The notes beneath the pieces are model-generated. The model searched no databases. It saw only the letters and a list, made by a program, of their open reading frames with translations, and was not told the DNA's origin. Shown here piece by piece: positions 1 through 64,000 of a stretch of 64,000 bases of DNA. Made by a program: the position numbers and the translations under genes. Origin of the DNA: a virus; IMG/VR virus record IMGVR_UViG_3300020202_000061, positions 250,950 to 314,949 of that record, one strand, 5' to 3'. Every line of letters starts with the position of its first letter. Position 1 is the first letter of the stretch.

Positions 1-212
1 GAGAGCGGAGATTCCGCCATGGTCAACCTGGAGAAGGCCGGACCCGGCGCGGAATTGATGTTCTCCGCTGGCGGTCAGGGACCGGCTGGAGGCGTCGGCA
101 CGTTCCAGGTCGGATATCCCCAACCTCTTCCAGAGAAGGAACCCGTCCGGTCTGAGGAAACCATCAATCTGAACGCTCCGGCGGTGCCCGCACAGATGCC
201 GAACGAAACCCC

Positions 213-241
213 TTGACATTCCCGAGAGTATCATCTAAATA
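213..241 (+). promoter_or_regulatory. sigma70-like promoter of the phage consensus family; drives the tRNA-Asn pair
   Basis: TTGACA 213-218; 17-nt spacer; TAAATA 236-241; tRNA starts 18 nt downstream. Confidence 0.65.
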
Positions 242-258
242 CCCGTCACCAAACATAT

Positions 259-334
259 TCCCCAGTAGCTCAGTTGGTAGAGCGTTTGACTGTTAATCAA
301 AATGTCGGAGGTTCGAGACCTTCCTGGGGAGCCA
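259..334 (+). tRNA. tRNA-Asn (GTT)
   Basis: 76-nt cloverleaf; acceptor tccccag/ctgggga; anticodon loop ctGTTaa; T-arm ggttcgagacc; encoded CCA. Confidence 0.85.
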
Positions 335-344
335 AATGTCCTAT

Positions 345-420
345 TCCAGACAACGCACCGGGTGTGCGGGCTGGCTGTTAACCAGTATCGAGCTAGGTTC
401 GAGTCCTAGGTCTGGAGCCA
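345..420 (+). tRNA. tRNA-Asn (GTT), second divergent copy
   Basis: acceptor tccagac/gtctgga; D-stem cgca/tgcg; anticodon stem gctgg/ccagt with loop ctGTTaa; T-stem ctagg/cctag; CCA. Confidence 0.75.
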
Positions 421-579
421 AAATCCCATTAGTTCCGCGCTAGGGCCTATTGTCCCATCCCCACTGACAATAACAAGGTCGCAAACAAATCCTGATGATG
501 GATCGGGAGAGGTCGGGTTCGCTCCGACTGCTTGACATCCCTTGATTTGTTACCATTTTCTCTCAGGGGAGAATCCATC

Positions 580-894
580 ATGACAGAAGATTTCAAGTTC
601 GGCTTTGGGCGTTTTCTGAGCGAGCCCGAGATGGTCACGGACCTGATCGACAACAGGTTGACGACTCAGGACAGGGCGGAATTCCGTAAGACTCCGGAAC
701 AGGACCTGATCATACTCCACCACGGCCTGGGCATGTGGATCAGGAACTTCTACGGGCTCTGGCGCGAGGATAACCCTTACACCAAGGTCAACGCTGGGCC
801 TAATTCCGAAGGAATCATTGATGATCCGCTGTTTCCGGATCAGGTCAGCCAGCGCATCATCGAGGCAGCGTGGCGTAAACTCCGCATCGACTAA
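580..894 (+). CDS. hypothetical protein
   Basis: ORF 532..894; ATG 580 preceded by aggggagaatcc RBS. Confidence 0.5.
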   Translation: MTEDFKFGFGRFLSEPEMVTDLIDNRLTTQDRAEFRKTPEQDLIILHHGLGMWIRNFYGLWREDNPYTKVNAGPNSEGIIDDPLFPDQVSQRIIEAAWRKLRID

Positions 895-897
895 TCC

Positions 898-926
898 TTG
901 ACATTTCGAAACCTCAGGATTATGCT
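898..926 (+). promoter_or_regulatory. sigma70-like promoter
   Basis: TTGACA 898-903; 17-nt spacer; TATGCT 921-926. Confidence 0.5.
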
Positions 927-932
927 GGGGTT

Positions 933-1112
933 ATGAGTGATCCAGTTTTCCTTGCTGTGGTAGTGGTCACCTGTATGGTGATGATGAGCCTCGTGCTCTG
1001 GGTGCTGCTGCCCAAGACAATCAATCGGCTGATCCCCATCGCGATCTCGAATCTTGTGTTCCTGATCATGATTGCGAATCCGGTGCTCCGCGCCCTTGAA
1101 GGGAGATTCTGA
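933..1112 (+). CDS. small hydrophobic membrane protein (59 aa)
   Basis: ATG 933 to TGA 1110-1112; hydrophobic MSDPVFLAVVVVTCMVMMSLVLWVLL; stop overlaps next start (ATGA). Confidence 0.4.
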   Translation: MSDPVFLAVVVVTCMVMMSLVLWVLLPKTINRLIPIAISNLVFLIMIANPVLRALEGRF

Positions 1113-1291
1113 TGCGTGAACTGGTTCTGTCCGCACTCAAGAAGATGCCGGTCCGCTCGGGCGATCCGGAGTGGGAAACCTCCCTGGAGGCGATGCCCGA
1201 CAATATCCTGGTGGACCTCCTGATCAAGCGGGCGCATACCGATGGGTATCGCCAGTGTATGATCGACTACCCCGACAACCAGTACATCTGA
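1112..1291 (+). CDS. hypothetical protein (59 aa)
   Basis: ATG 1112 overlapping upstream stop; TGA 1289-1291. Confidence 0.4.
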   Translation: MRELVLSALKKMPVRSGDPEWETSLEAMPDNILVDLLIKRAHTDGYRQCMIDYPDNQYI

Positions 1292-1298
1292 GGCGGTT

Positions 1299-1562
1299 AT
1301 GGCCAAGCAGAAAAAGGAACGCGAACTGACAAAGCTGGAACGCTATCGCTTGGCCATGATCGAGCACAAACGTCGAATCGAATCCGGCTCGGTCACGACC
1401 GAGCACATGAACGAGTTGGTCGTGGTGATCGCCAACTCATTTCGGTTTGGGTCTGGCATCGTCTGGAGCCAATCCAACAAAGTTCTGGAAGAGGTATTCG
1501 GTGAAGTGCCTGCGTGGCACAACCGGGTCGAGGACCATGAGCAGATCGAGGGGCTGGCCTGA
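1299..1562 (+). CDS. hypothetical protein
   Basis: ORF 87 aa; stop overlaps next start. Confidence 0.5.
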   Translation: MAKQKKERELTKLERYRLAMIEHKRRIESGSVTTEHMNELVVVIANSFRFGSGIVWSQSNKVLEEVFGEVPAWHNRVEDHEQIEGLA

Positions 1563-1819
1563 TGGAACTTTACACAATCCTGGACGTGTGGGATCAGGTC
1601 ACCGTGGTTACATCGACCACGGACATCGTCAACTACGTCCGTTATACATCGGCCGATGCTCTGCGGACCAAATACTTCATGGATCGTGAGTTCACCGTGC
1701 CGTTGTCGGTGGAGGCCCTGACCGAGACGTTCCAGAGTCCGACTCGCGGCGTGGTGCCGATCTACGTGCAGAACGTCTCGTATCGTCCCAGCTTCAAGGT
1801 GCAGCGTCATGCCGTATGA
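1562..1819 (+). CDS. hypothetical protein
   Basis: ORF 85 aa; ATGA coupling at both ends. Confidence 0.45.
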   Translation: MELYTILDVWDQVTVVTSTTDIVNYVRYTSADALRTKYFMDREFTVPLSVEALTETFQSPTRGVVPIYVQNVSYRPSFKVQRHAV

Positions 1820-2166
1820 CCCATGGGATCGATTCTATGACTAGACCACAGGATGAGGGATTCGACGAGATCACTGGTGGTCTGGCACCGAGACTTGGTG
1901 TGGTTCTCCCGGCCGATGAGATACCCCTGGGTTCCCAGGTGACCAAGCGCACCGGCCGCGCCCAATACACCCTAGGCGACCGCCTACGCGTGTTCAACGC
2001 GGGTGGTGAGAAGCAGGAGATCGTCGCCCAGGAGGGAACCCGCTTCCTCATCGGCGACCGAGGCGATGCCAATGCGATCCCAGCCAGCACCGAACTCATC
2101 TGGTTGATCGAGGAAGAGGAACTCCTCTTCTGGCTCGAAGCCCGTCAGAACGGAACGCCACAGTGA
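1816..2166 (+). CDS. hypothetical protein
   Basis: ORF 116 aa; coupled to the upstream gene. Confidence 0.45.
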   Translation: MTHGIDSMTRPQDEGFDEITGGLAPRLGVVLPADEIPLGSQVTKRTGRAQYTLGDRLRVFNAGGEKQEIVAQEGTRFLIGDRGDANAIPASTELIWLIEEEELLFWLEARQNGTPQ

Positions 2167-2282
2167 AGCGCCGCCGTAAAACCGATGCCTATATCTGCGA
2201 TATCTGTGGTGTGGGCGGCTGCAAGCTCTGGAGAGAGTATCAGACGTTTGATCCACGCCTGTTCTGTCGAGCATGCTTGTGA
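2163..2282 (+). CDS. small CxxC…CxxC zinc-ribbon-like protein (39 aa, GTG start)
   Basis: GTG 2163 overlapping upstream TGA; CDICGVGGC…CRAC motif. Confidence 0.3.
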   Translation: MKRRRKTDAYICDICGVGGCKLWREYQTFDPRLFCRACL

Positions 2283-2523
2283 GGACCAGGGCAAGGATGC
2301 CTCACTGTTCACCGCAGCGGGACTTCGTCCGAGTGACGTGATCAACATTCCCGGCCACATGACCGATCAGATCGGCTGGCTCGTACCGGCGCTTCCCTCC
2401 GAGGGTGGTTATTGGGGCTACACAAGTTCTCCGGTCGAGTCCATTGCTGCCTGGAAAGCCCTACCTACGTATCCTCGGCGTTGAAATCCCCAGGGTTTCC
2501 ACCCACCTTCGTGTGGGGGAAAC

Positions 2524-3003
2524 ATGCTGGCGCACGTCGATTGGGGTGGACCGAATCAGGAATACCGATACACCTTGTGGAGGATTTGGGACGATTCGCT
2601 CCCAATCGTTCAGTGGATCGGCCTGAATCCGAGCACCGCTGACGAACACCGGGATGACCCGACCATCCGTAAGTGCGTGGGATTCGCTCGCCGCTGGGGA
2701 GCGGGTGCGATTTGCATGACCAATCTGTTTGCGTGGCGCGACACCAAGCCCGCTAACATGATGCGAGTGGCCGATCCTGTGGGACCGGAGAATGACCGGA
2801 TTCTCCAGGAAGTGGCAAAGCATGCCACGATCCGAGTGGCCGCCTGGGGTAATCACGGAGTGCATCTGAATCGAGCGGAGATCGTCACCAAGATGATCCC
2901 CGATCTCAGCATGCTCCGTATCAACGAAGCTACCGGCCAGCCTGGACATCCCCTCTACATACCCTATGAAACGAGTCTGAGTCCGTATGAAATCCGTCGC
3001 TAA
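2524..3003 (+). CDS. DUF1643 family protein
   Basis: GLNPSTAD…D.T…C..FA…NLFAWR pattern typical of DUF1643. Confidence 0.65.
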   Translation: MLAHVDWGGPNQEYRYTLWRIWDDSLPIVQWIGLNPSTADEHRDDPTIRKCVGFARRWGAGAICMTNLFAWRDTKPANMMRVADPVGPENDRILQEVAKHATIRVAAWGNHGVHLNRAEIVTKMIPDLSMLRINEATGQPGHPLYIPYETSLSPYEIRR

Positions 3004-4123
3004 TATCATCCATAAATGGCCCAAGCTGAAAACTGATGGCGAACGCCTGGGAATGCTCCGCGCCATCGCCACGGATAGTGATTTTTGGTTCTGTCTCCAT
3101 CTGAATTCGGAGAATCGTCCGACCAATCCCTATCAGATGGTATTCGGTCCGAATCCCACCTACGGAAGCGGTGTGGTTCACGGAGTGTTTCAGAAACTGG
3201 TTTATGCGTTGGAGCGGCAAGGACTCAAGCAGGAGCGCATGATCCAGGCCGTCCAGGCATTTGCCGGAGCCTGCACCCAAGAGGAATGGGAACTCTTCTA
3301 CATGCCCATCCTCAATCAGATTCGTCCCTCGATCTATGTGCCGCCACATCTGTTTAATCGAGTTGCTCCAGAAGAGTTTCGAATCCGCTGGCCCAGGCTG
3401 ATTCCGATGAAACCAGTCGATGAGAATTGGCGCTATGAGACCGAATACTACGTGGAACCGTTACCCACCGAGGATTACCCCCGTCGAGAGATGTGGGTGA
3501 TCGAGCCGGTGCGGGTATACGGTGTGGACGAGTTCGAGCAGACCGTGGATCGTCCGGAGGTCGTAGCGATCTTCGAGAAACTCCTACTCACGGATGAGAT
3601 CGCGTTTCCGATCCTGTTGGAGGTCTACGCTGATCCCCTGGTGGTGCGTGACGTGCATTTCCCTCGGGTCAATCTCCATCTGGAAGAACGCATGGAACTC
3701 CTGGAGGATATCCGTCATCGCTTGGAAGATACCGTGGAATTCTCCGAGGTTCACAAGGTTGAAACCGCAGCGATGAACGATCAACTCGCGATGTTCTGGG
3801 AGCAGGGTTATCGAGGGATGGTTTTGCGTTCGGCTCGCAGCGATATGTTGGTGCAGCCCACAGACCGGGTTTCGGTTCGAATAGACAACTATACGGAACA
3901 GAACAAAATCCTCGAATCCATTGATGTGCTCGTGCGGAATGGATTATCCCCGCATACGCAAATTGTCAAAGCAGGCTTGAAATCTCCCAACGCCCGTCAA
4001 CTTTATGAGGGCGAGAATATCCCAAGACGGCAAACCGTGCGATTACTGACGTGCGGCACGGACCGACATGGGGATTTCATGTTTCCTGTATTTGACCAAG
4101 TGGAAGAGGACAAAAATGACTGA
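2987..4123 (+). CDS. ATP-dependent DNA ligase (minimal phage type)
   Basis: motif I KLKTDGER (KxDGxR) near the N-terminus; EGYRGMVLRS motif IV-like; about 378 aa, T7-ligase size. Confidence 0.75.
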   Translation: MKSVANIIHKWPKLKTDGERLGMLRAIATDSDFWFCLHLNSENRPTNPYQMVFGPNPTYGSGVVHGVFQKLVYALERQGLKQERMIQAVQAFAGACTQEEWELFYMPILNQIRPSIYVPPHLFNRVAPEEFRIRWPRLIPMKPVDENWRYETEYYVEPLPTEDYPRREMWVIEPVRVYGVDEFEQTVDRPEVVAIFEKLLLTDEIAFPILLEVYADPLVVRDVHFPRVNLHLEERMELLEDIRHRLEDTVEFSEVHKVETAAMNDQLAMFWEQGYRGMVLRSARSDMLVQPTDRVSVRIDNYTEQNKILESIDVLVRNGLSPHTQIVKAGLKSPNARQLYEGENIPRRQTVRLLTCGTDRHGDFMFPVFDQVEEDKND

Positions 4124-4385
4124 TGTAGGTGGCATTGCCAGCGAACGTTTGAAGAGCTTCATCGAGCGCATCGAACGTCTGGAAGAAGAGAAGTCTGGAA
4201 TCTCCGGTGATATCAAGGCGGTCTATGACGAAGCGAAGAGCACAGGCTTCGAGACCAAGATCATGAAGGAGATCATCAAGCGCCGTAAGAAGGATCGCAA
4301 GACTCTTCAGGAAGAAGACGCGCTGCTCGAACTCTACCAGCATGCTCTGGGTATGACCTCCGAGGGGGAAGACCCCGAAGAATAA
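4116..4385 (+). CDS. gapR: GapR-like nucleoid-associated protein (DUF2312)
   Basis: LKSFIERIERLEEEKSGISGDIKAVYDEAKSTGFETKIMKEIIKRRKKDRKTLQEEDALLELYQHALGM closely parallels Caulobacter GapR. Confidence 0.8.
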   Translation: MTDVGGIASERLKSFIERIERLEEEKSGISGDIKAVYDEAKSTGFETKIMKEIIKRRKKDRKTLQEEDALLELYQHALGMTSEGEDPEE

Positions 4386-4747
4386 TGGCTGTTGATCTGG
4401 TCATCTTTACGGGCGACCGAGGGGAGTATCGCCTGTGTAATCGAATCTGGCATGGCGGTCCGGATCGTCCGGACTACGAGTTCATGCAGGAACTCACGTT
4501 GATGCAGGCGATCATCCTCTATCAGACGGGAGTCGCGGACGACTACACACCCGGTAAAGAACTGGAACGAGCAGAACCGGTCAAACCGGCCGATAGAAAG
4601 AAAAACAAACCGCGCTTCCGCGTGAAAGCGCTGATAAGAAAGATCGAGGGGGATCATGACTTGGGAGAAGCGTTGGATGGATGTGGCCGATCTGGTCGCA
4701 TCCTGGAGCAAGGATCGCAGTCGCAAAACCGGGGCTGTGATTGTTGA
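4385..4747 (+). CDS. hypothetical protein
   Basis: ORF 120 aa; 3' end overlaps the dCMP deaminase ORF in another frame. Confidence 0.4.
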   Translation: MAVDLVIFTGDRGEYRLCNRIWHGGPDRPDYEFMQELTLMQAIILYQTGVADDYTPGKELERAEPVKPADRKKNKPRFRVKALIRKIEGDHDLGEALDGCGRSGRILEQGSQSQNRGCDC

Positions 4748-5114
4748 TGATCGTCAAGTCGTCATCGCGGTGGGTTGGAACGGGTTCCCGCGTGGAATTG
4801 ACGACAACGTAGAGCAGCGTCACGAGCGTCCGGCCAAGTATCAGTGGACCGAGCACGCCGAGCGCAATGCCATCTTCAATGCCGCCGCCAAGGGCATTTC
4901 CACTCGTGGAACCACCATGTATCTCACGTGGTATCCCTGCGCGGATTGCGCTCGCTCAGTGATCCAGGCGGGCATCTCCTATTTGGTCAGTGTTGAGCCG
5001 GACTGGAACGACCCGAAGTGGGGTCAGGACTTCGTCATGGTCAAGGACATGCTGTCCGAGGCCGGAGTCAACGTGCGTTTCGTCACGGATCGCACCGCAC
5101 CAATCATGAAGTAA
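4656..5114 (+). CDS. dCMP deaminase (cytidine/deoxycytidylate deaminase zinc-binding family)
   Basis: HAERNAI and PCADCA zinc-ligand motifs. Confidence 0.8.
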   Translation: MTWEKRWMDVADLVASWSKDRSRKTGAVIVDDRQVVIAVGWNGFPRGIDDNVEQRHERPAKYQWTEHAERNAIFNAAAKGISTRGTTMYLTWYPCADCARSVIQAGISYLVSVEPDWNDPKWGQDFVMVKDMLSEAGVNVRFVTDRTAPIMK

Positions 5115-5123
5115 GGAGGAATT

Positions 5124-5321
5124 ATGACCACAGTAGCACATATTCAACTCAGTGACGGTACCGTCATGGAGCGTGTGTCCATCACGAGCCCAGCAGACGC
5201 GGATTTCGGCGACAACATTCAGAACGTGTTCAACGCGGGATGGATTCAGGTCCTCTTGGAGGCCAAGCCGGTATGGGTCCAGGTCCCGACCATTGCACTG
5301 ATCGAGCCCGTTGCGGAGTAG
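5124..5321 (+). CDS. hypothetical protein
   Basis: 65 aa; strong RBS aaggagg. Confidence 0.5.
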   Translation: MTTVAHIQLSDGTVMERVSITSPADADFGDNIQNVFNAGWIQVLLEAKPVWVQVPTIALIEPVAE

Positions 5322-5324
5322 TCC

Positions 5325-5858
5325 ATGACGCTTCTCGTAAACTTGTTTGGCGGCCCAGGATGTGGCAAAAGCACGACCCGCGCTGGAATCTTCCACAAAC
5401 TAAAGCTGCGTGGTTACAACGTAGAGGAAGCGCCTGAGTACGCGAAACAACTCACTTGGGAAAAGCGTGGGATGGCTCTGACCTGTCAGCCCTACGTCCT
5501 GGGCAAGCAGTTGTTTACGATCTACCGCTTGATGGGACAGGTCGAAGCAATCATCACGGATTCTCCGATCATTCTGGGTTCGGTCTATGCACCGCCAGAG
5601 GAATTGCCATCGTTTCATCAGTTTGTGATCGACAAGTTCAACTCGTTTGACTCGATCAATTTCTACATCAATCGCGTGAAACCCTATAACCCGGCCGGTC
5701 GTAACCAGGACCTGGAGGGGGCCAAGCAGATCGATGACGTGGTCTTGAAATACATCCAGGCCCACAATATTCCCTACGAGAATATTGATGGCGACGAAGG
5801 TGGTGCGATTGAGGCCGCCGCACTCGTCGGATATATGTTGGAACGCAGAAGAACCTGA
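5325..5858 (+). CDS. P-loop NTPase, putative nucleotide/(d)NMP kinase
   Basis: Walker A GGPGCGKST at the N-terminus; 177 aa. Confidence 0.6.
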   Translation: MTLLVNLFGGPGCGKSTTRAGIFHKLKLRGYNVEEAPEYAKQLTWEKRGMALTCQPYVLGKQLFTIYRLMGQVEAIITDSPIILGSVYAPPEELPSFHQFVIDKFNSFDSINFYINRVKPYNPAGRNQDLEGAKQIDDVVLKYIQAHNIPYENIDGDEGGAIEAAALVGYMLERRRT

Positions 5859-8752
5859 TGTACATCGATGCCGCACAAATCCAAAAGGATGGGAATCGTA
5901 TCTATGTGAGTGAGAGGGGCAAGGATGGTCAAAGGATCATCAAGTCCCAGATGCCTCCATATGTGCTCTACTATACCGACCCGGATGGCAATTTCACCAG
6001 TATCTACGGGGACAAGCTAAAGCGCGTCCACAATACCTCACGCCGTGCCCACGAGAACGATCTCCAATACTACAGGGATCGCGGGTGCAACATTTTCGAA
6101 TCCGACGTGAAGCCGGTCTTCCGTGTGTTGGAGGAGAAATACGGGCATCTTGATGATTTGCCCAGTTTGAATGTGGGCATCATCGATATCGAGGCCGACA
6201 AGGACCCGAAGAAGGGCTTCACCCGCGTGCGTGATCCCTACGCGATCATCAACGCGTTGACCATCTATAAGAAGCACCTGGACACCTACATCACTCTGAT
6301 TGTGCCACCACCGAATCTCACGGTCGCACAGACCGAATCGATTCTGGCCAATACCGGACATCAAGCAGAGGATGGTAGCTACGTCGAGGGGCCGGGCCGA
6401 GATGAGTTCTCCGATCTCACTGAGGAACATGGATACTTCGTCTGTGAGGATGAGGCCGATCTTCTTCTGACGTTTCTGGAACTGATCGAGGATATCGACG
6501 TGCTGACCGGTTGGAACAGCACGTTCTTCGATATTCCCTATCTGATCCAGCGCATGCGTATCGTGTTGGGCGGAGAATCCATCAACAAACTCGCGATGGA
6601 AGACGGCACGGATCAGCATCCGTATGATCCAACGTCGGAGAGTGTCACCCACATTCAGAGAATGAACCTGTTTCCGACCGTTCCCAAACAGCGCCATGTG
6701 GAACGTTTCGGCACGTTCGAGACCGTCTACGATCTGTGTGGTCGCGTCCATCTGGACTATCTGGAACTCTACCAGAAGTTCCCCCATGAGGAGCTTCACT
6801 CCTATACCCTGGACTTCGTTCTGAAGCATGAGGTCAAGCAGTCCAAGGTTGTCTACGAGGGGAGCCTCGACCAGCTATACCGTCTGAACATTCGTAGATT
6901 CGCCGCCTATAACCGTCAGGATGTTGCCGGGTTGAAGGCGTTGGACGCGAAGAAGAAATACATCGATCTGGCCAACGTCATGGCGCACATGGCCAGTGTG
7001 ACTCTGCGCGAAGTTCTGGGTTCGGTGGTGATCATCGAACAGGCCATCTTGAAGCGTCTGCACAAGGACAAGCTGATCTGTTTCGACAAGATGGAGAAGC
7101 AACACGACCTCCCAATTCCAGGTGCGTTCGTGGTCAACCCAGAGAAGGGTGATTATCGCTGCGTAGCCTCATACGACTTCAACTCGCTGTATCCGACGAC
7201 GATTCGTCTTGTCAATATCAGTCCGGAACAGATCATTGGTCAGTTCGATCTGAACCGTACCATCACGAAGTGGCGCAAACACTTTGTGGATTACGGTGGG
7301 GACACCGGCCGCAAGGATGCCGGAACCAAGGCATGGTCGCATTTCACCGGAGTGCTCGAATACCATGACGTGATCGATGAGACCGAGGAACAACTCACCC
7401 TGGTCTTCGAAGGCACTGGTGAAGAGATCACTCTGACCGGGAAGGAATGGAAAGAGGTCCTCAAGGAGAACAACTGGTCGATCAGCGGATTCGGCACGGT
7501 CTTCGATCTATCCCGAGAGGGTATCGTCACCAAGTGCATGACTGAGTGGTATGCGGACCGCGTGAAGCTCCAGGATCAGAAGAAGAAATACGGCAAGGCC
7601 CAGGAGGGTGTAAACGATCCGGATAGACTGAAGGAGTTGAAGGAGCTTGAAGCCTATTACGACATGCTCCAGCAGGCGAAGAAGCTGTTCCTGAACTCCA
7701 CTTACGGAGCCTACCTGAACTCGTATTTCCGCTTCAATGATCCCCGCTTGGGTGCGTCGGTCACGCTGAGTGGTCGTGTCATGACCAAGCACATGGTGAA
7801 GCAGACCTCCTATGTGATGACCGGGGTCTACGATTTTGATCGCCGCGCCATCATCTATGGTGACACTGACTCCTGCTACGCTACCATGCACTGGTATATG
7901 CAGCAGAATGGTATCGAGATCACCGACCGCAACATGGTGAAGCTCGCGGACGAACTGGGTGAGAAGATCAACGCCAGTATGCCTCCGTTCCTGGAAGGCG
8001 CGTTCCTGATCGACCAGAAGCGTGGTGAGATACTCGAAGCCGGTCGAGAGATCGTCGGTCGCCGTGGTCTGTTTAAGGACAAGAAGAAACGCTACGCTCT
8101 GCACATCATCGACAAGGAAGGCAAAACGGTGGACGATCTCAAGATCGTCGGTATGGAAACGCGCCGCTCAGACACTCCCAAGCATATCCAGGAGTTTCTC
8201 ATCCAGTGCCTTACCCAGACCATCAAGGAGAACAAATCTTATGCGGAGATTCGCCAGATCGTGGATGAATTCCGTGCAGGATTCCGCAAACTTGATCCCT
8301 GGCGCATCGGTTCGCCCGGCCGCGTCAAGAAGCTGGCCACCGCCACGAAGAAACACAACGTCTACAACAGTCGCACCGAGGATGGTGTGGTCGGGCTGGC
8401 CAAGCCAAACTCGCATTTCTACGTGAAGGCGGCACTCAACACGAATACCTTGATGACCCACTACAACGAGACCCGTTGGGACGTGATCCGTGACGGCGAT
8501 AAGGTCGAGGTTCTTTACCTTAGTCCGAACGAATTCGATATGGACGTGGTTGGCATCCGCACGGGTGAAACCTATGTCCCGGAGTGGTTCAAAACCCTCC
8601 CGGTGGACCGCGCCCGAATGGAGCAGAAATTGATCGATCAGAAACTCCACAACGTTCTTGGGGATGTTCTGGAGTGGGATTTTACCCCACAAACAAACTA
8701 TGCATCTGAAGTATTTGAGGAAAACACGGATTTCTACTCCATGGCGGGTTGA
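5858..8752 (+). CDS. family B DNA polymerase
   Basis: exo motif IIDIEADKD; motif B KLFLNSTYGAY (Kx3NSxYG); motif C IIYGDTDS; 964 aa. Confidence 0.9.
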   Translation: MYIDAAQIQKDGNRIYVSERGKDGQRIIKSQMPPYVLYYTDPDGNFTSIYGDKLKRVHNTSRRAHENDLQYYRDRGCNIFESDVKPVFRVLEEKYGHLDDLPSLNVGIIDIEADKDPKKGFTRVRDPYAIINALTIYKKHLDTYITLIVPPPNLTVAQTESILANTGHQAEDGSYVEGPGRDEFSDLTEEHGYFVCEDEADLLLTFLELIEDIDVLTGWNSTFFDIPYLIQRMRIVLGGESINKLAMEDGTDQHPYDPTSESVTHIQRMNLFPTVPKQRHVERFGTFETVYDLCGRVHLDYLELYQKFPHEELHSYTLDFVLKHEVKQSKVVYEGSLDQLYRLNIRRFAAYNRQDVAGLKALDAKKKYIDLANVMAHMASVTLREVLGSVVIIEQAILKRLHKDKLICFDKMEKQHDLPIPGAFVVNPEKGDYRCVASYDFNSLYPTTIRLVNISPEQIIGQFDLNRTITKWRKHFVDYGGDTGRKDAGTKAWSHFTGVLEYHDVIDETEEQLTLVFEGTGEEITLTGKEWKEVLKENNWSISGFGTVFDLSREGIVTKCMTEWYADRVKLQDQKKKYGKAQEGVNDPDRLKELKELEAYYDMLQQAKKLFLNSTYGAYLNSYFRFNDPRLGASVTLSGRVMTKHMVKQTSYVMTGVYDFDRRAIIYGDTDSCYATMHWYMQQNGIEITDRNMVKLADELGEKINASMPPFLEGAFLIDQKRGEILEAGREIVGRRGLFKDKKKRYALHIIDKEGKTVDDLKIVGMETRRSDTPKHIQEFLIQCLTQTIKENKSYAEIRQIVDEFRAGFRKLDPWRIGSPGRVKKLATATKKHNVYNSRTEDGVVGLAKPNSHFYVKAALNTNTLMTHYNETRWDVIRDGDKVEVLYLSPNEFDMDVVGIRTGETYVPEWFKTLPVDRARMEQKLIDQKLHNVLGDVLEWDFTPQTNYASEVFEENTDFYSMAG

Positions 8753-8777
8753 CAATCCTGGGGTTTTCCCCTAAGTG
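8749..8777 (+). promoter_or_regulatory. sigma70-like promoter with GGGGTTTTCCCC dyad spacer
   Basis: TTGACA 8749-8754; 17-nt spacer atcctggggttttcccc; TAAGTG. Confidence 0.45.
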
Positions 8778-8793
8778 AAGTCTGGGGGTTTAG

Positions 8794-9579
8794 GTGAACT
8801 ATCTGTTTTCGTCCATCACAGAGTTTCTGGAGAAGATCGCTCCATTCACGAAATCGATCTCTCACGTCCATCTGGCTAAGATGAAGGATGGTCGTGGAGT
8901 CTTGGCCGCTCCCAGTAGGGATCGTTCGGTCGAGGTTCAAGCCATCACCAAACAACCACTGGAAGACCTCCAGGGAGTGGCGTGTCTGGGCAATCTCCTC
9001 TATTTGAGGCAAATCCTGAAATCCTCCTTTATCAGGGATTCCGAGATCACCCTCTCCTACAGGGATGCCAAGGACAATCGACCGGCCTCGGTCAATACCG
9101 TACAGTTCTCGGTTCCCAAGAAGTCCGCGATCCTCTATCAGGCGACGGACCCATTCATGGGGAATCTGGTGATGCCGGTCAAACAGAAGATCACGGAATG
9201 GCCGGTCAGTTTCATCCTGGAGGGGAAGGCGTTCGAAGAGATAACCGAGATGAGCCAGATTCAGGCTGCGAGTTCGGTCACGGGTGAAATTCTCTTCGAG
9301 TTGATCGCGGACAAATCCGGAGTGATGACAGCGATGTTCGGCAAACGTAACCAATCCAGTCTGGTCCTGACCGATCAGGTGGATCGTGACGATCCGAAGT
9401 CAGGATTCTCGGCGAAATTCATTACGGACCATTTCATCCGCCTCGGTGGGATGACCAATTGGAAGGTCCACAAGGACGGGATGGTGTTCCAGTTCTGTGA
9501 TAAGGCGGTGAAATCCATCTTTGAGACACCAAACCTGGAATACGAAATTATCCTGACTGCAAAGAAGGCGGCCGAATAA
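8794..9579 (+). CDS. hypothetical protein (position after polB suggests a clamp, unproven)
   Basis: ORF 261 aa immediately downstream of polB; GTG start; no motif. Confidence 0.5.
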   Translation: MNYLFSSITEFLEKIAPFTKSISHVHLAKMKDGRGVLAAPSRDRSVEVQAITKQPLEDLQGVACLGNLLYLRQILKSSFIRDSEITLSYRDAKDNRPASVNTVQFSVPKKSAILYQATDPFMGNLVMPVKQKITEWPVSFILEGKAFEEITEMSQIQAASSVTGEILFELIADKSGVMTAMFGKRNQSSLVLTDQVDRDDPKSGFSAKFITDHFIRLGGMTNWKVHKDGMVFQFCDKAVKSIFETPNLEYEIILTAKKAAE

Positions 9580-10232
9580 TGTTGAAGTGGTTTGGAAAAA
9601 AAGAGACCCCTCCGGCACCTGCTCCGACTCCCGTGGTGGAACAGAAAAAGATTTGGTTTCGGGTGGAGTTTCACCGCGCCGAGGATGGCTCGGTCTATCA
9701 CGAGGTTCAGACGGATCGTCGTTTTTTCGAGGATTTGGACCGCAAGTTCAAGGATCAGGACATCGCCTATGATCCTCTCATGGACGAGAAAACCAAGGTG
9801 GCCGTGTTTCTGCACGACTACCTGATGAAGACCATGGAGTATGATCGTCTGGTCCGCAACTTCATGTCGATGATCGGTGAACCCTATTTTCGTGTGTTGG
9901 TCGGACGTAAAACAAAGTCCACCGAGGTCACGGTGGATTCCGATTACAACAAACACCTGATCTACGATCTGGATAAAATTTATGCCAAGAATAAGGCTCC
10001 GTATGATCCGAACGCCGAGGAGCACGTGAAGATTGCGGTCTACCTCTATGACATCGTGAACCAGATCGCTCGTCAACACCTCCCCGAGGACGAGGAGGAA
10101 TTCACCCCTGATGATCCCATGATCAACATTCCTGCCCTGGCCGTACGTGGTGGGCAGGAGGTTAGGACCGTGGTGGACCTTGGCAACATCAATCCCGAAC
10201 AGACCGGAACCATAGTCGATGTCCGACAATAA
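9579..10232 (+). CDS. hypothetical protein with an internal duplicated domain
   Basis: two similar segments YDPLMDEKTKVAVFLHDYLMK and YDPNAEEHVKIAVYLYDIVNQ. Confidence 0.55.
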   Translation: MLKWFGKKETPPAPAPTPVVEQKKIWFRVEFHRAEDGSVYHEVQTDRRFFEDLDRKFKDQDIAYDPLMDEKTKVAVFLHDYLMKTMEYDRLVRNFMSMIGEPYFRVLVGRKTKSTEVTVDSDYNKHLIYDLDKIYAKNKAPYDPNAEEHVKIAVYLYDIVNQIARQHLPEDEEEFTPDDPMINIPALAVRGGQEVRTVVDLGNINPEQTGTIVDVRQ

Positions 10233-10800
10233 GATCGTTTTCATCCGCCATGGCGAATCCATGGGTAATGTGTGGGTGGGCGCTTACAAGAACGAAGCGG
10301 CAAATTTTCTGACCATCCGTGGGGTGAAACAGGTCGAGCTTGCTGCCATCGATCTGATCCGCCGTAACATCCGATTCGATCACGTAGTTACGTCCGGCTT
10401 GACCCGCGCTCGCCAGACCGCAACCACCCTGATGCAGACCATGGACGATTGGCAACGTCATTACGTGGTCGAGCCGCGCCTGAATGAGTGGGTCAAAGTT
10501 GGATACGTTCATGATCCCAGCATTCTGGTTCAGGATCGCAAGGATTTCATCCAGCGCGTGACCGACGCCTACAAGGAGGTGATTGCCCCACTGGACGGGA
10601 ATGTCCTAGTGGTCTCTCACTTCTTTGTGATGGAGGTGCTGTTCGAGCTTCTGGGATTCGGTGAGTACGGGAAAATCATTCACCAGCTTCCGAATGATTG
10701 GATTCCGAACGCTGTCCCCTACGTGTATGAACCGGGTAATTCCTGGCGTGTCCCTCGTCTGACCATGATCCACGCTTATGTGCCAGAGCCCCAGTACTAA
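10219..10800 (+). CDS. histidine phosphatase superfamily protein (phosphoglycerate mutase-like)
   Basis: RHGES catalytic motif at the N-terminus; GLTRARQTA; SHFF. Confidence 0.7.
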   Translation: MSDNKIVFIRHGESMGNVWVGAYKNEAANFLTIRGVKQVELAAIDLIRRNIRFDHVVTSGLTRARQTATTLMQTMDDWQRHYVVEPRLNEWVKVGYVHDPSILVQDRKDFIQRVTDAYKEVIAPLDGNVLVVSHFFVMEVLFELLGFGEYGKIIHQLPNDWIPNAVPYVYEPGNSWRVPRLTMIHAYVPEPQY

Positions 10801-10821
10801 ATATTCACAGAGGAACACGAC

Positions 10822-11007
10822 ATGTTGATCGAAAACAACCAACCCAACAAATTTTCCATCGGCGATTTTGTGCGCGTGAAATACACCGGACAGACCGGAA
10901 AAATCACGGGTTACGTCGATGGGAAGTGGATTGTGCAAGTGCAAAACGGTAGACCCCTCCAAGAGGTCGCCGAGAATCTCGTTCCCACGCAGGTGCTGCT
11001 GGGATGA
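10822..11007 (+). CDS. hypothetical small protein
   Basis: ORF 61 aa. Confidence 0.45.
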   Translation: MLIENNQPNKFSIGDFVRVKYTGQTGKITGYVDGKWIVQVQNGRPLQEVAENLVPTQVLLG

Positions 11008-11192
11008 GTGAGACTTGGCCCGGTTGGATCAGAGCGGTGTGGCCCGCCACAAAGCTTGTTCTCATTCGTAATGAAAATATGAACAAGGAAATCCGCGTCA
11101 GCAACGACCAGATCACTGGTCGAATCGTCATGCACGCTCATTGTCAAGTTACGGAAACTCCGGATTCTCCGGTATCAGTTGTGATCAACTGA
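11004..11192 (+). CDS. hypothetical small protein
   Basis: ORF 62 aa, ATGA-coupled. Confidence 0.4.
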   Translation: MSETWPGWIRAVWPATKLVLIRNENMNKEIRVSNDQITGRIVMHAHCQVTETPDSPVSVVIN

Positions 11193-11264
11193 ACATTTTT
11201 CCCACACTCCGAAAGTTATTTTTACATCGTGATCTAAAAGGTTTCTATGTTTAACGGAAACCCC

Positions 11265-11292
11265 TTGATGTGATCATTAAAGACCTTATGTT
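11265..11292 (+). promoter_or_regulatory. putative promoter of the prkA-yeaH-spoVR operon in an AT-rich intergenic region
   Basis: TTGATG 11265-11270; 16-nt spacer; TATGTT; followed by TATATA. Confidence 0.35.
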
Positions 11293-11370
11293 ACGCTATA
11301 TACTAAGAGGCACCGAGGGTTTCAGATGCCTCTATGGGGATTCCAAATCAACAACGGGGTCGAACAACGA

Positions 11371-13305
11371 ATGTCTAATCTCTTCGCGGATTTCAAGACA
11401 ACTTTCGAAAAAACCAGGAAAACCGAACTCTCTCTCCAGGAATACTTGGACCTGTGCAAACAGGATCGAATGGCTTACGCCTGGGCGGTGGAGAGAATGC
11501 TGGCGGCTATCGGCGAGCCCAAGCTAGTTGACACGTCCGAGGACCCGCGCCATTCCAGAATCTTCCTGAACCGCACCATCAAGGTGTATGACGTGTTCAA
11601 GGATTTCTACGGGATGGAGGCGACCATCGAAAAGATCGTCGCCTTCTTCATGAAGGCCGCTCAAGGTCTGGAAGAGAAGAAGCAGGTTCTCTATCTGATG
11701 GGGCCGGTTGGATCGGCTAAGTCCTCTCTGGCAGAGCGTCTCAAGGCTCTGATGGAGAAGATGCCGATCTACGTGCTCAAGGCGGGTGATCAAATCAGCC
11801 CGGTGTTCGAGAATCCCTTGGGTCTGTTCGATCCGAACGTGTGGAGTGATCGCCTCCAAGAGGAATACGGGATTCCTCGTCGTTATCTGACCGGGTTGAT
11901 GTCGCCTTGGGCGGTAAAGCGCCTGAACGAGGACTTCGACGGGGATATCAGCAAGTTCAGTGTGGTGAAGCTCTACCCGAGCAAGCTCAAGCAGATAGCG
12001 ATCTCCAAGGTCGAACCCGGTGACGAGAACAACCAAGACATTTCGTCTCTGGTCGGTAAGGTTGATATCCGCAAGCTGGCGGAGTTCTCCGCTCGTGATA
12101 CCGATGCCTACAGCTACTCCGGTGGTCTCTGCTTGGCCAACCAGGGCGTGCTGGAGTTCGTCGAGATGTTCAAGGCACCGATCAAGATGCTGCATCCGAT
12201 GCTCACCGCGACCCAGGAGGGCAACTACAACGGCACCGAGGCGATCTCTGGTATTCCGTTCCAGGGTGTGATTCTGGCCCACTCCAACGAATCCGAATGG
12301 GAGTCGTTCAAGAGCAACAAGAACAACGAGGCATTCCTCGACCGCATCAGCATCATCAAGGTCCCTTACTGCCTGCGTGTCACGGACGAGACCAAAATTT
12401 ACCAGAAGCTCTTGCGTGATTCGTCCCTGGACAAGGCTCCATGCACACCCAAGACGCTGGAATTGCTCTCCCAAATGAGCGTGCTTTCCCGTCTGATCTA
12501 TCCGGAGAACTCTTCGATCCATTCGAAGATGAAGGTCTACGATGGTGAGAACATCAAGGAAACCGATCCCTACGCCAAATCTGTTCAGGAATATCGTGAA
12601 CTGGCCGGGGTCAACGAGGGTATGACCGGTCTCAGCACCCGCTGGGCTTTCAAGGTGCTGTCATCGGTGTTCAATTATGATCCGAACGAGATCGGCGCGA
12701 ATCCGGTCCATCTGTTCCGTATCTTGGAGGACAAGATCACTGAGGAACAATTCCCGAAGGAAGTCGAAGAGGACCTTCGTGAACACCTCCAGTGGATCAA
12801 GGCCAAGTACATCGATTTCATCGGCAATGAAATCCAGGTTGCCTACCTGGAGTCCTACACCGAATACGGCCAGAACATGTTCGACCGCTACATCGTCTAT
12901 GCGGATCATTGGATCGAGGATCGGGACTATCGTGATTCCGAGACCGGCGAGATGTACAACCGCGAAACCCTGAATAAGGAACTCGAAAAGATCGAGAAGC
13001 CCTCCGGTATCGCGAATCCCAAGGAATTCCGTAACGAGGTGGTCAACTACTCTCTCCGTTACAAGGCCAACCACGGCAAGTATCCGAGGTGGAACTCCTA
13101 CGAGAAGCTCAAGGAAATCATCGAGAAGAAGATGTTCGCGAACATCTCTGATCTCCTGCCGGTGATCTCGTTCGAGAAGAAATCCTCCGAGGAGCACGAG
13201 AAGAAGCACAAGGATTTTGTGCAGCGCATGAAAGAGAAGGGATACAGCGAGCGCCAGACCCGTATCGTCGTGGACTGGTTCATGAAGGTACAGAAGTCCA
13301 ACTGA
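11371..13305 (+). CDS. prkA: PrkA/YeaG-family serine protein kinase
   Basis: N-terminus LQEYLDLCKQDRMAYAWAVERMLAAIGEP and P-loop YLMGPVGSAKSSLAERLK parallel E. coli YeaG; alternative start 11326. Confidence 0.85.
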   Translation: MSNLFADFKTTFEKTRKTELSLQEYLDLCKQDRMAYAWAVERMLAAIGEPKLVDTSEDPRHSRIFLNRTIKVYDVFKDFYGMEATIEKIVAFFMKAAQGLEEKKQVLYLMGPVGSAKSSLAERLKALMEKMPIYVLKAGDQISPVFENPLGLFDPNVWSDRLQEEYGIPRRYLTGLMSPWAVKRLNEDFDGDISKFSVVKLYPSKLKQIAISKVEPGDENNQDISSLVGKVDIRKLAEFSARDTDAYSYSGGLCLANQGVLEFVEMFKAPIKMLHPMLTATQEGNYNGTEAISGIPFQGVILAHSNESEWESFKSNKNNEAFLDRISIIKVPYCLRVTDETKIYQKLLRDSSLDKAPCTPKTLELLSQMSVLSRLIYPENSSIHSKMKVYDGENIKETDPYAKSVQEYRELAGVNEGMTGLSTRWAFKVLSSVFNYDPNEIGANPVHLFRILEDKITEEQFPKEVEEDLREHLQWIKAKYIDFIGNEIQVAYLESYTEYGQNMFDRYIVYADHWIEDRDYRDSETGEMYNRETLNKELEKIEKPSGIANPKEFRNEVVNYSLRYKANHGKYPRWNSYEKLKEIIEKKMFANISDLLPVISFEKKSSEEHEKKHKDFVQRMKEKGYSERQTRIVVDWFMKVQKSN

Positions 13306-13316
13306 GGGCTATCATA

Positions 13317-14606
13317 GTGACCACGGTCATTGACAGACGTAAGACCGACCGCCAGAAGAACCTCTCCAATAGGCAGAGGTTCATCAAAAGAGCCAAGGAA
13401 GCGATCAAGAAGTCGATCCGTGGAGCCATCCTCAATAAGGATCGCTCGATCAAAGACTCATCCGGCGGTAATGTTCGAATCCCCAACAAAGGGACGACAG
13501 AGCCGAATTTCCGCAATGGAGACGGTGGTCGTAAGATCATCGTTCGTCCGGGTAATCCAGGCACTGTGCCGGGTGACAAGATTCCACGTCCCAGAAAGGA
13601 TCAGACTTCGGGCCGTGGTAACAGTGATCCATCCAAAGACCCCGCTGAGTTGATGGATGAGTTCGAGTTCACGCTGACCCGTGAGGAATTTCTGGACTTC
13701 TTCTTTGAGGACCTGGAATTGCCCAACTTGGTCAAGACCGCCCTCAAAGAGGTGGTCGAGTACAAATGGTCCCGTTCGGGATTTGCCTCGGTCGGTATGC
13801 CGTCGAATCTCGACATTACCCGAACCTTCATCAATTCGATGGGTCGCCATTTCGCTCTGGCCGGAGCCTACCAGAAAAAGATCGACGAACTTCGCGCTAA
13901 TGGTGGATCGGAAGAGGATATCGCGCTCTGGGAGAAGAGGAAGCGGACCATCCCGTTCATGGATGACGTGGACCTGCGCTATCGCCTGTTTGTGAAGCAG
14001 CCCAAGCCGATCACCAAAGCGGTAATGTTCTGTCTGATGGACGTATCTGGCAGTATGGGCGAGTACGAGAAGGACTTGGCCAAGCGTTTCTTCATGCTCC
14101 TCTACATGTTTCTGGAGCGCAAATACGAGTCGGTCACCGTGGTGTTCATCCGTCATACCACCGAAGCCAAAGAGGTGGACGAGCAGGAGTTCTTCTACTC
14201 GAAAGAATCAGGTGGAACCGTGGTCAGCACGGCTCTGGAAATGACTGCTGATCTGATTCAGCGGCGCTTCAACAGTTCAGACTACAACATCTACGTGAGC
14301 CAGTGTTCGGACGGCGACAATGCCTACGATGACAACTCCGTGTGCACCCAGATCATCCGTGAGGATATTCTGCCTTATGTCCAGTATTTTGCGTATGTCC
14401 AGGTCGGACATCAGCGCGATGAGATGGCCAACATGTGGGGTGTGTTTGCGGGTCGTCTTGGGAACACCACGAGCACGAATTCCCTCTACGAGGTTTATAA
14501 GGAGATCGAGAAGAATACCTCCCATTTCAAGGTGAAGAACCTGAATGGTCCTGCCGACATCTACCCGGTGTTTCGCGAACTCTTTGAGAAGGACATCAAG
14601 GTATGA
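13317..14606 (+). CDS. yeaH: YeaH/YhbH family protein (DUF444, UPF0229)
   Basis: VIDRRKTDRQKNLSNRQRF…EFLDFFFEDLELPNL…VMFCLMDVSGSM…FFYSKESGGTVVS…DIYPVFRELF colinear with E. coli YeaH. Confidence 0.85.
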   Translation: MTTVIDRRKTDRQKNLSNRQRFIKRAKEAIKKSIRGAILNKDRSIKDSSGGNVRIPNKGTTEPNFRNGDGGRKIIVRPGNPGTVPGDKIPRPRKDQTSGRGNSDPSKDPAELMDEFEFTLTREEFLDFFFEDLELPNLVKTALKEVVEYKWSRSGFASVGMPSNLDITRTFINSMGRHFALAGAYQKKIDELRANGGSEEDIALWEKRKRTIPFMDDVDLRYRLFVKQPKPITKAVMFCLMDVSGSMGEYEKDLAKRFFMLLYMFLERKYESVTVVFIRHTTEAKEVDEQEFFYSKESGGTVVSTALEMTADLIQRRFNSSDYNIYVSQCSDGDNAYDDNSVCTQIIREDILPYVQYFAYVQVGHQRDEMANMWGVFAGRLGNTTSTNSLYEVYKEIEKNTSHFKVKNLNGPADIYPVFRELFEKDIKV

Positions 14607-16093
14607 GCCTGCTCTGGAATGATAATGAATGGACTTTCCCGCTCATCGACAAGGTCTACAAGGAGATCGAGCAGATCGGCGTGGGTGAGATGGGTCTGGA
14701 CATCTTCCCGAATCAGATCGAGGTCATCAGCAGTGATCAGATGCTGGACGCTTATGCAAGCCATGCCATGCCAGTCATGTATAAGCACTGGTCCTTTGGC
14801 AAGTCGTATTCGGTCAACAAGAAACTCTATGAGAACGGTCAGCAGGGTCTGGCCTACGAGGTCGTAATCAACTCGAATCCCTGCATTGCCTATCTCATGG
14901 AGGACAACACCATGACCATGCAGGCTTTGGTCATGGCCCATGCCAGCATCGGTCACAACAACTTCTTCAAGACTAACTACCTGTTCCAGCAGTGGACCGA
15001 TCCGGATGGGATCATCGACTACCTGATCTTCGCCAAGAATTATGTGGCGAAGTGTGAGGAGCGATACGGTGCCGAACGAGTCGAGGAAGTTCTCGATTCC
15101 TGTCACGCTCTCATGGACCAGGGTATGGACCGCTTTAAGCGAGCCCGCAAACGTTCCCGTCAGGAGGAGAAGCTCCGTGCGGCCGAACGTGAAGCCTATC
15201 ACCAAAGTCGTGTGAGTGAGCTTTGGCCGGACACCTGGAAGTCCGAGACCCCGGCCCAGAAGGAAGAACGCAAGAAGCGGATTCTTCCGGAGCCCGAGGA
15301 CAACATCCTCTACTTCATCGAGAAGAACTCGCCGATCCTGGAGCCGTGGGAACGAGAGATCGTTCGTATCGTCCGTAAGGTATCGCAGTATTTCTGGCCT
15401 CAGATGCAGACCCAGGTCGGTAATGAGGGCTGGGCCACCCATACCCATTACTTCATTATGAATCGTCTCTACGAGAAGGGTCTGATCTCGGACGGTTCTC
15501 TGTTGGAGTTCTTCAAGTCCCACACGGGCGTTATCGCGCAGTATCGCATGCAGCGTCTGAACCCGTACTGCCTGGGATTCAACATTTTCCGCGACATCAA
15601 GCGTATGTGCGAGAAACCCACCGATGAGGATCGTGAATGGTTCCCCGATCTGGTCGGGATGAACTGGCTGGAAGCCGCGAAGGACGCGCGTGAGAACTAC
15701 AAGGATGAGAGCCTGATCCTCCAGTACCTCAGCCCCAAGGTGATCCGCGATCTTAAGCTTTTCTCGATCCTGGATGATTACGGCACGGACTCGATGAACT
15801 ATATCGTCCAGAACATCCACGACCGGGAAGGCTACAAGGAAGTTCGTCGATCCCTCTCTCGCAACTACGACATCAACATGAGAATTCCACAGATTCAGGT
15901 GTCGGATGTCAATGTGGATGGGGATCGCAAACTGATCCTTCGCCATACCCGTCACAACTATGTGCCGCTGGATCAGGCCGATCTCAAGGAAACTCTCCTC
16001 CATGTGAGGCGTCTCTGGGGGTTTGCGGTGCGTCTGGACTTCTACAATCCCGGCGCGGTCAGTCCCACGGATTGGGTAGCGGTGGGTGAATAA
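14603..16093 (+). CDS. spoVR: SpoVR/YcgB family protein
   Basis: 496 aa; conserved SpoVR stretches (MYKHWSFGKSY, GHNNFFK, GWATHTHY). Confidence 0.85.
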   Translation: MSLLWNDNEWTFPLIDKVYKEIEQIGVGEMGLDIFPNQIEVISSDQMLDAYASHAMPVMYKHWSFGKSYSVNKKLYENGQQGLAYEVVINSNPCIAYLMEDNTMTMQALVMAHASIGHNNFFKTNYLFQQWTDPDGIIDYLIFAKNYVAKCEERYGAERVEEVLDSCHALMDQGMDRFKRARKRSRQEEKLRAAEREAYHQSRVSELWPDTWKSETPAQKEERKKRILPEPEDNILYFIEKNSPILEPWEREIVRIVRKVSQYFWPQMQTQVGNEGWATHTHYFIMNRLYEKGLISDGSLLEFFKSHTGVIAQYRMQRLNPYCLGFNIFRDIKRMCEKPTDEDREWFPDLVGMNWLEAAKDARENYKDESLILQYLSPKVIRDLKLFSILDDYGTDSMNYIVQNIHDREGYKEVRRSLSRNYDINMRIPQIQVSDVNVDGDRKLILRHTRHNYVPLDQADLKETLLHVRRLWGFAVRLDFYNPGAVSPTDWVAVGE

Positions 16094-16096
16094 GTT

Positions 16097-16126
16097 TTGA
16101 CAAACCCAAGGGTTTTGGGGTAGAAT
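16097..16126 (+). promoter_or_regulatory. sigma70-like promoter
   Basis: TTGACA 16097-16102; 18-nt spacer aacccaagggttttgggg; TAGAAT. Confidence 0.6.
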
Positions 16127-16133
16127 AGAATTC

Positions 16134-16385
16134 ATGATCTTCGATCTGGAACACGCTCGAAAGGCTCGTAAGAAAGGCTCCGGAAGTCTGCTCAAGGAGT
16201 GGATTCCAACCTCGCCCCAAGTGGTGGAGGATTTCCGAGTCGGCGACAAGGTGAAGTTCCGCGACGGCAAGACCGGCACCATTCTGTGCTTCGGAGCGAG
16301 TTCCATGCGGGGACCATTACTGGCCCTGGTCGCTGTGAATGGTGTCAACTACACCTGTCCGATCTCGGAACTCCGCTCGGCCTAA
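16134..16385 (+). CDS. hypothetical protein
   Basis: ORF 83 aa just downstream of the promoter. Confidence 0.5.
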   Translation: MIFDLEHARKARKKGSGSLLKEWIPTSPQVVEDFRVGDKVKFRDGKTGTILCFGASSMRGPLLALVAVNGVNYTCPISELRSA

Positions 16386-16388
16386 CCC

Positions 16389-16417
16389 TTGACAATTCCA
16401 AGATTGCGGAATAAATA
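16389..16417 (+). promoter_or_regulatory. sigma70-like promoter driving tRNA-Ile/tRNA-Leu
   Basis: TTGACA 16389-16394; 17-nt spacer; TAAATA 16412-16417. Confidence 0.65.
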
Positions 16418-16423
16418 AGCGTT

Positions 16424-16495
16424 GGGCTTGTAGCTCAGTGGTAGAGCAGAGTGTTGATAACGCTAAGGTCGAAGGTTCGATCCCTTCCAGGCCCA
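16424..16495 (+). tRNA. tRNA-Ile (GAT)
   Basis: acceptor gggcttg/caggccc; D-arm tagctcagtggtagagc; anticodon stem (g)agtg/cgct(a) with loop ttGATaa; T-arm gaaggttcgatcccttc. Confidence 0.8.
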
Positions 16496-16509
16496 CCCAA
16501 TCAAAGAAT

Positions 16510-16594
16510 GCCCGTATGGCGAAACGGCTATACGCGGGACACTTAAAACGTCCTCCTGAAAGGGGTGTGGGTTCGAATCCCTCTACGGGCACCA
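16510..16594 (+). tRNA. tRNA-Leu (TAA), class II with long variable arm
   Basis: acceptor gcccgta/tacgggc; Leu-like D-arm tggcgaaacggctatacgc; anticodon loop ctTAAaa; long variable arm; T-arm gggttcgaatccc; CCA. Confidence 0.8.
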
Positions 16595-16611
16595 ATTCCG
16601 AGGAAATTCAT

Positions 16612-16764
16612 ATGTCCGTGTTATTTTGGATCATCGCGATTATTCTGGGTATTTGGGCCTTAGGAACAATTTTCTGCTGGGCGACCATCGCTCAGTTCGA
16701 AAATGCTTCGCAATGGGGCAAATTCTGCAAGTCTCTGACTTGGCCGTTCATGCTGTTTGACTGA
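16612..16764 (+). CDS. small membrane protein (50 aa)
   Basis: ATG 16612 with RBS gaggaaattc; hydrophobic FWIIAIILGIWALGTIFCW. Confidence 0.35.
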   Translation: MSVLFWIIAIILGIWALGTIFCWATIAQFENASQWGKFCKSLTWPFMLFD

Positions 16765-17003
16765 TGCCGTTACCACCGATTCAACGCTATCAAGTCGCTG
16801 GAAATTGGGGTGTAGGTCAGCCCGGTATCTGGTGGTCCTCAGACGCCCTGATCCAGGATATGCAAGCGGCTTGGAATCGCCTACCAGCGGACCCGGTCTA
16901 CGACCGACTCATAGCCAAGTTCACCCATCGCGCCCGCCTAGACGCTCAGAAGCGGCAACAGCCTTCTCGTGGGAGGAGCCGATCTTCGCGTAGAGATCGT
17001 TAG
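16764..17003 (+). CDS. hypothetical protein (overlaps the 3' end of the convergent HNH gene)
   Basis: ORF 79 aa; start overlaps upstream stop; convergent overlap of about 80 nt lowers confidence. Confidence 0.25.
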   Translation: MPLPPIQRYQVAGNWGVGQPGIWWSSDALIQDMQAAWNRLPADPVYDRLIAKFTHRARLDAQKRQQPSRGRSRSSRRDR

Positions 17004-17244
17004 GGTGCATCCCAACGATACATTTATGCCCGTCTGAGATATGGAAGAGTTCCGCATCGTAATGGTGTTGAGGGCATAATGTGATTCCGTTCTCCTTCAC
17101 GTAGCCTCCGTTCGGCATGAGGCTGCGATCCGTAATATGGTGAGCGTCGAGATTCTTGGTTTCCGAACAGAATACGCACCTGTGGCCATCGCGGGCAAAC
17201 ACGGCGTCACGGAACTTCTGGCGGATCAGTTTCTTCTGGTTCAT
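16921..17244 (-). CDS. HNH homing endonuclease
   Basis: CVFCSETKNLDAHHI…NGITLCPQHH HNH zinc-finger motif. Confidence 0.75.
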   Translation of the reverse strand: MNQKKLIRQKFRDAVFARDGHRCVFCSETKNLDAHHITDRSLMPNGGYVKENGITLCPQHHYDAELFHISDGHKCIVGMHPNDLYAKIGSSHEKAVAASERLGGRDG

Positions 17245-17468
17245 AACACGATCCTCAAATCGGATTCACAGCATTCTTTCCAGGTCTTGTAATTGGCGTC
17301 GGGTGAACGTGGAGTTCCCCACCAATCCGGATGGTAAATCCCAAGAAACCGACCATCGATTTCCGAATGCCCGTTGGTGGTATATCCCCAGGATCGGGCG
17401 ATTCGCTCGTAGTCGGCCTCGATCAGTTTCTTCTTGGGCCGAGTAATCTGATGGAGTTCGTGGACCAT
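17241..17468 (-). CDS. hypothetical protein coupled to the HNH endonuclease
   Basis: internal ATG of ORF 17241..17801 (the upstream part would overlap tRNA-Trp); stop overlaps the HNH start (ATGA). Confidence 0.4.
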   Translation of the reverse strand: MVHELHQITRPKKKLIEADYERIARSWGYTTNGHSEIDGRFLGIYHPDWWGTPRSPDANYKTWKECCESDLRIVL

Positions 17469-17470
17469 GT

Positions 17471-17722
17471 CTATCTCCCGTTGATCTTTCCGCTGGTGAA
17501 GTCGTGGAACTGGAAGGTCCAGGCTACCGGGCAAACCCCGATCAGTGGGTGTGCCACACAATTGTGGGTGAACCACCAGAAATGATGCACCAGGAGTGAT
17601 TTCTTCAACAGCTTGAACAAACGGATGCGATAGTGGAATCGTTCTTGTGAGGTCTGGTGAGCAAAATCCATCTGGTCCCCCTTGGTTATTCCCAAGATAT
17701 CCGAGAAACCTCTTGACTTCAA
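17471..17722 (-). CDS. hypothetical protein
   Basis: ORF 83 aa; stop adjacent to the downstream start. Confidence 0.35.
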   Translation of the reverse strand: MKSRGFSDILGITKGDQMDFAHQTSQERFHYRIRLFKLLKKSLLVHHFWWFTHNCVAHPLIGVCPVAWTFQFHDFTSGKINGR

Positions 17723-17741
17723 GCAGGGGATTCGCTAAATA
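17713..17741 (+). promoter_or_regulatory. sigma70-like promoter driving the tRNA-Trp-like gene
   Basis: TTGACT 17713-17718; 17-nt spacer tcaagcaggggattcgc; TAAATA. Confidence 0.6.
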
Positions 17742-17764
17742 TCCCTCACAACGGATTGCTTTGC

Positions 17765-17840
17765 AGGCGTGTAGCTCAATTGGAAGAGCAGCGGCCTCCA
17801 AATCCGAAGGTTGGGGGTTCGAGTCCCTCCTCGCCTGCCA
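17765..17840 (+). tRNA. tRNA-Trp (CCA)-like with weak stems
   Basis: 76 nt ending gCCA; D-arm gctcaattggaagagc; T-arm gggggttcgagtccctc; anticodon loop ctCCAaa, but the anticodon stem has only 3 bp and the acceptor has one T·T mismatch. Confidence 0.5.
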
Positions 17841-17931
17841 AGCAATCCCATCTCGGGCCGCCTGCGTGACCGTTCCAGGAGGTAAGAGGCAAGGTCGTTA
17901 ATATGCCCCGCCCGATCTGAAAGGTTTCCTG

Positions 17932-18138
17932 ATGATTCTTGGTCTGAACACGAGCATTTCTGGAATGCTGGTGGGATTTACTCTGATCGGAATCGCATTG
18001 CTCGTGCCGGGTCCGGCCGGGTTTCATGCTCTCTGCATGATATTGGGAGCGGGTCTGGTTGGGGTTTGTGTCCTCCATTGGCTCGCTCTTGTCTTGGATC
18101 GATTGGTCAAACGCCTTCAAGGGAATCGTCCAAGATGA
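17932..18138 (+). CDS. small membrane protein
   Basis: ORF 68 aa, two hydrophobic helices. Confidence 0.45.
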   Translation: MILGLNTSISGMLVGFTLIGIALLVPGPAGFHALCMILGAGLVGVCVLHWLALVLDRLVKRLQGNRPR

Positions 18139-18392
18139 GTGGGGTTCCCTACTGGTTCAACGAACGTGTGAACAAGCCGATTCTGATCGAGGGGCGTGAA
18201 ACGATCTTGCGCGATGCCTACTGCGTGGGATGCCGCTATCACAGCCCGAACTCGGACGAACTCATCCTGGTCACCGACATGGGCGAGTTTAACACGTCCG
18301 ACCACAAGTTCGAGCTTCCACCCCTGACCAGGAAGAAACCCCGCAATAACCGGGCACCGGTTCGCGGTCCTCGGTCGATTTTGGGGCGCTAA
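18135..18392 (+). CDS. hypothetical protein
   Basis: ATG 18135 overlapping the upstream TGA. Confidence 0.45.
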   Translation: MSGVPYWFNERVNKPILIEGRETILRDAYCVGCRYHSPNSDELILVTDMGEFNTSDHKFELPPLTRKKPRNNRAPVRGPRSILGR

Positions 18393-18405
18393 CCCAAGAA
18401 TCTCC

Positions 18406-18434
18406 TTGACATATCCCGGAGTTTCCTGTAGACT
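18406..18434 (+). promoter_or_regulatory. sigma70-like promoter
   Basis: TTGACA 18406-18411; spacer tatcccggagtttcctg; TAGACT. Confidence 0.6.
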
Positions 18435-18441
18435 TCTGGAC

Positions 18442-18795
18442 ATGGCAGACACCTCCATCCGTAAGAGTTCCCATAAGAACGGCAAGATGCGAACCATTTA
18501 CGTGGGCACGCTGGGCCACTACATCGGCTACGGCTACTCGTGGCGTCCCGATAATGACGGGGGTCTGTTCTCGCGCAATTTCCGATACACCGACGTGGAC
18601 GTGTATATCCGCGTGGGTCGCCCCATTGACGACCTGGGTCGTGTGGCCCAGGAGACGGTCTTTGAAAAGACCGTAGGCACCGCGTTGAAATCGGGTCCCG
18701 CCGACAAGCTCGGCCGCGCCGGTATCCGCGAGGTTATCCAACCGCTCCTGCCGGAAATTATGGCCAAACTCACGGCCGAGGTCGCGGCCCTATGA
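18442..18795 (+). CDS. hypothetical protein
   Basis: ATG 18442 just after the promoter. Confidence 0.5.
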   Translation: MADTSIRKSSHKNGKMRTIYVGTLGHYIGYGYSWRPDNDGGLFSRNFRYTDVDVYIRVGRPIDDLGRVAQETVFEKTVGTALKSGPADKLGRAGIREVIQPLLPEIMAKLTAEVAAL

Positions 18796-19040
18796 GGCTG
18801 GAAATGACCAAGATCGACCGTCATCTTGAAGCCCGCCATGCCCGCCGGTTAGCGGCGGAAGATCGGTATTTGGCTCGCCGGGAACGGCTCGAAGCCAAAG
18901 CCGAACCCATGATCGGCGAACTATGTCGGGAAGGCACGACGGTCTACTATGTGTGGCCCCAGGGTGGTCGCTATCGTGAGTCCGCCAGCGAAACCGAACT
19001 CATCGAGTTTCTGATCCGCCGAGGATATGTGCATGACTGA
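18792..19040 (+). CDS. hypothetical protein
   Basis: ORF 82 aa, coupled. Confidence 0.45.
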   Translation: MRLEMTKIDRHLEARHARRLAAEDRYLARRERLEAKAEPMIGELCREGTTVYYVWPQGGRYRESASETELIEFLIRRGYVHD

Positions 19041-19425
19041 AATCCCTAAGATTGAGGTCGTGCGCGAGCACTATCGTATCCAACGCGAGAAGCAGAAGGC
19101 CGCGAGAGATCGCTATCTGTCCGACCGCTATGAAGCCGTACGAAAGGATCAGGCAGAAATTCGCCGCGATATAGGCGACCAGATTACTTACTACCTGAAT
19201 GAGGCTACCGAGCGCGGTGAGCCCATCACCTATATCATCTATCGGCGCTGGAAAGTTCACATGGATGAGGGCACTACTCTCGCCATGATGAAGATTTTTG
19301 GACCCGAATTGGAAGCAGCCGGATACGAAGTGATGCCGGTCGATGGCGGACTCCGAATTGATTGGCTGATCCAGGTCCAACCGGATCAGGCCGCTGATTG
19401 GGAAAAGGACAAGGTGCTACCATGA
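19027..19425 (+). CDS. hypothetical protein
   Basis: ORF 132 aa. Confidence 0.5.
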   Translation: MCMTEIPKIEVVREHYRIQREKQKAARDRYLSDRYEAVRKDQAEIRRDIGDQITYYLNEATERGEPITYIIYRRWKVHMDEGTTLAMMKIFGPELEAAGYEVMPVDGGLRIDWLIQVQPDQAADWEKDKVLP

Positions 19426-19922
19426 GCAAGCTGCTCGAAGGCAGTCTGGTTACTTGGAATGTGGAACCCCCGGTCCAAGGGCGGGTCATCGAGGTCACCA
19501 TCGATCTGGACGGCGATCTATGGGCAAGCCTGTCGTTCCGAGGCAATGACAAGGACGTGAAGGTTCTGGTCGAAGAAGATGTCCTCCTCCTCGACGGAAC
19601 CCCGACCGATGAAATGCTCTGGGATGGCTCCCTGACCACCAACGTGGGCAAGCGGTTCTACGGCTGGGACGGCGCGACCTACCGGTGCATCGCCCACAAT
19701 GATCGTGGCTACCTGATGGAGCCCGAGATCATCACCGGGAGCAATCCCACCCCTCGGTCCATCACCGAACGCGCCATCGGCGGCACTTTCTTCGAGATCG
19801 CCAAGGACGGCCGGGTCAAGGGCCTGCTTGGTGCACCGAACTGCCTGGAGTCGCGCCCGCTGTCCCGTGAGAATTTCCAGGTCGCCTGCAAGGTCCGGAA
19901 GGACAACGGAGTCACCGCATGA
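19422..19922 (+). CDS. hypothetical protein
   Basis: ATG 19422 overlaps upstream stop. Confidence 0.5.
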   Translation: MSKLLEGSLVTWNVEPPVQGRVIEVTIDLDGDLWASLSFRGNDKDVKVLVEEDVLLLDGTPTDEMLWDGSLTTNVGKRFYGWDGATYRCIAHNDRGYLMEPEIITGSNPTPRSITERAIGGTFFEIAKDGRVKGLLGAPNCLESRPLSRENFQVACKVRKDNGVTA

Positions 19923-20089
19923 GCAAGTACACGTTCCAGGTCGAAAAGACCATCTACCCGTTTGGTCCGAAGGACCCGGTCGAGGAGAAATTCGAGATCG
20001 TCATCGAGGCACGGACGTTGGAGGCCGCCGGTATTCGTGCCTCCAATATCGGGAAGGAACTCGGCCTGATGCTGGTCTACCACGGCTGA
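19919..20089 (+). CDS. hypothetical small protein (56 aa)
   Basis: ATGA-coupled ATG 19919; TGA 20087-20089. Confidence 0.3.
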   Translation: MSKYTFQVEKTIYPFGPKDPVEEKFEIVIEARTLEAAGIRASNIGKELGLMLVYHG

Positions 20090-20093
20090 GCCA

Positions 20094-20243
20094 ATGGTAG
20101 AACGAGGCGACAAGATCACCCTGAAAGAGGCGATTGCGGAAGCGCAACGCGGAACTCTGAAACAGCGAGTCGCCCGACATCGCAAACGCCTGAAACGCAA
20201 GTATGGACTCGGACCCAAGCCGAAACGCTCCAAAACCCCTTGA
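20094..20243 (+). CDS. hypothetical small basic protein (49 aa)
   Basis: ATG 20094; Lys/Arg-rich; 3' end runs into the tRNA promoter. Confidence 0.25.
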   Translation: MVERGDKITLKEAIAEAQRGTLKQRVARHRKRLKRKYGLGPKPKRSKTP

Positions 20244-20268
20244 CATCCTCGGGGTTATCCTCTAAATA
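20240..20268 (+). promoter_or_regulatory. sigma70-like promoter driving the class II tRNA (CGT)
   Basis: TTGACA 20240-20245; spacer tcctcggggttatcctc; TAAATA. Confidence 0.65.
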
Positions 20269-20277
20269 CCCCGTTAT

Positions 20278-20363
20278 GCCGGGATGGCTGAGTGGTCGAA
20301 AGCAGGCGTTTCGTAAGCGTCCGAAGCAATTCCTCGCAGGTTCGAATCCTGTTCCCGGCTCCA
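20278..20363 (+). tRNA. class II (Ser-type scaffold, long variable arm) tRNA with anticodon CGT
   Basis: 86 nt; acceptor gccggga/tcccggc; Ser-like D-arm tggctgagtggtcgaaagc; anticodon stem ggcgt/gcgtc with loop ttCGTaa; variable arm about 15 nt; T-arm gcaggttcgaatcctgt; CCA. Confidence 0.7.
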
Positions 20364-20501
20364 ATCCATGATCATCAGGATCAAATCCCCCATATTGTTG
20401 CGGATTTTCGGTTGGAATAATCCAACCCTGCCGAGCCACGTCACGGCCAGTCATCGGCTGTGGTGGTTCTGGCTGCTCCGGCGTGACAAAAGGAAACGCA
20501 A

Positions 20502-21026
20502 ATGAACGTGATCAAACCACCGCGTCCACTGACAGGGATTGATGAGTTTTTACCCATCTTGTTCCTGGCCGGGACCATCGACATGGGCGATTCCGTGGAT
20601 TGGCAGGCTGATACCGCCACCCGTCTCAAGCAGTATCCGGGCACCATCCTGAATCCGCGTCGTGACGCCTGGGACAAGTCCTGGAACCAGGACATTAACA
20701 ATCCTGAGTTTGCGTATCAGGTCAATTGGGAACTCGATGGTCTGGACATGGCCACGCTGATCCTGATCAACTTCGAACCGGATTCGAAGTCCCCGATCTC
20801 ATTGTTGGAGCTAGGGCTCCACGCGAATGACCGTGGTCTGATCGTGCGCTGCCCCAAGGGCTATTGGCGTAAGGGTAACGTGGACATCGTCTGCGCCCGC
20901 CATCGTGTGCCGGTCTATGAGGACCTGGATCAAGCCGTGGCCGAGATCACGGTGCGTCTGCAAGCCCAACAGAAATCAATTACCAGTTTCTACCACCAGA
21001 TGGCCGTGGACACAGGTCAGGCATAG
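20502..21026 (+). CDS. hypothetical protein (possibly nucleoside 2-deoxyribosyltransferase-like)
   Basis: ORF 174 aa; LAGTIDMG-type N-terminal motif; weak assignment. Confidence 0.45.
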   Translation: MNVIKPPRPLTGIDEFLPILFLAGTIDMGDSVDWQADTATRLKQYPGTILNPRRDAWDKSWNQDINNPEFAYQVNWELDGLDMATLILINFEPDSKSPISLLELGLHANDRGLIVRCPKGYWRKGNVDIVCARHRVPVYEDLDQAVAEITVRLQAQQKSITSFYHQMAVDTGQA

Positions 21027-21991
21027 ACCTCGGCATCGTGATTCGGTGCGGTGTCGAAGATCGACAACTCCGTGATCGTCTTGAGCACGGTCAGACCGAG
21101 GTCCTCTCTCAGGTGATAGAGCATGGTCTTGAGGTTGTCATCGTAGGCCGACTTCGTGATTCCCGCGTGCCTATAGGTGAGGATCAGCGGAGCGTTCTGC
21201 TTGGCACGGTTGACCGACATGAACAGGGCGTAGCGTTCCTGATCTTCATCCTTGAAGGAGAGATCGACAGCCTGTCGGATGATATCCTCCGCTCCGGGCG
21301 TGACGATCTCGATATGGGTTTCCAGATACACACCGGGCTCTCCGCCCACGGGCTTCCCCTCGGTCTCTAACTGCTTGATGATGGGATGCCAGGGTAGAGT
21401 CTCGATCTTTTGTCGAACCACATTGAGCATGGTATGGCGAGTGAGATCGTAGACCAGCTTCGTCATCACATCCATGGCTTCCTGCTGGGTTCCGAACACC
21501 ACCTTCGAACACATCACATCGGCCTTGAACGGGTCATACCCACGAAGCACATGATAGGGCTCGATATCCAGGCATTTCATCTCGTTTCGGAAACAGAAGT
21601 CTCGGAACGCAAATAACACCTCTTCGTGATTCAACACTTCCGAACCCACCGTGATGTGAATCTCGAACGGGATGGGAAACTTGACGGTGCCTTCCTGTGC
21701 CTGTAAACCGCTCCACTTATTCATTTTTGTGCGAAGCATGTCGTCGAGGTCTTGATCGTTGAACCCGAGCGAGTATCCGATGCTGAGTGCGGCCAGGATC
21801 ACATCCGCAACTTCATCCAGGACGTGATGACGTGAGGTCAATCGGTGCAGGGTGTCGGGTGCGCCCTCCAGTGGGAGAATGGCCTGATTGAGTTCACCAG
21901 TTTCGGCCGCCAGCTTGTTACCCTTCTGACCGAGTGTCTTACGGTCGCGCTCGGTGAGAACCTTGATGAAATCCAGAGTTTCCTGACGCAT
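21017..21991 (-). CDS. MazG-like nucleotide pyrophosphohydrolase domain protein with a C-terminal extension of unknown function
   Basis: N-terminal all-alpha MazG-like region (KVLTERDRKTLGQKGNKLAAETGELNQAI…LDEVADVILAAL); 324 aa on the minus strand. Confidence 0.55.
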   Translation of the reverse strand: MRQETLDFIKVLTERDRKTLGQKGNKLAAETGELNQAILPLEGAPDTLHRLTSRHHVLDEVADVILAALSIGYSLGFNDQDLDDMLRTKMNKWSGLQAQEGTVKFPIPFEIHITVGSEVLNHEEVLFAFRDFCFRNEMKCLDIEPYHVLRGYDPFKADVMCSKVVFGTQQEAMDVMTKLVYDLTRHTMLNVVRQKIETLPWHPIIKQLETEGKPVGGEPGVYLETHIEIVTPGAEDIIRQAVDLSFKDEDQERYALFMSVNRAKQNAPLILTYRHAGITKSAYDDNLKTMLYHLREDLGLTVLKTITELSIFDTAPNHDAEVYA

Positions 21992-22041
21992 ATTTGTTTC
22001 CCCTTCTGGAGGAAACTGTTCGAAACTCTCGAAGAGTCAAG

Positions 22042-22070
22042 TTGACGCCTAGGGATTTCATCTGATAGGA
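22042..22070 (+). promoter_or_regulatory. putative sigma70-like promoter
   Basis: TTGACG 22042-22047; spacer cctagggatttcatctg; ATAGGA. Confidence 0.4.
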
Positions 22071-22099
22071 TCGGAATTCAACAATTGGGGGAGGTTCAA

Positions 22100-22276
22100 A
22101 TGGAGCTTCAAGGCGGGGTTCGTGTTCGCACCCGAAACGGTGCGTACCTGATCGAGCAGGGCAACACCACCAGGATAGTCAAGTTGAAACCGGGCGAATC
22201 CGTCGAGGTTGTTCCGGGTTTCACCATCTCGGCTCCGGCCGAGATCGACGTGGTGATCCATGAGGCTCATCAATGA
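22100..22276 (+). CDS. hypothetical small protein
   Basis: ATG 22100 with RBS ggggaggt. Confidence 0.4.
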   Translation: MELQGGVRVRTRNGAYLIEQGNTTRIVKLKPGESVEVVPGFTISAPAEIDVVIHEAHQ

Positions 22277-22500
22277 AACGACCCCAGACGTGGGTCATCC
22301 TGGGTCTGATCGGTGCGATTGCGGTCTACCTCTATCAGAGCCAGAACAGTTACATGCTGGACCCCGACAACATCCGCTATACGCGTGATTCCCGCACTGG
22401 ACTCTGCTACGCCTATGTGGGAACCAGCCTCGGCTTTCAGAAATCCGTGGGACTGACCCAGGTTCCGTGCTCAGTTCTGACGGACCAGAGCAGCCGCTGA
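22273..22500 (+). CDS. small membrane-anchored protein
   Basis: ORF 75 aa; N-terminal TM WVILGLIGAIAVYLY. Confidence 0.45.
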   Translation: MKRPQTWVILGLIGAIAVYLYQSQNSYMLDPDNIRYTRDSRTGLCYAYVGTSLGFQKSVGLTQVPCSVLTDQSSR

Positions 22501-23141
22501 TCGAGTATCTGGCACGGACTTATTGATGGTCCCGTTGGGCTGATGTATCTCAAACACAAAACCTACGGCTGATTCTTCCAGATACTGGATTAACTGGATG
22601 AGGACCTTCTTCACCTGGGGTGTAATCTTACCCTGAATGAACTCCAGATCGAGTTCACCACGAGTCGTATAGATGCCACGAACCCAGCCATGCTCCATGG
22701 CAATACGGTTCCAATCGGTGCCATCCTCGTTGTAGTCGTCATCTCCGTATCCGAATGCCTGAAATGCCGCATCCTCGTGGTGACCAGCCGGAGGAACCCA
22801 ACCGTATGTTCCCTGCGCGGTAATCCAAAACATACCATGGTCCATGACACGATGGATATCCTCGAACCCAGATTGCGCAATCTGACGGTCGTGCCAATCA
22901 ACTCCTCCCAATGCGGCGATGCGCCTTTCGAGTTGAATGATCTTTCGAGTTGAATGATCATTGATTTGTAGTAGTCGATCTTGTTCTGATCGCGTGTTGG
23001 TATGATCTTCTCGATCATCTCACTACGATACGCTCGCAGCGCGTTTTTGATCACGGCTTCATCCTCCCGCCTCAGAATTTCCTGAAAGGTTGGACGATTA
23101 GGCAAAAACTGTTCGGTTAGGTCACGAAGTTCCATGCTCAT
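22471..23141 (-). pseudogene. hypothetical protein gene frameshifted by a 17-bp tandem duplication
   Basis: ORFs 22611..23141 and 22471..22911 lie in frames differing by 2; the offset is exactly accounted for by the 17-nt duplicated unit; deleting one copy gives a continuous product of about 213 aa. Confidence 0.6.
22926..22959. repeat. perfect 17-bp tandem duplication (tttcgagttgaatgatc x2)
   Basis: read directly from the sequence at 22926-22942 and 22943-22959. Confidence 0.9.
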
Positions 23142-23149
23142 ATTTATGC

Positions 23150-23178
23150 TTGAAACCCCAGGGTAAATCCGCTAAGTA
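23150..23178 (+). promoter_or_regulatory. sigma70-like promoter
   Basis: TTGAAA 23150-23155; spacer ccccagggtaaatccgc; TAAGTA. Confidence 0.5.
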
Positions 23179-23185
23179 TTCCCCG

Positions 23186-23506
23186 ATGCGGTATAGCCTT
23201 TTCCTGGACGACGAACGACATCCTCCTGCCGGACGGTGGGAGATCGCCCGTACTGTGGCCCAGGCCATCGAAATCGTCAAACAAAAGGGATTTCCGCAGT
23301 TCGTGAGCTTTGACCACGATCTGGGGTATGATGCCAACCTGGGTCTGCAAAGGACCGGTATGGACTTCGCCCGCTGGCTGGTGGAGCTTGATCTCGAAAC
23401 CAACCGAATGCCGGACGGTTTCCAGTACTACGTTCACTCTCAGAATCCCGTGGGTGTAGAAAACATCCGTGGTCTACTGGATTGCTATCTGAGAGTGCGC
23501 GGATGA
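23186..23506 (+). CDS. hypothetical protein
   Basis: ATG 23186 after the promoter; 106 aa. Confidence 0.5.
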   Translation: MRYSLFLDDERHPPAGRWEIARTVAQAIEIVKQKGFPQFVSFDHDLGYDANLGLQRTGMDFARWLVELDLETNRMPDGFQYYVHSQNPVGVENIRGLLDCYLRVRG

Positions 23507-23519
23507 AAGCGAGGTTATC

Positions 23520-24134
23520 ATGGGTACGCGTCATTCAATTCTGGTTCAGGTGAACGACGATTACAAGGTGGCCAATTACGGTCAATGGGATGGTTATCCG
23601 AGCGGTCAAGGAACGGGTATCCTCCATTTCCTCGCGGAGGAAATGGACCTGGAGAAGTTCACCGAAGCGGTTCGACACTGCACCGAGATCACCCATGAAC
23701 GTCTTGAGGAAATCTGGCTCTCGATGGGTGCTCGCAAAGACGGTGATAGTTACATGATGGGATCGAATGCGAGCGACAAGTTTCAGCTCGAATATCCACA
23801 TCTGCACCGTGACTGTGGTTCCGACATCCTCAAGATGATCCAGGATGCGGGCGGACTCGAACTCAAAATCGACAAGACATTCCCGGCCGATTCCCTGTTC
23901 TGCGAGTGGGCCTACGTGATCGATTTGGACAAGGGCACGTTCGAGGTCTACGAGGGCTTCAACGAAACACCCCTTGACCCGCAGGAGCGATTTGCCACCC
24001 TGGTGGGTCCGCAAGATCGTCGCAGTGAATACCACCCGTGTCGATTCAAGTACGCATGGCCACTCTCGGCCTTGCCCACTCAGGAGGAGTTCCTCGCCAT
24101 TCTGGAACCACCCGAGGAAGAGACAACGGAATAA
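23520..24134 (+). CDS. hypothetical protein
   Basis: ORF 204 aa. Confidence 0.55.
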   Translation: MGTRHSILVQVNDDYKVANYGQWDGYPSGQGTGILHFLAEEMDLEKFTEAVRHCTEITHERLEEIWLSMGARKDGDSYMMGSNASDKFQLEYPHLHRDCGSDILKMIQDAGGLELKIDKTFPADSLFCEWAYVIDLDKGTFEVYEGFNETPLDPQERFATLVGPQDRRSEYHPCRFKYAWPLSALPTQEEFLAILEPPEEETTE

Positions 24135-24137
24135 TCT

Positions 24138-24857
24138 ATGCCTGATCAGGACGTTCCGTATCCGGGCTGGCCCGAGTTCGAGTATGTCTGTGATAGCGCC
24201 AACTCGGGCAGTCACGGACCTGCTTTCTGCGGGCTTGGTCCGGGGCCGGATTGTCCCTGGTGCCAGCGCAAGGTCGTGATGACGCCGGAATGGGAAGCAT
24301 TCATCGCGGACACCCCAAATCGCCATCAGCGTATCGCTGAGGCCGTGCTGGGAAATCCCGAGGTCAAAGCCTCACTCCGTCGTCATTCCCGTTTCAACCG
24401 TGGTGAATCCCAGGAGCGCATGATGAATGCCGCAATCGACAGCACCGATATTCAACCAATCGCCATCGGCACACCATCAACCAACATCACCAAGGCCGAT
24501 CTTCAACGTGAGGAAGCGAAGTTCCAGCAGTTCAAGAAGGATCGCGGCATCAATAACGAGGTCGAGGCGTTGATCGCAAGCATCCAAGAGAGTCATACTG
24601 CGGCGGTGACGTTCGACGACTCCATGAAACCCTCAACCGAGGAACGCATGAATCGCATCCGCAAGAGTCGTGCGGAAATGGCCAGCTATGATCTGGACAT
24701 CGAGGCATTAACCCGACAGATCACCGATGACATCGCCGCTCGTCAGGACAAGGCCGCCGCCATCACCCGAACGGCTCAGAAAGAACTTCGTCGGATGCAA
24801 CGCCGAGTGTTCTGGACCCTTGTTAAGGACACGATCATCCGCTGGTTCCGTCGATGA
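24138..24857 (+). CDS. hypothetical protein
   Basis: ORF 239 aa; Cys cluster CGLGPGPDCPWC. Confidence 0.55.
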   Translation: MPDQDVPYPGWPEFEYVCDSANSGSHGPAFCGLGPGPDCPWCQRKVVMTPEWEAFIADTPNRHQRIAEAVLGNPEVKASLRRHSRFNRGESQERMMNAAIDSTDIQPIAIGTPSTNITKADLQREEAKFQQFKKDRGINNEVEALIASIQESHTAAVTFDDSMKPSTEERMNRIRKSRAEMASYDLDIEALTRQITDDIAARQDKAAAITRTAQKELRRMQRRVFWTLVKDTIIRWFRR

Positions 24858-24961
24858 TCACCGCTAACGATAACCACCGATCTCTGGCGGAAATCCTCAA
24901 TGATATCCACACCAGAAGGCGACGTGAATCTCTGACCCAACGCGTTCTGGGAAGATTCCTC

Positions 24962-24990
24962 TTGATTTTGAGCCGGATCACGCGTAAATA
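24962..24990 (+). promoter_or_regulatory. sigma70-like promoter driving the class II tRNA (TGT)
   Basis: TTGATT 24962-24967; 17-nt spacer; TAAATA 24985-24990. Confidence 0.55.
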
Positions 24991-24998
24991 AGAACTGC

Positions 24999-25084
24999 GC
25001 CAGGATGGCTGAGTGGCCGAAAGCAGAGCCTTTGTAACGCTCCGGGGAAACCCCACGCAGGTTCGAATCCTGTTCCTGGCTCCA
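24999..25084 (+). tRNA. class II (Ser-type scaffold) tRNA with anticodon TGT; paralog of the 20278 gene
   Basis: 86 nt; acceptor gccagga/tcctggc; D-arm tggctgagtggccgaaagc; anticodon stem gagc(c)/(c)gctc with loop ttTGTaa; long variable arm; T-arm gcaggttcgaatcctgt; CCA. Confidence 0.7.
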
Positions 25085-25092
25085 ATATTCCC

Positions 25093-25121
25093 TTGACATA
25101 TCCTAGGGTTTCTGGTAGACT
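25093..25121 (+). promoter_or_regulatory. sigma70-like promoter
   Basis: TTGACA 25093-25098; spacer tatcctagggtttctgg; TAGACT. Confidence 0.6.
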
Positions 25122-25146
25122 CCTCTTGCAATTCAGGAGGATACCG

Positions 25147-25431
25147 ATGGTCACCGAAGCCCAACTCAACGACTTCATCGCGGGTTGCAGCCGGATTTCC
25201 GGCTCGGACTATTCCTTCTCTTTCGACAACTCCAAGGGTTCCAAGTTCGTTCGGATCGTTCGCGAGGGCGGATGCCAGCGTTCGGTCCACTGCTTCATCG
25301 ACCGCCAAACCGGCGACGTGCTCAAGGCGGCGGGCTGGAAGGCCCCGGCCAAGCATGCCCGTGGCAACCTGTTCGACGCCAAGCAGGGCCTGGGCCTGAT
25401 GGGTCCGTATGGCCCGGCCTATCTGAGGTAG
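25147..25431 (+). CDS. hypothetical protein
   Basis: ATG 25147 with RBS aggagg. Confidence 0.5.
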   Translation: MVTEAQLNDFIAGCSRISGSDYSFSFDNSKGSKFVRIVREGGCQRSVHCFIDRQTGDVLKAAGWKAPAKHARGNLFDAKQGLGLMGPYGPAYLR

Positions 25432-25433
25432 CC

Positions 25434-25664
25434 ATGGCCCGAACCCCCACCGATGATCAATTCAACACGGCCATTGCGTGGCTCCAGGCGAACGAAGCCG
25501 ACACCAACGATGGTTACGATGAGAAGGCCGCCTGCGAGGCAGTCGCGGCGTGGCTCGACGAGTACCGGTTCAACCAGATGCTCCGGGAGAAGGCCCGCGA
25601 ATTGGGCGTTCCCGTGTCGGCGGTCCGGAAGCGGATCAAGGAAATGGAAAAGGCGAAAGGATAA
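25434..25664 (+). CDS. hypothetical protein
   Basis: ATG 25434; 76 aa. Confidence 0.45.
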   Translation: MARTPTDDQFNTAIAWLQANEADTNDGYDEKAACEAVAAWLDEYRFNQMLREKARELGVPVSAVRKRIKEMEKAKG

Positions 25665-25668
25665 AGCC

Positions 25669-25839
25669 ATGTACCGGCATGAACCCGAACGCCACTACCT
25701 GAGCCAGTCCCTGGGTCTGTGGTGGGTCCGCAAAGGCGACATCAATCCGGCTCTGGAAGGGCCGTTCATGGACGCGGCGGATGCCCGCGAGCAGACGGAC
25801 GAGCCCGGTCGGGTTCTGATCAACCAGGGACCGCGCTGA
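25669..25839 (+). CDS. hypothetical small protein
   Basis: ATG 25669; 56 aa. Confidence 0.4.
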   Translation: MYRHEPERHYLSQSLGLWWVRKGDINPALEGPFMDAADAREQTDEPGRVLINQGPR

Positions 25840-26240
25840 TGCTGACCTGGGTCAAGAACGGCGACACCATGGAGGGCACTTTCGAGGGCCGACTCCGGTT
25901 CACTGTCCAGAAAGAGGGCAAAATCTGGACAATGTGGCGCTGGCGTTACCTGCCGGGCGGGTCAGATCGTCCAGATGGCGCTGTGTTCCAGGCCAAGGAA
26001 AAGGTCAACTCCCAGCAGGACGGCATCGAGTACGCGAATGTCTTGCACAAGAACGCCTATGGGCCGGAACGCGACAAGCAAGAGAAGGCCAAGGTGGAAT
26101 TCTACGACCAGTGGGATCGGCTGCACACGGCGATCCAGAGCATGCTCTGTGCGAACGTCGAGAACATGACGGCGCGGGCTGAGAAGCTCGAACAGGAGCG
26201 GCAGGCCATGGTCAAGGTGATCAATACGAGGAAGTCATGA
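25839..26240 (+). CDS. hypothetical protein
   Basis: ATG 25839 overlapping upstream TGA; 133 aa. Confidence 0.5.
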   Translation: MLTWVKNGDTMEGTFEGRLRFTVQKEGKIWTMWRWRYLPGGSDRPDGAVFQAKEKVNSQQDGIEYANVLHKNAYGPERDKQEKAKVEFYDQWDRLHTAIQSMLCANVENMTARAEKLEQERQAMVKVINTRKS

Positions 26241-26512
26241 AGGCTGGTATGCTCAGGAATACTGCAACCGGACGGTTCCATCCGATCCTGTTCCACCCCG
26301 CGCCGTTCCCTGGCCAGACCGGTGATCTGCCCATCGGCAGCGTCATGCGTTATCGATCCATCGGTCATCACACCGAGGGGTTTTCGACCTTGGATGAGGC
26401 ACTGGCCCACGTCAAGACGACCTACCCCGGCTATACCCTGCTGGAGGGTATCGACGAGTGGGACGGCCAGGATGTTCCGGCCTCAACCATATTCCTTCCG
26501 GTGCTCACATGA
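26237..26512 (+). CDS. hypothetical protein
   Basis: ORF 91 aa. Confidence 0.45.
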   Translation: MKAGMLRNTATGRFHPILFHPAPFPGQTGDLPIGSVMRYRSIGHHTEGFSTLDEALAHVKTTYPGYTLLEGIDEWDGQDVPASTIFLPVLT

Positions 26513-26835
26513 CTGGCATTCTGGTGATGGACCCCAAGTTCCCCCTGGGACAGCTTGTCTGGACCAGAGCGGTGAACGAGCGAATCGCGAACATCGCAGA
26601 GTTCGCCGCGTTCGTCCTGGTGGCGTTGCAACGTCACGCCCACGCGGATTGGGGCGACATGGACGCCGAGGACAAGCAGAGCAACGACGAAGCTCTGGCG
26701 GCTGGAGATTTGCGCATTTTCAGCAGCTACAAGCTGCCGGAATCGCTGGCCGCCGAAAGCCCGGACAAACAGGTCTGGGTGATCACCGAGGCCGACCACA
26801 GCGTGACCACCGTGCTGTTTCCCTCGGATTACTGA
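26509..26835 (+). CDS. hypothetical protein
   Basis: ATG 26509 (ATGA overlap). Confidence 0.5.
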   Translation: MTGILVMDPKFPLGQLVWTRAVNERIANIAEFAAFVLVALQRHAHADWGDMDAEDKQSNDEALAAGDLRIFSSYKLPESLAAESPDKQVWVITEADHSVTTVLFPSDY

Positions 26836-26836
26836 C

Positions 26837-27097
26837 GTGAACCATCTGACCGAACGCGATCTGGAAGTGCTTGGCGAACTGGAGGCGGCTTGTCGCAACT
26901 ACCAGCAGGTGACCGGTGAGGATTGGGTTCAGCCGATAGACTGCGGAGGTACGAACAGTTCCCACCACTCCTACACCCTGTCCAAGCTGGTCCGGAAGGG
27001 GCTGGCCGAGCGCCGCCGCCGGGGTGGCTACTCCAGAGGGTCCTGGTCCTACCGGATCAACGATGCAGGTCGTCAACGATTGCAGGAGGTAAAGTGA
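26837..27097 (+). CDS. hypothetical protein
   Basis: ORF 86 aa. Confidence 0.45.
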   Translation: MNHLTERDLEVLGELEAACRNYQQVTGEDWVQPIDCGGTNSSHHSYTLSKLVRKGLAERRRRGGYSRGSWSYRINDAGRQRLQEVK

Positions 27098-27540
27098 CCA
27101 AGTTTCCGTTTCAGTTCGATGACGGCGGCCGAGCCGCCGCCGGATATAAGGGGCAGACCGGTGACTGCGTGACCCGGTCCATCGCCATCGTCACGGGCCT
27201 GCCCTATCAGGAGGTCTACGATCTGGTGAACGAGCACGCCCAGGGCGAGCGCCGTGGCCGTCGCAAGAAGGGCGTCTCCCGCGCCCGCACGGGTGTCTAC
27301 AAGCGCACCATCCACAAGGTGATGGAACGCTTGGGCTTCATCTGGAAACCCACCATGGCCATCGGGACTGGCTGCACCATGCACCTGCGCCGGGATGAGC
27401 TTCCCGCGCATTCGCGCATGATCGTCTCCGTGAGCCGTCATCTGACCGCTGTGATCGACGGCGTCATCCACGACACCCATGATCCGAGCCGTGACGGCAC
27501 TCGTTGCGTCTACGGGTACTGGTTCAAAACGGAGGCATGA
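27094..27540 (+). CDS. hypothetical protein
   Basis: GTG 27094 after RBS aggaggt; 148 aa. Confidence 0.5.
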   Translation: MTKFPFQFDDGGRAAAGYKGQTGDCVTRSIAIVTGLPYQEVYDLVNEHAQGERRGRRKKGVSRARTGVYKRTIHKVMERLGFIWKPTMAIGTGCTMHLRRDELPAHSRMIVSVSRHLTAVIDGVIHDTHDPSRDGTRCVYGYWFKTEA

Positions 27541-27719
27541 TGGATTGGGTTCACATGGTGGTGGTCGAGGACCAATGGGGTCTGGTTCAGGCCACCCGCC
27601 GAGTCTGGCGGAGTGAGTTCCTGGCCCAGGCTTATGCCGACACCTGTGCACCCTCCCGCAAACCCCGTGTGGTTCAGGCATTTGCGGATTCGGTAAAACC
27701 CGAGTTCATCCAGGATTAG
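27540..27719 (+). CDS. hypothetical small protein
   Basis: ATG 27540 overlaps upstream stop. Confidence 0.4.
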   Translation: MDWVHMVVVEDQWGLVQATRRVWRSEFLAQAYADTCAPSRKPRVVQAFADSVKPEFIQD

Positions 27720-27771
27720 CTTGAAATCCCCGTAGCCCTGCCTAGATTCCCTCTGAACCTAAGGGGGAAAT

Positions 27772-27939
27772 ATGGATATCAACGATATTGGTCGTCGCGT
27801 TCGTTCAACCGCGATAAATGACCGCTACGGGGAAGTCGTTTCGATCTCACATCGTGGCCACGTCTATAAGGTCCAATACGAGGATCAACCCACCAATTCT
27901 CCCATCGCTCAAGAAGAGCACGAATTCGAATTCGTCTAA
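27772..27939 (+). CDS. hypothetical small protein (55 aa)
   Basis: ATG 27772 with strong RBS aagggggaaat. Confidence 0.45.
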   Translation: MDINDIGRRVRSTAINDRYGEVVSISHRGHVYKVQYEDQPTNSPIAQEEHEFEFV

Positions 27940-27955
27940 ACCCAGGGAGAATCCA

Positions 27956-28903
27956 TTGTATATCGATAATCGCGTTCGCGATCCCGAGATCAGCTTTGCC
28001 TTGAACATCAACGGGGAACCCCAGACCGTCCTTACCCTGGGTGTGGACCAGGGTAAGTTCCACGTGGAAATCCCCGAAGGGGTCGAGGCCACTGAGGCGG
28101 CCAAGAATTTCCTAACCGTGCTGACGGAGATTTATCCGGCGTGGCAGACAGAGCGTCAGCCCAAGGTCAAGACCACGGACTTTCACGATCCTTGGTATGT
28201 GGGGAACGACAGTGGAATGCCTGCGAGTGCATTCTTCCTGGACGCTGAGGACACAGTGAAGGTGATTCACCAACCGGTGAAGATTAGTGACCTTCCCAGT
28301 TTGCCCAAGGGTAATGAACTGTTCTACGTGCATTATAATCCAAATACGGATACCCTCTCCAAGGTTCCCACAAAGAGCCGTGAAGTTGATTTTGCTCCAG
28401 AAGAAATCAGCGATCCGGAGCAATCCCCGATTTGGTTTAATTCAACCCTGTTTGACACCACTAATTTTCAGGCGTCGGATCGAGGGGCTCAACAAACCAA
28501 AATGCTGGAGGACGCCGTCAAGGTCTATGCTCTTCATCGTCCGGCCACACTCGAACAACAAGCCGATATCGAATATTTCACGAATATCGATATCAAGCTG
28601 GAATATGGCAACGCCATCTTCGGCAAGGAATCGGTTCGTTTACCCAGCATGGACGAAGACGGAGGCGAACTCTTCTCGGATGGTGCAAAAATTGGCACCT
28701 GGGAAAAGATAACACCGGATTTCGAGTTGGAAATTCAACCGATCACTCCGGTCGTGCGCTCGGTGGAGAAACCCGTGATGACCTCTGGCCATTACATGCG
28801 ACCGGAGAGCGCCAAGCGCCTAGATAGTATCATGAGCCGTTATGAGGCGGCCAACCCCAAGCCCGAGGTCACCATGACCTCCGGCACATACGAGAAGGAA
28901 TAA
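27956..28903 (+). CDS. hypothetical protein
   Basis: in-frame TTG 27956 after gggagaatcc within ORF 27818..28903; start uncertain. Confidence 0.5.
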   Translation: MYIDNRVRDPEISFALNINGEPQTVLTLGVDQGKFHVEIPEGVEATEAAKNFLTVLTEIYPAWQTERQPKVKTTDFHDPWYVGNDSGMPASAFFLDAEDTVKVIHQPVKISDLPSLPKGNELFYVHYNPNTDTLSKVPTKSREVDFAPEEISDPEQSPIWFNSTLFDTTNFQASDRGAQQTKMLEDAVKVYALHRPATLEQQADIEYFTNIDIKLEYGNAIFGKESVRLPSMDEDGGELFSDGAKIGTWEKITPDFELEIQPITPVVRSVEKPVMTSGHYMRPESAKRLDSIMSRYEAANPKPEVTMTSGTYEKE

Positions 28904-28909
28904 ATCCCA

Positions 28910-29599
28910 ATGTGGGCAATTGAAATCATGAAGGCCGATCAGGGCCTGGATCGTTGGATCGCTATGGTCGAGGATTCTGGTGTGGCAAACCGCGCCAACC
29001 TGTATATCTTGAAGAATCCGTTCGCGTTCGAAACCCGACTCGAAGCCATGCTGGCGAGCGCCGTGATATACGGATCGGACAATGCTATTCTGGGCGAGGA
29101 CATGCACCTGGAACTGGTCTCGCTGATTGACGAAGCCGAGTTGCCGCCGGAATTCGATGAGGACGAACTCGGCCTCAGTGACGCGGTTCTGCATGACCTC
29201 GACGAGGATACCATCAGTTATACCGAGTGGTGCCAGGAACACGGCATCACCATGGCCCAGGGCCGCACGCCGGTCACGACCAACCTGACCCCGATTGTGG
29301 AACTCGCGAAGTCCACCGCTGAGGTCCTGGAAGGAATCGCGAATACCCTGGAATCAATGCGCCTGACCGTGGCCGAGATGAAAGCGAACGAACTCAAGAA
29401 ATTGTTCGTCACAGATACCGGTTCAATGACTCCGGAGCGTGCACGTGATGTTGTGAGTGTGTTCGCGGCCGAAGGACTGACTGTCACGGATACCAAGAAG
29501 GCTCAGGAGTTCCTGAATCAGGCTCGATCCAACGGAGGTTTTCTGGACCCGGTCGAGTCGCCCTCCGACACTCCATTCATGTCGAGCGGAACCTATTAG
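28910..29599 (+). CDS. hypothetical acidic protein
   Basis: ORF 229 aa. Confidence 0.55.
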   Translation: MWAIEIMKADQGLDRWIAMVEDSGVANRANLYILKNPFAFETRLEAMLASAVIYGSDNAILGEDMHLELVSLIDEAELPPEFDEDELGLSDAVLHDLDEDTISYTEWCQEHGITMAQGRTPVTTNLTPIVELAKSTAEVLEGIANTLESMRLTVAEMKANELKKLFVTDTGSMTPERARDVVSVFAAEGLTVTDTKKAQEFLNQARSNGGFLDPVESPSDTPFMSSGTY

Positions 29600-29610
29600 T
29601 CGGAAACTTC

Positions 29611-29639
29611 TTGACACCCGAGGGGTATTCACCTAAATA
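29611..29639 (+). promoter_or_regulatory. sigma70-like promoter driving the tRNA-Ser cluster
   Basis: TTGACA 29611-29616; spacer cccgaggggtattcacc; TAAATA. Confidence 0.65.
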
Positions 29640-29649
29640 CCCCTCACTC

Positions 29650-29737
29650 GGAGAGTAAACCCCTGAGGTTGGGGTGCCGCCTGGAAAGCGGTCAGGACCT
29701 GAAAGGGTCTACGGTTCGAGTCCGTTGCTCTCCTCCA
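29650..29737 (+). tRNA. tRNA-Ser (GGA), class II
   Basis: acceptor ggagagt/gctctcc; anticodon stem gccgc/gcggt with loop ctGGAaa; long variable arm; T-arm acggttcgagtccgt; CCA. Confidence 0.8.
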
Positions 29738-29745
29738 AGCCTTTT

Positions 29746-29836
29746 GGAAGATTGGCAGAGTCTGGTAATGCGCCCGCCTCGAAAGCGGTGGCCTACCTCA
29801 TGGGTAGCGGGGGTTCAACTCCCTCATCTTCCGCCA
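29746..29836 (+). tRNA. tRNA-Ser (CGA), class II
   Basis: acceptor ggaagat/atcttcc; D-arm tggcagagtctggtaatgc; anticodon loop ctCGAaa; long variable arm (ctacc/gggtag stem); T-arm gggggttcaactccc; CCA. Confidence 0.8.
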
Positions 29837-29930
29837 GCATGGCCGTTCCTGGAACCCTTGAAGTTCCGATTGGTGGCCGTCAAACCGCTCGGGAGCGGGC
29901 TGAATCTGAAAAGGACCAGCGAACACCCAT

Positions 29931-30022
29931 GGAGGGTTGACAGAAAGGCTATTGTGCCGGTCTTGAAAACCGTGGCTGACCTCAGAAGGGTCATGGGAGT
30001 TCGAATCTCTCACCCTCCGCCA
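29931..30022 (+). tRNA. tRNA-Ser (TGA), class II
   Basis: acceptor ggagggt/accctcc; anticodon loop ctTGAaa; long variable arm; T-arm gggagttcgaatctctc; CCA. Confidence 0.8.
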
Positions 30023-30023
30023 A

Positions 30024-30428
30024 ATGGATCAATTCTCTATCGGCTGGCTCGCTGGAATTATTGACGGTGAAGGCACTGTCACAATTGACAAAGAATCCAA
30101 TCGTTATCGCCGACCAGTCATAAGCGTATCATCTACAGACATCGAGATTTTGAACCGTATTCAGGGAATGATCGGTGGCAGTATAACTGTGAAAAATCGT
30201 GAACGAGCGCCACATCACAAACTAGCATATATGTGGAAGATGCATGGTTCTCAAAAAGTGATTGAGGTTTTGAAAATCATTGCTCCGCATATGAGTTGTC
30301 CGAAGAAAAAGAATCGAGCAAATTTCATCCTTGAGAATTACCGAACGCTAACACCTCGTAATGGAAAATATACCGAACAAATGAGAATAGATCGTCTCCA
30401 ATTTGAAGAACAGTTTTTTCATGTCTGA
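30024..30428 (+). CDS. LAGLIDADG homing endonuclease (single-motif)
   Basis: LAGIIDGEG motif at residues 9-17; ATG only 1 nt after the CCA of tRNA-Ser(TGA); AT-rich codon usage unlike its flanks. Confidence 0.8.
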   Translation: MDQFSIGWLAGIIDGEGTVTIDKESNRYRRPVISVSSTDIEILNRIQGMIGGSITVKNRERAPHHKLAYMWKMHGSQKVIEVLKIIAPHMSCPKKKNRANFILENYRTLTPRNGKYTEQMRIDRLQFEEQFFHV

Positions 30429-30789
30429 GTTAGGAGATCAGATAATTGCTGGCATCATTAGTGGTGTGATTACCGTTATTATATTAGGTCTTTCGAATTA
30501 TCTATTTGCCACGAAGATTCATATCTACGATTGGTTATATCCATTCCCACTCGAATTCCAATTACTACAATCAATGACGTGGGATAAAATGACTCTTCCG
30601 GCCGGGCAAATCATTCGCCTTCGTCTTACTGCATGGGAATTACGCTCGATACCTCCTGATGAATGGATTGACTTTTTACTATGGGACCCATATCTAAACC
30701 AATACAACCATCATCCTGATCTACGACATCCGGCAACATATTTCAAAACGGGATCGTTGATGAAAAGGATTGATTGGAGATTTTGTTAA
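30403..30789 (+). CDS. hypothetical membrane-anchored protein
   Basis: ORF 128 aa; TM IIAGIISGVITVIILGLSNYLF; AT-rich. Confidence 0.45.
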   Translation: MKNSFFMSELGDQIIAGIISGVITVIILGLSNYLFATKIHIYDWLYPFPLEFQLLQSMTWDKMTLPAGQIIRLRLTAWELRSIPPDEWIDFLLWDPYLNQYNHHPDLRHPATYFKTGSLMKRIDWRFC

Positions 30790-30890
30790 TGCCAATCATC
30801 GTTGAAACTATAATCATCGGAATCATCGTGTTTGTGATCGGTTCGCTCATTCTGAGTGGAATCCAAGCCCTGTTCAAGAAAAAGCAATGA
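30789..30890 (+). CDS. small membrane peptide (33 aa)
   Basis: TAATG-coupled ATG 30789; MPIIVETIIIGIIVFVIGSLILSG. Confidence 0.3.
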   Translation: MPIIVETIIIGIIVFVIGSLILSGIQALFKKKQ

Positions 30891-31060
30891 CCTCGGTGAT
30901 CCTCTTCCTGGGTCTGATCGGGATCATTTACTCGGCCGCGACTCTCATCGACCAACCCTATCGCACGTGGTGGGGGAATCTCGTTCTGTTTGGTGTGCTC
31001 ATGGGATCGCTCTGTGCGATTATCTACGGGATTTCTGGTTCGCAAAATATTCCGCATTGA
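30887..31060 (+). CDS. small membrane protein (57 aa)
   Basis: ATGA-coupled ATG 30887; two hydrophobic segments. Confidence 0.3.
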   Translation: MTSVILFLGLIGIIYSAATLIDQPYRTWWGNLVLFGVLMGSLCAIIYGISGSQNIPH

Positions 31061-31063
31061 TCA

Positions 31064-31092
31064 TTGACACCGGGTAACCCTGGGATTACATT
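31064..31092 (+). promoter_or_regulatory. sigma70-like promoter with GGGTAACCC dyad spacer
   Basis: TTGACA 31064-31069; spacer ccgggtaaccctgggat; TACATT. Confidence 0.5.
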
Positions 31093-31124
31093 TGAGACCG
31101 TAGTGTAATCCGTGGGGGAATCTA

Positions 31125-32900
31125 ATGGGTGGTTTGCTATTTCTGGCATTTGGGCTCGTTGCCCTTCTTTTGATCGGAGCATTCGCTCCGAATTTCATTC
31201 ACAAAATCCTTACCAGCAAAGAATCGGAGCCGAGCAAGCTCCTGGTTCAGGCTCCGCGTGTCATCGCGTGGGGTGTGATGGTGGTGTGGGTTCTCAGTCT
31301 CTCGTTCGTGCACGTACCGATTGGTCAAGTCGGTATGTTGAACCTGATCTGGGGTGCCGAGCGTGAGCAGGGCGCGATCCTCGCTCGTAGTGGAAGTCAG
31401 CGTGGTCCGCAGACCGATCTTCTCGGACCCGGAACCAAATTCATCCCGTTCGTGCACGTGCTGTATGACGTGGAGACGGCCGATCAGTTCGTGGTGCCGG
31501 ATGGCTTCTACGGCCTATTGACGGCCAAGGATGGCGCTCCGATGCCAGCGGGTCAGTATGTGGCTCCGGCCTGGAAGGAAGGCACAGAGAGCGAAATGCT
31601 CGACGCCGCCACGTTCCTCACCAAGGGCGGGATCAAGGGTCCGCAACTCTACGTGCTGACGCCGGGTATCTACCCGCTGAACACCTACCTGTGGGACGCT
31701 CGCACCGAGGCTGCTTCCGATACCAATTCCGGAACAAGGGCCACAATCATCCCGGCTGGTTCCGTGGGTGTGGTGAAGTCGAACGTGACCGATCCCGGTA
31801 TCGTCTGCAAGCAGGTCGAGGAAAAGGTGGACACAACCGTGGCCCACGATTCGAACGCGCTCTCCGCGCTACTCGTTCCGAAGGGTTGCACCGGTATCTG
31901 GAATGAAGTGCTGACGCCGGGTGCGTATTACCTGAACCGTCTCGCCTATCAGGTGACCATCGTCGATACGCGTGTTCAAACTCTCCAGTACGCTGGTGGT
32001 TACGACTCGCGCAAGATCGAACTGAATGTCGGCCTGGACGGCAAGATCGAGCAAGCCGAGTCCGCGTCCAAGATCAGCACGCCCGAAGGTGCAGCGGATT
32101 CCGCGATCAACGTGAAGGTTGGTTCCTGGGTGGTTCATCAGGACCTCAGGATGGTGATCCAGGTCAGTCCGGAAAACGCCCCCATCGTGGTGGGTGCGGT
32201 CGGTGGACTCAAGCAGATCGAGGATTCCATCGTGACCCCGGCGGTGCAGTCGGTCGTGCGTGACGTGATGGGCGGCCTGCTGTTGTTCCCGAGCGAAACC
32301 GTCGCACGTCAGGTTGAGATCAACGATCTGATCGTGAACCGCGAATTCATCCAGAGCGTGATCGAGGATCGTATCCGCGCCGAGGGGGCCAAGGCGGGTT
32401 TGTCCGTGCGTGAGGTTCGTCTGGCCAATCCGGACATTCCGCCCGAAATGCTTCTCGGCAACAAGCGTGAGCAGCTTGCCCAGCAGATGAAGCAGGCGTT
32501 CGAGCAGGAAGAAGTTACGCAGACCCAGCGTATCAAGGTGGAGCAGGCCAAGGCCACTGCCGATCAGCAGGAATCCCTGGTGACCGCGCAGATCGGCGTG
32601 GAAGTCTCCAAGCTGACCATCAACAAGCGCACCAACGAGGGTCAGGCCGAACAGGCTTACCTGGAAGCGCTCGCTGCGGGTCAGAAGGCCCAGGCTTTGG
32701 TCCTGGGCGAAGAGAACGTGCTGATCCTGAATATGGTCGATAAGGTCCTGGCTAGTCTCGGAAAGAACCCGGAAATCCTGGGCTCGATCAAGCTGCCCTC
32801 GACCATGGTCATGGGAGGCGGTTCGTTTGAGGGGGTGGCGGCAATCGTGAAGGACGCGCTCGGGGGAGCGCCTCGTTCCGAAGCGAAGCTGCCACAGTAA
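31125..32900 (+). CDS. SPFH (band 7) / flotillin-like membrane protein
   Basis: N-terminal TM; SPFH-like core; C-terminal coiled coil with flotillin-like EA-rich repeats (QAKATADQQESLVTAQIGVEVSKL…QAEQAYLEALAAGQKAQALVLG). Confidence 0.6.
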   Translation: MGGLLFLAFGLVALLLIGAFAPNFIHKILTSKESEPSKLLVQAPRVIAWGVMVVWVLSLSFVHVPIGQVGMLNLIWGAEREQGAILARSGSQRGPQTDLLGPGTKFIPFVHVLYDVETADQFVVPDGFYGLLTAKDGAPMPAGQYVAPAWKEGTESEMLDAATFLTKGGIKGPQLYVLTPGIYPLNTYLWDARTEAASDTNSGTRATIIPAGSVGVVKSNVTDPGIVCKQVEEKVDTTVAHDSNALSALLVPKGCTGIWNEVLTPGAYYLNRLAYQVTIVDTRVQTLQYAGGYDSRKIELNVGLDGKIEQAESASKISTPEGAADSAINVKVGSWVVHQDLRMVIQVSPENAPIVVGAVGGLKQIEDSIVTPAVQSVVRDVMGGLLLFPSETVARQVEINDLIVNREFIQSVIEDRIRAEGAKAGLSVREVRLANPDIPPEMLLGNKREQLAQQMKQAFEQEEVTQTQRIKVEQAKATADQQESLVTAQIGVEVSKLTINKRTNEGQAEQAYLEALAAGQKAQALVLGEENVLILNMVDKVLASLGKNPEILGSIKLPSTMVMGGGSFEGVAAIVKDALGGAPRSEAKLPQ

Positions 32901-32955
32901 GGGGGAGAGCCAGGGCGGACTGGGGGAGTCCGCTCTGGTTCCTTTAGAGGGAAAC

Positions 32956-33210
32956 ATGTTGAAATCCAGCCGTATTCGAATCTCATACGAGACCACCAAG
33001 GGCTATTCCGGTCGTTGGTCGCTGGATTCCAAGAATATTCGTGCAGACATTTCCGAGCCCGGTGTTGAGGCCGCACTCCAGGCTCTGGTCGAAATCACCA
33101 GGATTTTGTCCGTCGCAGGTCGAGGCACAGAGGCCGTGTCCAAGGTTAATCAAACCCATATCGAAACCAGCAACATCATTGCTTCCTATCGAAAGGCAAC
33201 ATCATCATGA
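32956..33210 (+). CDS. hypothetical protein
   Basis: ORF 84 aa. Confidence 0.4.
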   Translation: MLKSSRIRISYETTKGYSGRWSLDSKNIRADISEPGVEAALQALVEITRILSVAGRGTEAVSKVNQTHIETSNIIASYRKATSS

Positions 33211-33440
33211 TCATGACCATTCTGGTTTGCGCTGCTGGCCTTGTGGCGGCCGATTGCCAATCGAACACTGCCAAGCGGATGTTTCCCGGCGTCGAAGTGA
33301 AAAATGAGTTAGAGTGCATGTTCGCCGGAATCCAGTATGCGGCGAGCCTCCCGGCCGTGCAGGAACTCGTCAAGGATCGAGAATACTACGTGAAGGTTCA
33401 GTGCACAGAAACAACCATAGGCATCGAAAATCATGGATGA
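33207..33440 (+). CDS. putative lipoprotein
   Basis: signal peptide with lipobox-like LVAADC. Confidence 0.45.
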   Translation: MIMTILVCAAGLVAADCQSNTAKRMFPGVEVKNELECMFAGIQYAASLPAVQELVKDREYYVKVQCTETTIGIENHG

Positions 33441-33621
33441 CGCATTCGGTCCACTGTTCCTACTCGGGATGATATTCACCCTAGGCGGGGCCACCCTCGG
33501 GAAGGTCGTGCTCGGATTTTCGTGGTGGGGTGGATTTGGTATTCTGGTGGCACTCTTGGTGTTCATCGGAATGATCATCGTATTCTTGTACACCACCGCG
33601 AATAAGTCCGAAACCGATTGA
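33433..33621 (+). CDS. small membrane protein
   Basis: ORF 62 aa, two TM helices. Confidence 0.45.
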   Translation: MDDAFGPLFLLGMIFTLGGATLGKVVLGFSWWGGFGILVALLVFIGMIIVFLYTTANKSETD

Positions 33622-34403
33622 TGTTCTACGTGATCCAGAGGAATCTTCTGAATGAGGCGGACTTTGCCCGTCTGGTCGAGGCGGTAACCCGCTATGATCT
33701 GGATCATTGTTTTGTCGATATCATCCCGTTCACGAGCAGCCTCCAGGAGGAGATCGAACCGAAGCAGCCCTGCATGATCTTCGGTTCGACTACGTTGGCC
33801 AGGATCGCATCCGAGCGCGATTGGACTCCGGGATCATTCCTGAATGAGAATCATGACGCACGTGTTTGGATTCCCGCTTATGGACCACATGCGTTGAACG
33901 CGGATGCGATCTTCTGCACATTCGGTGATGTCCCGGAACAATGGGACCCCTTCTTCATCCGTCCCTGCTTGGACTCGAAGAGCTTTACCGGAGAAGTATT
34001 GGACCGTAAGGAATTCGCGGAATGGCAGGACAAGGTTTTGCGTAGTGGAGCGACCATCGACGGGAATACCCCGGTAATGATCGCTGAGCCCACTCAGATC
34101 AATGCGGAGTACCGTTTCTTCATCGTAGATGGTCAGGTCATTACCGGGTCCATCTACAAGCTCGACGGCCGAGCCATGACGCTACCCTGGAACCGCAACA
34201 CCACTGTTCCGCTCGACACGGATGTCACAGAGTTTGCGAGGGAGCGAGCCGCCCAATGGAGTCCAGCCCGTGGATATGTGCTGGACATCGCACGTACGCC
34301 CATGGGGTTGAAGGTGATCGAGATCAACAACCTGAACAGTGCGGGATTCTACAAGTCAGATATCAGTCTGATCCTGCAAGCCATCGAGGTCATGGAATGG
34401 TGA
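33618..34403 (+). CDS. ATP-grasp fold protein
   Basis: EYRFFIVDGQVI…YVLDIARTPMGLKVIEINNLNSAGFY pattern typical of the ATP-grasp C-terminal domain. Confidence 0.6.
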   Translation: MMFYVIQRNLLNEADFARLVEAVTRYDLDHCFVDIIPFTSSLQEEIEPKQPCMIFGSTTLARIASERDWTPGSFLNENHDARVWIPAYGPHALNADAIFCTFGDVPEQWDPFFIRPCLDSKSFTGEVLDRKEFAEWQDKVLRSGATIDGNTPVMIAEPTQINAEYRFFIVDGQVITGSIYKLDGRAMTLPWNRNTTVPLDTDVTEFARERAAQWSPARGYVLDIARTPMGLKVIEINNLNSAGFYKSDISLILQAIEVMEW

Positions 34404-34993
34404 AGAAGATTGATCGATCCTGGACGTTCAACGGACGTTATCACGATGAGACCTACCATATCACCGTGAAGAAACTTCCGGAAGAACTCGATCAGAAGCA
34501 CCTGAAAGGGTTGCTCACGCTCTATGTGCATCGTCTGCGTGAGTTCTATGGAGACGGTACCTATCCGGTGAGTTCGAAAATTGGCTATGGTTTGCGAGAC
34601 CTCGGTCTGGTCGAGCAGGCCGGGAATGCATGGAATTCGTATCTGGTCTGGTCCCCACAGGTTAAGAGGTTCATGGAGGCACGTCAGCGGAAGTGCACGC
34701 ATGAATGGAGGCGTTGTCACATTCCGAGTGTCTACCTCAGGGAAATATACTGCAAACACTGCGGGAAGAACTTGCCCGAGAACAAGCGGACCATCAACCC
34801 GTATGAGGTTCGCGACCTCCTGGGCGAGCACTACAATCACACCTTCAAGAGAGCAGTGGATGTGCTCTGGAACGATCCACTGCCGTTGCGTGAGCGCAAG
34901 GCCAAGCTTCAAGAGTGGGCCACTCAGGTAAAGCAGAAGAACGAATCCTACAAGCACAGCAAGCACGAATCTCGTGCCGAATACGGAGCCTGA
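34397..34993 (+). CDS. hypothetical protein with Cys/His-rich zinc-ribbon-like segment
   Basis: ATG 34397 overlapping upstream stop; CTHEWRRCH…CKHCGKN. Confidence 0.5.
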   Translation: MVKKIDRSWTFNGRYHDETYHITVKKLPEELDQKHLKGLLTLYVHRLREFYGDGTYPVSSKIGYGLRDLGLVEQAGNAWNSYLVWSPQVKRFMEARQRKCTHEWRRCHIPSVYLREIYCKHCGKNLPENKRTINPYEVRDLLGEHYNHTFKRAVDVLWNDPLPLRERKAKLQEWATQVKQKNESYKHSKHESRAEYGA

Positions 34994-34995
34994 TC

Positions 34996-35319
34996 ATGGA
35001 CAACAGAATGACCTGGGAAGAGATAGGCGAAATCTTCGGGGGTAAGCTCATCCCGATGGATGTGGCCAAACTCATCTACGAGGATAAGCACGATCTCACA
35101 TCAGAGCAACTCCGCGATAAGCTCAAGGGGATCGCTGCGACTCGTGAACACTTCCAGAGCTACACGGACTGGGACTATCTGACCTCATTGGCCGAGAGCA
35201 TCGGCAAGAACCGGGCGGGGGAGTTCAACAAGTACGACACGGGTCGTCTCCTGGAGATCGCGCGTCGAATCAATCCTCAGCACTTTGTCGTGCCCAAGAA
35301 AGAAGGGATGCGCTGCTAG
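34996..35319 (+). CDS. hypothetical protein
   Basis: ATG 34996; 107 aa. Confidence 0.5.
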   Translation: MDNRMTWEEIGEIFGGKLIPMDVAKLIYEDKHDLTSEQLRDKLKGIAATREHFQSYTDWDYLTSLAESIGKNRAGEFNKYDTGRLLEIARRINPQHFVVPKKEGMRC

Positions 35320-35714
35320 ACCACCCAGGTCTGGCTGGGGGTGTGGAAGTCGCGCTTGCGGATGACCGTCTTGGCGATGATCTTCAAACGGCGGTCACGG
35401 CGATCCACATCCAGGACGAATGGCACATTCAGGTCGTTCCGGGTGTCCTTGAACACGCCCTGAGCGCCCGGCTCCAATAGAGCGATCTGACGCCCGTGCT
35501 GGGCGATCTCCTGCTGGAATAGATGGATGATCTCCTGAACGCCTATAGGAGCCTTGTTGCGGGCGTCCCCAAGGCGTTCCTTCCAATGCCGGGACATAAC
35601 CAGCCCCAAGCCCACAGCCTGCCACAGGCGATCCAGATAGCGCTCCAACTGAGTCAGCCCGGACGCACCGAGGTTGCTCATTGGATTATCTTCGAGGAGA
35701 GCCAGCAATCGCAT
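35316..35714 (-). CDS. hypothetical protein
   Basis: ORF 132 aa, convergent with the upstream + strand genes. Confidence 0.5.
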   Translation of the reverse strand: MRLLALLEDNPMSNLGASGLTQLERYLDRLWQAVGLGLVMSRHWKERLGDARNKAPIGVQEIIHLFQQEIAQHGRQIALLEPGAQGVFKDTRNDLNVPFVLDVDRRDRRLKIIAKTVIRKRDFHTPSQTWVV

Positions 35715-35948
35715 GGAAATATTTAGGCCCCCTGAAGAGGAGGGCTTCAGGGGGCCTTATGGCCGTCAGCGGAAAGCTTCAGGCAGGTTCTGGGTTCTTC
35801 CTGACCGACCACCATCAACCCAGAAGGTTGGCCCGGACATCGCACACGGCCAGGAGGGCAAACTCACAGCGCGGCGATAGGATACTTATAGCAAATTCCG
35901 AGATGGTCGTCAAGACAATAATATCCTTAAATATCGGGGAGGTGAATT

Positions 35949-36695
35949 ATGGAGAAAACCCGCTACCGTACCGTGTTTGTTCGGGATACACACCTCGGAA
36001 CCCGTGGGTGCAAAGCGGTGGAATTGGGAAATTTTCTCAGTCGGGTTCAGTGCGACACCCTCTATCTGATCGGCGACATAATCGATTTCTGGAAGTTTCG
36101 TTCCGGGTGGTATTGGCCGAAGGCTCATTCCGAGGTGATTCGTTGTCTCCTGCGTATGCGGATGGACGGAACCCGCCTGATTTACATACCGGGTAATCAT
36201 GACGATCTCCTCCGTCATCTCGACGGAGTTGAGTTCGGCGGATTACGAATTGATGAATCCGTCATTCATGAGTGTCTGGACGGTCGTCGTCTCTGGATCA
36301 CCCACGGAGATCAGTTCGATCCGGTGGTCCGGAACTATCCCTGGCTTGGCATCCTCGGTACGCAACTTCTCGATTTGCTGATCCAGTTCAGTCAATGGCT
36401 GCGCAAGAACAAGCTGATTCCAAAGCTAGGCAAGTTCTCCCTGGCCAATTACGTCGCCGACAAGGGCAAGACCAATACCCGAGTGATCGACAATTTCGAA
36501 CGGGCCATTACCGCCGCGACCAAACGCAAACGCCTGGATGGTGTGGTGTGTGGTCATACCCATCAACCGAAAATTCTTGAAATTAACGAGGTTGTTTACT
36601 ACAATGATGGTGATTGGGTGGAGTCGAATACTGCGCTGGTCGAGCACGTCGATGGGCGTTTCGAATTAACATGCCCGAATGGAAGGAACGCCTGA
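35949..36695 (+). CDS. LpxH-like calcineurin-type metallophosphoesterase
   Basis: SDTHLG…LYLIGDIIDFW…IYIPGNHDD…GHTH metallophosphoesterase motifs in the LpxH arrangement. Confidence 0.7.
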   Translation: MEKTRYRTVFVRDTHLGTRGCKAVELGNFLSRVQCDTLYLIGDIIDFWKFRSGWYWPKAHSEVIRCLLRMRMDGTRLIYIPGNHDDLLRHLDGVEFGGLRIDESVIHECLDGRRLWITHGDQFDPVVRNYPWLGILGTQLLDLLIQFSQWLRKNKLIPKLGKFSLANYVADKGKTNTRVIDNFERAITAATKRKRLDGVVCGHTHQPKILEINEVVYYNDGDWVESNTALVEHVDGRFELTCPNGRNA

Positions 36696-36696
36696 C

Positions 36697-36810
36697 ATGG
36701 TATCGCTAATTTGTGTGATATTGTTTGCGTGGTGGCTGTGTGATCTCGGCCTTCGAATTCTGGAGCATCGTCGCCAGAACAAATTCTGGGAAACTCGTAG
36801 ATCATGGTGA
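36697..36810 (+). CDS. small membrane peptide (37 aa)
   Basis: ATG 36697; hydrophobic; ATGGTGA overlap with the GT4 gene. Confidence 0.3.
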   Translation: MVSLICVILFAWWLCDLGLRILEHRRQNKFWETRRSW

Positions 36811-37796
36811 AGATCGCCATCGTCACCGACGCGTGGGCTCCGCAGATCAACGGGGTTGTCCGCACGCTCCAGGCCACGGTTGAGCACCTGCGAGCGCGAG
36901 ATCATCAAGTCATGGTGATTGAGCCCTCCACATTCCACCAGATCGGTATGCCCACCTACAACGAGATCGCGATCTCATTGTTTCCGGCCGAACAAGTGCA
37001 TCGTCGCCTGGACCAGTTCGAACCTGATCGGATTCACATCGCCACCGAAGGCACGCTGGGTTGGGCTGCACGCGAATATTGTGGACTTGCGGGAATCTCC
37101 TTCACGACGAGTTTCCACACGAACTTTCCCGACTACGCGTGGCATCGTATCCGATTCCCCCGAGCAATTTCCTGGGCGATCCTCCGTGCGTTCCATTCGA
37201 TGGCCCGCAAGGTCCTGGTGAACACTCCGGCTATGGTGGAGGAACTCCATCGTAACGGGATCACCAACACCGCGATGTGGTCACGTGGATCGGATTTCAT
37301 CGGTTACCGCAATCTTCCAGCGGACTTCGAGGTTCTCGCCCTGCCAGCACCCAGGTTTGTTTATGTGGGACGCGTGAGCGTGGAAAAGAACATCGAAGCA
37401 TTCCTCGACGCGAAACTCCCCGGCACCAAGGTGGTGGTCGGGGATGGACCGGCCCGAGAGAAGCTCCAACAGAAATACCCCACGGTGCATTTCCTTGGCT
37501 ACCGCACTGGTCTTGATCTGGCTGGGGCCATCAAGGCGTGCGAGGTCATGGTGTTTCCGAGCCGCACCGACACGTTCGGTTTGGTCATGATCGAGGCCAT
37601 GAGCCTGGGGGTGCCCGTGGCGGCTTATCCCGTGATCGGACCCAAGGATGTGGTCGATCATGGAGTGACCGGGTTCCTCAATGAGGACCTCCGTCTGGCC
37701 GCCCTAAACTGTCTCTGGATGAAGCGTCCGATCCAGTATCCAGAACGTTTCACCTGGGAAACCGCTACGGATCAGTTCGAGGCGGCTTTGGCGTAA
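36804..37796 (+). CDS. glycosyltransferase family 4 (GT-B, group 1)
   Basis: C-terminal FPSRTDTFGLVMIEAMSLGVPVAA (EX7E motif); N-terminal VTDAWAPQINGV. Confidence 0.8.
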   Translation: MVKIAIVTDAWAPQINGVVRTLQATVEHLRARDHQVMVIEPSTFHQIGMPTYNEIAISLFPAEQVHRRLDQFEPDRIHIATEGTLGWAAREYCGLAGISFTTSFHTNFPDYAWHRIRFPRAISWAILRAFHSMARKVLVNTPAMVEELHRNGITNTAMWSRGSDFIGYRNLPADFEVLALPAPRFVYVGRVSVEKNIEAFLDAKLPGTKVVVGDGPAREKLQQKYPTVHFLGYRTGLDLAGAIKACEVMVFPSRTDTFGLVMIEAMSLGVPVAAYPVIGPKDVVDHGVTGFLNEDLRLAALNCLWMKRPIQYPERFTWETATDQFEAALA

Positions 37797-37830
37797 ATAT
37801 TGGAAACCACTCGGTATTCCTGTAAAATGC

Positions 37831-37859
37831 TTGACATTTTCGACATTTTCGAGTATAAT
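37831..37859 (+). promoter_or_regulatory. consensus sigma70 promoter (TTGACA-17-TATAAT) for peptide deformylase
   Basis: TTGACA 37831-37836; TATAAT 37854-37859. Confidence 0.7.
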
Positions 37860-37865
37860 CCTCCG

Positions 37866-38297
37866 ATGCCGTTGAAGCTGATCCCGGACACCGATCCCGT
37901 ATTGCATGAGAAGGCCGAACCCGTTCAGAACGTGAACGAGGAAGTCGAGCCCGTGCTGATGGAAATGATCGCGATCATGGTCCGCGCCGGGGGCGTCGGT
38001 TTGGCCGCGCCCCAGGTCGGAATCAAGAAGCGTTTCTTCATCATCGCCTACGGCGGTCTGACCAACGTCTACATCAATCCGGAGATCGTCAAGTCGGAGC
38101 CCAAAACCGTCAATATGGTGGAGGGTTGCCTGAGTTATCCCGGTCAGAATCGTGAAATTGTTCGTCACGAGCGCATCCGCGTGGCCTACACCACGATCAC
38201 TGGAGAGCACAAGTCTCACTACGTGAATGGGATGATGGCCCGCATCTTCCAGCACGAACTCGATCACCTTGATGGAATTGTTTTCTTGGAACGATAA
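37866..38297 (+). CDS. def: peptide deformylase
   Basis: motif 1 GVGLAAPQVG, motif 2 EGCLS, motif 3 HELDHLDG. Confidence 0.85.
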   Translation: MPLKLIPDTDPVLHEKAEPVQNVNEEVEPVLMEMIAIMVRAGGVGLAAPQVGIKKRFFIIAYGGLTNVYINPEIVKSEPKTVNMVEGCLSYPGQNREIVRHERIRVAYTTITGEHKSHYVNGMMARIFQHELDHLDGIVFLER

Positions 38298-38302
38298 AAC
38301 TC

Positions 38303-38331
38303 TTGACAACCTAGGGGTCTGAGAGTATCTC
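38303..38331 (+). promoter_or_regulatory. sigma70-like promoter
   Basis: TTGACA 38303-38308; spacer acctaggggtctgagag; TATCTC. Confidence 0.5.
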
Positions 38332-38337
38332 GGGGTT

Positions 38338-39219
38338 ATGAGAAGAGCACAAGGCGGTCAATTCGTCTACGAGGGTGGGCAAGTCATCGGCTTGGAGTTC
38401 GGCGCGGATTACGTGGCCGAACACGAATGCGGGATCGAGGACCTACAGCACGAATTCGGTATCCCACTGAGACCGACCTGGACCGAATTCGGAATCGAGG
38501 CTCGTCGTATCACCAATGTCCCGGAACGTCTGTCCTTGCTGGACTGGGACGCGAGGGGGACGATGCATCGAGGCATCATCTTCGACGACTACCGCTCCTA
38601 CAAGCATCGCCTGGACAAGGCTCAGATCGATTCCCTGCAACTGTCCGACCCCAAGGACAACTGGTGGAGGAACTCGCCTCCGCCGGAATCCCGATTGATC
38701 ACGGCTTGGAAACGAAATTCGTTTGGATTTCTCGTTCATACCGAAACGCTAGGTCGGGACATCCTCGCAATCAGTGATCTCTACGACGCGTTCCTGACCA
38801 TGGACCTTGCCATGTGGGCCAGTGGTAACCAACTCAGCGGCTCCATGCTCCGTGGGGGTCTGGTCCTGGCCATCGTGAGTCGAGTGCCCGAGAAGTTTCG
38901 CGAACACCTAAAGGATCAGGATCAGAACCAACTCGCCCTGGATGAGGCCGCGCACCTGACCGGTCTGGTCCAACGTGTGAATGAGGCCCGAGGGCAGCGT
39001 CAATGGCCGGATTGGTCACCATTCGCCCATTTCTCACTACGCCCTGCATGGGTTGCGCAGAAGCAATCCGCACTGAACGGAGCCGAAACCACCTACCCGG
39101 TGTGTTTCTGGTTGAATCCGCTCGATCAGAAAAACCAGAAGGCCGGATACTACACAGTGGAGCAACTCGATGAGTGGCTTGCCGGTCGTGGTCCGGTCTA
39201 CAGAGAGGTCACCCAGTGA
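38338..39219 (+). CDS. hypothetical protein
   Basis: ORF 293 aa. Confidence 0.55.
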   Translation: MRRAQGGQFVYEGGQVIGLEFGADYVAEHECGIEDLQHEFGIPLRPTWTEFGIEARRITNVPERLSLLDWDARGTMHRGIIFDDYRSYKHRLDKAQIDSLQLSDPKDNWWRNSPPPESRLITAWKRNSFGFLVHTETLGRDILAISDLYDAFLTMDLAMWASGNQLSGSMLRGGLVLAIVSRVPEKFREHLKDQDQNQLALDEAAHLTGLVQRVNEARGQRQWPDWSPFAHFSLRPAWVAQKQSALNGAETTYPVCFWLNPLDQKNQKAGYYTVEQLDEWLAGRGPVYREVTQ

Positions 39220-39683
39220 AGGTTGAAGTCATCCACGAGGACAAGTTTTGGATCGAGCTACCCACCCGTGACGGTAATGTCCGAGTGGATGCCATGGCTC
39301 TGTTCGAGGACCTACCGAATGTTCCGGCCGGTCAGAAGCGTCAGGAGTGGACCACGAAGAACTTCCTCGATGACGAGCAACTGTACGCGTTGGATCAGAA
39401 TGGTATTATCGAGTGGTCTGAATATTCCTGCACGTGTCGTCGTGGCCTCTGGTTCGACATGTTCCTGCGGGACCTCGGCAATGCCCTGCGCGAGAAGCGC
39501 AACCTCCACACTCATGATGGGGGGCCGAACGATTTCACCAACGCCGTGCACTGTCTGATCGTGAGCATGATCGAGCGCGGTGTGGATGAGAAGGAACCCT
39601 GGTTCGGACAGGACTTCCTGCACGTGCAGAAGCTGCTCGAATCCATGGGTCGCCCCTGTAAGGTTGAGGAGCGCACCGAGTGA
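39216..39683 (+). CDS. hypothetical protein
   Basis: GTG 39216 overlapping upstream TGA. Confidence 0.5.
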   Translation: MKVEVIHEDKFWIELPTRDGNVRVDAMALFEDLPNVPAGQKRQEWTTKNFLDDEQLYALDQNGIIEWSEYSCTCRRGLWFDMFLRDLGNALREKRNLHTHDGGPNDFTNAVHCLIVSMIERGVDEKEPWFGQDFLHVQKLLESMGRPCKVEERTE

Positions 39684-39937
39684 AGTTCTACGATCCCATC
39701 CGAGAGAAGCCCAAGGTGTCTGAGTGGCATCGCGTGTTTGCGTGGTTGCCCATCCGCATCCAGGATTATTGGGTCTGGATGGAAACCTACGAGCAACGTC
39801 TGTGTTCGTTCAGGAAACCCGATCATTACTCCACCACGTATTGGTGGGAATTCCGCACCGTCGTGAAACCCTACGCGACCAGCCAGCCGAGGGTAATCGT
39901 CACGTCTGGTCCTTCCCAGGAATGCAGTGATTTCTGA
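39680..39937 (+). CDS. hypothetical protein
   Basis: ORF 85 aa, GTG start. Confidence 0.4.
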   Translation: MKFYDPIREKPKVSEWHRVFAWLPIRIQDYWVWMETYEQRLCSFRKPDHYSTTYWWEFRTVVKPYATSQPRVIVTSGPSQECSDF

Positions 39938-40275
39938 TGCTGGTAAACCTGATCGATGCGCGGTCGAATCGCTACGATGTCCATTGTGATGCGGAGCTTC
40001 GACCATCCTGGTTGGACAACGGATTGCCCGGCGCAACGCAATTCCCGGTGATCCGACCGAACACGGACATGGCCAAGCCCATGTTGTCTCTGCACATGCC
40101 CAACACCTGCTTGATCGAGATCATCAACCTCTGCCAGACCCTGGGATTTCCGGTCACCGCATATCTCTATGATCGGGGAACTCAGACCCGAATCCAGACC
40201 GAATACAAGCAGGTCGAAACCCTTCTGGAGCAGACAACCACAGAGAAAATCAACGCTCCAGAAAAAACCTCTTGA
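39937..40275 (+). CDS. hypothetical protein
   Basis: ORF 112 aa. Confidence 0.45.
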   Translation: MLVNLIDARSNRYDVHCDAELRPSWLDNGLPGATQFPVIRPNTDMAKPMLSLHMPNTCLIEIINLCQTLGFPVTAYLYDRGTQTRIQTEYKQVETLLEQTTTEKINAPEKTS

Positions 40276-40300
40276 CTTCCCGAACGGTTTCCCCTAAATA
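40272..40300 (+). promoter_or_regulatory. sigma70-like promoter of the main tRNA operon
   Basis: TTGACT 40272-40277; spacer tcccgaacggtttcccc; TAAATA 40295-40300. Confidence 0.65.
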
Positions 40301-40304
40301 CCCA

Positions 40305-40542
40305 TCACAAGCGGTGCCCAGCGGAGATGGTTGGGAGTAATTAAATGGTGAGTAATCATCAGCCGCTTCAACTTTTGAGGAACGAGTTACCACAATGACC
40401 CTGATTCGACGCAAACGAAAGATTAGCGCCTAATCACTCCGTCAGTCCACGGAGTGGTTCTAGGCTCCGTGGGTAATGGTACTCTCCCTAACTCCCACCT
40501 AAATCTGAGATAGGACGCCCCCACAAGGGGTTGTTGCTGTTT
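40305..40542 (+). ncRNA. structured leader of about 240 nt upstream of the tRNA cluster (function unknown)
   Basis: lies between promoter and first tRNA; mutually exclusive hairpins actccgt/acggagt versus ccacggag/ctccgtgg; long-range aagcgg/ccgctt pairing; cccc-acaa-gggg hairpin. Confidence 0.35.
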
Positions 40543-40619
40543 GTTCCCGTAGCTCAACTGGATAGAGCACCAGACTACGAATCTGGCGGTTGGGGGTTCG
40601 ACTCCCTCCGGGAACGCCA
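40543..40619 (+). tRNA. tRNA-Arg (ACG)
   Basis: acceptor gttcccg/cgggaac; D-arm tagctcaactggatagagc; anticodon stem ccaga/tctgg with loop ctACGaa; T-arm gggggttcgactccctc; CCA. Confidence 0.85.
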
Positions 40620-40638
40620 CAGCACCTATCGACCACAT

Positions 40639-40715
40639 GATCCTGTAGCTCATCGGACAAGAGCGCCGTCGTGCGAAGGCGGAGGTAGTGGGTTCGATTC
40701 CCACCTGGATCGCCA
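40639..40715 (+). tRNA. tRNA-Arg (GCG)
   Basis: acceptor gatcctg/ctggatc (one T·T mismatch); anticodon stem ccgtc/ggcgg with loop gtGCGaa; T-arm gtgggttcgattcccac; CCA. Confidence 0.7.
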
Positions 40716-40725
40716 AGTAAACCGA

Positions 40726-40798
40726 GACCCAGTAGCTCAATGGAGAGAGCACCGTCGTTCGAAGGCGGGAGATAGAGGTTCAAGTCCTCTTTGGGTCG
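40726..40798 (+). tRNA. tRNA-Arg (TCG)
   Basis: acceptor gacccag/ttgggtc; anticodon stem ccgtc/ggcgg with loop gtTCGaa; T-arm agaggttcaagtcctct; no encoded CCA. Confidence 0.75.
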
Positions 40799-40834
40799 CT
40801 AACGAGGAATAGTCCCGTGTACAACATCAAGGAG

Positions 40835-41032
40835 ATGGTCAAAGACAAACGCGTGAAGTTCGATTTCTACAGGGCCGGAGAACTCTGGTACATCACGGAG
40901 TGTGGCTTCCGCTTTCCGGTTCCGATCAGCGACACCGGAGATGCGGTGTTCAAGTCGGAGGATAAGGCGATCTTGTTCATGCGTTGGATCAGAAAGCACG
41001 TCGCGTCGTGTGAGGAAGGCGCGAAAGGGTAA
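40835..41032 (+). CDS. hypothetical protein embedded in the tRNA cluster
   Basis: ATG 40835 preceded by RBS aaggag within ORF 40817..41032; 65 aa. Confidence 0.45.
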   Translation: MVKDKRVKFDFYRAGELWYITECGFRFPVPISDTGDAVFKSEDKAILFMRWIRKHVASCEEGAKG

Positions 41033-41039
41033 TTGGAGT

Positions 41040-41114
41040 GGGCCGGTAGCTCAGAGGCAGAGCAGCATCCTCTTAAGTTGACGGTCGTGGGTTCGATTCC
41101 CACCCGGCCCTCCA
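41040..41114 (+). tRNA. tRNA-Lys (CTT)-like
   Basis: perfect acceptor gggccgg/ccggccc; D-arm tagctcagaggcagagc; T-arm gtgggttcgattcccac; CCA; anticodon loop ctCTTaa but anticodon stem only 3 of 5 bp (gcatc/gttga). Confidence 0.6.
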
Positions 41115-41119
41115 AATTC

Positions 41120-41195
41120 GCCAGATTACAGTTTAGTGGTAGAACACGCGGCCGATAACCGTGGAGCGGGGGTTCGATTCCCTCATCTGGCACCA
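41120..41195 (+). tRNA. tRNA with anticodon GAT (Ile-type) and atypical features
   Basis: 76 nt; acceptor gccagat/atctggc; CCA; anticodon stem cgcgg/ccgtg with loop ccGATaa (C33); 2-nt insertion before D-stem gttt/gaac. Confidence 0.6.
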
Positions 41196-41196
41196 A

Positions 41197-41279
41197 GGGC
41201 ACGGAGCTTTAGAGCCGACAGGAAAGGCAAGAGACTCTTACTCTCCCAGCATGGGGTTCGACTCCTCCCGTGCCCGCCA
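41197..41279 (+). tRNA. non-canonical 83-nt tRNA-like gene (8-bp acceptor, 4-bp T-stem, expanded D region) with Lys-type anticodon loop ctCTTac
   Basis: acceptor gggcacgg/ccgtgccc (8 bp); disc g + CCA; T-arm ggggttcgactcctc; D region 24 nt with hairpin gcc-gacaggaaa-ggc; anticodon stem gaga/tctc. Confidence 0.5.
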
Positions 41280-41280
41280 A

Positions 41281-41355
41281 GGTGGATTCTGTCTAATGGT
41301 AGGACGCGCGCCTGATGAGCGTGAAGTAGAGGTTCGATTCCTCTATCCACCACCA
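41281..41355 (+). tRNA. tRNA with anticodon GAT (G37)
   Basis: acceptor ggtggat/atccacc; CCA; anticodon stem cgcgc/gcgtg with loop ctGATga; T-arm agaggttcgattcctct. Confidence 0.65.
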
Positions 41356-41356
41356 A

Positions 41357-41432
41357 GGACCTGTAGCTGAGAGGTTTAGCGGCTGGCTTTTACCCAGCGT
41401 CAACGGGAGTTCGATTCTCTCCAGGTCCACCC
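41357..41432 (+). tRNA. tRNA-Lys (TTT)
   Basis: acceptor ggacctg/caggtcc; anticodon stem gctgg/ccagc with loop ctTTTac; T-arm gggagttcgattctctc. Confidence 0.75.
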
Positions 41433-41446
41433 AGTTTCCCAGTAAT

Positions 41447-41530
41447 GGGCCGCGAGAGTATAGCAGTACAGGAATCTGCACCGGGCTTTTAATCCGGCCT
41501 CAAGGGGTTCGACTCCTCCGTGGCTCGCCA
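41447..41530 (+). tRNA. non-canonical 84-nt tRNA-like gene (8/4 architecture, expanded D region) with anticodon loop ctTTTaa; paralog of the 41197 gene
   Basis: acceptor gggccgcg/cgtggctc (8 bp, two G·U); g + CCA; identical T-arm ggggttcgactcctc; D hairpin gcag-tacaggaat-ctgc; anticodon stem ccggg/tccgg. Confidence 0.5.
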
Positions 41531-41534
41531 ATTG

Positions 41535-41578
41535 AAAAACCCCCGAAGTTTCCCATCTTGGAAACACGGGGGTTTTCT
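41535..41578 (+). terminator. rho-independent terminator closing the tRNA operon
   Basis: aaaaaCCCCCG…(nested hairpin gtttcc/ggaaac)…CGGGGGTTTTct. Confidence 0.6.
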
Positions 41579-41579
41579 C

Positions 41580-41903
41580 ATGACCTGGAAAACATTTTGG
41601 ATTTGCATGACCGTTTGTGTCTGCGGCGTGCTCGGAGTGACTGCGTGGACTATAAGGGCAGAGCGTTCTGACCCGGTGGAGCAGAACGTGAAATGCCTCA
41701 ACGTAATGGATCAACTCGACTCACTCGCCCAACAGGGTCAGCGAAAGATCGTCATGTTCCAGATCGGCAAACCCATGACCGACGTGGAGATGATCGTGGG
41801 CGATCCCGAGGAGGGCGACTGGACCCGCGTAATCGTGCACCAGGATGCGTCCGCGTGTATTGTCGAGTCGGGGAGGGGTTTGCTTTTGCCAACCCCAGAA
41901 TAA
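41580..41903 (+). CDS. hypothetical membrane-anchored protein
   Basis: ATG 41580 immediately after the terminator T-tract; TM TFWICMTVCVCGVLGVTAW; start uncertain. Confidence 0.4.
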   Translation: MTWKTFWICMTVCVCGVLGVTAWTIRAERSDPVEQNVKCLNVMDQLDSLAQQGQRKIVMFQIGKPMTDVEMIVGDPEEGDWTRVIVHQDASACIVESGRGLLLPTPE

Positions 41904-41907
41904 AGCC

Positions 41908-41936
41908 TTGACAGAACTCCGGGGAATCCCCATAAT
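41908..41936 (+). promoter_or_regulatory. sigma70-like promoter driving tRNA-Arg (CCG)
   Basis: TTGACA 41908-41913; spacer gaactccggggaatccc; CATAAT. Confidence 0.6.
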
Positions 41937-41942
41937 TCAGGC

Positions 41943-42020
41943 GTCCTCGTAGCTCAATTGGATCAGAGCGTTACTTTCCGAAGGTAGAGGTTGTGGGTTC
42001 GAGCCCCGCCGAGGACGCCA
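41943..42020 (+). tRNA. tRNA-Arg (CCG)
   Basis: acceptor gtcctcg/cgaggac; D-arm tagctcaattggatcagagc; anticodon stem ttact/ggtag with loop ttCCGaa; T-arm gtgggttcgagccccgc; CCA. Confidence 0.8.
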
Positions 42021-42021
42021 A

Positions 42022-42345
42022 ATGATCAAGTTGATTCTCACCTGCGGCGCATGCCCCGAACAGTATGACGCATTCCTGGGCGAAGAGCGCGTAGGTTACC
42101 TCCGTCTGCGCCATGGCCGTTTCTACGTGGAATGCCCGGACTCGGGCGGTCTGCGCGTGTATGAGGCCACACCCAAGGGCGATGGCCTCTTCGACTCGGA
42201 CGAGCGCGACTATTATCTGGCCCACGCCGTGGCCGCCATCGAGGGCTGGATTGCCAGCGGCAAACCGACCCAGATCGGACAGCCCCCGCGCCCGAACGTG
42301 CAGTATGAGATCGTGGGTGTTGCTGAGGAATGGGGCATCTATTGA
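42022..42345 (+). CDS. hypothetical protein
   Basis: ATG 2 nt after the tRNA CCA; 107 aa. Confidence 0.5.
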   Translation: MIKLILTCGACPEQYDAFLGEERVGYLRLRHGRFYVECPDSGGLRVYEATPKGDGLFDSDERDYYLAHAVAAIEGWIASGKPTQIGQPPRPNVQYEIVGVAEEWGIY

Positions 42346-42572
42346 TGACCTGGGCAAATCGACTTGGTATTCCAACCGCAGTGATTCTGTTCCTGTTAGC
42401 GCAGTGGGCCAACTACGATTACCTGCACGATGTACCGGTCTCGCATTGGGGCGCGATCAACGGGTGGTTCGTCCTGATTTACACGACCATCGCATTTCCT
42501 GGATTTGGGTATCTAATGCTCGGTCTGCTTGGACACTGCATTGACCTTTACCTACAAAGGAAATCCAAATGA
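42345..42572 (+). CDS. small membrane protein
   Basis: ATGA-coupled; two TM helices. Confidence 0.45.
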   Translation: MTWANRLGIPTAVILFLLAQWANYDYLHDVPVSHWGAINGWFVLIYTTIAFPGFGYLMLGLLGHCIDLYLQRKSK

Positions 42573-42805
42573 TGTGGTTCCGTGATAGCCTCTCAGCCAT
42601 CGGGTTTGGTGCTGGTCTGGGTCTGAGCATCATCATGGTTTCTCTGATCTACCCGCAGATTCCACAGGGATCACCGGATGAGATTCGTCCCCAACTGGTT
42701 CTGACCATGGTCGCTCTCGCCGTGGGTCCGGCTATCGTCCTGAGCATCACCGGATGGTTTTTGGGCTGGATCGGGGACAAGCTCCTGGGTCTATTCACGC
42801 GATGA
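42569..42805 (+). CDS. small membrane protein
   Basis: ORF 78 aa, two TM helices. Confidence 0.45.
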   Translation: MMWFRDSLSAIGFGAGLGLSIIMVSLIYPQIPQGSPDEIRPQLVLTMVALAVGPAIVLSITGWFLGWIGDKLLGLFTR

Positions 42806-43365
42806 GAATCTACACGATCAAAGAGGTTCCAGTCACCCAGGAGCACGGAAACTGGCATCGAGTTTTCCATATCAGTTTCAACGAGGTCTCGATCCCCAAT
42901 TATGGTGAATTCGACGACTGGCTTCGTCGTGTTGTCGCGGCCAAGCGTGATGGCGGCATCATAGGTCCGATGGATTACTACTATGTGCTGCTGGCCCACT
43001 ATCAGGGTTGGGTTTCCTGCAATGGATATTCGGGATCATTAGGTGATAGCGGACCTCGCTTGACCCATTACGAACTTCGCTGTCACCAACCACTGGCTGA
43101 GTTGTTCCTCCAGGTCTACTCACTTCCACAGGAAGAGTATGATCGGAATATCAAATACCTCAGGGATCGAGAGAATCGTGGTCGTGGATATTTTGACACC
43201 AACGAGGAGGTATTCTCATACGGTGATGTGGAGAAACTCGTGGCCGCCCATCGTGGGGAAATCCGAACCCTGGAGGAACAGCGTGCGGATTACGAAGCGG
43301 CCGAGAAGATTCGCCGCAAAAACGCTCGAAAACCCCGCAAAAAATCCCGTAGACAATCCCGATAA
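42802..43365 (+). CDS. hypothetical protein with basic C-terminal tail
   Basis: ATG 42802; 187 aa; KIRRKNARKPRKKSRRQSR tail. Confidence 0.5.
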   Translation: MRIYTIKEVPVTQEHGNWHRVFHISFNEVSIPNYGEFDDWLRRVVAAKRDGGIIGPMDYYYVLLAHYQGWVSCNGYSGSLGDSGPRLTHYELRCHQPLAELFLQVYSLPQEEYDRNIKYLRDRENRGRGYFDTNEEVFSYGDVEKLVAAHRGEIRTLEEQRADYEAAEKIRRKNARKPRKKSRRQSR

Positions 43366-43384
43366 TCTGTGTTAGGATCGGGAA

Positions 43385-43687
43385 ATGATCCAGGCAGAGG
43401 ACCTCATCCAGGAAGGATATTGGCGGAAGCACTACCATACGTTGGTGGATGACTTCTACGGCCGAGTTGCCCATTCCAACGACACTTTGGGCCGCATCAA
43501 GAAGCAGGCCCGCGAGGACGGCATCGATCCACGTCCGTTGCTGGCTCCGCTGCTCACGGAGAACACTCAGTTCGATATCGAGTGCAAGGCCCGCGCTCTG
43601 CGGGTTGTCCAGATCGGCGCAGATGCGCTGACCCAGCTTGGTTTCACCCTGGAACAGGTGCGAGAGGCATACAAGTCATGGGCATGA
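43385..43687 (+). CDS. hypothetical protein
   Basis: ORF 100 aa. Confidence 0.45.
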   Translation: MIQAEDLIQEGYWRKHYHTLVDDFYGRVAHSNDTLGRIKKQAREDGIDPRPLLAPLLTENTQFDIECKARALRVVQIGADALTQLGFTLEQVREAYKSWA

Positions 43688-43872
43688 GTTCAGCCGAAAT
43701 GGATTGGCAACCCATCGAGACTGCACCCGAAGGGGTGCTGCTCTGGACCAAGATCGGTGACGCGATAGGTGTGCGTAACGAGCAGCACCTGATCCGCCAG
43801 GGCAATCTCTGGTTCATCCCGGACAGGTCGATGTACGTCTACTATACCCCAACGCACTGGAAAATCAGATGA
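43678..43872 (+). CDS. hypothetical small protein (DUF551-like WxPIETAP segment)
   Basis: ATG 43678; DWQPIETAPEGVLLWTK. Confidence 0.4.
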   Translation: MGMSSAEMDWQPIETAPEGVLLWTKIGDAIGVRNEQHLIRQGNLWFIPDRSMYVYYTPTHWKIR

Positions 43873-44270
43873 GCGTGGAACTCGACTTCCTGATCCATCG
43901 TATGCCGGGCGTGCCTCCGAAGGGTCTCTGGCTGTGCCACGAGAACATGTACGTGGGCACCACCTACAACGCATTCGTCAAGTCATGCGACACCGACGCT
44001 CTGCCCAAACAGGTGATCCCGGAGCCGATCTGTTGCCACTTCGACCGGATCAAGGACGGACCAAACGAGTCCGAATACTGCTACGGCAAGCAGGGCGAGT
44101 CCAACTACGGCGGTCCGCTTTACTGGACTTGTGCCAAGGACATCCTGAACCTCGCCCGAATGCATGTCGAGGACATCAAGGACAACACCCGAATTCAGGC
44201 TGCGCTGGCCTATCTCAAGGTTCTCGCCGACAAGGACCCGGATTGGCGTGTCGTTCTGTGGTGGCACTGA
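43869..44270 (+). CDS. hypothetical protein
   Basis: ORF 133 aa. Confidence 0.5.
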   Translation: MSVELDFLIHRMPGVPPKGLWLCHENMYVGTTYNAFVKSCDTDALPKQVIPEPICCHFDRIKDGPNESEYCYGKQGESNYGGPLYWTCAKDILNLARMHVEDIKDNTRIQAALAYLKVLADKDPDWRVVLWWH

Positions 44271-44280
44271 GAGGACCCCA

Positions 44281-44745
44281 ATGACACTCGAAGATGGCTA
44301 TGTGCCGGTAGCGAAGTTCGGTAAGGATCACTGGTCCACCCTGGCCTATGCCGAAACCGTCATGGTGGACTGCGGCGGCTTCCAGGTCGGTCTCGATCCG
44401 CACATGCGCCAGGGACGCCGCCATTACCGGGTGATGCGGGAGCAGTGCATCCGTCCGAAACGAATGGGTCGGGTCAGCCCGGACATGGCCATGATCATGG
44501 ACATGAAATATTCGACCCGTCTCAACGACGGCACCATGGTCGAGAGTCATGACGATTGGCACTGTGTGCAGGACATGGCTGAGGCCGGATACTTCCGAGT
44601 CGGTGCCGAACCCGCCACAGCAGATCGTGTGGAACCCGGCGTGATCCTGCACCTTTCTCCCCTGGGTCGCACTGTGGCCGATGCTCTTCGTCAGCACAAG
44701 GCGAACGGCGGCACCTTCTCCACCTTCGTTCCCCCAACCGTCTGA
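44281..44745 (+). CDS. hypothetical protein
   Basis: ATG 44281; 154 aa. Confidence 0.5.
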   Translation: MTLEDGYVPVAKFGKDHWSTLAYAETVMVDCGGFQVGLDPHMRQGRRHYRVMREQCIRPKRMGRVSPDMAMIMDMKYSTRLNDGTMVESHDDWHCVQDMAEAGYFRVGAEPATADRVEPGVILHLSPLGRTVADALRQHKANGGTFSTFVPPTV

Positions 44746-44751
44746 GGTTCT

Positions 44752-45753
44752 ATGGGTCAGTATCACATGCCGGTCAGTTTGACCGCGAAAGAATTCCTCT
44801 ACAGCCACGAACTGGATTGCGGGCTGAAAGCCTGGGAGATCATCGCCAACGGCGAATCGATCTGTGCCGCCGTAGCCGGATTGATCGCGGTGAATCCCGG
44901 CAATGCCCCGGCCGATCTCTCCAACAACCTCTATGTCGGGCGTTGGGCCGGTCATCGGCTGCTCTGCGTCGGAGACTACGCGGAGAATTCGGACGCCGCC
45001 AACATCCCCAACTATGATGGGCCGCCCCTGGGCGATCTCTACGGGATGTGCGACACGGACAATCTTTTGCCCAAGCCCACCCGGAAGGGCGACGGGCGTG
45101 ACCCGAATATGTTCTACAACATCACGCCCCAATTGCGCGGGCTGATCGAGCAAGCGTGTTCGGTTCGCTTCGTTCCGCACGATTGGTCCCTCAAGAACAC
45201 TGAGACCGGCGAGATCACCACCAACACCAGTTTCACCCGTGTGCAGGTGAAATCACGGGCACGCCGTGGTGAGGATGAATTCGGTCACTATGATCTGCTC
45301 GGCATCGAGGACAAGAACACTCTGGACTACTATAAGCGGGTGATGCCGAACTTCGCCGACTCACCCTGGGATCGAGCGCCCGGTGATGGCTCCAGCCATG
45401 GCATCGGTGATGACGAGATCGACCAGGGTCAGACCCGCGTGTTCGCGAACCTCGACACCCACGAGTTCATTGATCCCATCGCGTTCGGTGAGGTCGCCAC
45501 ATTGGCCGGGATTATGCGCGGCGATTGGGGCTCCGCCAGTGCGTTGCTCGGCATGTTGTTCGAACCAGACCGGCGCGGGGGTGGCGATCTCTACTCGGAG
45601 TCCCGCCTGATCGGTCACTGGCGGAACGGTCGGCTGATCGCGTCGAGCGAATACGAGTCCAAGGATTTTCCCTCGACCGATTTCATCCGGAAGAACTGGA
45701 CAAATCTCTCCAAGGACGCGGTCAAATTCATCGCCAAAGAGAAGAAATCCTGA
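44752..45753 (+). CDS. hypothetical protein
   Basis: ORF 333 aa. Confidence 0.55.
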   Translation: MGQYHMPVSLTAKEFLYSHELDCGLKAWEIIANGESICAAVAGLIAVNPGNAPADLSNNLYVGRWAGHRLLCVGDYAENSDAANIPNYDGPPLGDLYGMCDTDNLLPKPTRKGDGRDPNMFYNITPQLRGLIEQACSVRFVPHDWSLKNTETGEITTNTSFTRVQVKSRARRGEDEFGHYDLLGIEDKNTLDYYKRVMPNFADSPWDRAPGDGSSHGIGDDEIDQGQTRVFANLDTHEFIDPIAFGEVATLAGIMRGDWGSASALLGMLFEPDRRGGGDLYSESRLIGHWRNGRLIASSEYESKDFPSTDFIRKNWTNLSKDAVKFIAKEKKS

Positions 45754-45777
45754 GGACCACACTCGACTTCTTTTGAA

Positions 45778-45978
45778 ATGAGTCGGAAAGATAAACAACG
45801 AGAGACATTCAAAGCCGCATACGGCTATCTGTTCCTGCCGTCCAACGCAGCCAACCAACGAGCCTGGATCGCGGTGAAAGAGGTTCCGGAACCAGAACGG
45901 TCTAATCTGATCTCCGCGATGATGGCAGCGTGTTACGCCAAACTCGACATCAAGAAATCAAAACTCAAAGAGACCTAA
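45778..45978 (+). CDS. hypothetical small protein
   Basis: ORF 66 aa. Confidence 0.4.
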   Translation: MSRKDKQRETFKAAYGYLFLPSNAANQRAWIAVKEVPEPERSNLISAMMAACYAKLDIKKSKLKET

Positions 45979-46007
45979 TCTGACCGGAATCCCCGCCTAT
46001 ATACCGG

Positions 46008-46508
46008 GTGGGGGTGGCGTGGATGAGGGACGATCAGCGCAGTAAAATTTACACCTGGGAATGGGCCGTCGTTCCGCATTGGGATACGACAAAGGTTTTC
46101 TATAAGAACGCGCAGGAAATAGTAAATTTAATCTGGCTGGAAGAGGGATTCAAATATCCTCCGACGATCACGACGCTTCGTCCGAACGCCACGGCGACCG
46201 CAGCGAAAGCAGTTCGAGAGGGCAACACGTTAACGATTCAGATCAAGAGGAAGCGGCGTACCCGCGCGTTCATCCTGATTCACGAAATCGCCCACCACAT
46301 GCTGGAGAAGTCCAAGTGGGTGGATACCGAACCCGACCACGGACCGAAATTCGTGGGAATCTACATGAAATTGCTGCGGAAATACCTCAATATCCCCCTG
46401 ATTCATCTGATGGTTCGGGCTCATCAACACGGGGTTCGTTACAATCTCCGCGCCAAACCCACCGTGGGGCGGTTAGAACGCGCCAGAGACCGCAAGAAGG
46501 CGGCCTAG
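46008..46508 (+). CDS. HExxH motif protein (putative zinc metallopeptidase-like)
   Basis: ILIHEIAHHMLE HExxH signature. Confidence 0.5.
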   Translation: MGVAWMRDDQRSKIYTWEWAVVPHWDTTKVFYKNAQEIVNLIWLEEGFKYPPTITTLRPNATATAAKAVREGNTLTIQIKRKRRTRAFILIHEIAHHMLEKSKWVDTEPDHGPKFVGIYMKLLRKYLNIPLIHLMVRAHQHGVRYNLRAKPTVGRLERARDRKKAA

Positions 46509-46927
46509 AGCTTCCACCCATTCAGGGTGGCCAAATAGGTCAGGAGGCGCTGGCGGTCAGAATTCCCCGCTATGGGGATATCCTGGTGGAATCGGTCGGG
46601 CCGTGCGTATCCGAGCATGACCATGAGGTCCTTGAACCCGGTCTGAACCTGGATGTTGCCGTGGACACCCATTTGGTGGGCCATGCGGACCAACCCCATG
46701 AAGGTGCGGGTGCGCTCGTATTCGGTCTCCCTGGGAAGGCGACGGTGTTCCAGGTCCCAGTAAGCCTGTCGGGCGTCGGGTTTAGCCATGATGAGGCGGA
46801 ATTTCGGACGGATTTGGCGGAAGGTCAACGCGACCGGACCCGGCACAGGAATCTTGCGGGCGATGGTTTGTCGAACACGACCGGGAACTTCCGCATCAGG
46901 GCGGCTATAAATCTCAAACAGATTCAT
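46505..46927 (-). CDS. hypothetical protein downstream of the amidoligase
   Basis: ORF 140 aa; TGATG-coupled to the amidoligase gene. Confidence 0.5.
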   Translation of the reverse strand: MNLFEIYSRPDAEVPGRVRQTIARKIPVPGPVALTFRQIRPKFRLIMAKPDARQAYWDLEHRRLPRETEYERTRTFMGLVRMAHQMGVHGNIQVQTGFKDLMVMLGYARPDRFHQDIPIAGNSDRQRLLTYLATLNGWKL

Positions 46928-48372
46928 TCTGCTGCTTTCGGATAGAATTGCTTGGCACGGTAGAGTTGCTCGAAATGCTTGCGGCCGGTCTCGACCGCGA
47001 CCTTATAGAGCTTGGTCAGAAACTCCTTGCGATAGACCTCGGGAGTGGTGGCCACGTACATCATCACGATCAGTTGTAGACAAGTGTCCTCGATCTCGGA
47101 CCAACGATCCTCGTAGTCGGAGTTGCCTGCGGCACGAAACTCGATGTAGCCCTGATCTAGTTTGGTCAGGTTGACCCGGAAGTATTTCTGTTTGGGTACG
47201 GCACGACGAAACAATTCGATCACCTTTTGGATGTCCTGCTGGTTCAGTCTGATCCGACCACCAAGATTCGAGAGCACGCGCATAAGCTCGGCTTTGTTCC
47301 GGGCGAAGTTCTGCACCATTTGGTAATAGGTCTGTGCGGCCATTACCCCGCTGTTCACGGCGTGACCCTCACCCTTATTGAATTGGAGACGGTCGTAATT
47401 CTGTGCGATGTAGGCGTCTCCCATCAGGAACAACAGCTTCACGTAATCCACATCAGCACCAGCCTTGCCAATGTTGATGTGCAAACCCGTAGCCTGATTC
47501 GTCTCGGCTTGAGTTCCAGGAATGTGCCGACCGATGTTCTGGATGAACAGGAGCACCTTGTGCAAGGCTTTCAAACCTTCTGCCGCAGGCTTAATCGGTG
47601 AGACCACCTCGACACCGACCATGCCTTGTTCCCATAGCTCGTTGATGTCCAGTGAGTTGTCCATGGTAACGGCCCAGGTCGAGTAGTTGTGGGTCTTCGT
47701 CTTGGTATCGCCCCGCATCAACCGCACCACCACGGGTTCACCCAGATACTCCTCAAGCGCCTCGGCGATTACCTGATAGAGAACCTCGATCTGAACATGA
47801 CTGTCATTGGGATCGAAATTCTGATCCTCCTCACCGATCATGAACTGCCTGTAGCTCTCATCATCGAGGTTCTTATAGGCGACCATCCCCACACGATCAC
47901 CTTTCGCGATAAGACGTTTGATCTTGCGCAGGGCAGTTTCATCCTCGATGTCGAAACCCTCATCCGGCCACACACGAAGAGCCGTGATCAAGCCGTAGGG
48001 TTTGAACTTCTTGACCAACGCCCCAAACATATCCCGGAACTTGGTCTGTCCGGCCTCGGGGAAATTGGCCTGAAATAGACGGTCCATGCGCTCGCGGACG
48101 ATCTCTTGATTGTCCTGTCCCAGACCTTCCGCACCGAGCGGGGTGAAACTCTTCAACAGATCGTACCACCGGAGGTCTCCCAGCTTCTTCACGTACCAGA
48201 AACGATCCTTGCTGCGACTGGAATTCTTCTTGTAGAGACCGGCCATTCTCTTGGCCGCGTTCAACACGTAGAACTCCGTCTCGAATCCCATCGTCATGTT
48301 GGGATCGGCCAGAGCCTGATTGATTAGGGCTTGCCGGACCTTGGCCCCCTCGAAGAGAATCGGGTTTGTCAT
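46924..48372 (-). CDS. putative amidoligase (glutamine synthetase/GCS2-like carboxylate-amine ligase family)
   Basis: N-terminal MTMGFETEFYVL (G-x-E-x-E start typical of the family); 482 aa; assignment by pattern only. Confidence 0.55.
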   Translation of the reverse strand: MTNPILFEGAKVRQALINQALADPNMTMGFETEFYVLNAAKRMAGLYKKNSSRSKDRFWYVKKLGDLRWYDLLKSFTPLGAEGLGQDNQEIVRERMDRLFQANFPEAGQTKFRDMFGALVKKFKPYGLITALRVWPDEGFDIEDETALRKIKRLIAKGDRVGMVAYKNLDDESYRQFMIGEEDQNFDPNDSHVQIEVLYQVIAEALEEYLGEPVVVRLMRGDTKTKTHNYSTWAVTMDNSLDINELWEQGMVGVEVVSPIKPAAEGLKALHKVLLFIQNIGRHIPGTQAETNQATGLHINIGKAGADVDYVKLLFLMGDAYIAQNYDRLQFNKGEGHAVNSGVMAAQTYYQMVQNFARNKAELMRVLSNLGGRIRLNQQDIQKVIELFRRAVPKQKYFRVNLTKLDQGYIEFRAAGNSDYEDRWSEIEDTCLQLIVMMYVATTPEVYRKEFLTKLYKVAVETGRKHFEQLYRAKQFYPKAAE

Positions 48373-48399
48373 TGAACATATTTAGGATTTCCCTACATA
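48372..48399 (+). promoter_or_regulatory. weak putative promoter upstream of the ArfB-like gene
   Basis: TTGAAC 48372-48377; 16-17 nt spacer; TACATA. Confidence 0.3.
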
Positions 48400-48405
48400 G
48401 GAACC

Positions 48406-48837
48406 ATGACTAGAGAACCCGTATTCTCGTTGACCCGAAAGGATTTTCGCCTGGAATGGTTTAGTGGCACCGGACCGGGCGGTCAAAACCGCAACAAGGT
48501 TCAGGCGTGTTGCCGAATCACCCATATCGCCACGGGTATCCAGGCGACCTGCCAGGAACACCGTGAACGCTCCAAAAACCAAAAAGCCGCGTTCAAGGTC
48601 CTGGTTGAGCGTCTGATGCCGTGGATCGAGGAACAGGTCAACGGGAAACGTCCCGATTATAACCCCCAGACCGATACGATTCGCACCTATCACGTCGCGG
48701 ATAATCGTGTGAAGGATCACGATTCGGGTTATCGTCAGACCTGGGATGAGGTCGAACGCGATCTATCCAAGATGATTGAGGCTCGCCTTCAACAAAAAGT
48801 CCGCACCGAACTTGAAAAACAACAGGACGAATCCTAA
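48406..48837 (+). CDS. arfB: ArfB-like peptidyl-tRNA hydrolase (class I release-factor GGQ domain protein)
   Basis: GGQ motif in SGTGPGGQNRNKVQ; about 140 aa with basic C-terminal tail, as in ArfB/YaeJ. Confidence 0.8.
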   Translation: MTREPVFSLTRKDFRLEWFSGTGPGGQNRNKVQACCRITHIATGIQATCQEHRERSKNQKAAFKVLVERLMPWIEEQVNGKRPDYNPQTDTIRTYHVADNRVKDHDSGYRQTWDEVERDLSKMIEARLQQKVRTELEKQQDES

Positions 48838-48867
48838 TATTCATGGGGATACGTGAGGTGGGGAAAC

Positions 48868-49200
48868 ATGAAGCTGACTCGTCGAGGCACCCGAGCGGGG
48901 ACCAAGCCGGAAACTGAAAGGCCGGAAGAGCCTACGGTTTCGGTTCACAAGCATGCGTCGATGACACTGTCGATTCCGGGCGAGCAGATCGTCAACCTCC
49001 TCAAGGAGGTCCTTCTCGAACACCTTCCCGAAGGTGTGATGCCACCTGTCGCTCTTAGCGATGTGAACCTGGAATTCCATATCGAGGATTCCGAGGGGAA
49101 TCAGACCTGCGGCACCCTGGATACGTTGGAGTTCTCCTACCACATCTACGAGAACACCAAGGGTGAGGTCGTGTTCAAGTTTCCGTTGGTGAAGAAATGA
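48868..49200 (+). CDS. hypothetical protein
   Basis: ATG 48868 with RBS gaggtgggg. Confidence 0.45.
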   Translation: MKLTRRGTRAGTKPETERPEEPTVSVHKHASMTLSIPGEQIVNLLKEVLLEHLPEGVMPPVALSDVNLEFHIEDSEGNQTCGTLDTLEFSYHIYENTKGEVVFKFPLVKK

Positions 49201-49415
49201 CCTTCACCGTCACACTGATTGATTTATGGTGGGTTCTGCCCACGTTGGTGACCCTGATCTCTTGGGGTGTAGCCATTTGGTTCTATAACGACGAAATGAA
49301 GGGAGCCCGTTTTACTCTCCCCTGGTTCGTCAATCCAATCTTTTGGTTCGGTGCTCTTATTGCCTCGGTCCTGAGCCTGGGTTCGTGGATCATTTATCTC
49401 CTGGTGCATTCATGA
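49197..49415 (+). CDS. small membrane protein, paralog 1 of 3
   Basis: WVLPTLVTLISWGVAIWF; 72 aa. Confidence 0.45.
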   Translation: MTFTVTLIDLWWVLPTLVTLISWGVAIWFYNDEMKGARFTLPWFVNPIFWFGALIASVLSLGSWIIYLLVHS

Positions 49416-49618
49416 CGAATACTCCCGCGATCCTCGATTATGTTTGGGTGATTCCCACCCTGATCACCATCAGCATGTGGGCCTGGGTTATTTTGACTCC
49501 GGCCGAAGAAACGAAGAGCGATGTGATGTGGCTTCCCGATCCTATGCCGTTGGTTCGTGGTGCAGTCGCAGCAATCGTCAGTCTCGCGGTATGGCTGATC
49601 TACTTCATCATTTTCTGA
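49412..49618 (+). CDS. small membrane protein, paralog 2 of 3
   Basis: VWVIPTLITISMWAWVIL; ATGA-coupled. Confidence 0.45.
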   Translation: MTNTPAILDYVWVIPTLITISMWAWVILTPAEETKSDVMWLPDPMPLVRGAVAAIVSLAVWLIYFIIF

Positions 49619-49794
49619 TGTCATCCATTGTATTCCCGATTGTTCTGACCGTGCTCCTCTGGCTTTGGGCCTGGACACAACCCCGATTGGACATGCAGTC
49701 ACTCGTCTCCATGGTGATAGCAATCAACGGGACCATTGGTATCTGGGTGATCTATTTCGTCACCCTCGGCATTTACCATCTGAGCATTACATGA
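49618..49794 (+). CDS. small membrane protein, paralog 3 of 3
   Basis: ATG 49618; FPIVLTVLLWLWAW. Confidence 0.35.
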   Translation: MSSIVFPIVLTVLLWLWAWTQPRLDMQSLVSMVIAINGTIGIWVIYFVTLGIYHLSIT

Positions 49795-50030
49795 ACCACA
49801 TCTTCAACATGAATGATGTATTTCGGGTCGCTCGGGCCTGGGCCGATATGGATGGAAAACTCCAAGAATTCGATACTGAACGCGACCGGTTCCATGCGGA
49901 ATTCGTGGATTTTCTAACCGATGATCTTCAAATGCCGGTCTATGATGAGTACACCGATAAGGCTCAGGAATTGCTGGAAAAAGCCTACGGTCCCGAATCC
50001 ATTCGGTTGATCGAAGTGATCATGCACTAA
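49791..50030 (+). CDS. hypothetical protein
   Basis: ATG 49791; 79 aa. Confidence 0.4.
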   Translation: MNHIFNMNDVFRVARAWADMDGKLQEFDTERDRFHAEFVDFLTDDLQMPVYDEYTDKAQELLEKAYGPESIRLIEVIMH

Positions 50031-50033
50031 TCC

Positions 50034-50062
50034 TTGACATTTCCTGGAGTTTCCAGTATAAA
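50034..50062 (+). promoter_or_regulatory. sigma70-like promoter
   Basis: TTGACA 50034-50039; spacer tttcctggagtttccag; TATAAA. Confidence 0.6.
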
Positions 50063-50084
50063 TGGGGTTCAGATAGGAGCCCCG

Positions 50085-50273
50085 ATGAAGACCACGGACA
50101 TTGAAAGCCTGACCAACTCTGTGCTCCAGGCTATCGAGAAGGAGTTCCGAAAGAACGACATGGGTGGTGCTTTCCACCGCCAGTCGGCGATACTCCGGAC
50201 GATGATCCGTGCCAATGTCTCCATCGTCGTGGCCGACCACAAGGCCCATACCCGGAAACAGGTGAAGAAATGA
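50085..50273 (+). CDS. hypothetical small protein
   Basis: ATG 50085 with RBS aggag. Confidence 0.45.
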   Translation: MKTTDIESLTNSVLQAIEKEFRKNDMGGAFHRQSAILRTMIRANVSIVVADHKAHTRKQVKK

Positions 50274-50509
50274 GCGGCGAGAACCGCGTAGCCCTGCTCC
50301 GGGCGGTCGGCGGCGATCCCAGCGCCGTTGTGGTGCGGACACCCGAGGCGGCGCTCCAGGTCCTACTCCGGGCCAAGGTCACCGTGACGTTCGGGAGCGA
50401 GTCCATCACGACCACGGCCGGTGACGAAGTGTTTTACGACCAGTTCGGTTGGGATGTCACGTCGGCGCTGGAAGCGCTGGCCCAACAGGTGGCCAATCGG
50501 AGGACCTAG
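50270..50509 (+). CDS. hypothetical protein
   Basis: ORF 79 aa. Confidence 0.4.
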   Translation: MSGENRVALLRAVGGDPSAVVVRTPEAALQVLLRAKVTVTFGSESITTTAGDEVFYDQFGWDVTSALEALAQQVANRRT

Positions 50510-50510
50510 G

Positions 50511-50681
50511 ATGACACCGGTTCGTGAACTGCAACAGCAGTGTCGGCTGTTCCACGCCGATATGGAGCAGCGCAAGGCTGAGGTTTGCCGCGAGCGCCGC
50601 ACCATGACGGTCGGCGTGTTCATCATCACGGCGCTCCTGCTCGGGGCGTTCGGGGCCAAACTACTGACGGGGTTATTCTGA
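50511..50681 (+). CDS. small membrane-anchored protein
   Basis: ATG 50511; C-terminal TM VGVFIITALLLGAFGAKLL. Confidence 0.35.
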   Translation: MTPVRELQQQCRLFHADMEQRKAEVCRERRTMTVGVFIITALLLGAFGAKLLTGLF

Positions 50682-51199
50682 TGCTTGGTCTGTTCTATCC
50701 CACTGCGTTGGCGAATCTCTTCCGGGGTTCCACCTTGGACCCGGACCTGCCCGCGCCGAAACCCGTCCCGAGTCCGCAGCCACTGACCTATGAACGGGCG
50801 GAACCCGCCGTGACCTACGCTCGCCACAGCTTCAAGCCGAAGAGCCTGGAGCAGCATCGCGAGGAATTTCGCACAGCGTTTCAAACCGTTCTGACCCGCG
50901 TGGAGTCGGAACTGCGCTCACACCCCCACGAGCAGCCCAACCAGATCATGGTGATTCCCGGTGTCCCGGCGCGGCTCAAGGGATCGAGTCGCAAGACCAG
51001 CACGCCGGTCGGGGTTCTTCGGGATTTCCGCCACGGTCCGACCGACATGGTCCAATTCACCCGCACCATCAATGGGGTGGAGAAGATCGTCTCGGTTCCA
51101 CTGGAACGCCTGGATCAGGCCCAGGCGAAGCTGGTCGCACACATTGCGCGGCTTGCACCAACACCGGTCGCCGAACCCCTTCCCATCGCAGCGGAGTAG
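50681..51199 (+). CDS. hypothetical protein
   Basis: ATG 50681; 172 aa. Confidence 0.5.
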   Translation: MLGLFYPTALANLFRGSTLDPDLPAPKPVPSPQPLTYERAEPAVTYARHSFKPKSLEQHREEFRTAFQTVLTRVESELRSHPHEQPNQIMVIPGVPARLKGSSRKTSTPVGVLRDFRHGPTDMVQFTRTINGVEKIVSVPLERLDQAQAKLVAHIARLAPTPVAEPLPIAAE

Positions 51200-51202
51200 A
51201 CC

Positions 51203-51583
51203 ATGAGCGGGATCACCATCAGCGTCGAGTTGACCCCGTACAAGGTCAATCAGACCAAGAAGTTCATCAAGAAGCGGTTCGGTCTGATCGCCACGGATGA
51301 ACTCCTCACGGCGTTCCTCCAACAGCATCCGGATTTGGCCGTGGTCATTCATGAGTCGATTGATCCCACGCGTATGGACACGTACGACCGTGACAATTTC
51401 GTGGATGGGCTGACCCAGCATATCCTCGGTAAGGGTCGGTATTGGCCGTCCAACTCCGACATCTTCAAAGGCGTCGATCCGAAGGATTTCATCCAGGAAA
51501 TCTTCGTCATGGGCGAGGCCAAAGGCTGGAAGGTCGCCAAGTTGAAGGTGAAGAAGAAGGTCAAGAAAAAGGCGAAGAAGTGA
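51203..51583 (+). CDS. hypothetical protein with lysine-rich C-terminus
   Basis: ORF 126 aa; KLKVKKKVKKKAKK tail. Confidence 0.5.
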   Translation: MSGITISVELTPYKVNQTKKFIKKRFGLIATDELLTAFLQQHPDLAVVIHESIDPTRMDTYDRDNFVDGLTQHILGKGRYWPSNSDIFKGVDPKDFIQEIFVMGEAKGWKVAKLKVKKKVKKKAKK

Positions 51584-51873
51584 GCGAGGACAAGCACGAA
51601 CACGGCAACGTTCACTTTGCCTGGGCTCTAGGTGGGACGGGCGAGCGCGTGCACTACCGACTGGAGAGTGAAGGACGCAAGGGGCCTATCCGTGAACTCA
51701 CTCTCCAGCAGGCCGAATCCTTTATGTTGAATCCGGACCGGGATTACACCCCGAAGGATGGTGTGCTGAACCTAGAGAAATGGGTCGCCGCGAAGAAACT
51801 CCTGACCGAGACCATGTTCAAGCTGGAAAAGACCAAGCCCGGCACCATTGTCAGACCCGCCGCAAATCCCTAG
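51580..51873 (+). CDS. hypothetical protein
   Basis: GTG 51580 overlapping upstream TGA. Confidence 0.45.
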   Translation: MSEDKHEHGNVHFAWALGGTGERVHYRLESEGRKGPIRELTLQQAESFMLNPDRDYTPKDGVLNLEKWVAAKKLLTETMFKLEKTKPGTIVRPAANP

Positions 51874-51882
51874 ATTATCCCT

Positions 51883-52830
51883 ATGAATTTGGATAGGGCC
51901 GTTATCGCACTCCAGAAGGCCACGGGGTGGCCGGACATTTTCAGGACCAGATATGACGAGGTCTGCTTGCGTTTCAATATGCATCAGGCCATGTCGATCA
52001 CGGGCCTGGAAATCCGCAATTTTCCCGAGCGTATGAATTACTACTTGAATTTCCCCGGTTTGGAGGAGATTCCGTTGAGTTTCCTCGTCATGGAAGTGCC
52101 GACCAATAACAGCACGGTTCTGCATCGCACCCTGGCCGGACAATTCCACTCCTACCAGGGATTGCCATCGAAGGTTGTGATGAGCCCAATGGTGGACCCC
52201 ACTGGCGTGTCCAAATATCTCACCATGCAGGAATGGCACTGGAACGGGGTGCTCCACAACACCGAGGGGCCAGCCAGAATCACCTATCAGGGTTATCATT
52301 GTGACGAAACCCACCCGACCACACTAGACCCGATCAAGCCCTCGCAGGTGGTTCAGTTTTGGGATTCTGCGATTCTTGGTTGGTTCATCAACGGCACGAG
52401 AAAGGTGTGGCCGTTCCCGGCCACGGTTCAGCTAGAGGCGGGATGGTCCCTGCGCGAACGCGAGTCACCCTACTCGATGATCCGCCAAGAAGGGGTGAGA
52501 TCGTACTGGTGCCAGTCCGGCATGTTTCTGTTCCAGCGCGATCCCGACGACAAGGACACCAACACGGAATTCCTGGTCTCCAAGTTGCTCATCCATCAGC
52601 ACCAGGAGGAGATCGAGCAGGGCCGAATGATTCGCACTGGTCCCTGCATGTTCGAGTGGAACTTCAACGGGACCAACTACAGCGGAATCGAGAAGGAAGA
52701 AGCCTGCGTGAGGATGATGCGCTGGTTCGAGCAGGACATGCTCTCGCGTATCGATCCGTGGGGTCCGTTCTTCCAATCCCAACAGGACAAAATGATCCTG
52801 CTATCGAAGATCAAGGAGTTCGGATTTTGA
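51883..52830 (+). CDS. hypothetical protein, member 1 of a five-gene tandem paralog array
   Basis: 315 aa; WHWNGVLHNTEGPARITY repeat. Confidence 0.55.
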   Translation: MNLDRAVIALQKATGWPDIFRTRYDEVCLRFNMHQAMSITGLEIRNFPERMNYYLNFPGLEEIPLSFLVMEVPTNNSTVLHRTLAGQFHSYQGLPSKVVMSPMVDPTGVSKYLTMQEWHWNGVLHNTEGPARITYQGYHCDETHPTTLDPIKPSQVVQFWDSAILGWFINGTRKVWPFPATVQLEAGWSLRERESPYSMIRQEGVRSYWCQSGMFLFQRDPDDKDTNTEFLVSKLLIHQHQEEIEQGRMIRTGPCMFEWNFNGTNYSGIEKEEACVRMMRWFEQDMLSRIDPWGPFFQSQQDKMILLSKIKEFGF

Positions 52831-53621
52831 TCAAGAACTGGACGGACTTCGCGTCCTGCTATCCTCTAATGAAGGCTCTGGTCGATCTCATGCCGGGTGG
52901 GGAGAAGATCGCGGAAATGAGCTACGAGCCCATCCAGAACGATACCTCGTTCCGAGTAGATCGGCACTCCTATCTGGATGCGGAAAAGCTTCCAGAGGAA
53001 CTCCGCAAATACGCACCCAAGCAGGTGTTCTGGTGGAGGGACGGCCTTCGTCATCGAGCCCATGCACGACACGAGACGTTCCACGGCTCTGTGCTGCTCG
53101 CCTACGGCAACATCGCGATTGAACCGGCTCCACATCGGTCCTGGAGCACAGGCTCTTCCTGGGCCGCCAATTCGCCCATATTCAGCTACCCTCGTAGTCA
53201 GCCTTCATGGAAGGATGTTCCGGACGATTACCTGCATCGCGAAGATGGGTTTCCGGCACTAATCGGACTATTTGGGTATCATGGCAAGTTCAACCCCCTG
53301 ACCCAACTCCCCTATGGGGATGTGCGCAAGCGCACGATCACCTGCACCCATCTGACCGGTTCCTGGTGCCGCCACGGTCGTCCCTATCGCGCATTTGGAC
53401 CCTGTGGTATGATCATCCACTCCTACCGGGAATTCTGGGAGGACGGTAAGCGATCCAATTGCAGGCATTCCAGCGTGGACACGTATTGGCGTCCGACTCC
53501 GGAGAAGGACCTGGACGAGTTCAAAGCGTTCCGGGCTCGAATCCGAAAGACCGATCCCTACCAGAACATTTATTTCCTGGATTCGGTGAATCGCACGGAG
53601 TACGTGACCAGATTTGCTTGA
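52827..53621 (+). CDS. hypothetical protein, member 2 of the array
   Basis: TTG 52827 overlapping upstream TGA; FWWRDGLRHRAH repeat variant; start uncertain. Confidence 0.45.
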   Translation: MIKNWTDFASCYPLMKALVDLMPGGEKIAEMSYEPIQNDTSFRVDRHSYLDAEKLPEELRKYAPKQVFWWRDGLRHRAHARHETFHGSVLLAYGNIAIEPAPHRSWSTGSSWAANSPIFSYPRSQPSWKDVPDDYLHREDGFPALIGLFGYHGKFNPLTQLPYGDVRKRTITCTHLTGSWCRHGRPYRAFGPCGMIIHSYREFWEDGKRSNCRHSSVDTYWRPTPEKDLDEFKAFRARIRKTDPYQNIYFLDSVNRTEYVTRFA

Positions 53622-53646
53622 CAAAACTCAGTGAAATCCTTAAGAT
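53618..53646 (+). promoter_or_regulatory. sigma70-like promoter
   Basis: TTGACA 53618-53623; 17-nt spacer; TAAGAT. Confidence 0.55.
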
Positions 53647-53652
53647 ATTAGG

Positions 53653-54552
53653 ATGTTCACGAGCATTCTCGACTATATCCGTTCGGACCTCTACCACACG
53701 CTGGCGTACCGGCACCCGCGCAGTCAGGTCCGGCATGATCCGCTCGCTCTGTTCCAGAGTATCGATGGTGTGAGCCTCGGCAAGCACTTCTGGGGTGATC
53801 GCGAGATCGAGACGAACCTTGCCAAGACCAAGCCGGGTTCGTTCACCACGTTCGATCATTTCTGGTTCATTCCGGATCGCGCCAACTACCAGAACTACAT
53901 CCTCGGCCTCGCCCAGAACGAGATCGAAATCGCCGCTGATGATATCCCCGATCTGATCGGGTTCGAAAGCGAATTTGGTTGTCGTCAGCATCAGATCGAC
54001 GGGCTCATCAATACCCAACTGGATGGTTCTCCCTCGGTGGAAATGCACAACCTCTACCTCTACTGGGGCTATTGGGATGGGGAGATCGATCACAAAGAGA
54101 AGCGTCGGAAGAAATTCGTCTGCCACCGTGAGAATGGCCCGGCTCGGGTCTATATGAGCAAGCTCAAGAAGTGGCACAAGGATGGCAAACGGTATCGGGT
54201 CGGGAGTCAATCCACGATCACCTGCGACCGGTTCCATGCCTTGTGGATGCACAAGGGTGAACTGATCGAGGGGCAACACCAGGAACGGCCCCAATCCGTG
54301 TGTGTGACCGACTTTCGAGAATGGGAAAGCGTGAAGTCGAAGAAGAGAGGGCTTGAGGTTCAACAGACCGCCAAGATCGATTACATCTGGCGGATGAACC
54401 AACGGACCTATCACACGAAGGTTCTCGAACCGATCTACAAAGAACTATCCCGCCGGGGATTGGATTTCAACCTGCTCGCCACGGGTTCGGTCTACGGATC
54501 ATCTGTCGCTCGCATGGCGTTCTATTCGGAGTTGTCCAAGCATGTCGGGTAG
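53653..54552 (+). CDS. hypothetical protein, member 3 of the array
   Basis: 299 aa; YWGYWDGEIDH…HRENGPARVY repeat. Confidence 0.55.
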   Translation: MFTSILDYIRSDLYHTLAYRHPRSQVRHDPLALFQSIDGVSLGKHFWGDREIETNLAKTKPGSFTTFDHFWFIPDRANYQNYILGLAQNEIEIAADDIPDLIGFESEFGCRQHQIDGLINTQLDGSPSVEMHNLYLYWGYWDGEIDHKEKRRKKFVCHRENGPARVYMSKLKKWHKDGKRYRVGSQSTITCDRFHALWMHKGELIEGQHQERPQSVCVTDFREWESVKSKKRGLEVQQTAKIDYIWRMNQRTYHTKVLEPIYKELSRRGLDFNLLATGSVYGSSVARMAFYSELSKHVG

Positions 54553-55411
54553 TATCGTAGAGTATCTGGCCCAGGCCGACATCTACTACTTGTTGTTCCA
54601 CGAGGCGGCCTCGCGTGGTCAATCCGTGCCTTTGGGCAAGACCTTTCCGATCTACTCGGTGAAGGTCAGTAAGGGTAAGGTGGCGGATTTCGACTACACC
54701 GATTTCATGGGAATCGAACGGGCAGACTTCAATCCAACTCTGGCCTCGTTGGTTCCGGAGCATGATCTACCCGACCTCATCCTGGTGCAGAGCCGTCCGG
54801 AGTACCACTTCAACAAGGACGGACTCCTGCACGGTCCTCATGGTGGTGGACAGAGCAATCCCTCGCTCAAGATTCGCAGCATGATCCTGTTGTGGGGCTC
54901 GATTTCCTCCGCAATCACCGGAACAATGGAACGGATCAACAAGGCCAAACCCAGAGGAACCGAAACCACACCAAACCGCTACATTCAGGTACGCCGAGTT
55001 AATGCTCCGGCTATCGTTCGTATGGATCACGTCCGATTCTGGCACAATTGTGCTGAGGTCCAGTGGATCAACTGCGGCAAACTCATGTGCCATTGGGTCC
55101 ACAAGGAACGACTCCTCCGAGACAACGGTGGTCCCCACACGACTCTACTGGAGGAGATCAGGATTCTCCCTCAGAACGAAGGGGAGGGATTGGTCCTCAA
55201 CGATCACACCGTTACCATTGACGTTGTCGATCATACCTGGAACACCATGGGTGGCAAAAACATCGCTCAAAAAACAGTGCAGCGGGTTCTCGACGCCAAA
55301 AACATCCGCTATGAAGAGTTCTCAAAGGACCAATTCTTCAAAAGCCAACAGGAGTTCATGATCTTCCTCCAAGGCATGCAGGACGAACTCGCTCGGGATC
55401 GAATCGTATAA
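54542..55411 (+). CDS. hypothetical protein, member 4 of the array
   Basis: 289 aa; FNKDGLLHGPHGG repeat variant. Confidence 0.55.
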   Translation: MSGSIVEYLAQADIYYLLFHEAASRGQSVPLGKTFPIYSVKVSKGKVADFDYTDFMGIERADFNPTLASLVPEHDLPDLILVQSRPEYHFNKDGLLHGPHGGGQSNPSLKIRSMILLWGSISSAITGTMERINKAKPRGTETTPNRYIQVRRVNAPAIVRMDHVRFWHNCAEVQWINCGKLMCHWVHKERLLRDNGGPHTTLLEEIRILPQNEGEGLVLNDHTVTIDVVDHTWNTMGGKNIAQKTVQRVLDAKNIRYEEFSKDQFFKSQQEFMIFLQGMQDELARDRIV

Positions 55412-56001
55412 TGACGAATTCACATCCCGCTCATGACCTGGATTGGTACGTCTGCAATCTCAAAGGTCTCCAGACCGAGGTCTATGCCGGAATCAAATGC
55501 ACGTCCAACGCGAACCTCGATATAAAAACGAACAACCCCGAAAGGGGGAGTGTGGCAGAGATTACCTACCGCGATCTGATCCTACACTTCTACCGTGAGA
55601 ACGAACACATCAAGGCGATCCTCCGTGGTGGCCGACATCGCTTCGAGCATGGCCAACTCCATGATGGGGTCCGACCGGCTGTAGAAATCGAATACATCGA
55701 ACTGGTCTGGCAGAACGAGTTGGGCGAAAAGTTCCGCAAATTCGGTCCGGTCAGTGTAAGCATTTGGGATTATCGCGCCAATTGGTCCAACGGCACTTTT
55801 CTGATGGACCAATCCTCCATGGTGAAGGAACAGTTCCTCAACTATGATAATCGTGAAATTTTTCACGAAGCAGTAGATGCCTGGAAGAAACAGAGTAAGA
55901 TCAAGGCGGATCATTTCTCGTTCGACTACATCACGGACGGTATCCACAAACTGTCTATAAGCGCGGAACTCTTCAGGTCGCAAGATACCATTAGCAAATA
56001 A
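55411..56001 (+). CDS. hypothetical protein, member 5 of the array
   Basis: 196 aa; RGGRHRFEHGQLHDGVRPAVEIEY repeat variant. Confidence 0.5.
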   Translation: MTNSHPAHDLDWYVCNLKGLQTEVYAGIKCTSNANLDIKTNNPERGSVAEITYRDLILHFYRENEHIKAILRGGRHRFEHGQLHDGVRPAVEIEYIELVWQNELGEKFRKFGPVSVSIWDYRANWSNGTFLMDQSSMVKEQFLNYDNREIFHEAVDAWKKQSKIKADHFSFDYITDGIHKLSISAELFRSQDTISK

Positions 56002-56026
56002 ATACGGGGGAACAGGAGAATCCCCC

Positions 56027-56653
56027 ATGGTATTGAGCGCAACATCCGCAGCCACCCTTACTCAAAACGTCATCAACGTCCAGGAGAACCGTCTCCTCGT
56101 GGACGAGATCGGTGGTGCCGAGTCTGCCATCCGCAACGCTGCGCGGCGTCAGCATTATAAGGTTGCTTACAACGCGACGAAAATCGGCAATCCGCCACTG
56201 GATGATCTCGATCAGGGTCTGACGGTGGTTCAGGAGGAGTTCTACGACGCCTTCAAGAATGCCGGATACATTGTGCGGCGCGACGAAGATTCTGGATATT
56301 GGCTCCTACGGTGGGCCGTGTCCGGGGCTGAGGAACTGGTGCGGCTCTATTCGGTGCGTACGATTGTGTCGCCCGGCACCAACGAGTCTCAGACGCTCAC
56401 CGCAATCGACGCGTTCTTCACCACCCAGATTGCCCCGAAAGCGACCGTACGCTCACTCTTGGTCAATCCGATGGGATCGGGTGGAAACATCGACGAGACC
56501 CAGTTCGGGGCGACCGCGAGCACCTTCTACGAGTACGTGGCTATTGTCCAGCAAGGTACCGATCTGGACCATGCTGCGGCCCTGAAGTCTTACTTGGTGA
56601 ATTCGGCGATTGGGTTTGCCACGAACAATGTGGCCGTCTACAAGATCGCTTAA
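56027..56653 (+). CDS. hypothetical protein
   Basis: ORF 208 aa. Confidence 0.55.
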   Translation: MVLSATSAATLTQNVINVQENRLLVDEIGGAESAIRNAARRQHYKVAYNATKIGNPPLDDLDQGLTVVQEEFYDAFKNAGYIVRRDEDSGYWLLRWAVSGAEELVRLYSVRTIVSPGTNESQTLTAIDAFFTTQIAPKATVRSLLVNPMGSGGNIDETQFGATASTFYEYVAIVQQGTDLDHAAALKSYLVNSAIGFATNNVAVYKIA

Positions 56654-57066
56654 CGCTTCAGATTGAATTTTTCGCGAACGTCGTTAGCGAGCCTTGCCAG
56701 TTTTTCCTTGATCGTCTTGGGGTCGCCTTCGGACTCAACGATGATCTTGGCCTTGGCCAAGTATTCTACCGTGGCCTGAGCACCTAACTGGCATATCTTG
56801 GCGATGTCGTAGAAGTTCACCGCGATCAATGAGGCTTCCCGACCCAAGTGCACGGGGGTTTCCGGATAAGCGCTGAGGAAATCTCGATTCACACAGTTCT
56901 TGGAGAAATCCTCCGGGACCTCAACCATTTGATACTTGTACTCGGTGACTAAGACCTTCTTGGTCCCGGCGCAACCCGTGGCCAGAAATAGAACAGTGAT
57001 GATCAACAACATCCAAAGCAAAATCTTGAATGCTCTCTTCGAGTTGTAAGGAGAAACTTTGATCAT
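56650..57066 (-). CDS. putative outer-membrane spanin (lipoprotein)
   Basis: signal peptide plus lipobox LATGC; follows the i-spanin-like gene with ATGA overlap. Confidence 0.5.
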   Translation of the reverse strand: MIKVSPYNSKRAFKILLWMLLIITVLFLATGCAGTKKVLVTEYKYQMVEVPEDFSKNCVNRDFLSAYPETPVHLGREASLIAVNFYDIAKICQLGAQATVEYLAKAKIIVESEGDPKTIKEKLARLANDVREKFNLKR

Positions 57067-57533
57067 GGCTGAACCTCCGGCTTCAATTCGGGCTGTAGGG
57101 TCGGTACCGGGGCTGGCGTCACCGGAATGTTGAGTTCGAGTTTGCGGATGTCCTCCAGAGTCTTCTGCAAGACTTCGGGAATCTCACCATCCTTCAGTTG
57201 ACCCTCTTTGATCTGCTCAGTCAGATTACGGACGTTGCGGAGGAGCTTCTCCTGCTTCTGCATGAAATCCTGGATCGCCTGCTCACGCGCCTGCATGACC
57301 TCTTCCATCGTCTCCAGATGCTCCTGCTGCTGTTTCAGATGGTTTTCGACCTGCTCCTGAAATACCTTGTTCACAGCTTCGGTTTCGATAGACTTCTTCC
57401 ACCACATATATCCGAGGAACAAACCTAGGGCGACGACGCCAACCAGAAGGAGCTTTCCACCAATTCCCTTCAGGAATCCGAAGAACGGAAACATCGCAAG
57501 TAATTTGGCACCCAAAAAGGCAAACGGGAGCAT
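57063..57533 (-). CDS. putative inner-membrane spanin
   Basis: N-terminal TM LLLVGVVALGLFLGYMWW, long coiled coil, Pro-rich C-terminus; coupled to the downstream lipoprotein. Confidence 0.55.
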   Translation of the reverse strand: MLPFAFLGAKLLAMFPFFGFLKGIGGKLLLVGVVALGLFLGYMWWKKSIETEAVNKVFQEQVENHLKQQQEHLETMEEVMQAREQAIQDFMQKQEKLLRNVRNLTEQIKEGQLKDGEIPEVLQKTLEDIRKLELNIPVTPAPVPTLQPELKPEVQP

Positions 57534-57598
57534 GGTTGAAAATCCTCAATCGTATACTCATTTATTTAGGGGAACCCGAGGATTTCATAAATATTAAC

Positions 57599-58405
57599 AT
57601 GAGAGTCATCGTCTGCGGTGGTAGGGATTTTGAGGACGTAGAATTCGTCATCCACTACCTAAACCACGTCCACAACTGGAATCCGATCACCTGTGTGATT
57701 GCCGGAGCCGCTCGGGGTGTGGACACGTTTGCGGAGCTTTGGGCGGACGAGATGGGTATTCCCAAGGAGGTATATCCGGCTGACTGGGACAAACACGGGA
57801 AGTCTGCGGGACCCATCCGTAATCAGGAAATGCTCGACAAGTCCAATCCGGATATGATCATGGCCTTCCCTGGTGGTCGTGGAACCGCCCACATGTTCAA
57901 GATTGCCGAGGCCCATGGAGGTGTCGATCTATGGCAGTCCAAGCAGATTCTCTTCCGTAAGCGCGATCCCAAATACGGGTTCATGTCGAATTTTGCCGAG
58001 GGGTTTGAATTCGTCGATCAGGATGGTCTGATTTGGTCCACCAGCGAGCACCACTATCAGGCTCAAAAAGCCACAAACGAGGAGGATCGCAGCCGGGTCC
58101 AGATGGCCCGTACCGCATTCGATTCGAAGCAGATTGGTGGTTCTATTACCCTGCGTCCGGACTGGGACGAGGTCAAGATAGACTGCATGCGTCAAACCCT
58201 GGCTCTGAAGTTCGCTGAAGGTTCGAAGGCGGCCGATCGCCTCATGGACACCCAGGCGGCCTATCTCGTAGAGGATACGCCCTGGGGCGATCAATTCTGG
58301 GGGAAAACCTATGGTGTCGGAGAGAGTCATCTGGGAAAACTCTTGATGGAACGTCGTGAATCCCTTATTCTGGGGACTCCTGTGAGGATTTGGTATCCCG
58401 AGTGA
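57599..58405 (+). CDS. SLOG (DUF2493) – NADAR (YbiA-like, DUF1768) fusion protein
   Basis: N-terminal VIVCGGRDFEDV…AGAARGVDTFAELWADE…GPIRNQEM (DUF2493/SLOG); C-terminal FMSNFAEGFEF…WSTSEHHYQAQKA…DWDEVKIDCMRQTLALKF (NADAR). Confidence 0.75.
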   Translation: MRVIVCGGRDFEDVEFVIHYLNHVHNWNPITCVIAGAARGVDTFAELWADEMGIPKEVYPADWDKHGKSAGPIRNQEMLDKSNPDMIMAFPGGRGTAHMFKIAEAHGGVDLWQSKQILFRKRDPKYGFMSNFAEGFEFVDQDGLIWSTSEHHYQAQKATNEEDRSRVQMARTAFDSKQIGGSITLRPDWDEVKIDCMRQTLALKFAEGSKAADRLMDTQAAYLVEDTPWGDQFWGKTYGVGESHLGKLLMERRESLILGTPVRIWYPE

Positions 58406-58638
58406 CTTATCCACAACTTACACCACTAAACGGCACGAAAACGCATCCGCTGAGCAAGCATGCGCTTGAAGTGATTGAACGTTTGCGCCTAGGCCCATTG
58501 CCACGCACAGAAATCAATCCGGGCGTATGGAACCGTTTACTTCGCGAGCCGGATTTGGTAGAGGAAGTGTGGTTGCCGAGCCCGTACAAAACGGTTCGTG
58601 GCAACGTCCTTTTCCTCAAGCTTAAAGAGGCATCCTGA
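58390..58638 (+). CDS. hypothetical protein
   Basis: ORF 82 aa; start uncertain. Confidence 0.35.
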   Translation: MVSRVTYPQLTPLNGTKTHPLSKHALEVIERLRLGPLPRTEINPGVWNRLLREPDLVEEVWLPSPYKTVRGNVLFLKLKEAS

Positions 58639-58823
58639 TGAAACAGGTCTCCATCCGAATCGGTGGACTGTTGAGGTGTTGCACCACCACAATACGGGAG
58701 GACGCGGAGACCCGCGTGAGTAAACCGCAGGAGGGAGAACGTCTCACCTGCAAATATTGCAACAATGAAGATATCATCTTTCATAAAGGAGCCTGGGAGT
58801 GGGTTCGTGAAAAAGCTCACTGA
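58638..58823 (+). CDS. small zinc-ribbon-like protein
   Basis: 61 aa with CC…C and CKYC pairs. Confidence 0.4.
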   Translation: MKQVSIRIGGLLRCCTTTIREDAETRVSKPQEGERLTCKYCNNEDIIFHKGAWEWVREKAH

Positions 58824-59073
58824 CAAACAGGCTATTCGAGTGGCTTTGAGTTTGGCCATCGACTACGAAGAATCCCTGATCGATTCCTACAGTAGTGTGT
58901 CCGATTCGGCCGAGAAAGAAGATGTTGTGGGTCGTGCACAGAAACGAATCGACGCGTTCAAGCGTGTCCTACAACGCTACTACGGGGTGAAGTATCAACA
59001 CCCCATGTTGAAGGACGTGGGCAAACCAATACCAGTGTTGACATTTTTGAAGGGAAAACAAGACAATGAGTAA
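58765..59073 (+). CDS. hypothetical protein
   Basis: ORF 102 aa; true start probably internal. Confidence 0.35.
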   Translation: MKISSFIKEPGSGFVKKLTDKQAIRVALSLAIDYEESLIDSYSSVSDSAEKEDVVGRAQKRIDAFKRVLQRYYGVKYQHPMLKDVGKPIPVLTFLKGKQDNE

Positions 59074-59266
59074 GGTTGTGAGTCCGATCTGCATGTCTCG
59101 CGACAAATACGGCAACTACTGTCTCACCGGCACTGCTCTTGATGATGAGTTCCACAAAGACATCACCAAGGAAGAGGCAAGGAAGATTCTGAGCGACCGC
59201 AAGTGCCCACCTGATCTACTTGAAGAGATCATGTCCCAGACAGGCGCTGGCGTGGTGATGTGTTAG
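59066..59266 (+). CDS. hypothetical small protein
   Basis: ORF 66 aa. Confidence 0.4.
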   Translation: MSKVVSPICMSRDKYGNYCLTGTALDDEFHKDITKEEARKILSDRKCPPDLLEEIMSQTGAGVVMC

Positions 59267-59679
59267 CGGCGAAGTGATTTCCGCGTCAGATAATTGATCA
59301 CCGAATCGGTCAGCGCTTCCATGCGATCCTGGAGGCGCTGGATCGACCGCTTCACCTCGATGATCTGGCTCTCGACGTTCTTGATCTGCACCCGCACGGT
59401 GCCATCCAGGGTCTCCTGAAGCACTGCAAGCTTCTGTTCGAGGTCGGCGAGTTCCCTCTGGACCTCCTCAATCTCTTGCTCAGTCTTGGGATCAGCATGC
59501 TGAACGGGGTCCTTTTCCTTCTCCCCATCCACACGATTCTCGATCCACATACGAGCGACCTGAACCACACCAAGAACCACGGTGGTGACCGCACCCAAAA
59601 CGGATGCGACTAGGCCAAAAGCTCCGGCCCAGGATAAAGGTTTGAAAACCTCTACAATATCAACCAACAAGTCCATCAT
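59263..59679 (-). CDS. membrane-anchored coiled-coil protein
   Basis: 138 aa; N-terminal TM then coiled coil. Confidence 0.45.
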   Translation of the reverse strand: MMDLLVDIVEVFKPLSWAGAFGLVASVLGAVTTVVLGVVQVARMWIENRVDGEKEKDPVQHADPKTEQEIEEVQRELADLEQKLAVLQETLDGTVRVQIKNVESQIIEVKRSIQRLQDRMEALTDSVINYLTRKSLRR

Positions 59680-60214
59680 GACGGAATTCTGCCTTTAGGC
59701 GATACAGGTCTTTAAGAACCGTGTACTCGGCTGTTACATCTCGAATGATCCCCACGGTGCCCAGGTACTCCCCGTTTCTGATCGGGTAATAATTGATATG
59801 CAGGGTATGACCCCGATCCAGGGTCACCTCAAATTCTCCTTCTTCTCCTTTCGTGGCCAGGGTCCAGTGATCCTTCACGAACTCTCGCCACCGACGCCCA
59901 AAGATGAGTTCACCCTGCTCGGGCAACTTCATCTGAGTTGATTCCTTCGGGGTAAATCCTAGAAGCGTGCAGGCAGAGGGGTTGACAAACTCGATACGGC
60001 CATTGGGGTCCGTCTTGAACAGACCGATATTGATCCGCTCGGCTATGATTCGCAGAGATTCTTGTGCCTCGAACAAAGGCTTTTCATATGCTTCCATCGC
60101 CAAAGGTCCAAAATCGTTATGACCAGCATATTTATGCCATGCACGATCCGTGAGGCGTTCCACCGGGAACAACACGACGTTTTTGACGAGCGCAACATTT
60201 TCCCTGGTGTACAT
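59660..60214 (-). CDS. PAS domain protein
   Basis: GLFKTDPNGRIEFVNPSACTLLGFTPKE… single PAS fold; 184 aa. Confidence 0.6.
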   Translation of the reverse strand: MYTRENVALVKNVVLFPVERLTDRAWHKYAGHNDFGPLAMEAYEKPLFEAQESLRIIAERINIGLFKTDPNGRIEFVNPSACTLLGFTPKESTQMKLPEQGELIFGRRWREFVKDHWTLATKGEEGEFEVTLDRGHTLHINYYPIRNGEYLGTVGIIRDVTAEYTVLKDLYRLKAEFRHDGLVG

Positions 60215-60321
60215 GAGAGTTTTCCTCCGGGGTTATTTACGACCTCGAAGGATTAGACAACCCGTGTGGGTTGTAAATTTTGGATTAAATTACAACGTGT
60301 TATAACAAAAGTGTTAGGCTA

Positions 60322-60726
60322 TTATTCTGAAAAGTAAAAAGCTTCCGGACCGTAAAGGACCCAGTTGCAAACCATCAACACGTTGACCACGACCATCGCC
60401 CATAGCAGCCAACGGCCCCAGTTGTTTTTGAACAATTTGAATCGTTCATGGACCGCGACCAAAGCCAGAACCACACCTGCGCCCCCGGCTGAGAAAATTC
60501 TCCACCTGGAATGACCGTCCTCGGCGAGTTGCACGGGATCGGAGAAGTAGAGCAGGGCAATCCACCCAAGCAGTCCCACGACGAACATCGTGAGAAGGCT
60601 CCATCCCTTGGCCCCGCTCAGATCGAGTGAGACCTCTTTGGACTCGGTGATCGAATTCAGCGTGCCGGGGAACGACACAAGGAGTCCGCAGAAGAACGCC
60701 AGGAGAAGAATCAGTTGAGTGCTCAT
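60322..60726 (-). CDS. integral membrane protein (4 TM)
   Basis: ORF 134 aa, four hydrophobic helices. Confidence 0.5.
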   Translation of the reverse strand: MSTQLILLLAFFCGLLVSFPGTLNSITESKEVSLDLSGAKGWSLLTMFVVGLLGWIALLYFSDPVQLAEDGHSRWRIFSAGGAGVVLALVAVHERFKLFKNNWGRWLLWAMVVVNVLMVCNWVLYGPEAFYFSE

Positions 60727-61139
60727 GAAAATTTGATCCTCATGCGCAGGGCGATGATGACGATAGCAGAGTAGGGACTGCGACTGGCCAACACCTTGTA
60801 GTACCGGTACGGGTCATCCTGGCGCAGAGCCGCGCCCCACCACGGACGATCCTTCGGAACAACCGATTGCCAGAGTTCAGCCAGATGCCACCCCTCGGGG
60901 ATCACCTTCTGGGCATCCTCGAAATCGCTGAGGTAACGAGGTGCCTTGTAGACGAACTCCTGCTGGGTCAGTTTCCAGTAGATGGCCTGCTCAATATCAC
61001 GGAGTTCTTGATCGTCCAGAAGGATCGGAGGATTCTTCTTGGGGTCCTCCGGGATCAACGCGTGGCGCTCCAGCTTCTGGAGGATATCCTCCAGTGGGCC
61101 GTCCATGAGGGGTTCGAGTTGGTCCTCGTTGTAGGCCAT
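60723..61139 (-). CDS. hypothetical protein
   Basis: ATG at 61137-61139 (complement) inside ORF 60723..61235; start overlaps the upstream stop. Confidence 0.45.
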   Translation of the reverse strand: MAYNEDQLEPLMDGPLEDILQKLERHALIPEDPKKNPPILLDDQELRDIEQAIYWKLTQQEFVYKAPRYLSDFEDAQKVIPEGWHLAELWQSVVPKDRPWWGAALRQDDPYRYYKVLASRSPYSAIVIIALRMRIKFS

Positions 61140-61825
61140 CACTTGACTTCTTTGGTGTTGTCGAACACACCCAGATGGATGTTGAAATCCGCTCCCGTAT
61201 TGAACAGGATCAGCGTGTGATGGGGATTGCGCCAAACCGTCTGGGGCAGATGACGACTACAATGGAGTTCGCACTGGTAGGTGGGTTCGTCCTCCATTTC
61301 CTCTCGGGTGTCGGCGAAGCTGACCTCATAGGAGGTGACCGACCAGAAGTAGTTGCGGCAATCCACCAACGGGAACGTGCGGTAGCCCTCCTCGTAGCCG
61401 AACAGCTTGTGGATGTCCTGTTCCATCTTGAAGTAGTCACTAAGATGGGCGTTGGCTCGATCATGAGCACGCTGTTCATCCTGAGCCTTCAAGATAGCTT
61501 GATGATCCGGATTGATCGCCCATAGCGGAGGATCATCATTCGGAACCGCCTGGATGACCTCGGCCTTCTCCACCATGGAATGCCACGACAGGAGGTCCGT
61601 GACCTGTCCAGATCGACCCTTCAACGAGTGGTTCTCACAGATGAAATCCACCGGGTGACCCAGCACGGTCATCCACTGAAACTCCACATAGGAGTTACCC
61701 TGGTTGTTCGCGTTGAACGCGGCCAACACGATCAGATTCTCCATGCGCCGAACCCCTGTGTTCAGGGTACGATGCAGACGAAGAACATCACCCTTTCGGG
61801 GATCAAGACGTGGGTCACGCGTCAC
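61139..61825 (-). CDS. hypothetical protein
   Basis: ORF 228 aa, GTG start. Confidence 0.5.
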   Translation of the reverse strand: MTRDPRLDPRKGDVLRLHRTLNTGVRRMENLIVLAAFNANNQGNSYVEFQWMTVLGHPVDFICENHSLKGRSGQVTDLLSWHSMVEKAEVIQAVPNDDPPLWAINPDHQAILKAQDEQRAHDRANAHLSDYFKMEQDIHKLFGYEEGYRTFPLVDCRNYFWSVTSYEVSFADTREEMEDEPTYQCELHCSRHLPQTVWRNPHHTLILFNTGADFNIHLGVFDNTKEVK

Positions 61826-62424
61826 TGAATTACCTTTTTCAGGTCGATGGTGATGGAACGCTCACCCATGTTCCACTTCCCGGCCGTAGCCAGGGTAGCG
61901 GTATCGGCGAGAACACGACGAAGGACGAAGGACTGCTCCTGCGCGGCCTGTTCCAGAGTCTGGTAGCGTTTCAGAGCCATGCGGGTATCGCGGTTCTTCT
62001 TCACACCAACACGAACATCGAAGTTCTTCGCCAGAGCCTCGCGAATGTGGTTCAGCTTGGTCTCGTAGTCGTGCGGACCGATGTTGAGGCCGAAGTAGAA
62101 CTCTTTGAATCCACGATCACGTTCGTGGTTCTTCTTTGCCTGCTCTTTCTTGCGCTTCTCCTCCTCATACTTGAACTTGCCGTAGTCGAGGAGCTTGATC
62201 ACGGGCGGCTTTGCGTCCTTGTCCAGCATGATCAGATCGAGACCCGAGTTGACGCGAAGCCAGTGCGCTTCGGACTGGGTCAGGATTCGACTTTTTTGAT
62301 CATCCGGAATTCCCTCTCGCGAATCGATCAATCGGACCTGTTCGGGAAGAATTCGGGTGTCCTGGATAAGACGTTCATCCTTCTGACGCTGCGGACGGGC
62401 AGAGTTCAAATCTTGTGGTCGCAA
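61822..62424 (-). CDS. infC: translation initiation factor IF-3 homolog
   Basis: colinear with bacterial IF3: ARPQRQKDERLIQD…VRLIDSREG (N-domain) and PPVIKLLDYGKFKYEEEKRKKEQAKK…FGLNIGPHDYETKLNHIREALAKNFDVRV (C-domain). Confidence 0.8.
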   Translation of the reverse strand: MRPQDLNSARPQRQKDERLIQDTRILPEQVRLIDSREGIPDDQKSRILTQSEAHWLRVNSGLDLIMLDKDAKPPVIKLLDYGKFKYEEEKRKKEQAKKNHERDRGFKEFYFGLNIGPHDYETKLNHIREALAKNFDVRVGVKKNRDTRMALKRYQTLEQAAQEQSFVLRRVLADTATLATAGKWNMGERSITIDLKKVIQ

Positions 62425-62427
62425 AAC

Positions 62428-62763
62428 TTATTCACCTTCCAGTTGGGGTTGATAGAAATCCGGGAATAACACGAAGTTGGAACCGGATTGAATCACACAA
62501 TATGTGGATTCCGTATCGTAGACCACGAGGGTCCACTTCCTGGTATCCGCATTTGCATAGAAAAATTTGCGAATCCCTTGTATATCATCGTCATAACGAT
62601 GGACCAAGGTTTCACCCTCCTGGAGGAGACTCCATTCGATTTGCTCAATATCGGGCGAACACGTGCGATAGTCGCTGGCCCACACAGGAGCCATCACAAC
62701 GCCGACCAAGCCCAGAGCCAAAAGAAGATTCTTCAATAGCAGCGGTAGATGGAAATCTCTCAT
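62428..62763 (-). CDS. secreted hypothetical protein
   Basis: signal peptide LLLALGLVGVVMAPVWA. Confidence 0.45.
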   Translation of the reverse strand: MRDFHLPLLLKNLLLALGLVGVVMAPVWASDYRTCSPDIEQIEWSLLQEGETLVHRYDDDIQGIRKFFYANADTRKWTLVVYDTESTYCVIQSGSNFVLFPDFYQPQLEGE

Positions 62764-62794
62764 GGATTAAAGGTAAAACTCCAGAGATTCCATG

Positions 62795-63043
62795 TCAAGT
62801 GGAGATTTTCGGGAATTTGCCCTCACGGACCGCCGCCTGAAGCTTGTCGAAACCCCCAACATGTTCACCATTCCAGAATACCTGCGGAACATAGCGCTCC
62901 GTAGGCATCTTCTGAAAGAACTCGGCTCGTGCTGCTTTGTCCTTCATGATGTCCTTGTATTCGTAGGGCCACTGATTCTGCTCGATCAGAGCCTTAGCCT
63001 GGACGCAGTATGGGCAATTATCCTTACCGTAGATTAGAAACAT
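62795..63043 (-). CDS. glutaredoxin (NrdH/Grx-like)
   Basis: CPYC active site at residues 10-13; 82 aa. Confidence 0.7.
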   Translation of the reverse strand: MFLIYGKDNCPYCVQAKALIEQNQWPYEYKDIMKDKAARAEFFQKMPTERYVPQVFWNGEHVGGFDKLQAAVREGKFPKIST

Positions 63044-63824
63044 CGGGCTTTCCTAGACGATCAAGAGCCTCACCAGGGCTTCCGAGATTACCGGACTGGT
63101 CAGGCTGGGGTTGCGCAGGTTTGGCTTCCGGAGAGGCTTGATCCCGCGTCAGGGCCTCATCTTGAGGCTCCTCTAGGGTCTGCGCCTGGAAGTTCTGAAT
63201 GGTCTTCTCCGTTTCCTGGTTGGCGAGTTCCTCGGCCTTGCGCTGGGCCATCTGGTTGCGCTCGCGGTTCCTGGAACGGAAATACATCTGAAGAGTCTTC
63301 TCGGTGTACGGAAACTTATCGTCGGTGTGAGGGAAGGTCAGAGTGAAATCGTCCACCTGGAAATTCCCCAACATGCTCGCGCCTGTGAGAATCTCATGGA
63401 TATCCTTGAGGTTGATCTTCTCGCGATCCATCTCGACATAGACGATGGAAGTGTTCGGGATCGTGTCGGAATCACCGTAATCCACGTTGAGCACACCATT
63501 GCAGTGCTCGCAGTAGTTCTTGTAGGGGATCACCGCTTCGGGCACGCCCTTGATGAAGAACGCCAGCACGATATTATCGGTGTTGGGATCACCCGGCACA
63601 TACTCGTCCACGCTCATCCTGGGCAGTAGAATCCCTTCGAGATCGTTCTTGGTCAGACCCTCAGTGAGAACACGATCCACCCAGGCATTGCCGGAGCGAA
63701 ACGCGATCATGTGGGATTCCTTCAGAAATGCTGGAAGACGGTCGAACTCTCTCCTCGCATCTTCACGCGATTCATACGGACTGCTCGTGTAGGAATCACC
63801 ATCCTGAGCGATAATCTTCCACAT
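63024..63824 (-). CDS. hypothetical protein
   Basis: ORF 266 aa. Confidence 0.5.
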   Translation of the reverse strand: MWKIIAQDGDSYTSSPYESREDARREFDRLPAFLKESHMIAFRSGNAWVDRVLTEGLTKNDLEGILLPRMSVDEYVPGDPNTDNIVLAFFIKGVPEAVIPYKNYCEHCNGVLNVDYGDSDTIPNTSIVYVEMDREKINLKDIHEILTGASMLGNFQVDDFTLTFPHTDDKFPYTEKTLQMYFRSRNRERNQMAQRKAEELANQETEKTIQNFQAQTLEEPQDEALTRDQASPEAKPAQPQPDQSGNLGSPGEALDRLGKPDVSNLR

Positions 63825-64000
63825 TACTGGGTTTCCATCTCTTCGTCGGAGAGTTGATCCGAACGTTCCTTATTGCGCTGTTCGATCTGGTCCAGATAAC
63901 GCTTGAGAATCTTGAAGCGGATAATGATGCCTTCCCTGGTCTTCTTCTTGGAAACCTTGTTCTGGGCCTCCTTGTCGTTGACCACACGGAGAGCACCACG
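63824..64000 (-). CDS. hypothetical protein, 5'-truncated by the window edge
   Basis: open frame ending …DQLSDEEMETQ with TAA at 63824-63826 overlapping the next start (TAATG). Confidence 0.35.
   Translation of the reverse strand, partial: RGALRVVNDKEAQNKVSKKKTREGIIIRFKILKRYLDQIEQRNKERSDQLSDEEMETQ

Follow-up and report, generated by a model that had tools for sequence, protein, structure and literature searches.

The C1 operators of phage P1 and the gp71 operator/'stoperator' sites of mycobacteriophage L5 are dispersed operators of a single, identified repressor in temperate phages, in which a short, largely asymmetric box is repeated genome-wide at promoters and intergenic sites and overlaps RNA-polymerase sites; the L5 stoperators are orientation-dependent and lie mostly within transcribed regions. 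Among the lytic phages, a close described system is that of the T4 early promoters, with their 'uber' UP/-35/TGn/-10 organisation (PMC2988021). Like the family reported here, these are near-consensus sigma70 promoters, present in dozens in a large lytic phage, and the two phages belong to the same supergroup; in both, the promoters occupy the coding strand throughout the early region, have an A-rich upstream element and an extra consensus beyond the canonical hexamers, and also drive phage tRNA genes. Repeated, near-identical sigma70-like promoters before unrelated small ORFs, sometimes with a common SD region, are also found in the PeSL cassettes of RB49/phi1, PST and nt-1 (PMC2839356, PMC4122927), and the late promoters of the T4 family carry TATAAATA at -13..-6, with the variant (a/g)C-TAAATA in Aeh1 (PMC2988020).

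The window, that is the whole stretch of 64 kb that we analysed, contains a real promoter family, ordinary for a large lytic phage. The 20 sites listed by an earlier, sequence-only reading were all present exactly as written, and we found further members at 2481, 27721 (16-nt spacer), 43350 and, on the minus strand, 62798; in all, about 24 sites stand immediately before a gene or tRNA cluster and in the same orientation as it. The pattern TTGACWN17TANNNW matched 15 times, against 0.89 ± 0.91 in shuffled sequences (none of 100 shuffles reached 15), with 14 matches on the plus strand and one on the minus strand, in every case in the orientation of the gene that follows. No hexamers were more enriched in the 75 nt preceding genes than TTGACA and TAAATA, with 16 of 30 and 13 of 18 copies there (p ~1e-13). 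The spacer, proposed to be exactly 17 nt, has this length at most sites, but at 16097 and 22042 a spacer of 18 nt gives the better reading (TAGAAT and TAGGAT, respectively). In the alignment, the region -43..-39 is A-rich, a C precedes TTGACA, and TTGA and TA are invariant. In 14 of the 24 promoters, the end of the preceding gene is at most 5 nt away from the -35 hexamer, and in 9 of the 16 promoters of protein genes an ATG occurs exactly 7-8 nt past the -10 hexamer (p 3e-10), which is the position expected if transcription begins there. The same architecture precedes tRNAs and genes in the relatives L001, L003, L004, L006, L008 and L009. The sites look like sigma70-type promoters, presumably used by host RNA polymerase carrying the primary sigma factor; they are scattered across the early and replication part of an uncultivated ~400-kb phage of the T4/Rak2-like supergroup, each heading an operon or a tRNA cluster.

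Two sub-classes could be distinguished. The first, AAACCyC-TTGACw-N17-TAAATA-CCC, comprises the tRNA promoters; the A-tract of AAACCyC would sit at the position of a proximal UP element, the discriminator is CCC-rich and the spacers are free to vary. TAAATA accounts for nine of the -10 hexamers of the family and has A at -7 in place of the T that is normally critical there.

213..241, plus strand: tRNA-class promoter AAACCCC-TTGACA-N17-TAAATA-CCC before two tRNA-Asn genes; the TGA stop of the upstream gene is inside its TTGACA
16389..16417, plus strand: tRNA-class promoter before tRNA-Ile/Leu; tRNA 5' end 6 nt past the -10 hexamer
17713..17741, plus strand: tRNA-class promoter before tRNA-Trp
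20240..20268, plus strand: tRNA-class promoter before tRNA-Thr(cgt)
24962..24990, plus strand: tRNA-class promoter TTGATT-N17-TAAATA before tRNA-Thr(tgt), without the box described below
29611..29639, plus strand: tRNA-class promoter before three tRNA-Ser genes
40272..40300, plus strand: tRNA-class promoter followed by an unassigned stretch of 242 nt and then a tRNA-Arg/Lys/Ile cluster
41908..41936, plus strand: promoter TTGACA-N17-CATAAT before tRNA-Arg(ccg); tRNA start 6 nt past the -10 hexamer

The second sub-class, with TTGACA, 17 (± 1) bp and TAnnnT, stands before protein genes, and about nine of its members carry a 12-bp box in the spacer.

898..926, plus strand: protein-gene promoter with reversed box at 908-919 (TCCTGAGGTTTC on the minus strand), 16.3 bits; ATG at 933, the 7th nt past -10
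2481..2509, plus strand: candidate promoter (TTGAAA) with box at 2488-2499, 15.0 bits; promoter status uncertain because of its poor -10 (CACCTT)
8749..8777, plus strand: protein-gene promoter that overlaps the PolB stop codon, with box at 8756-8767, 14.1 bits; its L001 orthologue is TTGAAG-N17-TATGTA
16097..16126, plus strand: protein-gene promoter with 18-nt spacer (TAGAAT) and weak reversed box at 16101-16112, 10.5 bits
18406..18434, plus strand: protein-gene promoter with box at 18414-18425, 13.4 bits
22042..22071, plus strand: promoter TTGACG-N18-TAGGAT with degenerate box
23150..23178, plus strand: promoter TTGAAA-N17-TAAGTA with a reversed box at 23152-23163 overlapping its -35, 16.3 bits; this box is also upstream of a divergent minus-strand TAAATA (23141-23146)
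25093..25121, plus strand: protein-gene promoter with box at 25101-25112, 15.7 bits, heading an operon of ~12 genes
27721..27748, plus strand: promoter TTGAAA-N16-TAGATT, without box
31064..31092, plus strand: protein-gene promoter with reversed box at 31074-31085, 11.1 bits
37831..37859, plus strand: consensus promoter TTGACA-N17-TATAAT, without box; in-frame ATG at 37866, the 7th nt past -10
38303..38331, plus strand: promoter TTGACA-N17-TATCTC, without box; ATG at 38338, the 7th nt past -10
43350..43378, plus strand: weaker candidate promoter TAGACA-N17-TAGGAT; ATG at 43385, the 7th nt past -10
50034..50062, plus strand: protein-gene promoter with the best box, at 50042-50053 (TCCTGGAGTTTC), 17.0 bits
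53618..53646, plus strand: promoter TTGACA-N17-TAAGAT, without box; ATG at 53653, the 7th nt past -10
62770..62798, minus strand: promoter TTGACA-N17-TACCTT with box-like CTCTGGAGTTTT at 62775-62786, moved 4 nt towards -10, 10.2 bits; ATG at 62763, the 7th nt past -10

The sequence-only reading had proposed that most spacers carry a conserved GC-rich dyad, possibly an operator for one regulator of these transcripts, every tRNA operon included. Conservation is indeed present, as the spacers had a column information of 4.36 bits (1.36 ± 0.29 in shuffles) and a mean pairwise identity of 5.56/17 against 4.31 ± 0.12, with 4.4-4.7 in the flanks; however, the signal is confined to about half of the promoters and vanishes when one representative per similarity cluster is used. 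The spacers are not GC-rich (G+C 53%, window 54.6%), and what is conserved is a directional 12-mer, yCCyrGrGTTTC at about -27..-16, the 5' half of which is the short palindrome CCyNrGG. Dyad symmetry, as expected in the targets of many dimeric repressors, was only weak in the window promoters: the best inverted repeat of a spacer had a mean length of 3.2 bp, that of shuffled spacers 2.75 bp (p 0.004), and its arms, of 2-5 bp, vary in sequence and position from site to site. At the level of the consensus, the -35 hexamer is surrounded by a weak inverted repeat with the arms AAACCyC and GrGGTTT; in individual promoters a mean of only 2.9 of its 7 positions are complementary, and the pairing shows no site specificity (partner permutation p 0.10).

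Nine window promoters have a box of at least 10 bits, a score reached by 0.2-0.5% of sites in the null; these are 9 of the 16 protein-gene promoters and none of the eight tRNA promoters. When the relatives were included, a leave-one-out PWM placed it, at the same threshold and null rate, in 13 of 35 promoters, namely 13 of 22 promoters of protein genes or RNase P RNA and 0 of 13 tRNA promoters (Fisher p 6e-4). A weak resemblance persists in the latter (4 of 13 score at least 6 bits, with 2-4% expected), but with no strong box in the tRNA class, tRNA-promoter spacers at neutral identity between orthologues and unrelated spacers in seven promoters, a single dyad operator and a single regulator for essentially all promoters appear very improbable. 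A PWM built from the sister phage alone gave 11 window matches of at least 12 bits (3.0 expected); seven of them fall within promoters, although these cover no more than 1.2% of the window. The box is inverted in promoters 898 and 31064 (chance about 1e-4 to 7e-4), its independence of orientation resting on two clear and two weak reversed boxes, and the genes downstream of the box promoters are unrelated to one another.

Near-identical promoter blocks before unrelated genes could also reflect copying, with repeated cassettes spread or homogenised by recombination or gene conversion, as in T4-type PeSL cassettes, which in RB49/phi1 are near-perfect TTGACA-N17-TATAAT units (PMC4122927). This would agree with the concentration of the similarity in a single promoter cluster, with the stretch gcaat(t/c)aggagga that promoter 25093 and sites 8366 and 9557 of L008 have in common in their 5'-UTR/SD region, and with the G-run/T-run, which is gained and lost between orthologous tRNA-promoter spacers. 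The comparison with one sister genome, L006, argues otherwise. Orthologous upstream flanks are unalignable there and coding DNA is ~74% identical, yet all 29 nt of promoter 18406, including 17/17 of the spacer, are identical, which requires purifying selection and not conversion within a genome; the 22042 spacer is 14/18 identical, reads CCAGGGGTTTTT in L006 and keeps its 18-nt form. By contrast, the tRNA-promoter spacers are about neutral, 7/17 at 20240, where the G-run/T-run was lost, and 6/17 at 17713, where -35, -10 and discriminator were kept. Moreover, no stem-loop occurs upstream of the promoters (MFE -12.4, random 58-mers -13.5), upstream genes end at or within the -35 hexamer, and a 12-bp inversion within a 17-bp spacer is no product of copying, so that we regard this explanation as rather improbable.

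The main competitor, unlikely in our judgement but less so than copying, is that the box is a spacer element intrinsic to RNA polymerase and not an operator, its G-run/T-tract shape being read by the beta' zipper (~-21) and sigma70 R451 (~-18) and boosting promoters with non-consensus -10 hexamers. Sigma70 RNA polymerase is known to prefer T>A>C>G at -18, and a TTT with its centre at -18 is also reported (PMC3130263); the TTT of the box, at -19..-17, is centred on this position, so that part of the spacer signal corresponds to a known preference; the conserved positions -27..-16 also overlap the region -24..-17, with which RNA polymerase itself makes contact (PMC3130263, PMC3173786). The box promoters have non-consensus -10 hexamers (TAGACT, TAAGTG, TATGCT), and in promoters with a weak -10, a loosely defined 'Z-element' at -22..-18 becomes important (PMC3173786); T4 early promoters likewise have consensus regions beyond the known elements (PMC2988021). 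However, the inversion of the box at 898 and 31064, and its displacement by 4 nt at 62798, do not agree with a positional, directional contact. In addition, the box is absent from the promoters of more distant relatives sharing the -35/-10 architecture and from the tRNA promoters, although their TAAATA is equally non-consensus, and it is unrelated to the T7A1 Z-element AACCT.

The occurrence in both orientations, the purifying selection, the lineage specificity and a position at which RNA polymerase would be blocked by a protein on the box are the behaviour of a protein-binding site; in this respect the proposed spacer operator, dispensable for sigma70 recognition, survives, without the tRNA operons and the common dyad. 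In the most likely reading, the box is bound by a DNA-binding protein that is specific to this lineage and probably encoded by the phage. A protein placed between -35 and -10 of a near-consensus promoter would exclude RNA polymerase, which would make the box a repressor operator common to many operons, possibly serving, for example, the shut-off of early operons; in the sister phage the box is present again, upstream of unrelated genes and also of an RNase P RNA gene. Judging from the sequence, we give about an even chance to the complete model, in which host sigma70-type promoters fall into two sub-classes and a lineage-specific operator, probably of a repressor, occurs only on protein-gene operons. 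We could not link any DNA-binding protein to the box, and the only hint of a regulator is an HTH that scores below threshold in the 76-aa protein encoded by 25434-25664. A GapR gene lies at 4116-4385; the described target of GapR is AT-rich DNA and not GC-rich DNA.

Compared with the T4 early promoters, the family lacks the TGn extended -10, has the canonical TTGACA in place of GTTTAC and many TAAATA -10 hexamers, and many of its transcripts appear to be leaderless; its extra consensus is a discrete 12-bp box of variable orientation in a subset of promoters only. The (c)TAAATA of T4-family late promoters (PMC2988020) is shared with the -10 of the tRNA promoters, which differ in that their -35 is perfect; within the 64-kb window we saw no homologue of gp55 or gp33. 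(c)TAAATA without any -35 was also observed on either strand 5-6 nt before an ATG (57588 plus; 48384, 35725 and 23146 minus), and in L003 too. With respect to the PeSL cassettes, which likewise combine TTGACA-N17-TATAAT (in RB49/phi1) with an occasionally common SD region, the window promoters lack the defining stem-loop just upstream and have a conserved extra element inside the spacer, and no evidence of cassette-bounded gene shuffling was obtained. The box resembles the -18 T contacted by sigma70 R451 (PMC3130263) and the Z-element contacted by the beta' zipper (PMC3173786) in covering -24..-17 with TTT on -18, but it is longer, different in sequence, invertible, lineage-specific and missing from tRNA promoters. 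Finally, it is comparable to the P1 C1 and L5 gp71 sites as one short repeated box through which one protein can control many operons, with the differences that the phage studied here looks lytic and that the box lies strictly between -35 and -10.

The sequence-only reading of this DNA had described a recurring promoter family, and all 20 of the sites that it listed were found in the sequence as described. The pattern TTGACW-N17-TANNNW was observed 15 times in the window, against 0.89 ± 0.91 in dinucleotide shuffles, and the stricter TTGAC-N18-TANNNT 7 times against 0.83 expected; moreover, on a rough gene map every site sits in a gap before genes or tRNAs of the same strand. The most over-represented hexamers within 75 nt upstream of genes were TTGACA (16 of its 30 copies) and TAAATA (13 of 18). 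By a PWM scan and inspection of the intergenic regions, the members 2481, 27721, 43350 and 62798(−) were added (promoters are named by the first nucleotide of the −35 hexamer, with (−) for the minus strand). The spacer is 17 bp long in 21 of the 24 sites, so the claim of exactly 17 nt stood for most of them, but 16097 and 22042 fit 18 bp better and 27721 has 16 bp. In the position profile of 18 sites, TTGA is invariant, as is the TA of the −10 hexamer, the C and A that complete the −35 hexamer are nearly so, a conserved C precedes TTGACA, and positions −43 to −39 are A-rich. A sigma70-type −10 hexamer would read TAnnnT, the A standing at −11 and the final T at −7; nine sites end in A instead (TAAATA or TATAAA), and 2481, 8749 and 38303 likewise lack the T. 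The upstream gene ends at most 5 nt from the −35 hexamer at 14 of the 24 sites. At six (213, 8749, where the gene is that of the DNA polymerase, 20240, 40272, 53618 and 62798(−)) its TGA stop lies inside TTGACA, so that gene ends and promoters are packed very tightly.

The same architecture was found before tRNAs and genes in four contigs of more distant relatives (L001, L003, L004 and L009, with polymerases 45-66% identical) and, judged by this sharing, the promoter type is clade-wide. We consider the family confirmed, genuine and statistically solid; its kind is ordinary among large lytic phages and expected of a phage of the T4 supergroup. The hexamers, their spacing, the A-tract at the place of a proximal UP element and the presence of a site ahead of each transcription unit suggest that the primary-sigma holoenzyme would recognise these sites, which are very probably promoters.

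We assign the window to a huge, uncultivated member of the T4 supergroup of phages on the basis of polymerase affinity, gene content and the lack of a near GenBank phage at the DNA level. The family-B DNA polymerase (5858-8752) shows ~33% identity to the polymerases of Rak2/121Q-like and other jumbo phages, and an identical polymerase is on record in a 401,308-bp metagenomic contig; megablast of the window matched no close GenBank phage, and IMG/VR, scanned for PolB peptides as well as for the promoter pattern, returned no relatives. The window contains 17-18 tRNAs, all on the plus strand, and a complete PrkA-DUF444-SpoVR operon at 11326-16093(+). A GapR-like DNA-binding protein is encoded at 4116-4385(+), adjoining PolB also in L001, L003 and L004, and a PAS-domain protein at 59660-60214(−); Pfam matches included peptide deformylase, an RF-1 domain protein, dCMP deaminase, glutaredoxin and R2K ATP-grasp proteins. 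The ORF at 30024-30428, right after the tRNA-Ser cluster and within 860 bp where confident genes are few, may encode a homing endonuclease because of its LAGLIDADG-like motif GWLAGIIDGEG. An extra tRNA at 41121-41190 was detected by Rfam alone (41 bits), whereas 41191-41280 and 41432-41540, tRNA-like and with CCA at the end, were called by neither tool. Between the tRNA-type promoter 40272 and the first tRNA-Arg lie 242 nt (40301-40542) with no convincing ORF and no Rfam match, which could be a small RNA or a long leader.

At 9 of the 16 protein-gene promoters the ATG begins at the 7th or 8th nucleotide past the −10 hexamer (binomial p 3e-10), at the following positions.

Start codons at the 7th or 8th nucleotide after the −10 hexamer
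933, plus strand, ATG
16134, plus strand, ATG
18442, plus strand, ATG
23186, plus strand, ATG
37866, plus strand, ATG
38338, plus strand, ATG
43385, plus strand, ATG
53653, plus strand, ATG
62763, minus strand, ATG

Together with the tRNAs at 16424 and 41943, which begin 6 nt past the hexamer, an ATG or a mature tRNA 5′ end is located 6-8 nt downstream of it at 11 sites; transcripts of sigma70-type promoters are expected to begin at this distance, so the arrangement supports such starts indirectly. The same distance between ATG and −10 was seen in L003 and in L006 and L008, two contigs of a sister phage. With such starts the mRNAs would be leaderless or nearly so, and many transcripts of this phage appear to be of this kind. 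At promoters 898 (927-935) and 38303 (38332-38340) an identical 11-mer, ggggttATGAG, bridges the −10 hexamer and the start codon, with the similar tGGGGTT after the hexamer at 50034 and GGGGGTTT at 8749. The operon headed by 62798(−) encodes an IF3-like protein (61822-62409(−); IF3_N E 2.7e-15, weak IF3_C), which may be relevant, since IF3 discriminates against leaderless mRNAs.

The spacers had been described as carrying a GC-rich, conserved dyad, possibly an operator shared with every tRNA operon. They are not GC-rich (53% G+C, against 54.6% for the window). When all sites are taken together the spacers are more conserved than shuffled controls, with a column information of 4.36 bits against 1.36 ± 0.29 and a pairwise identity of 5.56/17 against 4.31 (4.4-4.7 in flanking windows), but the signal vanishes with one representative per cluster: it comes from one cluster of ~11 promoters and a small cluster of three, while seven promoters looked unrelated. 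A dyad inside the spacer was set aside as marginal and heterogeneous, the best inverted-repeat arms averaging 3.2 bp against 2.75 in shuffles and varying by site. At the consensus level, an inverted repeat AAACCyC / GrGGTTT surrounds the −35 hexamer, its axis falling on the hexamer's 3′ edge (p<0.002); this larger dyad was also discarded as a robust feature, with 2.9/7 complementary pairs per site and no site specificity (p 0.10). An RNA or DNA hairpin across the −35 was rejected as well (mean z −0.66, inconsistent structures). Since the spacer repeats are short, barely exceed shuffles and differ from site to site, and the one flanking the −35 is not site-specific, a conserved dyad is a poor description of these promoters.

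Alignment of the best-conserved sites of the two phages defined, instead, a discrete 12-mer, yCCyrGrGTTTC (hereafter the box), at spacer positions 3-14 (about −27 to −16), within the RNA-polymerase footprint between −35 and −10; its dyad symmetry is limited to the 5′ half, the short palindrome CCyNrGG. Fixed k-mers (GGRGTTTCC and similar) were enriched only 2-3-fold and were too fuzzy, so a PWM was needed. Under a leave-one-out PWM, 13 of 35 promoters scored at least 10 bits for the box, the null rate being 0.2-0.5%; a matrix built from the sister phage only gave 11 matches of at least 12 bits in the window (3.0 ± 1.4 expected), 7 of them inside promoters, which make up 1.2% of the window. Promoters 898 (16.3 bits) and 31064 (11.1 bits), first classed as motif-less, carry the box reversed at nearly the same place (reversed copies occupy positions 5-16); the reversed copies at 16097 and 23150 are weaker or overlapping, and the box at 62798(−) is shifted by 4 nt. 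Readings as CcrM (GANTC), Dcm (CCWGG), sigma54 or ECF-type sites, judged by eye, were dropped because the core varies (CCWGG, CCCGG, CCTAGG, CCTNAGG).

All strong boxes stand before protein genes or, on L008, before a class-A RNase P RNA gene: 13 of the 22 promoters of these two kinds have one, against none of the 13 tRNA promoters (p 6e-4). The operator idea is therefore reasonable for a subset of protein-gene promoters, with tRNA operons left out, and "directional box" describes the element better than "GC-rich dyad". The downstream genes of box promoters show no kinship among them, and the box is absent from the promoters of the more distant relatives. The RNase P RNA gene (FRDC01001519.1, 2421-2774; 149 bits, gathering score 100) starts 4 nt past a box-containing promoter of the family, 2388-2416.

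The sister-phage contigs came from a metagenome scan with the tRNA-promoter pattern, and both carry the same promoters. L006 is syntenic with the window at 17.1-24.3 kb, at ~74% nucleotide identity; L008, from the same assembly, belongs to another genome region, phage-like and full of ORFans. Between orthologous promoters the −35 and −10 hexamers are kept, and the tRNA promoters also keep AAACCyC and CCC; farther upstream the sequence is unalignable. The spacers behaved as follows.

Spacer identity between window promoters and their L006 orthologues, from the one 8-kb syntenic fragment that underlies the comparison
18406, protein gene, box: 17/17
22042, protein gene, degenerate box: 14/18
23150, protein gene: 12/17
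20240, tRNA: 7/17
17713, tRNA: 6/17

Against a saturated background of ~30% identity, 17/17 has p about 1e-9 and 14/18 p about 4e-5, whereas both tRNA-promoter spacers are at background level, and orthologues do not preserve the G-run/T-run look that some tRNA spacers have. With identities so far above background, the box, where strong, is by this comparison under purifying selection.

We regard this lineage-specific 12-bp spacer box as new and as a good candidate operator. It is discrete, rich in information, optional to the promoter, lineage-specific, tolerant of orientation and apparently selected, and on these grounds an operator function seems about evenly balanced between right and wrong. 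The simplest model would be a shared repressor, since these promoters are intrinsically strong and a protein bound to the box, between their −35 and −10, would keep polymerase out. Alternatively, the box could be a spacer element read by RNA polymerase itself: its conserved positions overlap the region contacted by the β′ zipper and sigma70 R451, and its TTT has −18 at its centre, in line with a documented preference (PMC3130263, PMC3173786). However, the box is inverted in some promoters, shifted at 62798, and missing both from the tRNA promoters and from relatives with the same promoter type, which makes such an intrinsic element rather improbable.

As for the protein that would bind a box operator, no sigma factor or clear HTH was found in the 112 window proteins (Pfam and PHROGs, best 25 families per library of 49 and 57 matched), nor any DNA-binding domain in the first genes of box operons, the sole hint among the window proteins being a sub-threshold HTH in 25434-25664. 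When 185,579 species genomes were searched for promoter and box combined, 17 single matches turned up, scattered over unrelated MAGs; chance among real promoters would give about as many, so they offer no clue to the host. We suggest, quite tentatively, that the box might be the operator of a global repressor encoded by this huge-phage lineage, which would shut off a regulon of protein-coding operons of the early class, as well as the RNase P RNA gene of the sister phage, while the tRNA promoters, with a host-type −35 and the TAAATA of the T4-family late type, would escape and let tRNAs be made throughout infection; taken with the many apparently leaderless mRNAs and the IF3-like protein, such a scheme would make a self-contained, timed programme of gene expression.

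To our knowledge, almost nothing is known of the transcription organisation of uncultivated huge phages, and the window provides a concrete map, with about two dozen promoters, a separable class of tRNA promoters and, in the 12-bp box, a candidate operator by which a regulon is defined. Should a phage protein bind it, the box would be a starting point for tracing a new global regulator and would help to tell early from late gene classes in phage genomes of metagenomic origin by sequence alone; should its effect go by way of RNA polymerase, it would be a natural case of a strong, sequence-defined spacer element.

Among known phage promoters, the early promoters of T4 are described as excellent for sigma70 and as having "additional regions of consensus" (PMC2988021), and those of the window are alike in their apparent recognition by the primary sigma. 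With PeSL elements (PMC4122927) they share a near-perfect sigma70 promoter plus SD, repeated ahead of unrelated ORFs, a recurrence that a pure copy-and-paste origin of the PeSL kind would explain. Membership was nevertheless rejected, as the defining upstream stem-loop (GN-loop-CN) was not found (upstream 58-mers fold at −12.4 kcal/mol, against −13.5 ± 4.1 for random genomic 58-mers); such an origin, which accounts for neither the inversions nor the conservation between genomes, is thus less likely.

The late promoters of the T4 family, including the Aeh1 variant (PMC2988020), are defined by a TATAAATA-like element at −13 to −6, with no −35 required. A second promoter-like class, (c)TAAATA with no −35, occurs on either strand with an ATG 5-6 nt on, and resembles them, particularly the Aeh1 variant.

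(c)TAAATA sites with no −35
57588-57593, plus strand, window
48379-48384, minus strand, window
35720-35725, minus strand, window
23141-23146, minus strand, window
263, L003
5345, L003
7944, L003
16337, L003
15914, minus strand, L003

Late promoters of this family go with a gp55-type late sigma and a gp33 encoded by the phage; a BLASTP search with an approximate T4 gp55 query gave no homologue among the window's proteins, the search covering these 64 kb of a genome of about 400 kb. The tRNA promoters of the window differ from T4-family late promoters in that their TAAATA is coupled to a perfect −35; since TAAATA is also their −10, they might be read both early and late.

Follow-up and report, generated by a model that had tools for sequence, protein, structure and literature searches.

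A complete three-gene module homologous to the bacterial PrkA/YeaG, YeaH (DUF444) and SpoVR/YcgB proteins is carried by a roughly 350–400 kb jumbo myovirus, a 64 kb stretch of which, hereafter the window, is analysed here. The module is a real, functional feature, intact and ameliorated to the phage genome. In bacteria, the trio constitutes one functional unit that is turned on by starvation and stationary-phase regulators and, to our knowledge, it is among the most widely conserved bacterial operons for which there is no mechanism. On balance, we regard it as probable that the phage genes form a functional auxiliary operon, driven by a phage promoter, whose products would make an ATP-driven protein-remodelling or protein-processing machine and impose the output of the starvation pathway on the host.

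The three open reading frames are adjacent on the plus strand, in the order PrkA, YeaH, SpoVR that matches most bacteria (Table 1), and profile searches place all of them in the named families. In Pfam, PrkA matches PF08298 (4e-170, 566 bits) and PF06798 (3e-63, 214 bits), both with cut-offs of 25, while YeaH matches PF04285 (9e-143, 477 bits) over model positions 2–417 of 418, and SpoVR matches PF04293 (5e-161, 536 bits) and PF24755 (4e-21, 75 bits). In NCBIfam, PrkA reaches 1116 bits against the equivalog PRK15455 (cut-off 576; positions 2–643 of 644), YeaH 507 bits against PRK05325.1-2 (cut-off 396) and SpoVR 736 bits against PRK11767 (cut-off 679). These matches are far above chance and, as they exceed all curated thresholds, they bear out the first-pass annotation, which had described three consecutive plus-strand genes colinear with YeaG/PrkA, YeaH/YhbH and YcgB/SpoVR. 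PHROG families already exist for all three proteins, that of PrkA being phrog_22605. The genes had also been described as translationally coupled, which is literally the case for YeaH and SpoVR, joined by a 4-nt ATGA overlap (14603–14606), and plausible for PrkA and YeaH, where 11 nt containing GAGGG separate the stop at 13305 from the YeaH GTG at 13317.

Table 1. Features of the module and of its boundaries, in window coordinates.
Feature	Position	Strand	Remarks
Terminator-like hairpin TCAGTTGTGATCAACTGA with T-rich tail	11175..11200	+	Terminator scan, consensus match only
Putative sigma-70-type promoter	11265..11292	+	-35 TTGATG 11265-11270, 16-nt spacer, -10 TATGTT 11287-11292
Probable 5' leader, ~70 nt	11293..11370	+	Contains alternative in-frame ATG at 11326
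PrkA/YeaG homolog	11371..13305	+	644 aa; AAA+ ATPase domain and PrkA C-terminal domain
YeaH/YhbH (DUF444) homolog	13317..14606	+	429 aa; GTG start
SpoVR/YcgB homolog	14603..16093	+	496 aa; zincin-like fold; without HExxH
Strong sigma-70-like promoter of next transcription unit	16097..16126	+	TTGACA-18-TAGAAT, 11/12; promoter scan

The Walker A motif of PrkA reads GPVGSAKS (residues 111–118), with Lys-Ser kept and the GG before the lysine changed to SA. By sequence the P-loop is intact, including the Walker A lysine, which B. subtilis PrkA cannot do without (K108; PMC9512850). Over the whole protein, 206 of the 224 residues invariant in bacteria are retained. A GS[AS]KS or GAAKS P-loop replaces GGGKS in 24 of 69 viral sequences, 22 of which fall in one viral clade, and GGGKS is kept in the other 45 viral copies, whereas all 69 proteobacterial references read GGGKS. 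The GSAKS variant is probably active, because a solved PrkA homolog in the PDB (9xip, E = 2e-52) carries GSAKS too; no publication on this structure was found in a literature search. How the bacterial pathway works biochemically is contested between a kinase, an AAA+ protease and a plain AAA+ ATPase, which counts against the explanation favoured here. Published work has claimed E. coli YeaG as a kinase and B. subtilis PrkA as an AAA+ protease (PMC9512850), whereas B. anthracis PrkA has been reported to have no protease active-site residues and to be neither kinase nor protease; it was described as a Clade III AAA+ protein that oligomerises with ATP and has a pore-loop aromatic residue (PMC13001217). 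In the phage PrkA, no Pkinase-type Pfam family indicative of a Hanks-type Ser/Thr kinase was detected among hits at E <= 0.01, nor was any Lon_C or peptidase family indicative of a Lon-type ATP-dependent protease detected in Pfam or NCBIfam.

Structure modelling gives YeaH a vWA fold with a complete MIDAS (D242-x-S-x-S246, T301 and D332), while its basic N-terminal region (residues ~1–146), predicted with low confidence, may be disordered. SpoVR is modelled with a zincin-like fold, and one sole significant SpoVR-like match was obtained from the viral fold library. The invariant motifs HAxxGH (113–118) and NEG[W/C]AT (274–279) are present, and H113, H118, E275 and H282 are putative metal-binding residues. 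As the zinc-binding, catalytic HExxH motif is absent anywhere in its 496 residues, SpoVR is not classed as a peptidase; that it may not be one counts against the favoured explanation. A literature search found no paper describing SpoVR as a metallopeptidase. A probable mini-intein has also been observed, placed exactly in the invariant NEG motif of SpoVR. The MIDAS of YeaH, the zincin-like SpoVR without HExxH and this probable mini-intein provide concrete residues for mutation.

The intergenic region preceding the module (11193–11370) has 40% GC, against 54.6% in the window, in agreement with the AT-rich region noted earlier. The promoter proposed within it agrees with the consensus at only 8 of 12 positions and was missed by a standard promoter scan; nonetheless, L082, a sister phage, shares both hexamers and CCCCTTGATGT with the window despite divergence in the spacer and flanks, which supports the promoter as a phylogenetic footprint. 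It constitutes a weaker variant of a CCTTGACA-17-TAnAnT promoter family found across the window, and a conserved TATATA lies 3' of the putative -10 (11297–11302). The original promoter call is thereby upheld by conservation and weakened by its consensus match, the latter also speaking against the favoured explanation. A ggtttc/gaaacc hairpin, also proposed at the outset, is present at 11240–11262 and has been discarded, as it is not conserved in L082 and is no better than chance, with the same count reached in 18% of shuffles. The terminator-like hairpin further upstream overlaps the stop of a small ORF and delimits the transcription unit on its 5' side; terminator-like sites in its region show no enrichment over shuffles. 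The 3' boundary is the strong promoter that follows SpoVR, similar sites forming a family across the window.

The homologous start of PrkA is at 11371, whereas a gene caller took the in-frame ATG at 11326 for a 659-aa homolog. Comparison with L082 suggests that 11326–11370 is 5'UTR, because it contains compensating +1/-1 indels within highly conserved nucleotides. No regulatory RNA was detected in the leader by Rfam, which matched only downstream tRNAs, and folding of the leader was no better than that of shuffles (z = 0.01). A candidate sigma-54 site (GGCAC...TTTCA, 11312–11325) was rejected, its spacing being wrong and the site being deleted in L082. With respect to RpoS or NtrC/sigma-54-type control, the element conserved with L082 is sigma-70-like and no conserved sigma-54 site was found upstream.

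The setting of the module is viral and not bacterial. The window encodes a T4-type PolB nearest to those of jumbo myoviruses (~34% identity) and 17 scattered tRNAs. For 20 neighbouring ORFs, PHROG and Pfam returned mostly no match, which supports ORFan-rich phage DNA. No capsid or terminase gene was found within the 64 kb, and a near-identity search with 25 kb of the window gave no match among GenBank phages. An exact 48-mer probe likewise had no match in IMG/VR, so that the window's genome was found in neither collection. In JGI and ENA metagenomes, a 100%-identical SpoVR occurs on a 401 kb contig and a 100%-identical YeaH on a 347 kb contig, and L082 (a 409 kb contig) has the same synteny, with PolB and a His-phosphatase followed by PrkA-DUF444-SpoVR; these lengths are those of jumbo phages (>200 kb). 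The module is 90–94% identical to that of L082, where neighbouring genes range from 48 to 94%, and dN/dS is 0.045–0.074 (0.074 for PrkA) with dS of 0.6–0.9. The trio is thus under strong purifying selection, and its proteins retain 92–97% of the residues that are invariant in bacteria, among them the Walker A lysine and the MIDAS.

The first-pass annotation had considered the module not to be a standard phage function. This holds for most phages, a PrkA homolog being present in 17 of 50,697 GenBank phage records, but the trio recurs in jumbo and huge phages, in PHROGs and in at least 103 IMG/VR contigs. All IMG/VR loci long enough to show gene order carry the three genes in the same order, with non-bacterial flanks. 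The trio is also present in RsoM2USA (ORF30/29/28), in the ~640 kb huge phages LR745206 and LR756504 and, reordered, in Thermus phages. Module flanks include the phage auxiliary genes PhoH and ThyA, with PhoH at most 8 kb away in 15 IMG/VR loci; a recurrent 223-aa neighbour was considered as MazG, an assignment unsupported by Pfam. A 39-member viral clade has a bootstrap of only 47 and a within-clade divergence equal to that between viruses and bacteria, so that viral monophyly is weakly supported and the trio may have been acquired once or several times. The related jumbo phages 121Q, SCTP-2 and Phosso do not carry the module, which is therefore dispensable, a point against the favoured explanation. 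No paper treating the trio as a phage module was found in the searchable literature, where this recurrent accessory module of large phages is barely discussed; the copy in the window is not a one-off.

Several other explanations have been weighed. That the module is bacterial DNA, be it host contamination, part of a chimeric assembly, the flank of a prophage or a passenger recently acquired and without function, is effectively refuted. Many proteobacterial homologs at 63–67% identity would fit such an origin, as would the record of Enterobacter phage LAU1, which begins with yeaG-yeaH at its very end, probably as host flank. Nonetheless, no bacterial homolog exceeds ~67%, relatives at 69–93% lie on 9–409 kb metagenomic contigs that are probably phage, and L082 has the same phage gene order at the dS given above. 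GC and GC3 of the module match the phage, its codon usage correlates with the phage pool at r = 0.86–0.91 (mean of other genes, 0.75), and 0 of 95 window flank ORFs match bacterial flanks, against 42% in a bacterial control; purifying selection on the trio points the same way. It is very unlikely that the phage proteins act as dominant-negative decoys that co-assemble with host PrkA, YeaH and YcgB and disable the host starvation response. The virus-specific P-loop change, concentrated in one clade, is what such decoys might display, yet the Walker A lysine is retained along with almost every other invariant residue, 9xip has the same loop, most viral copies retain GGGKS, and a decoy has no need for all three proteins at dN/dS of about 0.05.

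A role in the phage's own assembly, with the AAA+, vWA and zincin-fold proteins serving as a chaperone or maturation machine, for instance in head morphogenesis or the processing of packaged proteins, and not in host physiology, is considered unlikely. In Thermus phage Lalka27b the trio lies among head and packaging genes, which indicates a different role, at least there, and counts against the favoured explanation. However, in the window, L082 and RsoM2USA the module stands amid replication, nucleotide-metabolism and ORFan genes and not structural ones, the majority of related jumbo phages assemble in its absence, and near full-length, host-type orthologs with so many invariant residues kept fit bacterial clients better than phage-specific ones. 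It is also quite unlikely that the trio is a conflict weapon which brings about a dormant or altered cell state that excludes competing phages, or which removes host defence proteins. AAA+/vWA ternary systems are frequent in conflict systems, the PrkA of phage phiLo has a weak match to PF20030 (bpMoxR), and the sweep of a yeaG mutation was seen in one E. coli line under T7 selection (PMC10044975). Against this, yeaG sweeps also occurred under iron selection without phage (PMC10044975), PADLOC gave no match to any of the three proteins at E <= 0.01, and in bacteria the trio is a stress operon found widely on chromosomes and not an island-borne defence cassette.

The auxiliary-operon explanation draws on the bacterial trio. 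The earlier annotation held that the bacterial genes work as a trio, in agreement with published cofitness in six species (10.1101/072470), and a role in starvation has been reported for YeaG (PMC4664914). However, bacterial mutant phenotypes of the trio are not conserved between species (10.1101/072470), which leaves the output of the pathway undefined and counts against this explanation. The proposed operon would consist of the terminator-like hairpin, its own weak sigma-70-type promoter, the ~70-nt leader and three tightly packed genes. In the infected cell, PrkA, YeaH and SpoVR would assemble into a remodelling or processing machine of the bacterial type, in which, if MoxR-type AAA+/vWA pairs are a guide, the YeaH MIDAS would link SpoVR or a client protein to the PrkA ring. 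Reading of the phage promoter by host RNA polymerase would yield the pathway output regardless of the RpoS/NtrC state of the host, and the phage would thus reprogram a host stress pathway, holding a nutrient-limited cell in a physiological state in which the lengthy infection cycle of so large a phage can be sustained. Within this scheme we infer that a complex forms, when transcription takes place, which proteins are clients and how the host is affected.

The complete trio is kept under strong purifying selection in well over a hundred genomes, from large phages of at least two deep lineages and from Thermus phages, and such retention argues that the three proteins suffice as a unit and that the virus profits from what this unit puts out. 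A bolder and rather doubtful proposal is that the trio is a split FtsH-like machine, comprising a Clade III unfoldase, a MIDAS adaptor and a non-canonical zincin subunit, which would have been repeatedly captured by large phages, with its P-loop retuned in one lineage, and would process host proteins and override starvation shutdown in very long infections. If so, the phage copies would constitute a constitutively expressed handle on the clients and chemistry of a pathway that is conserved across bacteria and has been obscure for ~30 years. The phage copies also offer experimenters naturally "constitutive" versions of the trio, and both RsoM2USA and the Thermus phages can be cultivated.

When compared to the bacterial YeaG-YeaH-YcgB (E. 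coli) and PrkA-YhbH-SpoVR (Bacillus) systems, the phage module matches in its three families and in their order, with lengths of 644, 429 and 496 aa against 644, 428 and 505 for the NCBIfam models, and identities to proteobacterial copies of 63–67% for PrkA, about 45–50% for YeaH and about 55–59% for SpoVR. It differs in being virus-encoded, with a putative sigma-70-like phage promoter, whereas the bacterial operon is under RpoS or NtrC/sigma-54 control. The cultivated 344 kb jumbo myovirus RsoM2USA of Ralstonia (MG752970; PMC8504454) has the same gene order and a PolB among the closest to that of the window, within a shared, weakly supported viral clade; at 55%, 37% and 50% identity, its trio is a distant relative with a GGGKS-type P-loop. 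All three of its genes are "hypothetical" in GenBank, and the paper describing it placed PrkA and SpoVR, from BLAST, in different functional categories, with the trio unrecognised as a unit (PMC8504454). The cultivated Thermus phages phiYS40, TMA, phiLo and Lalka8/27a/27b carry all three families adjacently, but in the order DUF444-SpoVR-PrkA, with sizes (326–374, 448–617 and 602–632 aa) unlike those of the window and a PrkA only ~28% identical; in Lalka27b, the trio lies between portal/minor-head genes and TerL. Their trio was probably acquired independently, from an operon of the Thermus type.

Among AAA+ systems, MoxR-type AAA+/vWA pairs (NorQ-NorD, RavA-ViaA, CbbQ-CbbO) differ in that PrkA is reported as Clade III, outside the MoxR clade (PMC13001217), has an extra C-terminal PrkA domain and has an obligatory third, zincin-fold partner. 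FtsH/YME1 is a Clade III AAA+ protein fused to an M41 zincin peptidase, and the trio, with its Clade III AAA+ protein (PMC13001217) and zincin-fold SpoVR, conceptually places the same activities on separate chains; unlike FtsH/YME1, however, SpoVR has no HExxH, the polypeptides are separate, perhaps bridged by the vWA protein, and protease activity of the system is disputed. PhoH and spoVR are known as single genes from host starvation regulons in phages; the present case likewise has a lytic-type phage with genes of a host stress regulon, but here a whole three-gene pathway is carried. Viral spoVR has been reported as the most abundant sporulation-category AMG in marine OMZ viromes (PMC8940887). 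For the proteobacterial-type operon a "sporulation" reading is unlikely, because its bacterial carriers do not sporulate; the filing of viral spoVR as a "sporulation AMG" is thereby corrected, the carriers here having proteobacterial-type operons of non-sporulating lineages.

On all the sequence criteria applied, the three proteins belong to the PrkA, YeaH/DUF444 and SpoVR families, and on the same criteria their three-gene unit is an instance of the known PrkA-YeaH-SpoVR module. The first-pass annotation had placed three + strand ORFs here and assigned them to these families; the ORFs were recovered where it had placed them, all above the NCBIfam equivalog cut-offs, and the Pfam and NCBIfam profile searches agree with the assignment for all three. 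An 11-nt gap containing GAGGG lies between the PrkA stop and the YeaH GTG, and YeaH and SpoVR overlap by ATGA. The PrkA start proposed at 11371 is the homologous start. The in-frame ATG at 11326, upstream of it, is preceded by a better Shine-Dalgarno sequence and was the start chosen by a gene caller for P0001, a 659-aa homolog. Since the 11326-11370 stretch shows compensating +1/-1 indels against the diverged sister phage (locus L082), with the nucleotides nonetheless conserved, it is taken to be a non-coding leader. A 595-aa ORF runs antisense to SpoVR (14561-16348, -), with further long antisense ORFs at 11524-12522 and 13458-14156; these are most likely spurious, a by-product of the high GC3 of the sense genes.

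The intergenic region before PrkA, which had been described as AT-rich, does have a GC content of 40%, against 54.6% for the window as a whole. The promoter that had been proposed there, TTGATG-16-TATGTT at 11265-11292, matches the consensus at 8/12 positions and is uncalled by a standard scan, but both hexamers are conserved in the sister phage together with a CCCC prefix, the spacer and flanks having diverged. Strong CCTTGACA-17-TAnAnT sites recur along the + strand of the window, and the proposed promoter is a weaker member of their family; because of this kinship and conservation it is regarded as probably genuine. The ggtttc/gaaacc hairpin reported beside it is present, but it is neither significant nor conserved. 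A terminator-like hairpin upstream of the module and a strong promoter downstream of it (see the table) indicate that the three genes constitute their own transcription unit. Strong sigma-70-like sites of the form (C)CTTGACA-17/18-TAnAnT occur at 898, 16097, 18406, 25093, 31064, 37831 and 53618, all on the + strand, several of them directly upstream of genes or tRNA clusters; this family likely represents early phage promoters used by the host RNAP.

Coordinates of the features discussed, in the window unless another locus is named
Feature	Coordinates	Strand	Basis
PrkA/YeaG	11371-13305 (alternative start 11326)	+	Pfam PF08298 4e-170, PF06798 3e-63; NCBIfam PRK15455 1116 bits (cut-off 576)
YeaH (DUF444)	13317-14606	+	Pfam PF04285 9e-143; NCBIfam PRK05325.1-2 507 bits (cut-off 396)
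SpoVR/YcgB	14603-16093	+	Pfam PF04293 5e-161, PF24755 4e-21; NCBIfam PRK11767 736 bits (cut-off 679)
Terminator-like hairpin, upstream of module	11175-11192		scan
Strong promoter, downstream of module	16097-16126		scan
tRNA clusters	259-420, 16423-16594, 17765-17840, 20278-20363, 24999-25084, 29650-30022, 40543-42020	+	
GapR-like DNA-binding protein	4068-4385		annotation in L082
Thymidylate-kinase-like AAA_28 protein	5325-5858		
T4-type family B DNA polymerase (PolB)	5858-8752		
Histidine-phosphatase-superfamily gene	10219-10800		PF00300, 1e-14
MazG-like pyrophosphatase	21017-21991	-	weak match
SPFH/Band-7 protein	31125-32900		
GT4 glycosyltransferase	36804-37796		Pfam
Peptide deformylase	37800-38297		Pfam, 3e-44
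Amidoligase-domain protein	46924-48372	-	
Example IMG/VR neighbour, locus L006	15978-16883		
Example IMG/VR neighbour, locus L047	7029-8015		
Example IMG/VR neighbour, locus L059	6444-7079		

It had been allowed that the contig might be a bacterial fragment; examined on this point, the window is viral by its tRNAs, PolB, neighbouring genes, related contigs and the gene order of the sister phage. Seventeen tRNA genes are present in small clusters among short ORFs, all on the + strand; Asn and Ile are duplicated, Ser has three isoacceptors and Arg four, and ~330 nt downstream of SpoVR lie tRNA-Ile and tRNA-Leu. The best PolB matches, at ~32-34% identity, are from jumbo myoviruses (Phosso, RsoM2USA, SCTP-2 and 121Q-like phages). 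When 20 larger neighbours were scanned against PHROG, 14 were without a match, and those matched are auxiliary genes and genes of nucleotide metabolism, of phage type (thymidylate-kinase-like, MazG-like, SPFH/lipoprotein, a GTP-binding-domain protein and one family of unknown function), with one further, weak match to a DNA-repair exonuclease. A metagenomic contig of 401,308 bp encodes a protein 100% identical to SpoVR and one of 347,504 bp a protein 100% identical to YeaH, and the sister genome, a 409,210-bp JGI contig, carries PolB, two ORFans, the His-phosphatase, two small ORFs, PrkA, DUF444 and SpoVR in the order of the window, its PrkA being 93% identical. A stretch of ~570 nt with two small ORFs separates the histidine-phosphatase gene from the module downstream of it, an arrangement kept in L082; the gene is not recurrent at the other viral module loci, and it may be linked in function to the 'kinase' module. 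The 64 kb window was found to contain no capsid or terminase gene, and a virion hallmark is one that we infer for its phage, which belongs to a previously undeposited jumbo-phage lineage.

Public genomes and PHROGs already show phage carriage of the module, and viromics has noted it in part. Among 50,697 GenBank phage records, a PrkA homolog is found in 17 and a SpoVR homolog in 9. In the cultivated Ralstonia jumbo phage RsoM2USA, ORF30-29-28 form the module in the window's order, all three labelled 'hypothetical' in GenBank; its description reports PrkA and SpoVR from BLAST, in separate functional categories and unlinked (PMC8504454). PrkA and SpoVR homologs are also present in four 'uncultured phage' genomes of 595-642 kb (YeaH confirmed in 3/3 examined), and a PrkA homolog in 11 Thermus phage records, with phiLo (L168, 1223-6171) and Lalka27b (L169, 1633-5851) having a Pfam-confirmed trio in the order DUF444-SpoVR-PrkA. 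PHROG families exist for all three proteins, each labelled 'unknown function'. In IMG/VR, a close PrkA relative has been detected on at least 103 contigs, 18 of which are at least 100 kb long, and among the 80 loci examined every sufficiently long one carries the full trio in the window's order. Nor are the loci ordinary stretches of bacterial DNA: per viral locus, only 0-2 of ~15 flank ORFs hit the flanks in a set of 80 bacterial loci, against 42% of flank ORFs in the bacterial controls. Genes that recur beside the viral module encode PhoH (15 loci, always downstream), an HNH endonuclease (14), thymidylate synthase (13) and members of an unassigned 223-aa family (12, always upstream). In viromes of an oxygen-minimum zone, spoVR was counted first in abundance among 'sporulation AMGs' (PMC8940887); a full-text literature search found no paper describing the trio as a phage module. 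In the 642 kb huge phage LR756502.1, PrkA-YeaH (L165) lies ~245 kb from SpoVR (519989-521401), and in E. coli the trio is likewise split over two loci (yeaGH, ycgB). The 30.8 kb record of Enterobacter phage LAU1 (MN688132.1) has yeaG-yeaH at its extreme end (55-2969), with 64% identity to the window PrkA; this is probably the host chromosomal flank of a prophage and not phage-borne, and the record inflates database counts.

In a concatenated neighbour-joining tree of 138 complete modules, most viral modules fall within two virus-only clades, one of 39 members including the window, RsoM2USA and the huge phage LR745206 (bootstrap 47) and one of 23 members (bootstrap 91). The window pairs with L082 (bootstrap 100), and the pair is joined by L002, a 137 kb IMG/VR contig (bootstrap 95). 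The 39-member clade is placed with Gamma- and Betaproteobacterial sequences (bootstrap 87), where long-branch effects are possible because divergence within the viral clade (0.70) equals that from viral to bacterial modules (0.71) and exceeds that among bacteria (0.48). It can be said that transfers of the module are old, that the whole unit has been kept and exchanged by phages, and that the Thermus-phage trio is a separate, reordered lineage.

The predicted fold classes of the trio are AAA+ (PrkA), vWA/MIDAS (YeaH) and zincin-like (SpoVR); a Hanks-type kinase, a Lon protease and a canonical zincin peptidase were rejected, their defining motifs being absent. In the 636 kb huge phage LR756504 (L164), SpoVR (16492-18372) has a 129-aa in-frame insertion exactly between NEG and CAT of the invariant motif. 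The insertion starts with CLVEGS (Cys), ends with FINHN (His-Asn) and is followed by Cys; Pfam Intein_splicing matches it below threshold (E = 3e-4). It is probably a mini-intein that marks a site of critical function. Inteins typically occupy functionally critical sites, and the position of this one supports the importance of the NEG motif. In the same genome, extra ORFs separate PrkA, YeaH and SpoVR. A PrkA homolog has been solved (PDB 9xip/9xiq/9xir, E = 2e-52), a recently deposited 692-aa 'Serine protein kinase' with 30 chains in 3 entries, for which a literature search found no paper. Kinase activity of E. coli YeaG is cited as reported in a study that describes the B. subtilis PrkA as an ATP-dependent Lon-like casein protease requiring the Walker A K108 (PMC9512850). 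For B. anthracis PrkA, neither kinase nor protease activity was found, and the protein is reported to belong to Clade III of the AAA+ proteins, to have an aromatic residue in its pore loop, to form oligomers with ATP and to lack protease residues (PMC13001217).

The three genes are one unit by their behaviour in six bacterial species (10.1101/072470), and lie within starvation and stationary-phase regulons (PMC4664914). The main explanation, which we favour with moderate confidence, is that their proteins would form an ATP-driven remodelling or processing machine that a phage promoter would free from host RpoS/NtrC control, so that the phage would impose the output of the starvation pathway on a nutrient-limited host over a long infection; the latent period of RsoM2USA is 270-min (PMC8504454). 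The recurrence of PhoH near the module adds weak guilt-by-association for a starvation theme. A service to the phage's own assembly is unlikely; it is suggested by Lalka27b, in which the trio lies between portal/minor-head genes and TerL, which hints at a morphogenesis or packaging link in the Thermus-phage lineage. Inter-phage or anti-defence conflict is quite unlikely as its role, the module having no PADLOC match, on which ground a known defence system was also rejected.

A dominant-negative decoy would fit the virus-specific P-loop GS[AS]KS/GAAKS, yet is very unlikely. The Walker A motif of the window PrkA reads GPVGSAKS (residues 111-118, window 11701-11724), and GPVGSAKS, GSSKS or GAAKS replaces GPVGGGKS in 24/69 viral modules (among them L082, L002, L006/7, L023, L052, L056, L067, L068 and L081) and 0/69 bacterial references, 22 of the 24 belonging to one viral clade. 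The decoy reading is weakened because the solved homolog 9xip also carries GSAKS and all three genes are constrained: against the sister phage, dN/dS is 0.074 for PrkA, 0.065 for YeaH and 0.045 for SpoVR, at a dS of 0.6-0.9. Their amino acid identity to it is 90-94% (PolB 90%), with neighbouring ORFs at 48-94% and one small ORF alone above the module genes. Residues invariant in 69 bacterial homologs are kept at 206/224 positions in PrkA, 68/70 in YeaH and 86/91 in SpoVR. GC, GC3 and codon usage of the module are within the phage's own distribution, and its codon usage correlates with the phage pool at r = 0.86-0.91, where other genes average 0.75. Bacterial homologs reach a maximum of ~67% identity, and all relatives closer than this (69-93%) come from metagenomic contigs, 9-409 kb long, that are probably phage. 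The module is neither contaminant nor passenger, and contamination or passenger DNA is hardly credible as its explanation; its three intact, strongly constrained genes form an autonomous transcription unit, the sigma-70-like promoter of which is conserved.

What is added here is that large phages are shown to carry the complete trio widely, from ancient times and under strong selection, and that its anatomy is described at the level of folds. The phage copies make the long-standing question of what job this ubiquitous operon does more tractable by experiment. For the proposed machine, MoxR/vWA pairs are among the closest analogies, and FtsH/YME1 is the closest for the combination of an AAA+ with a zincin fold.
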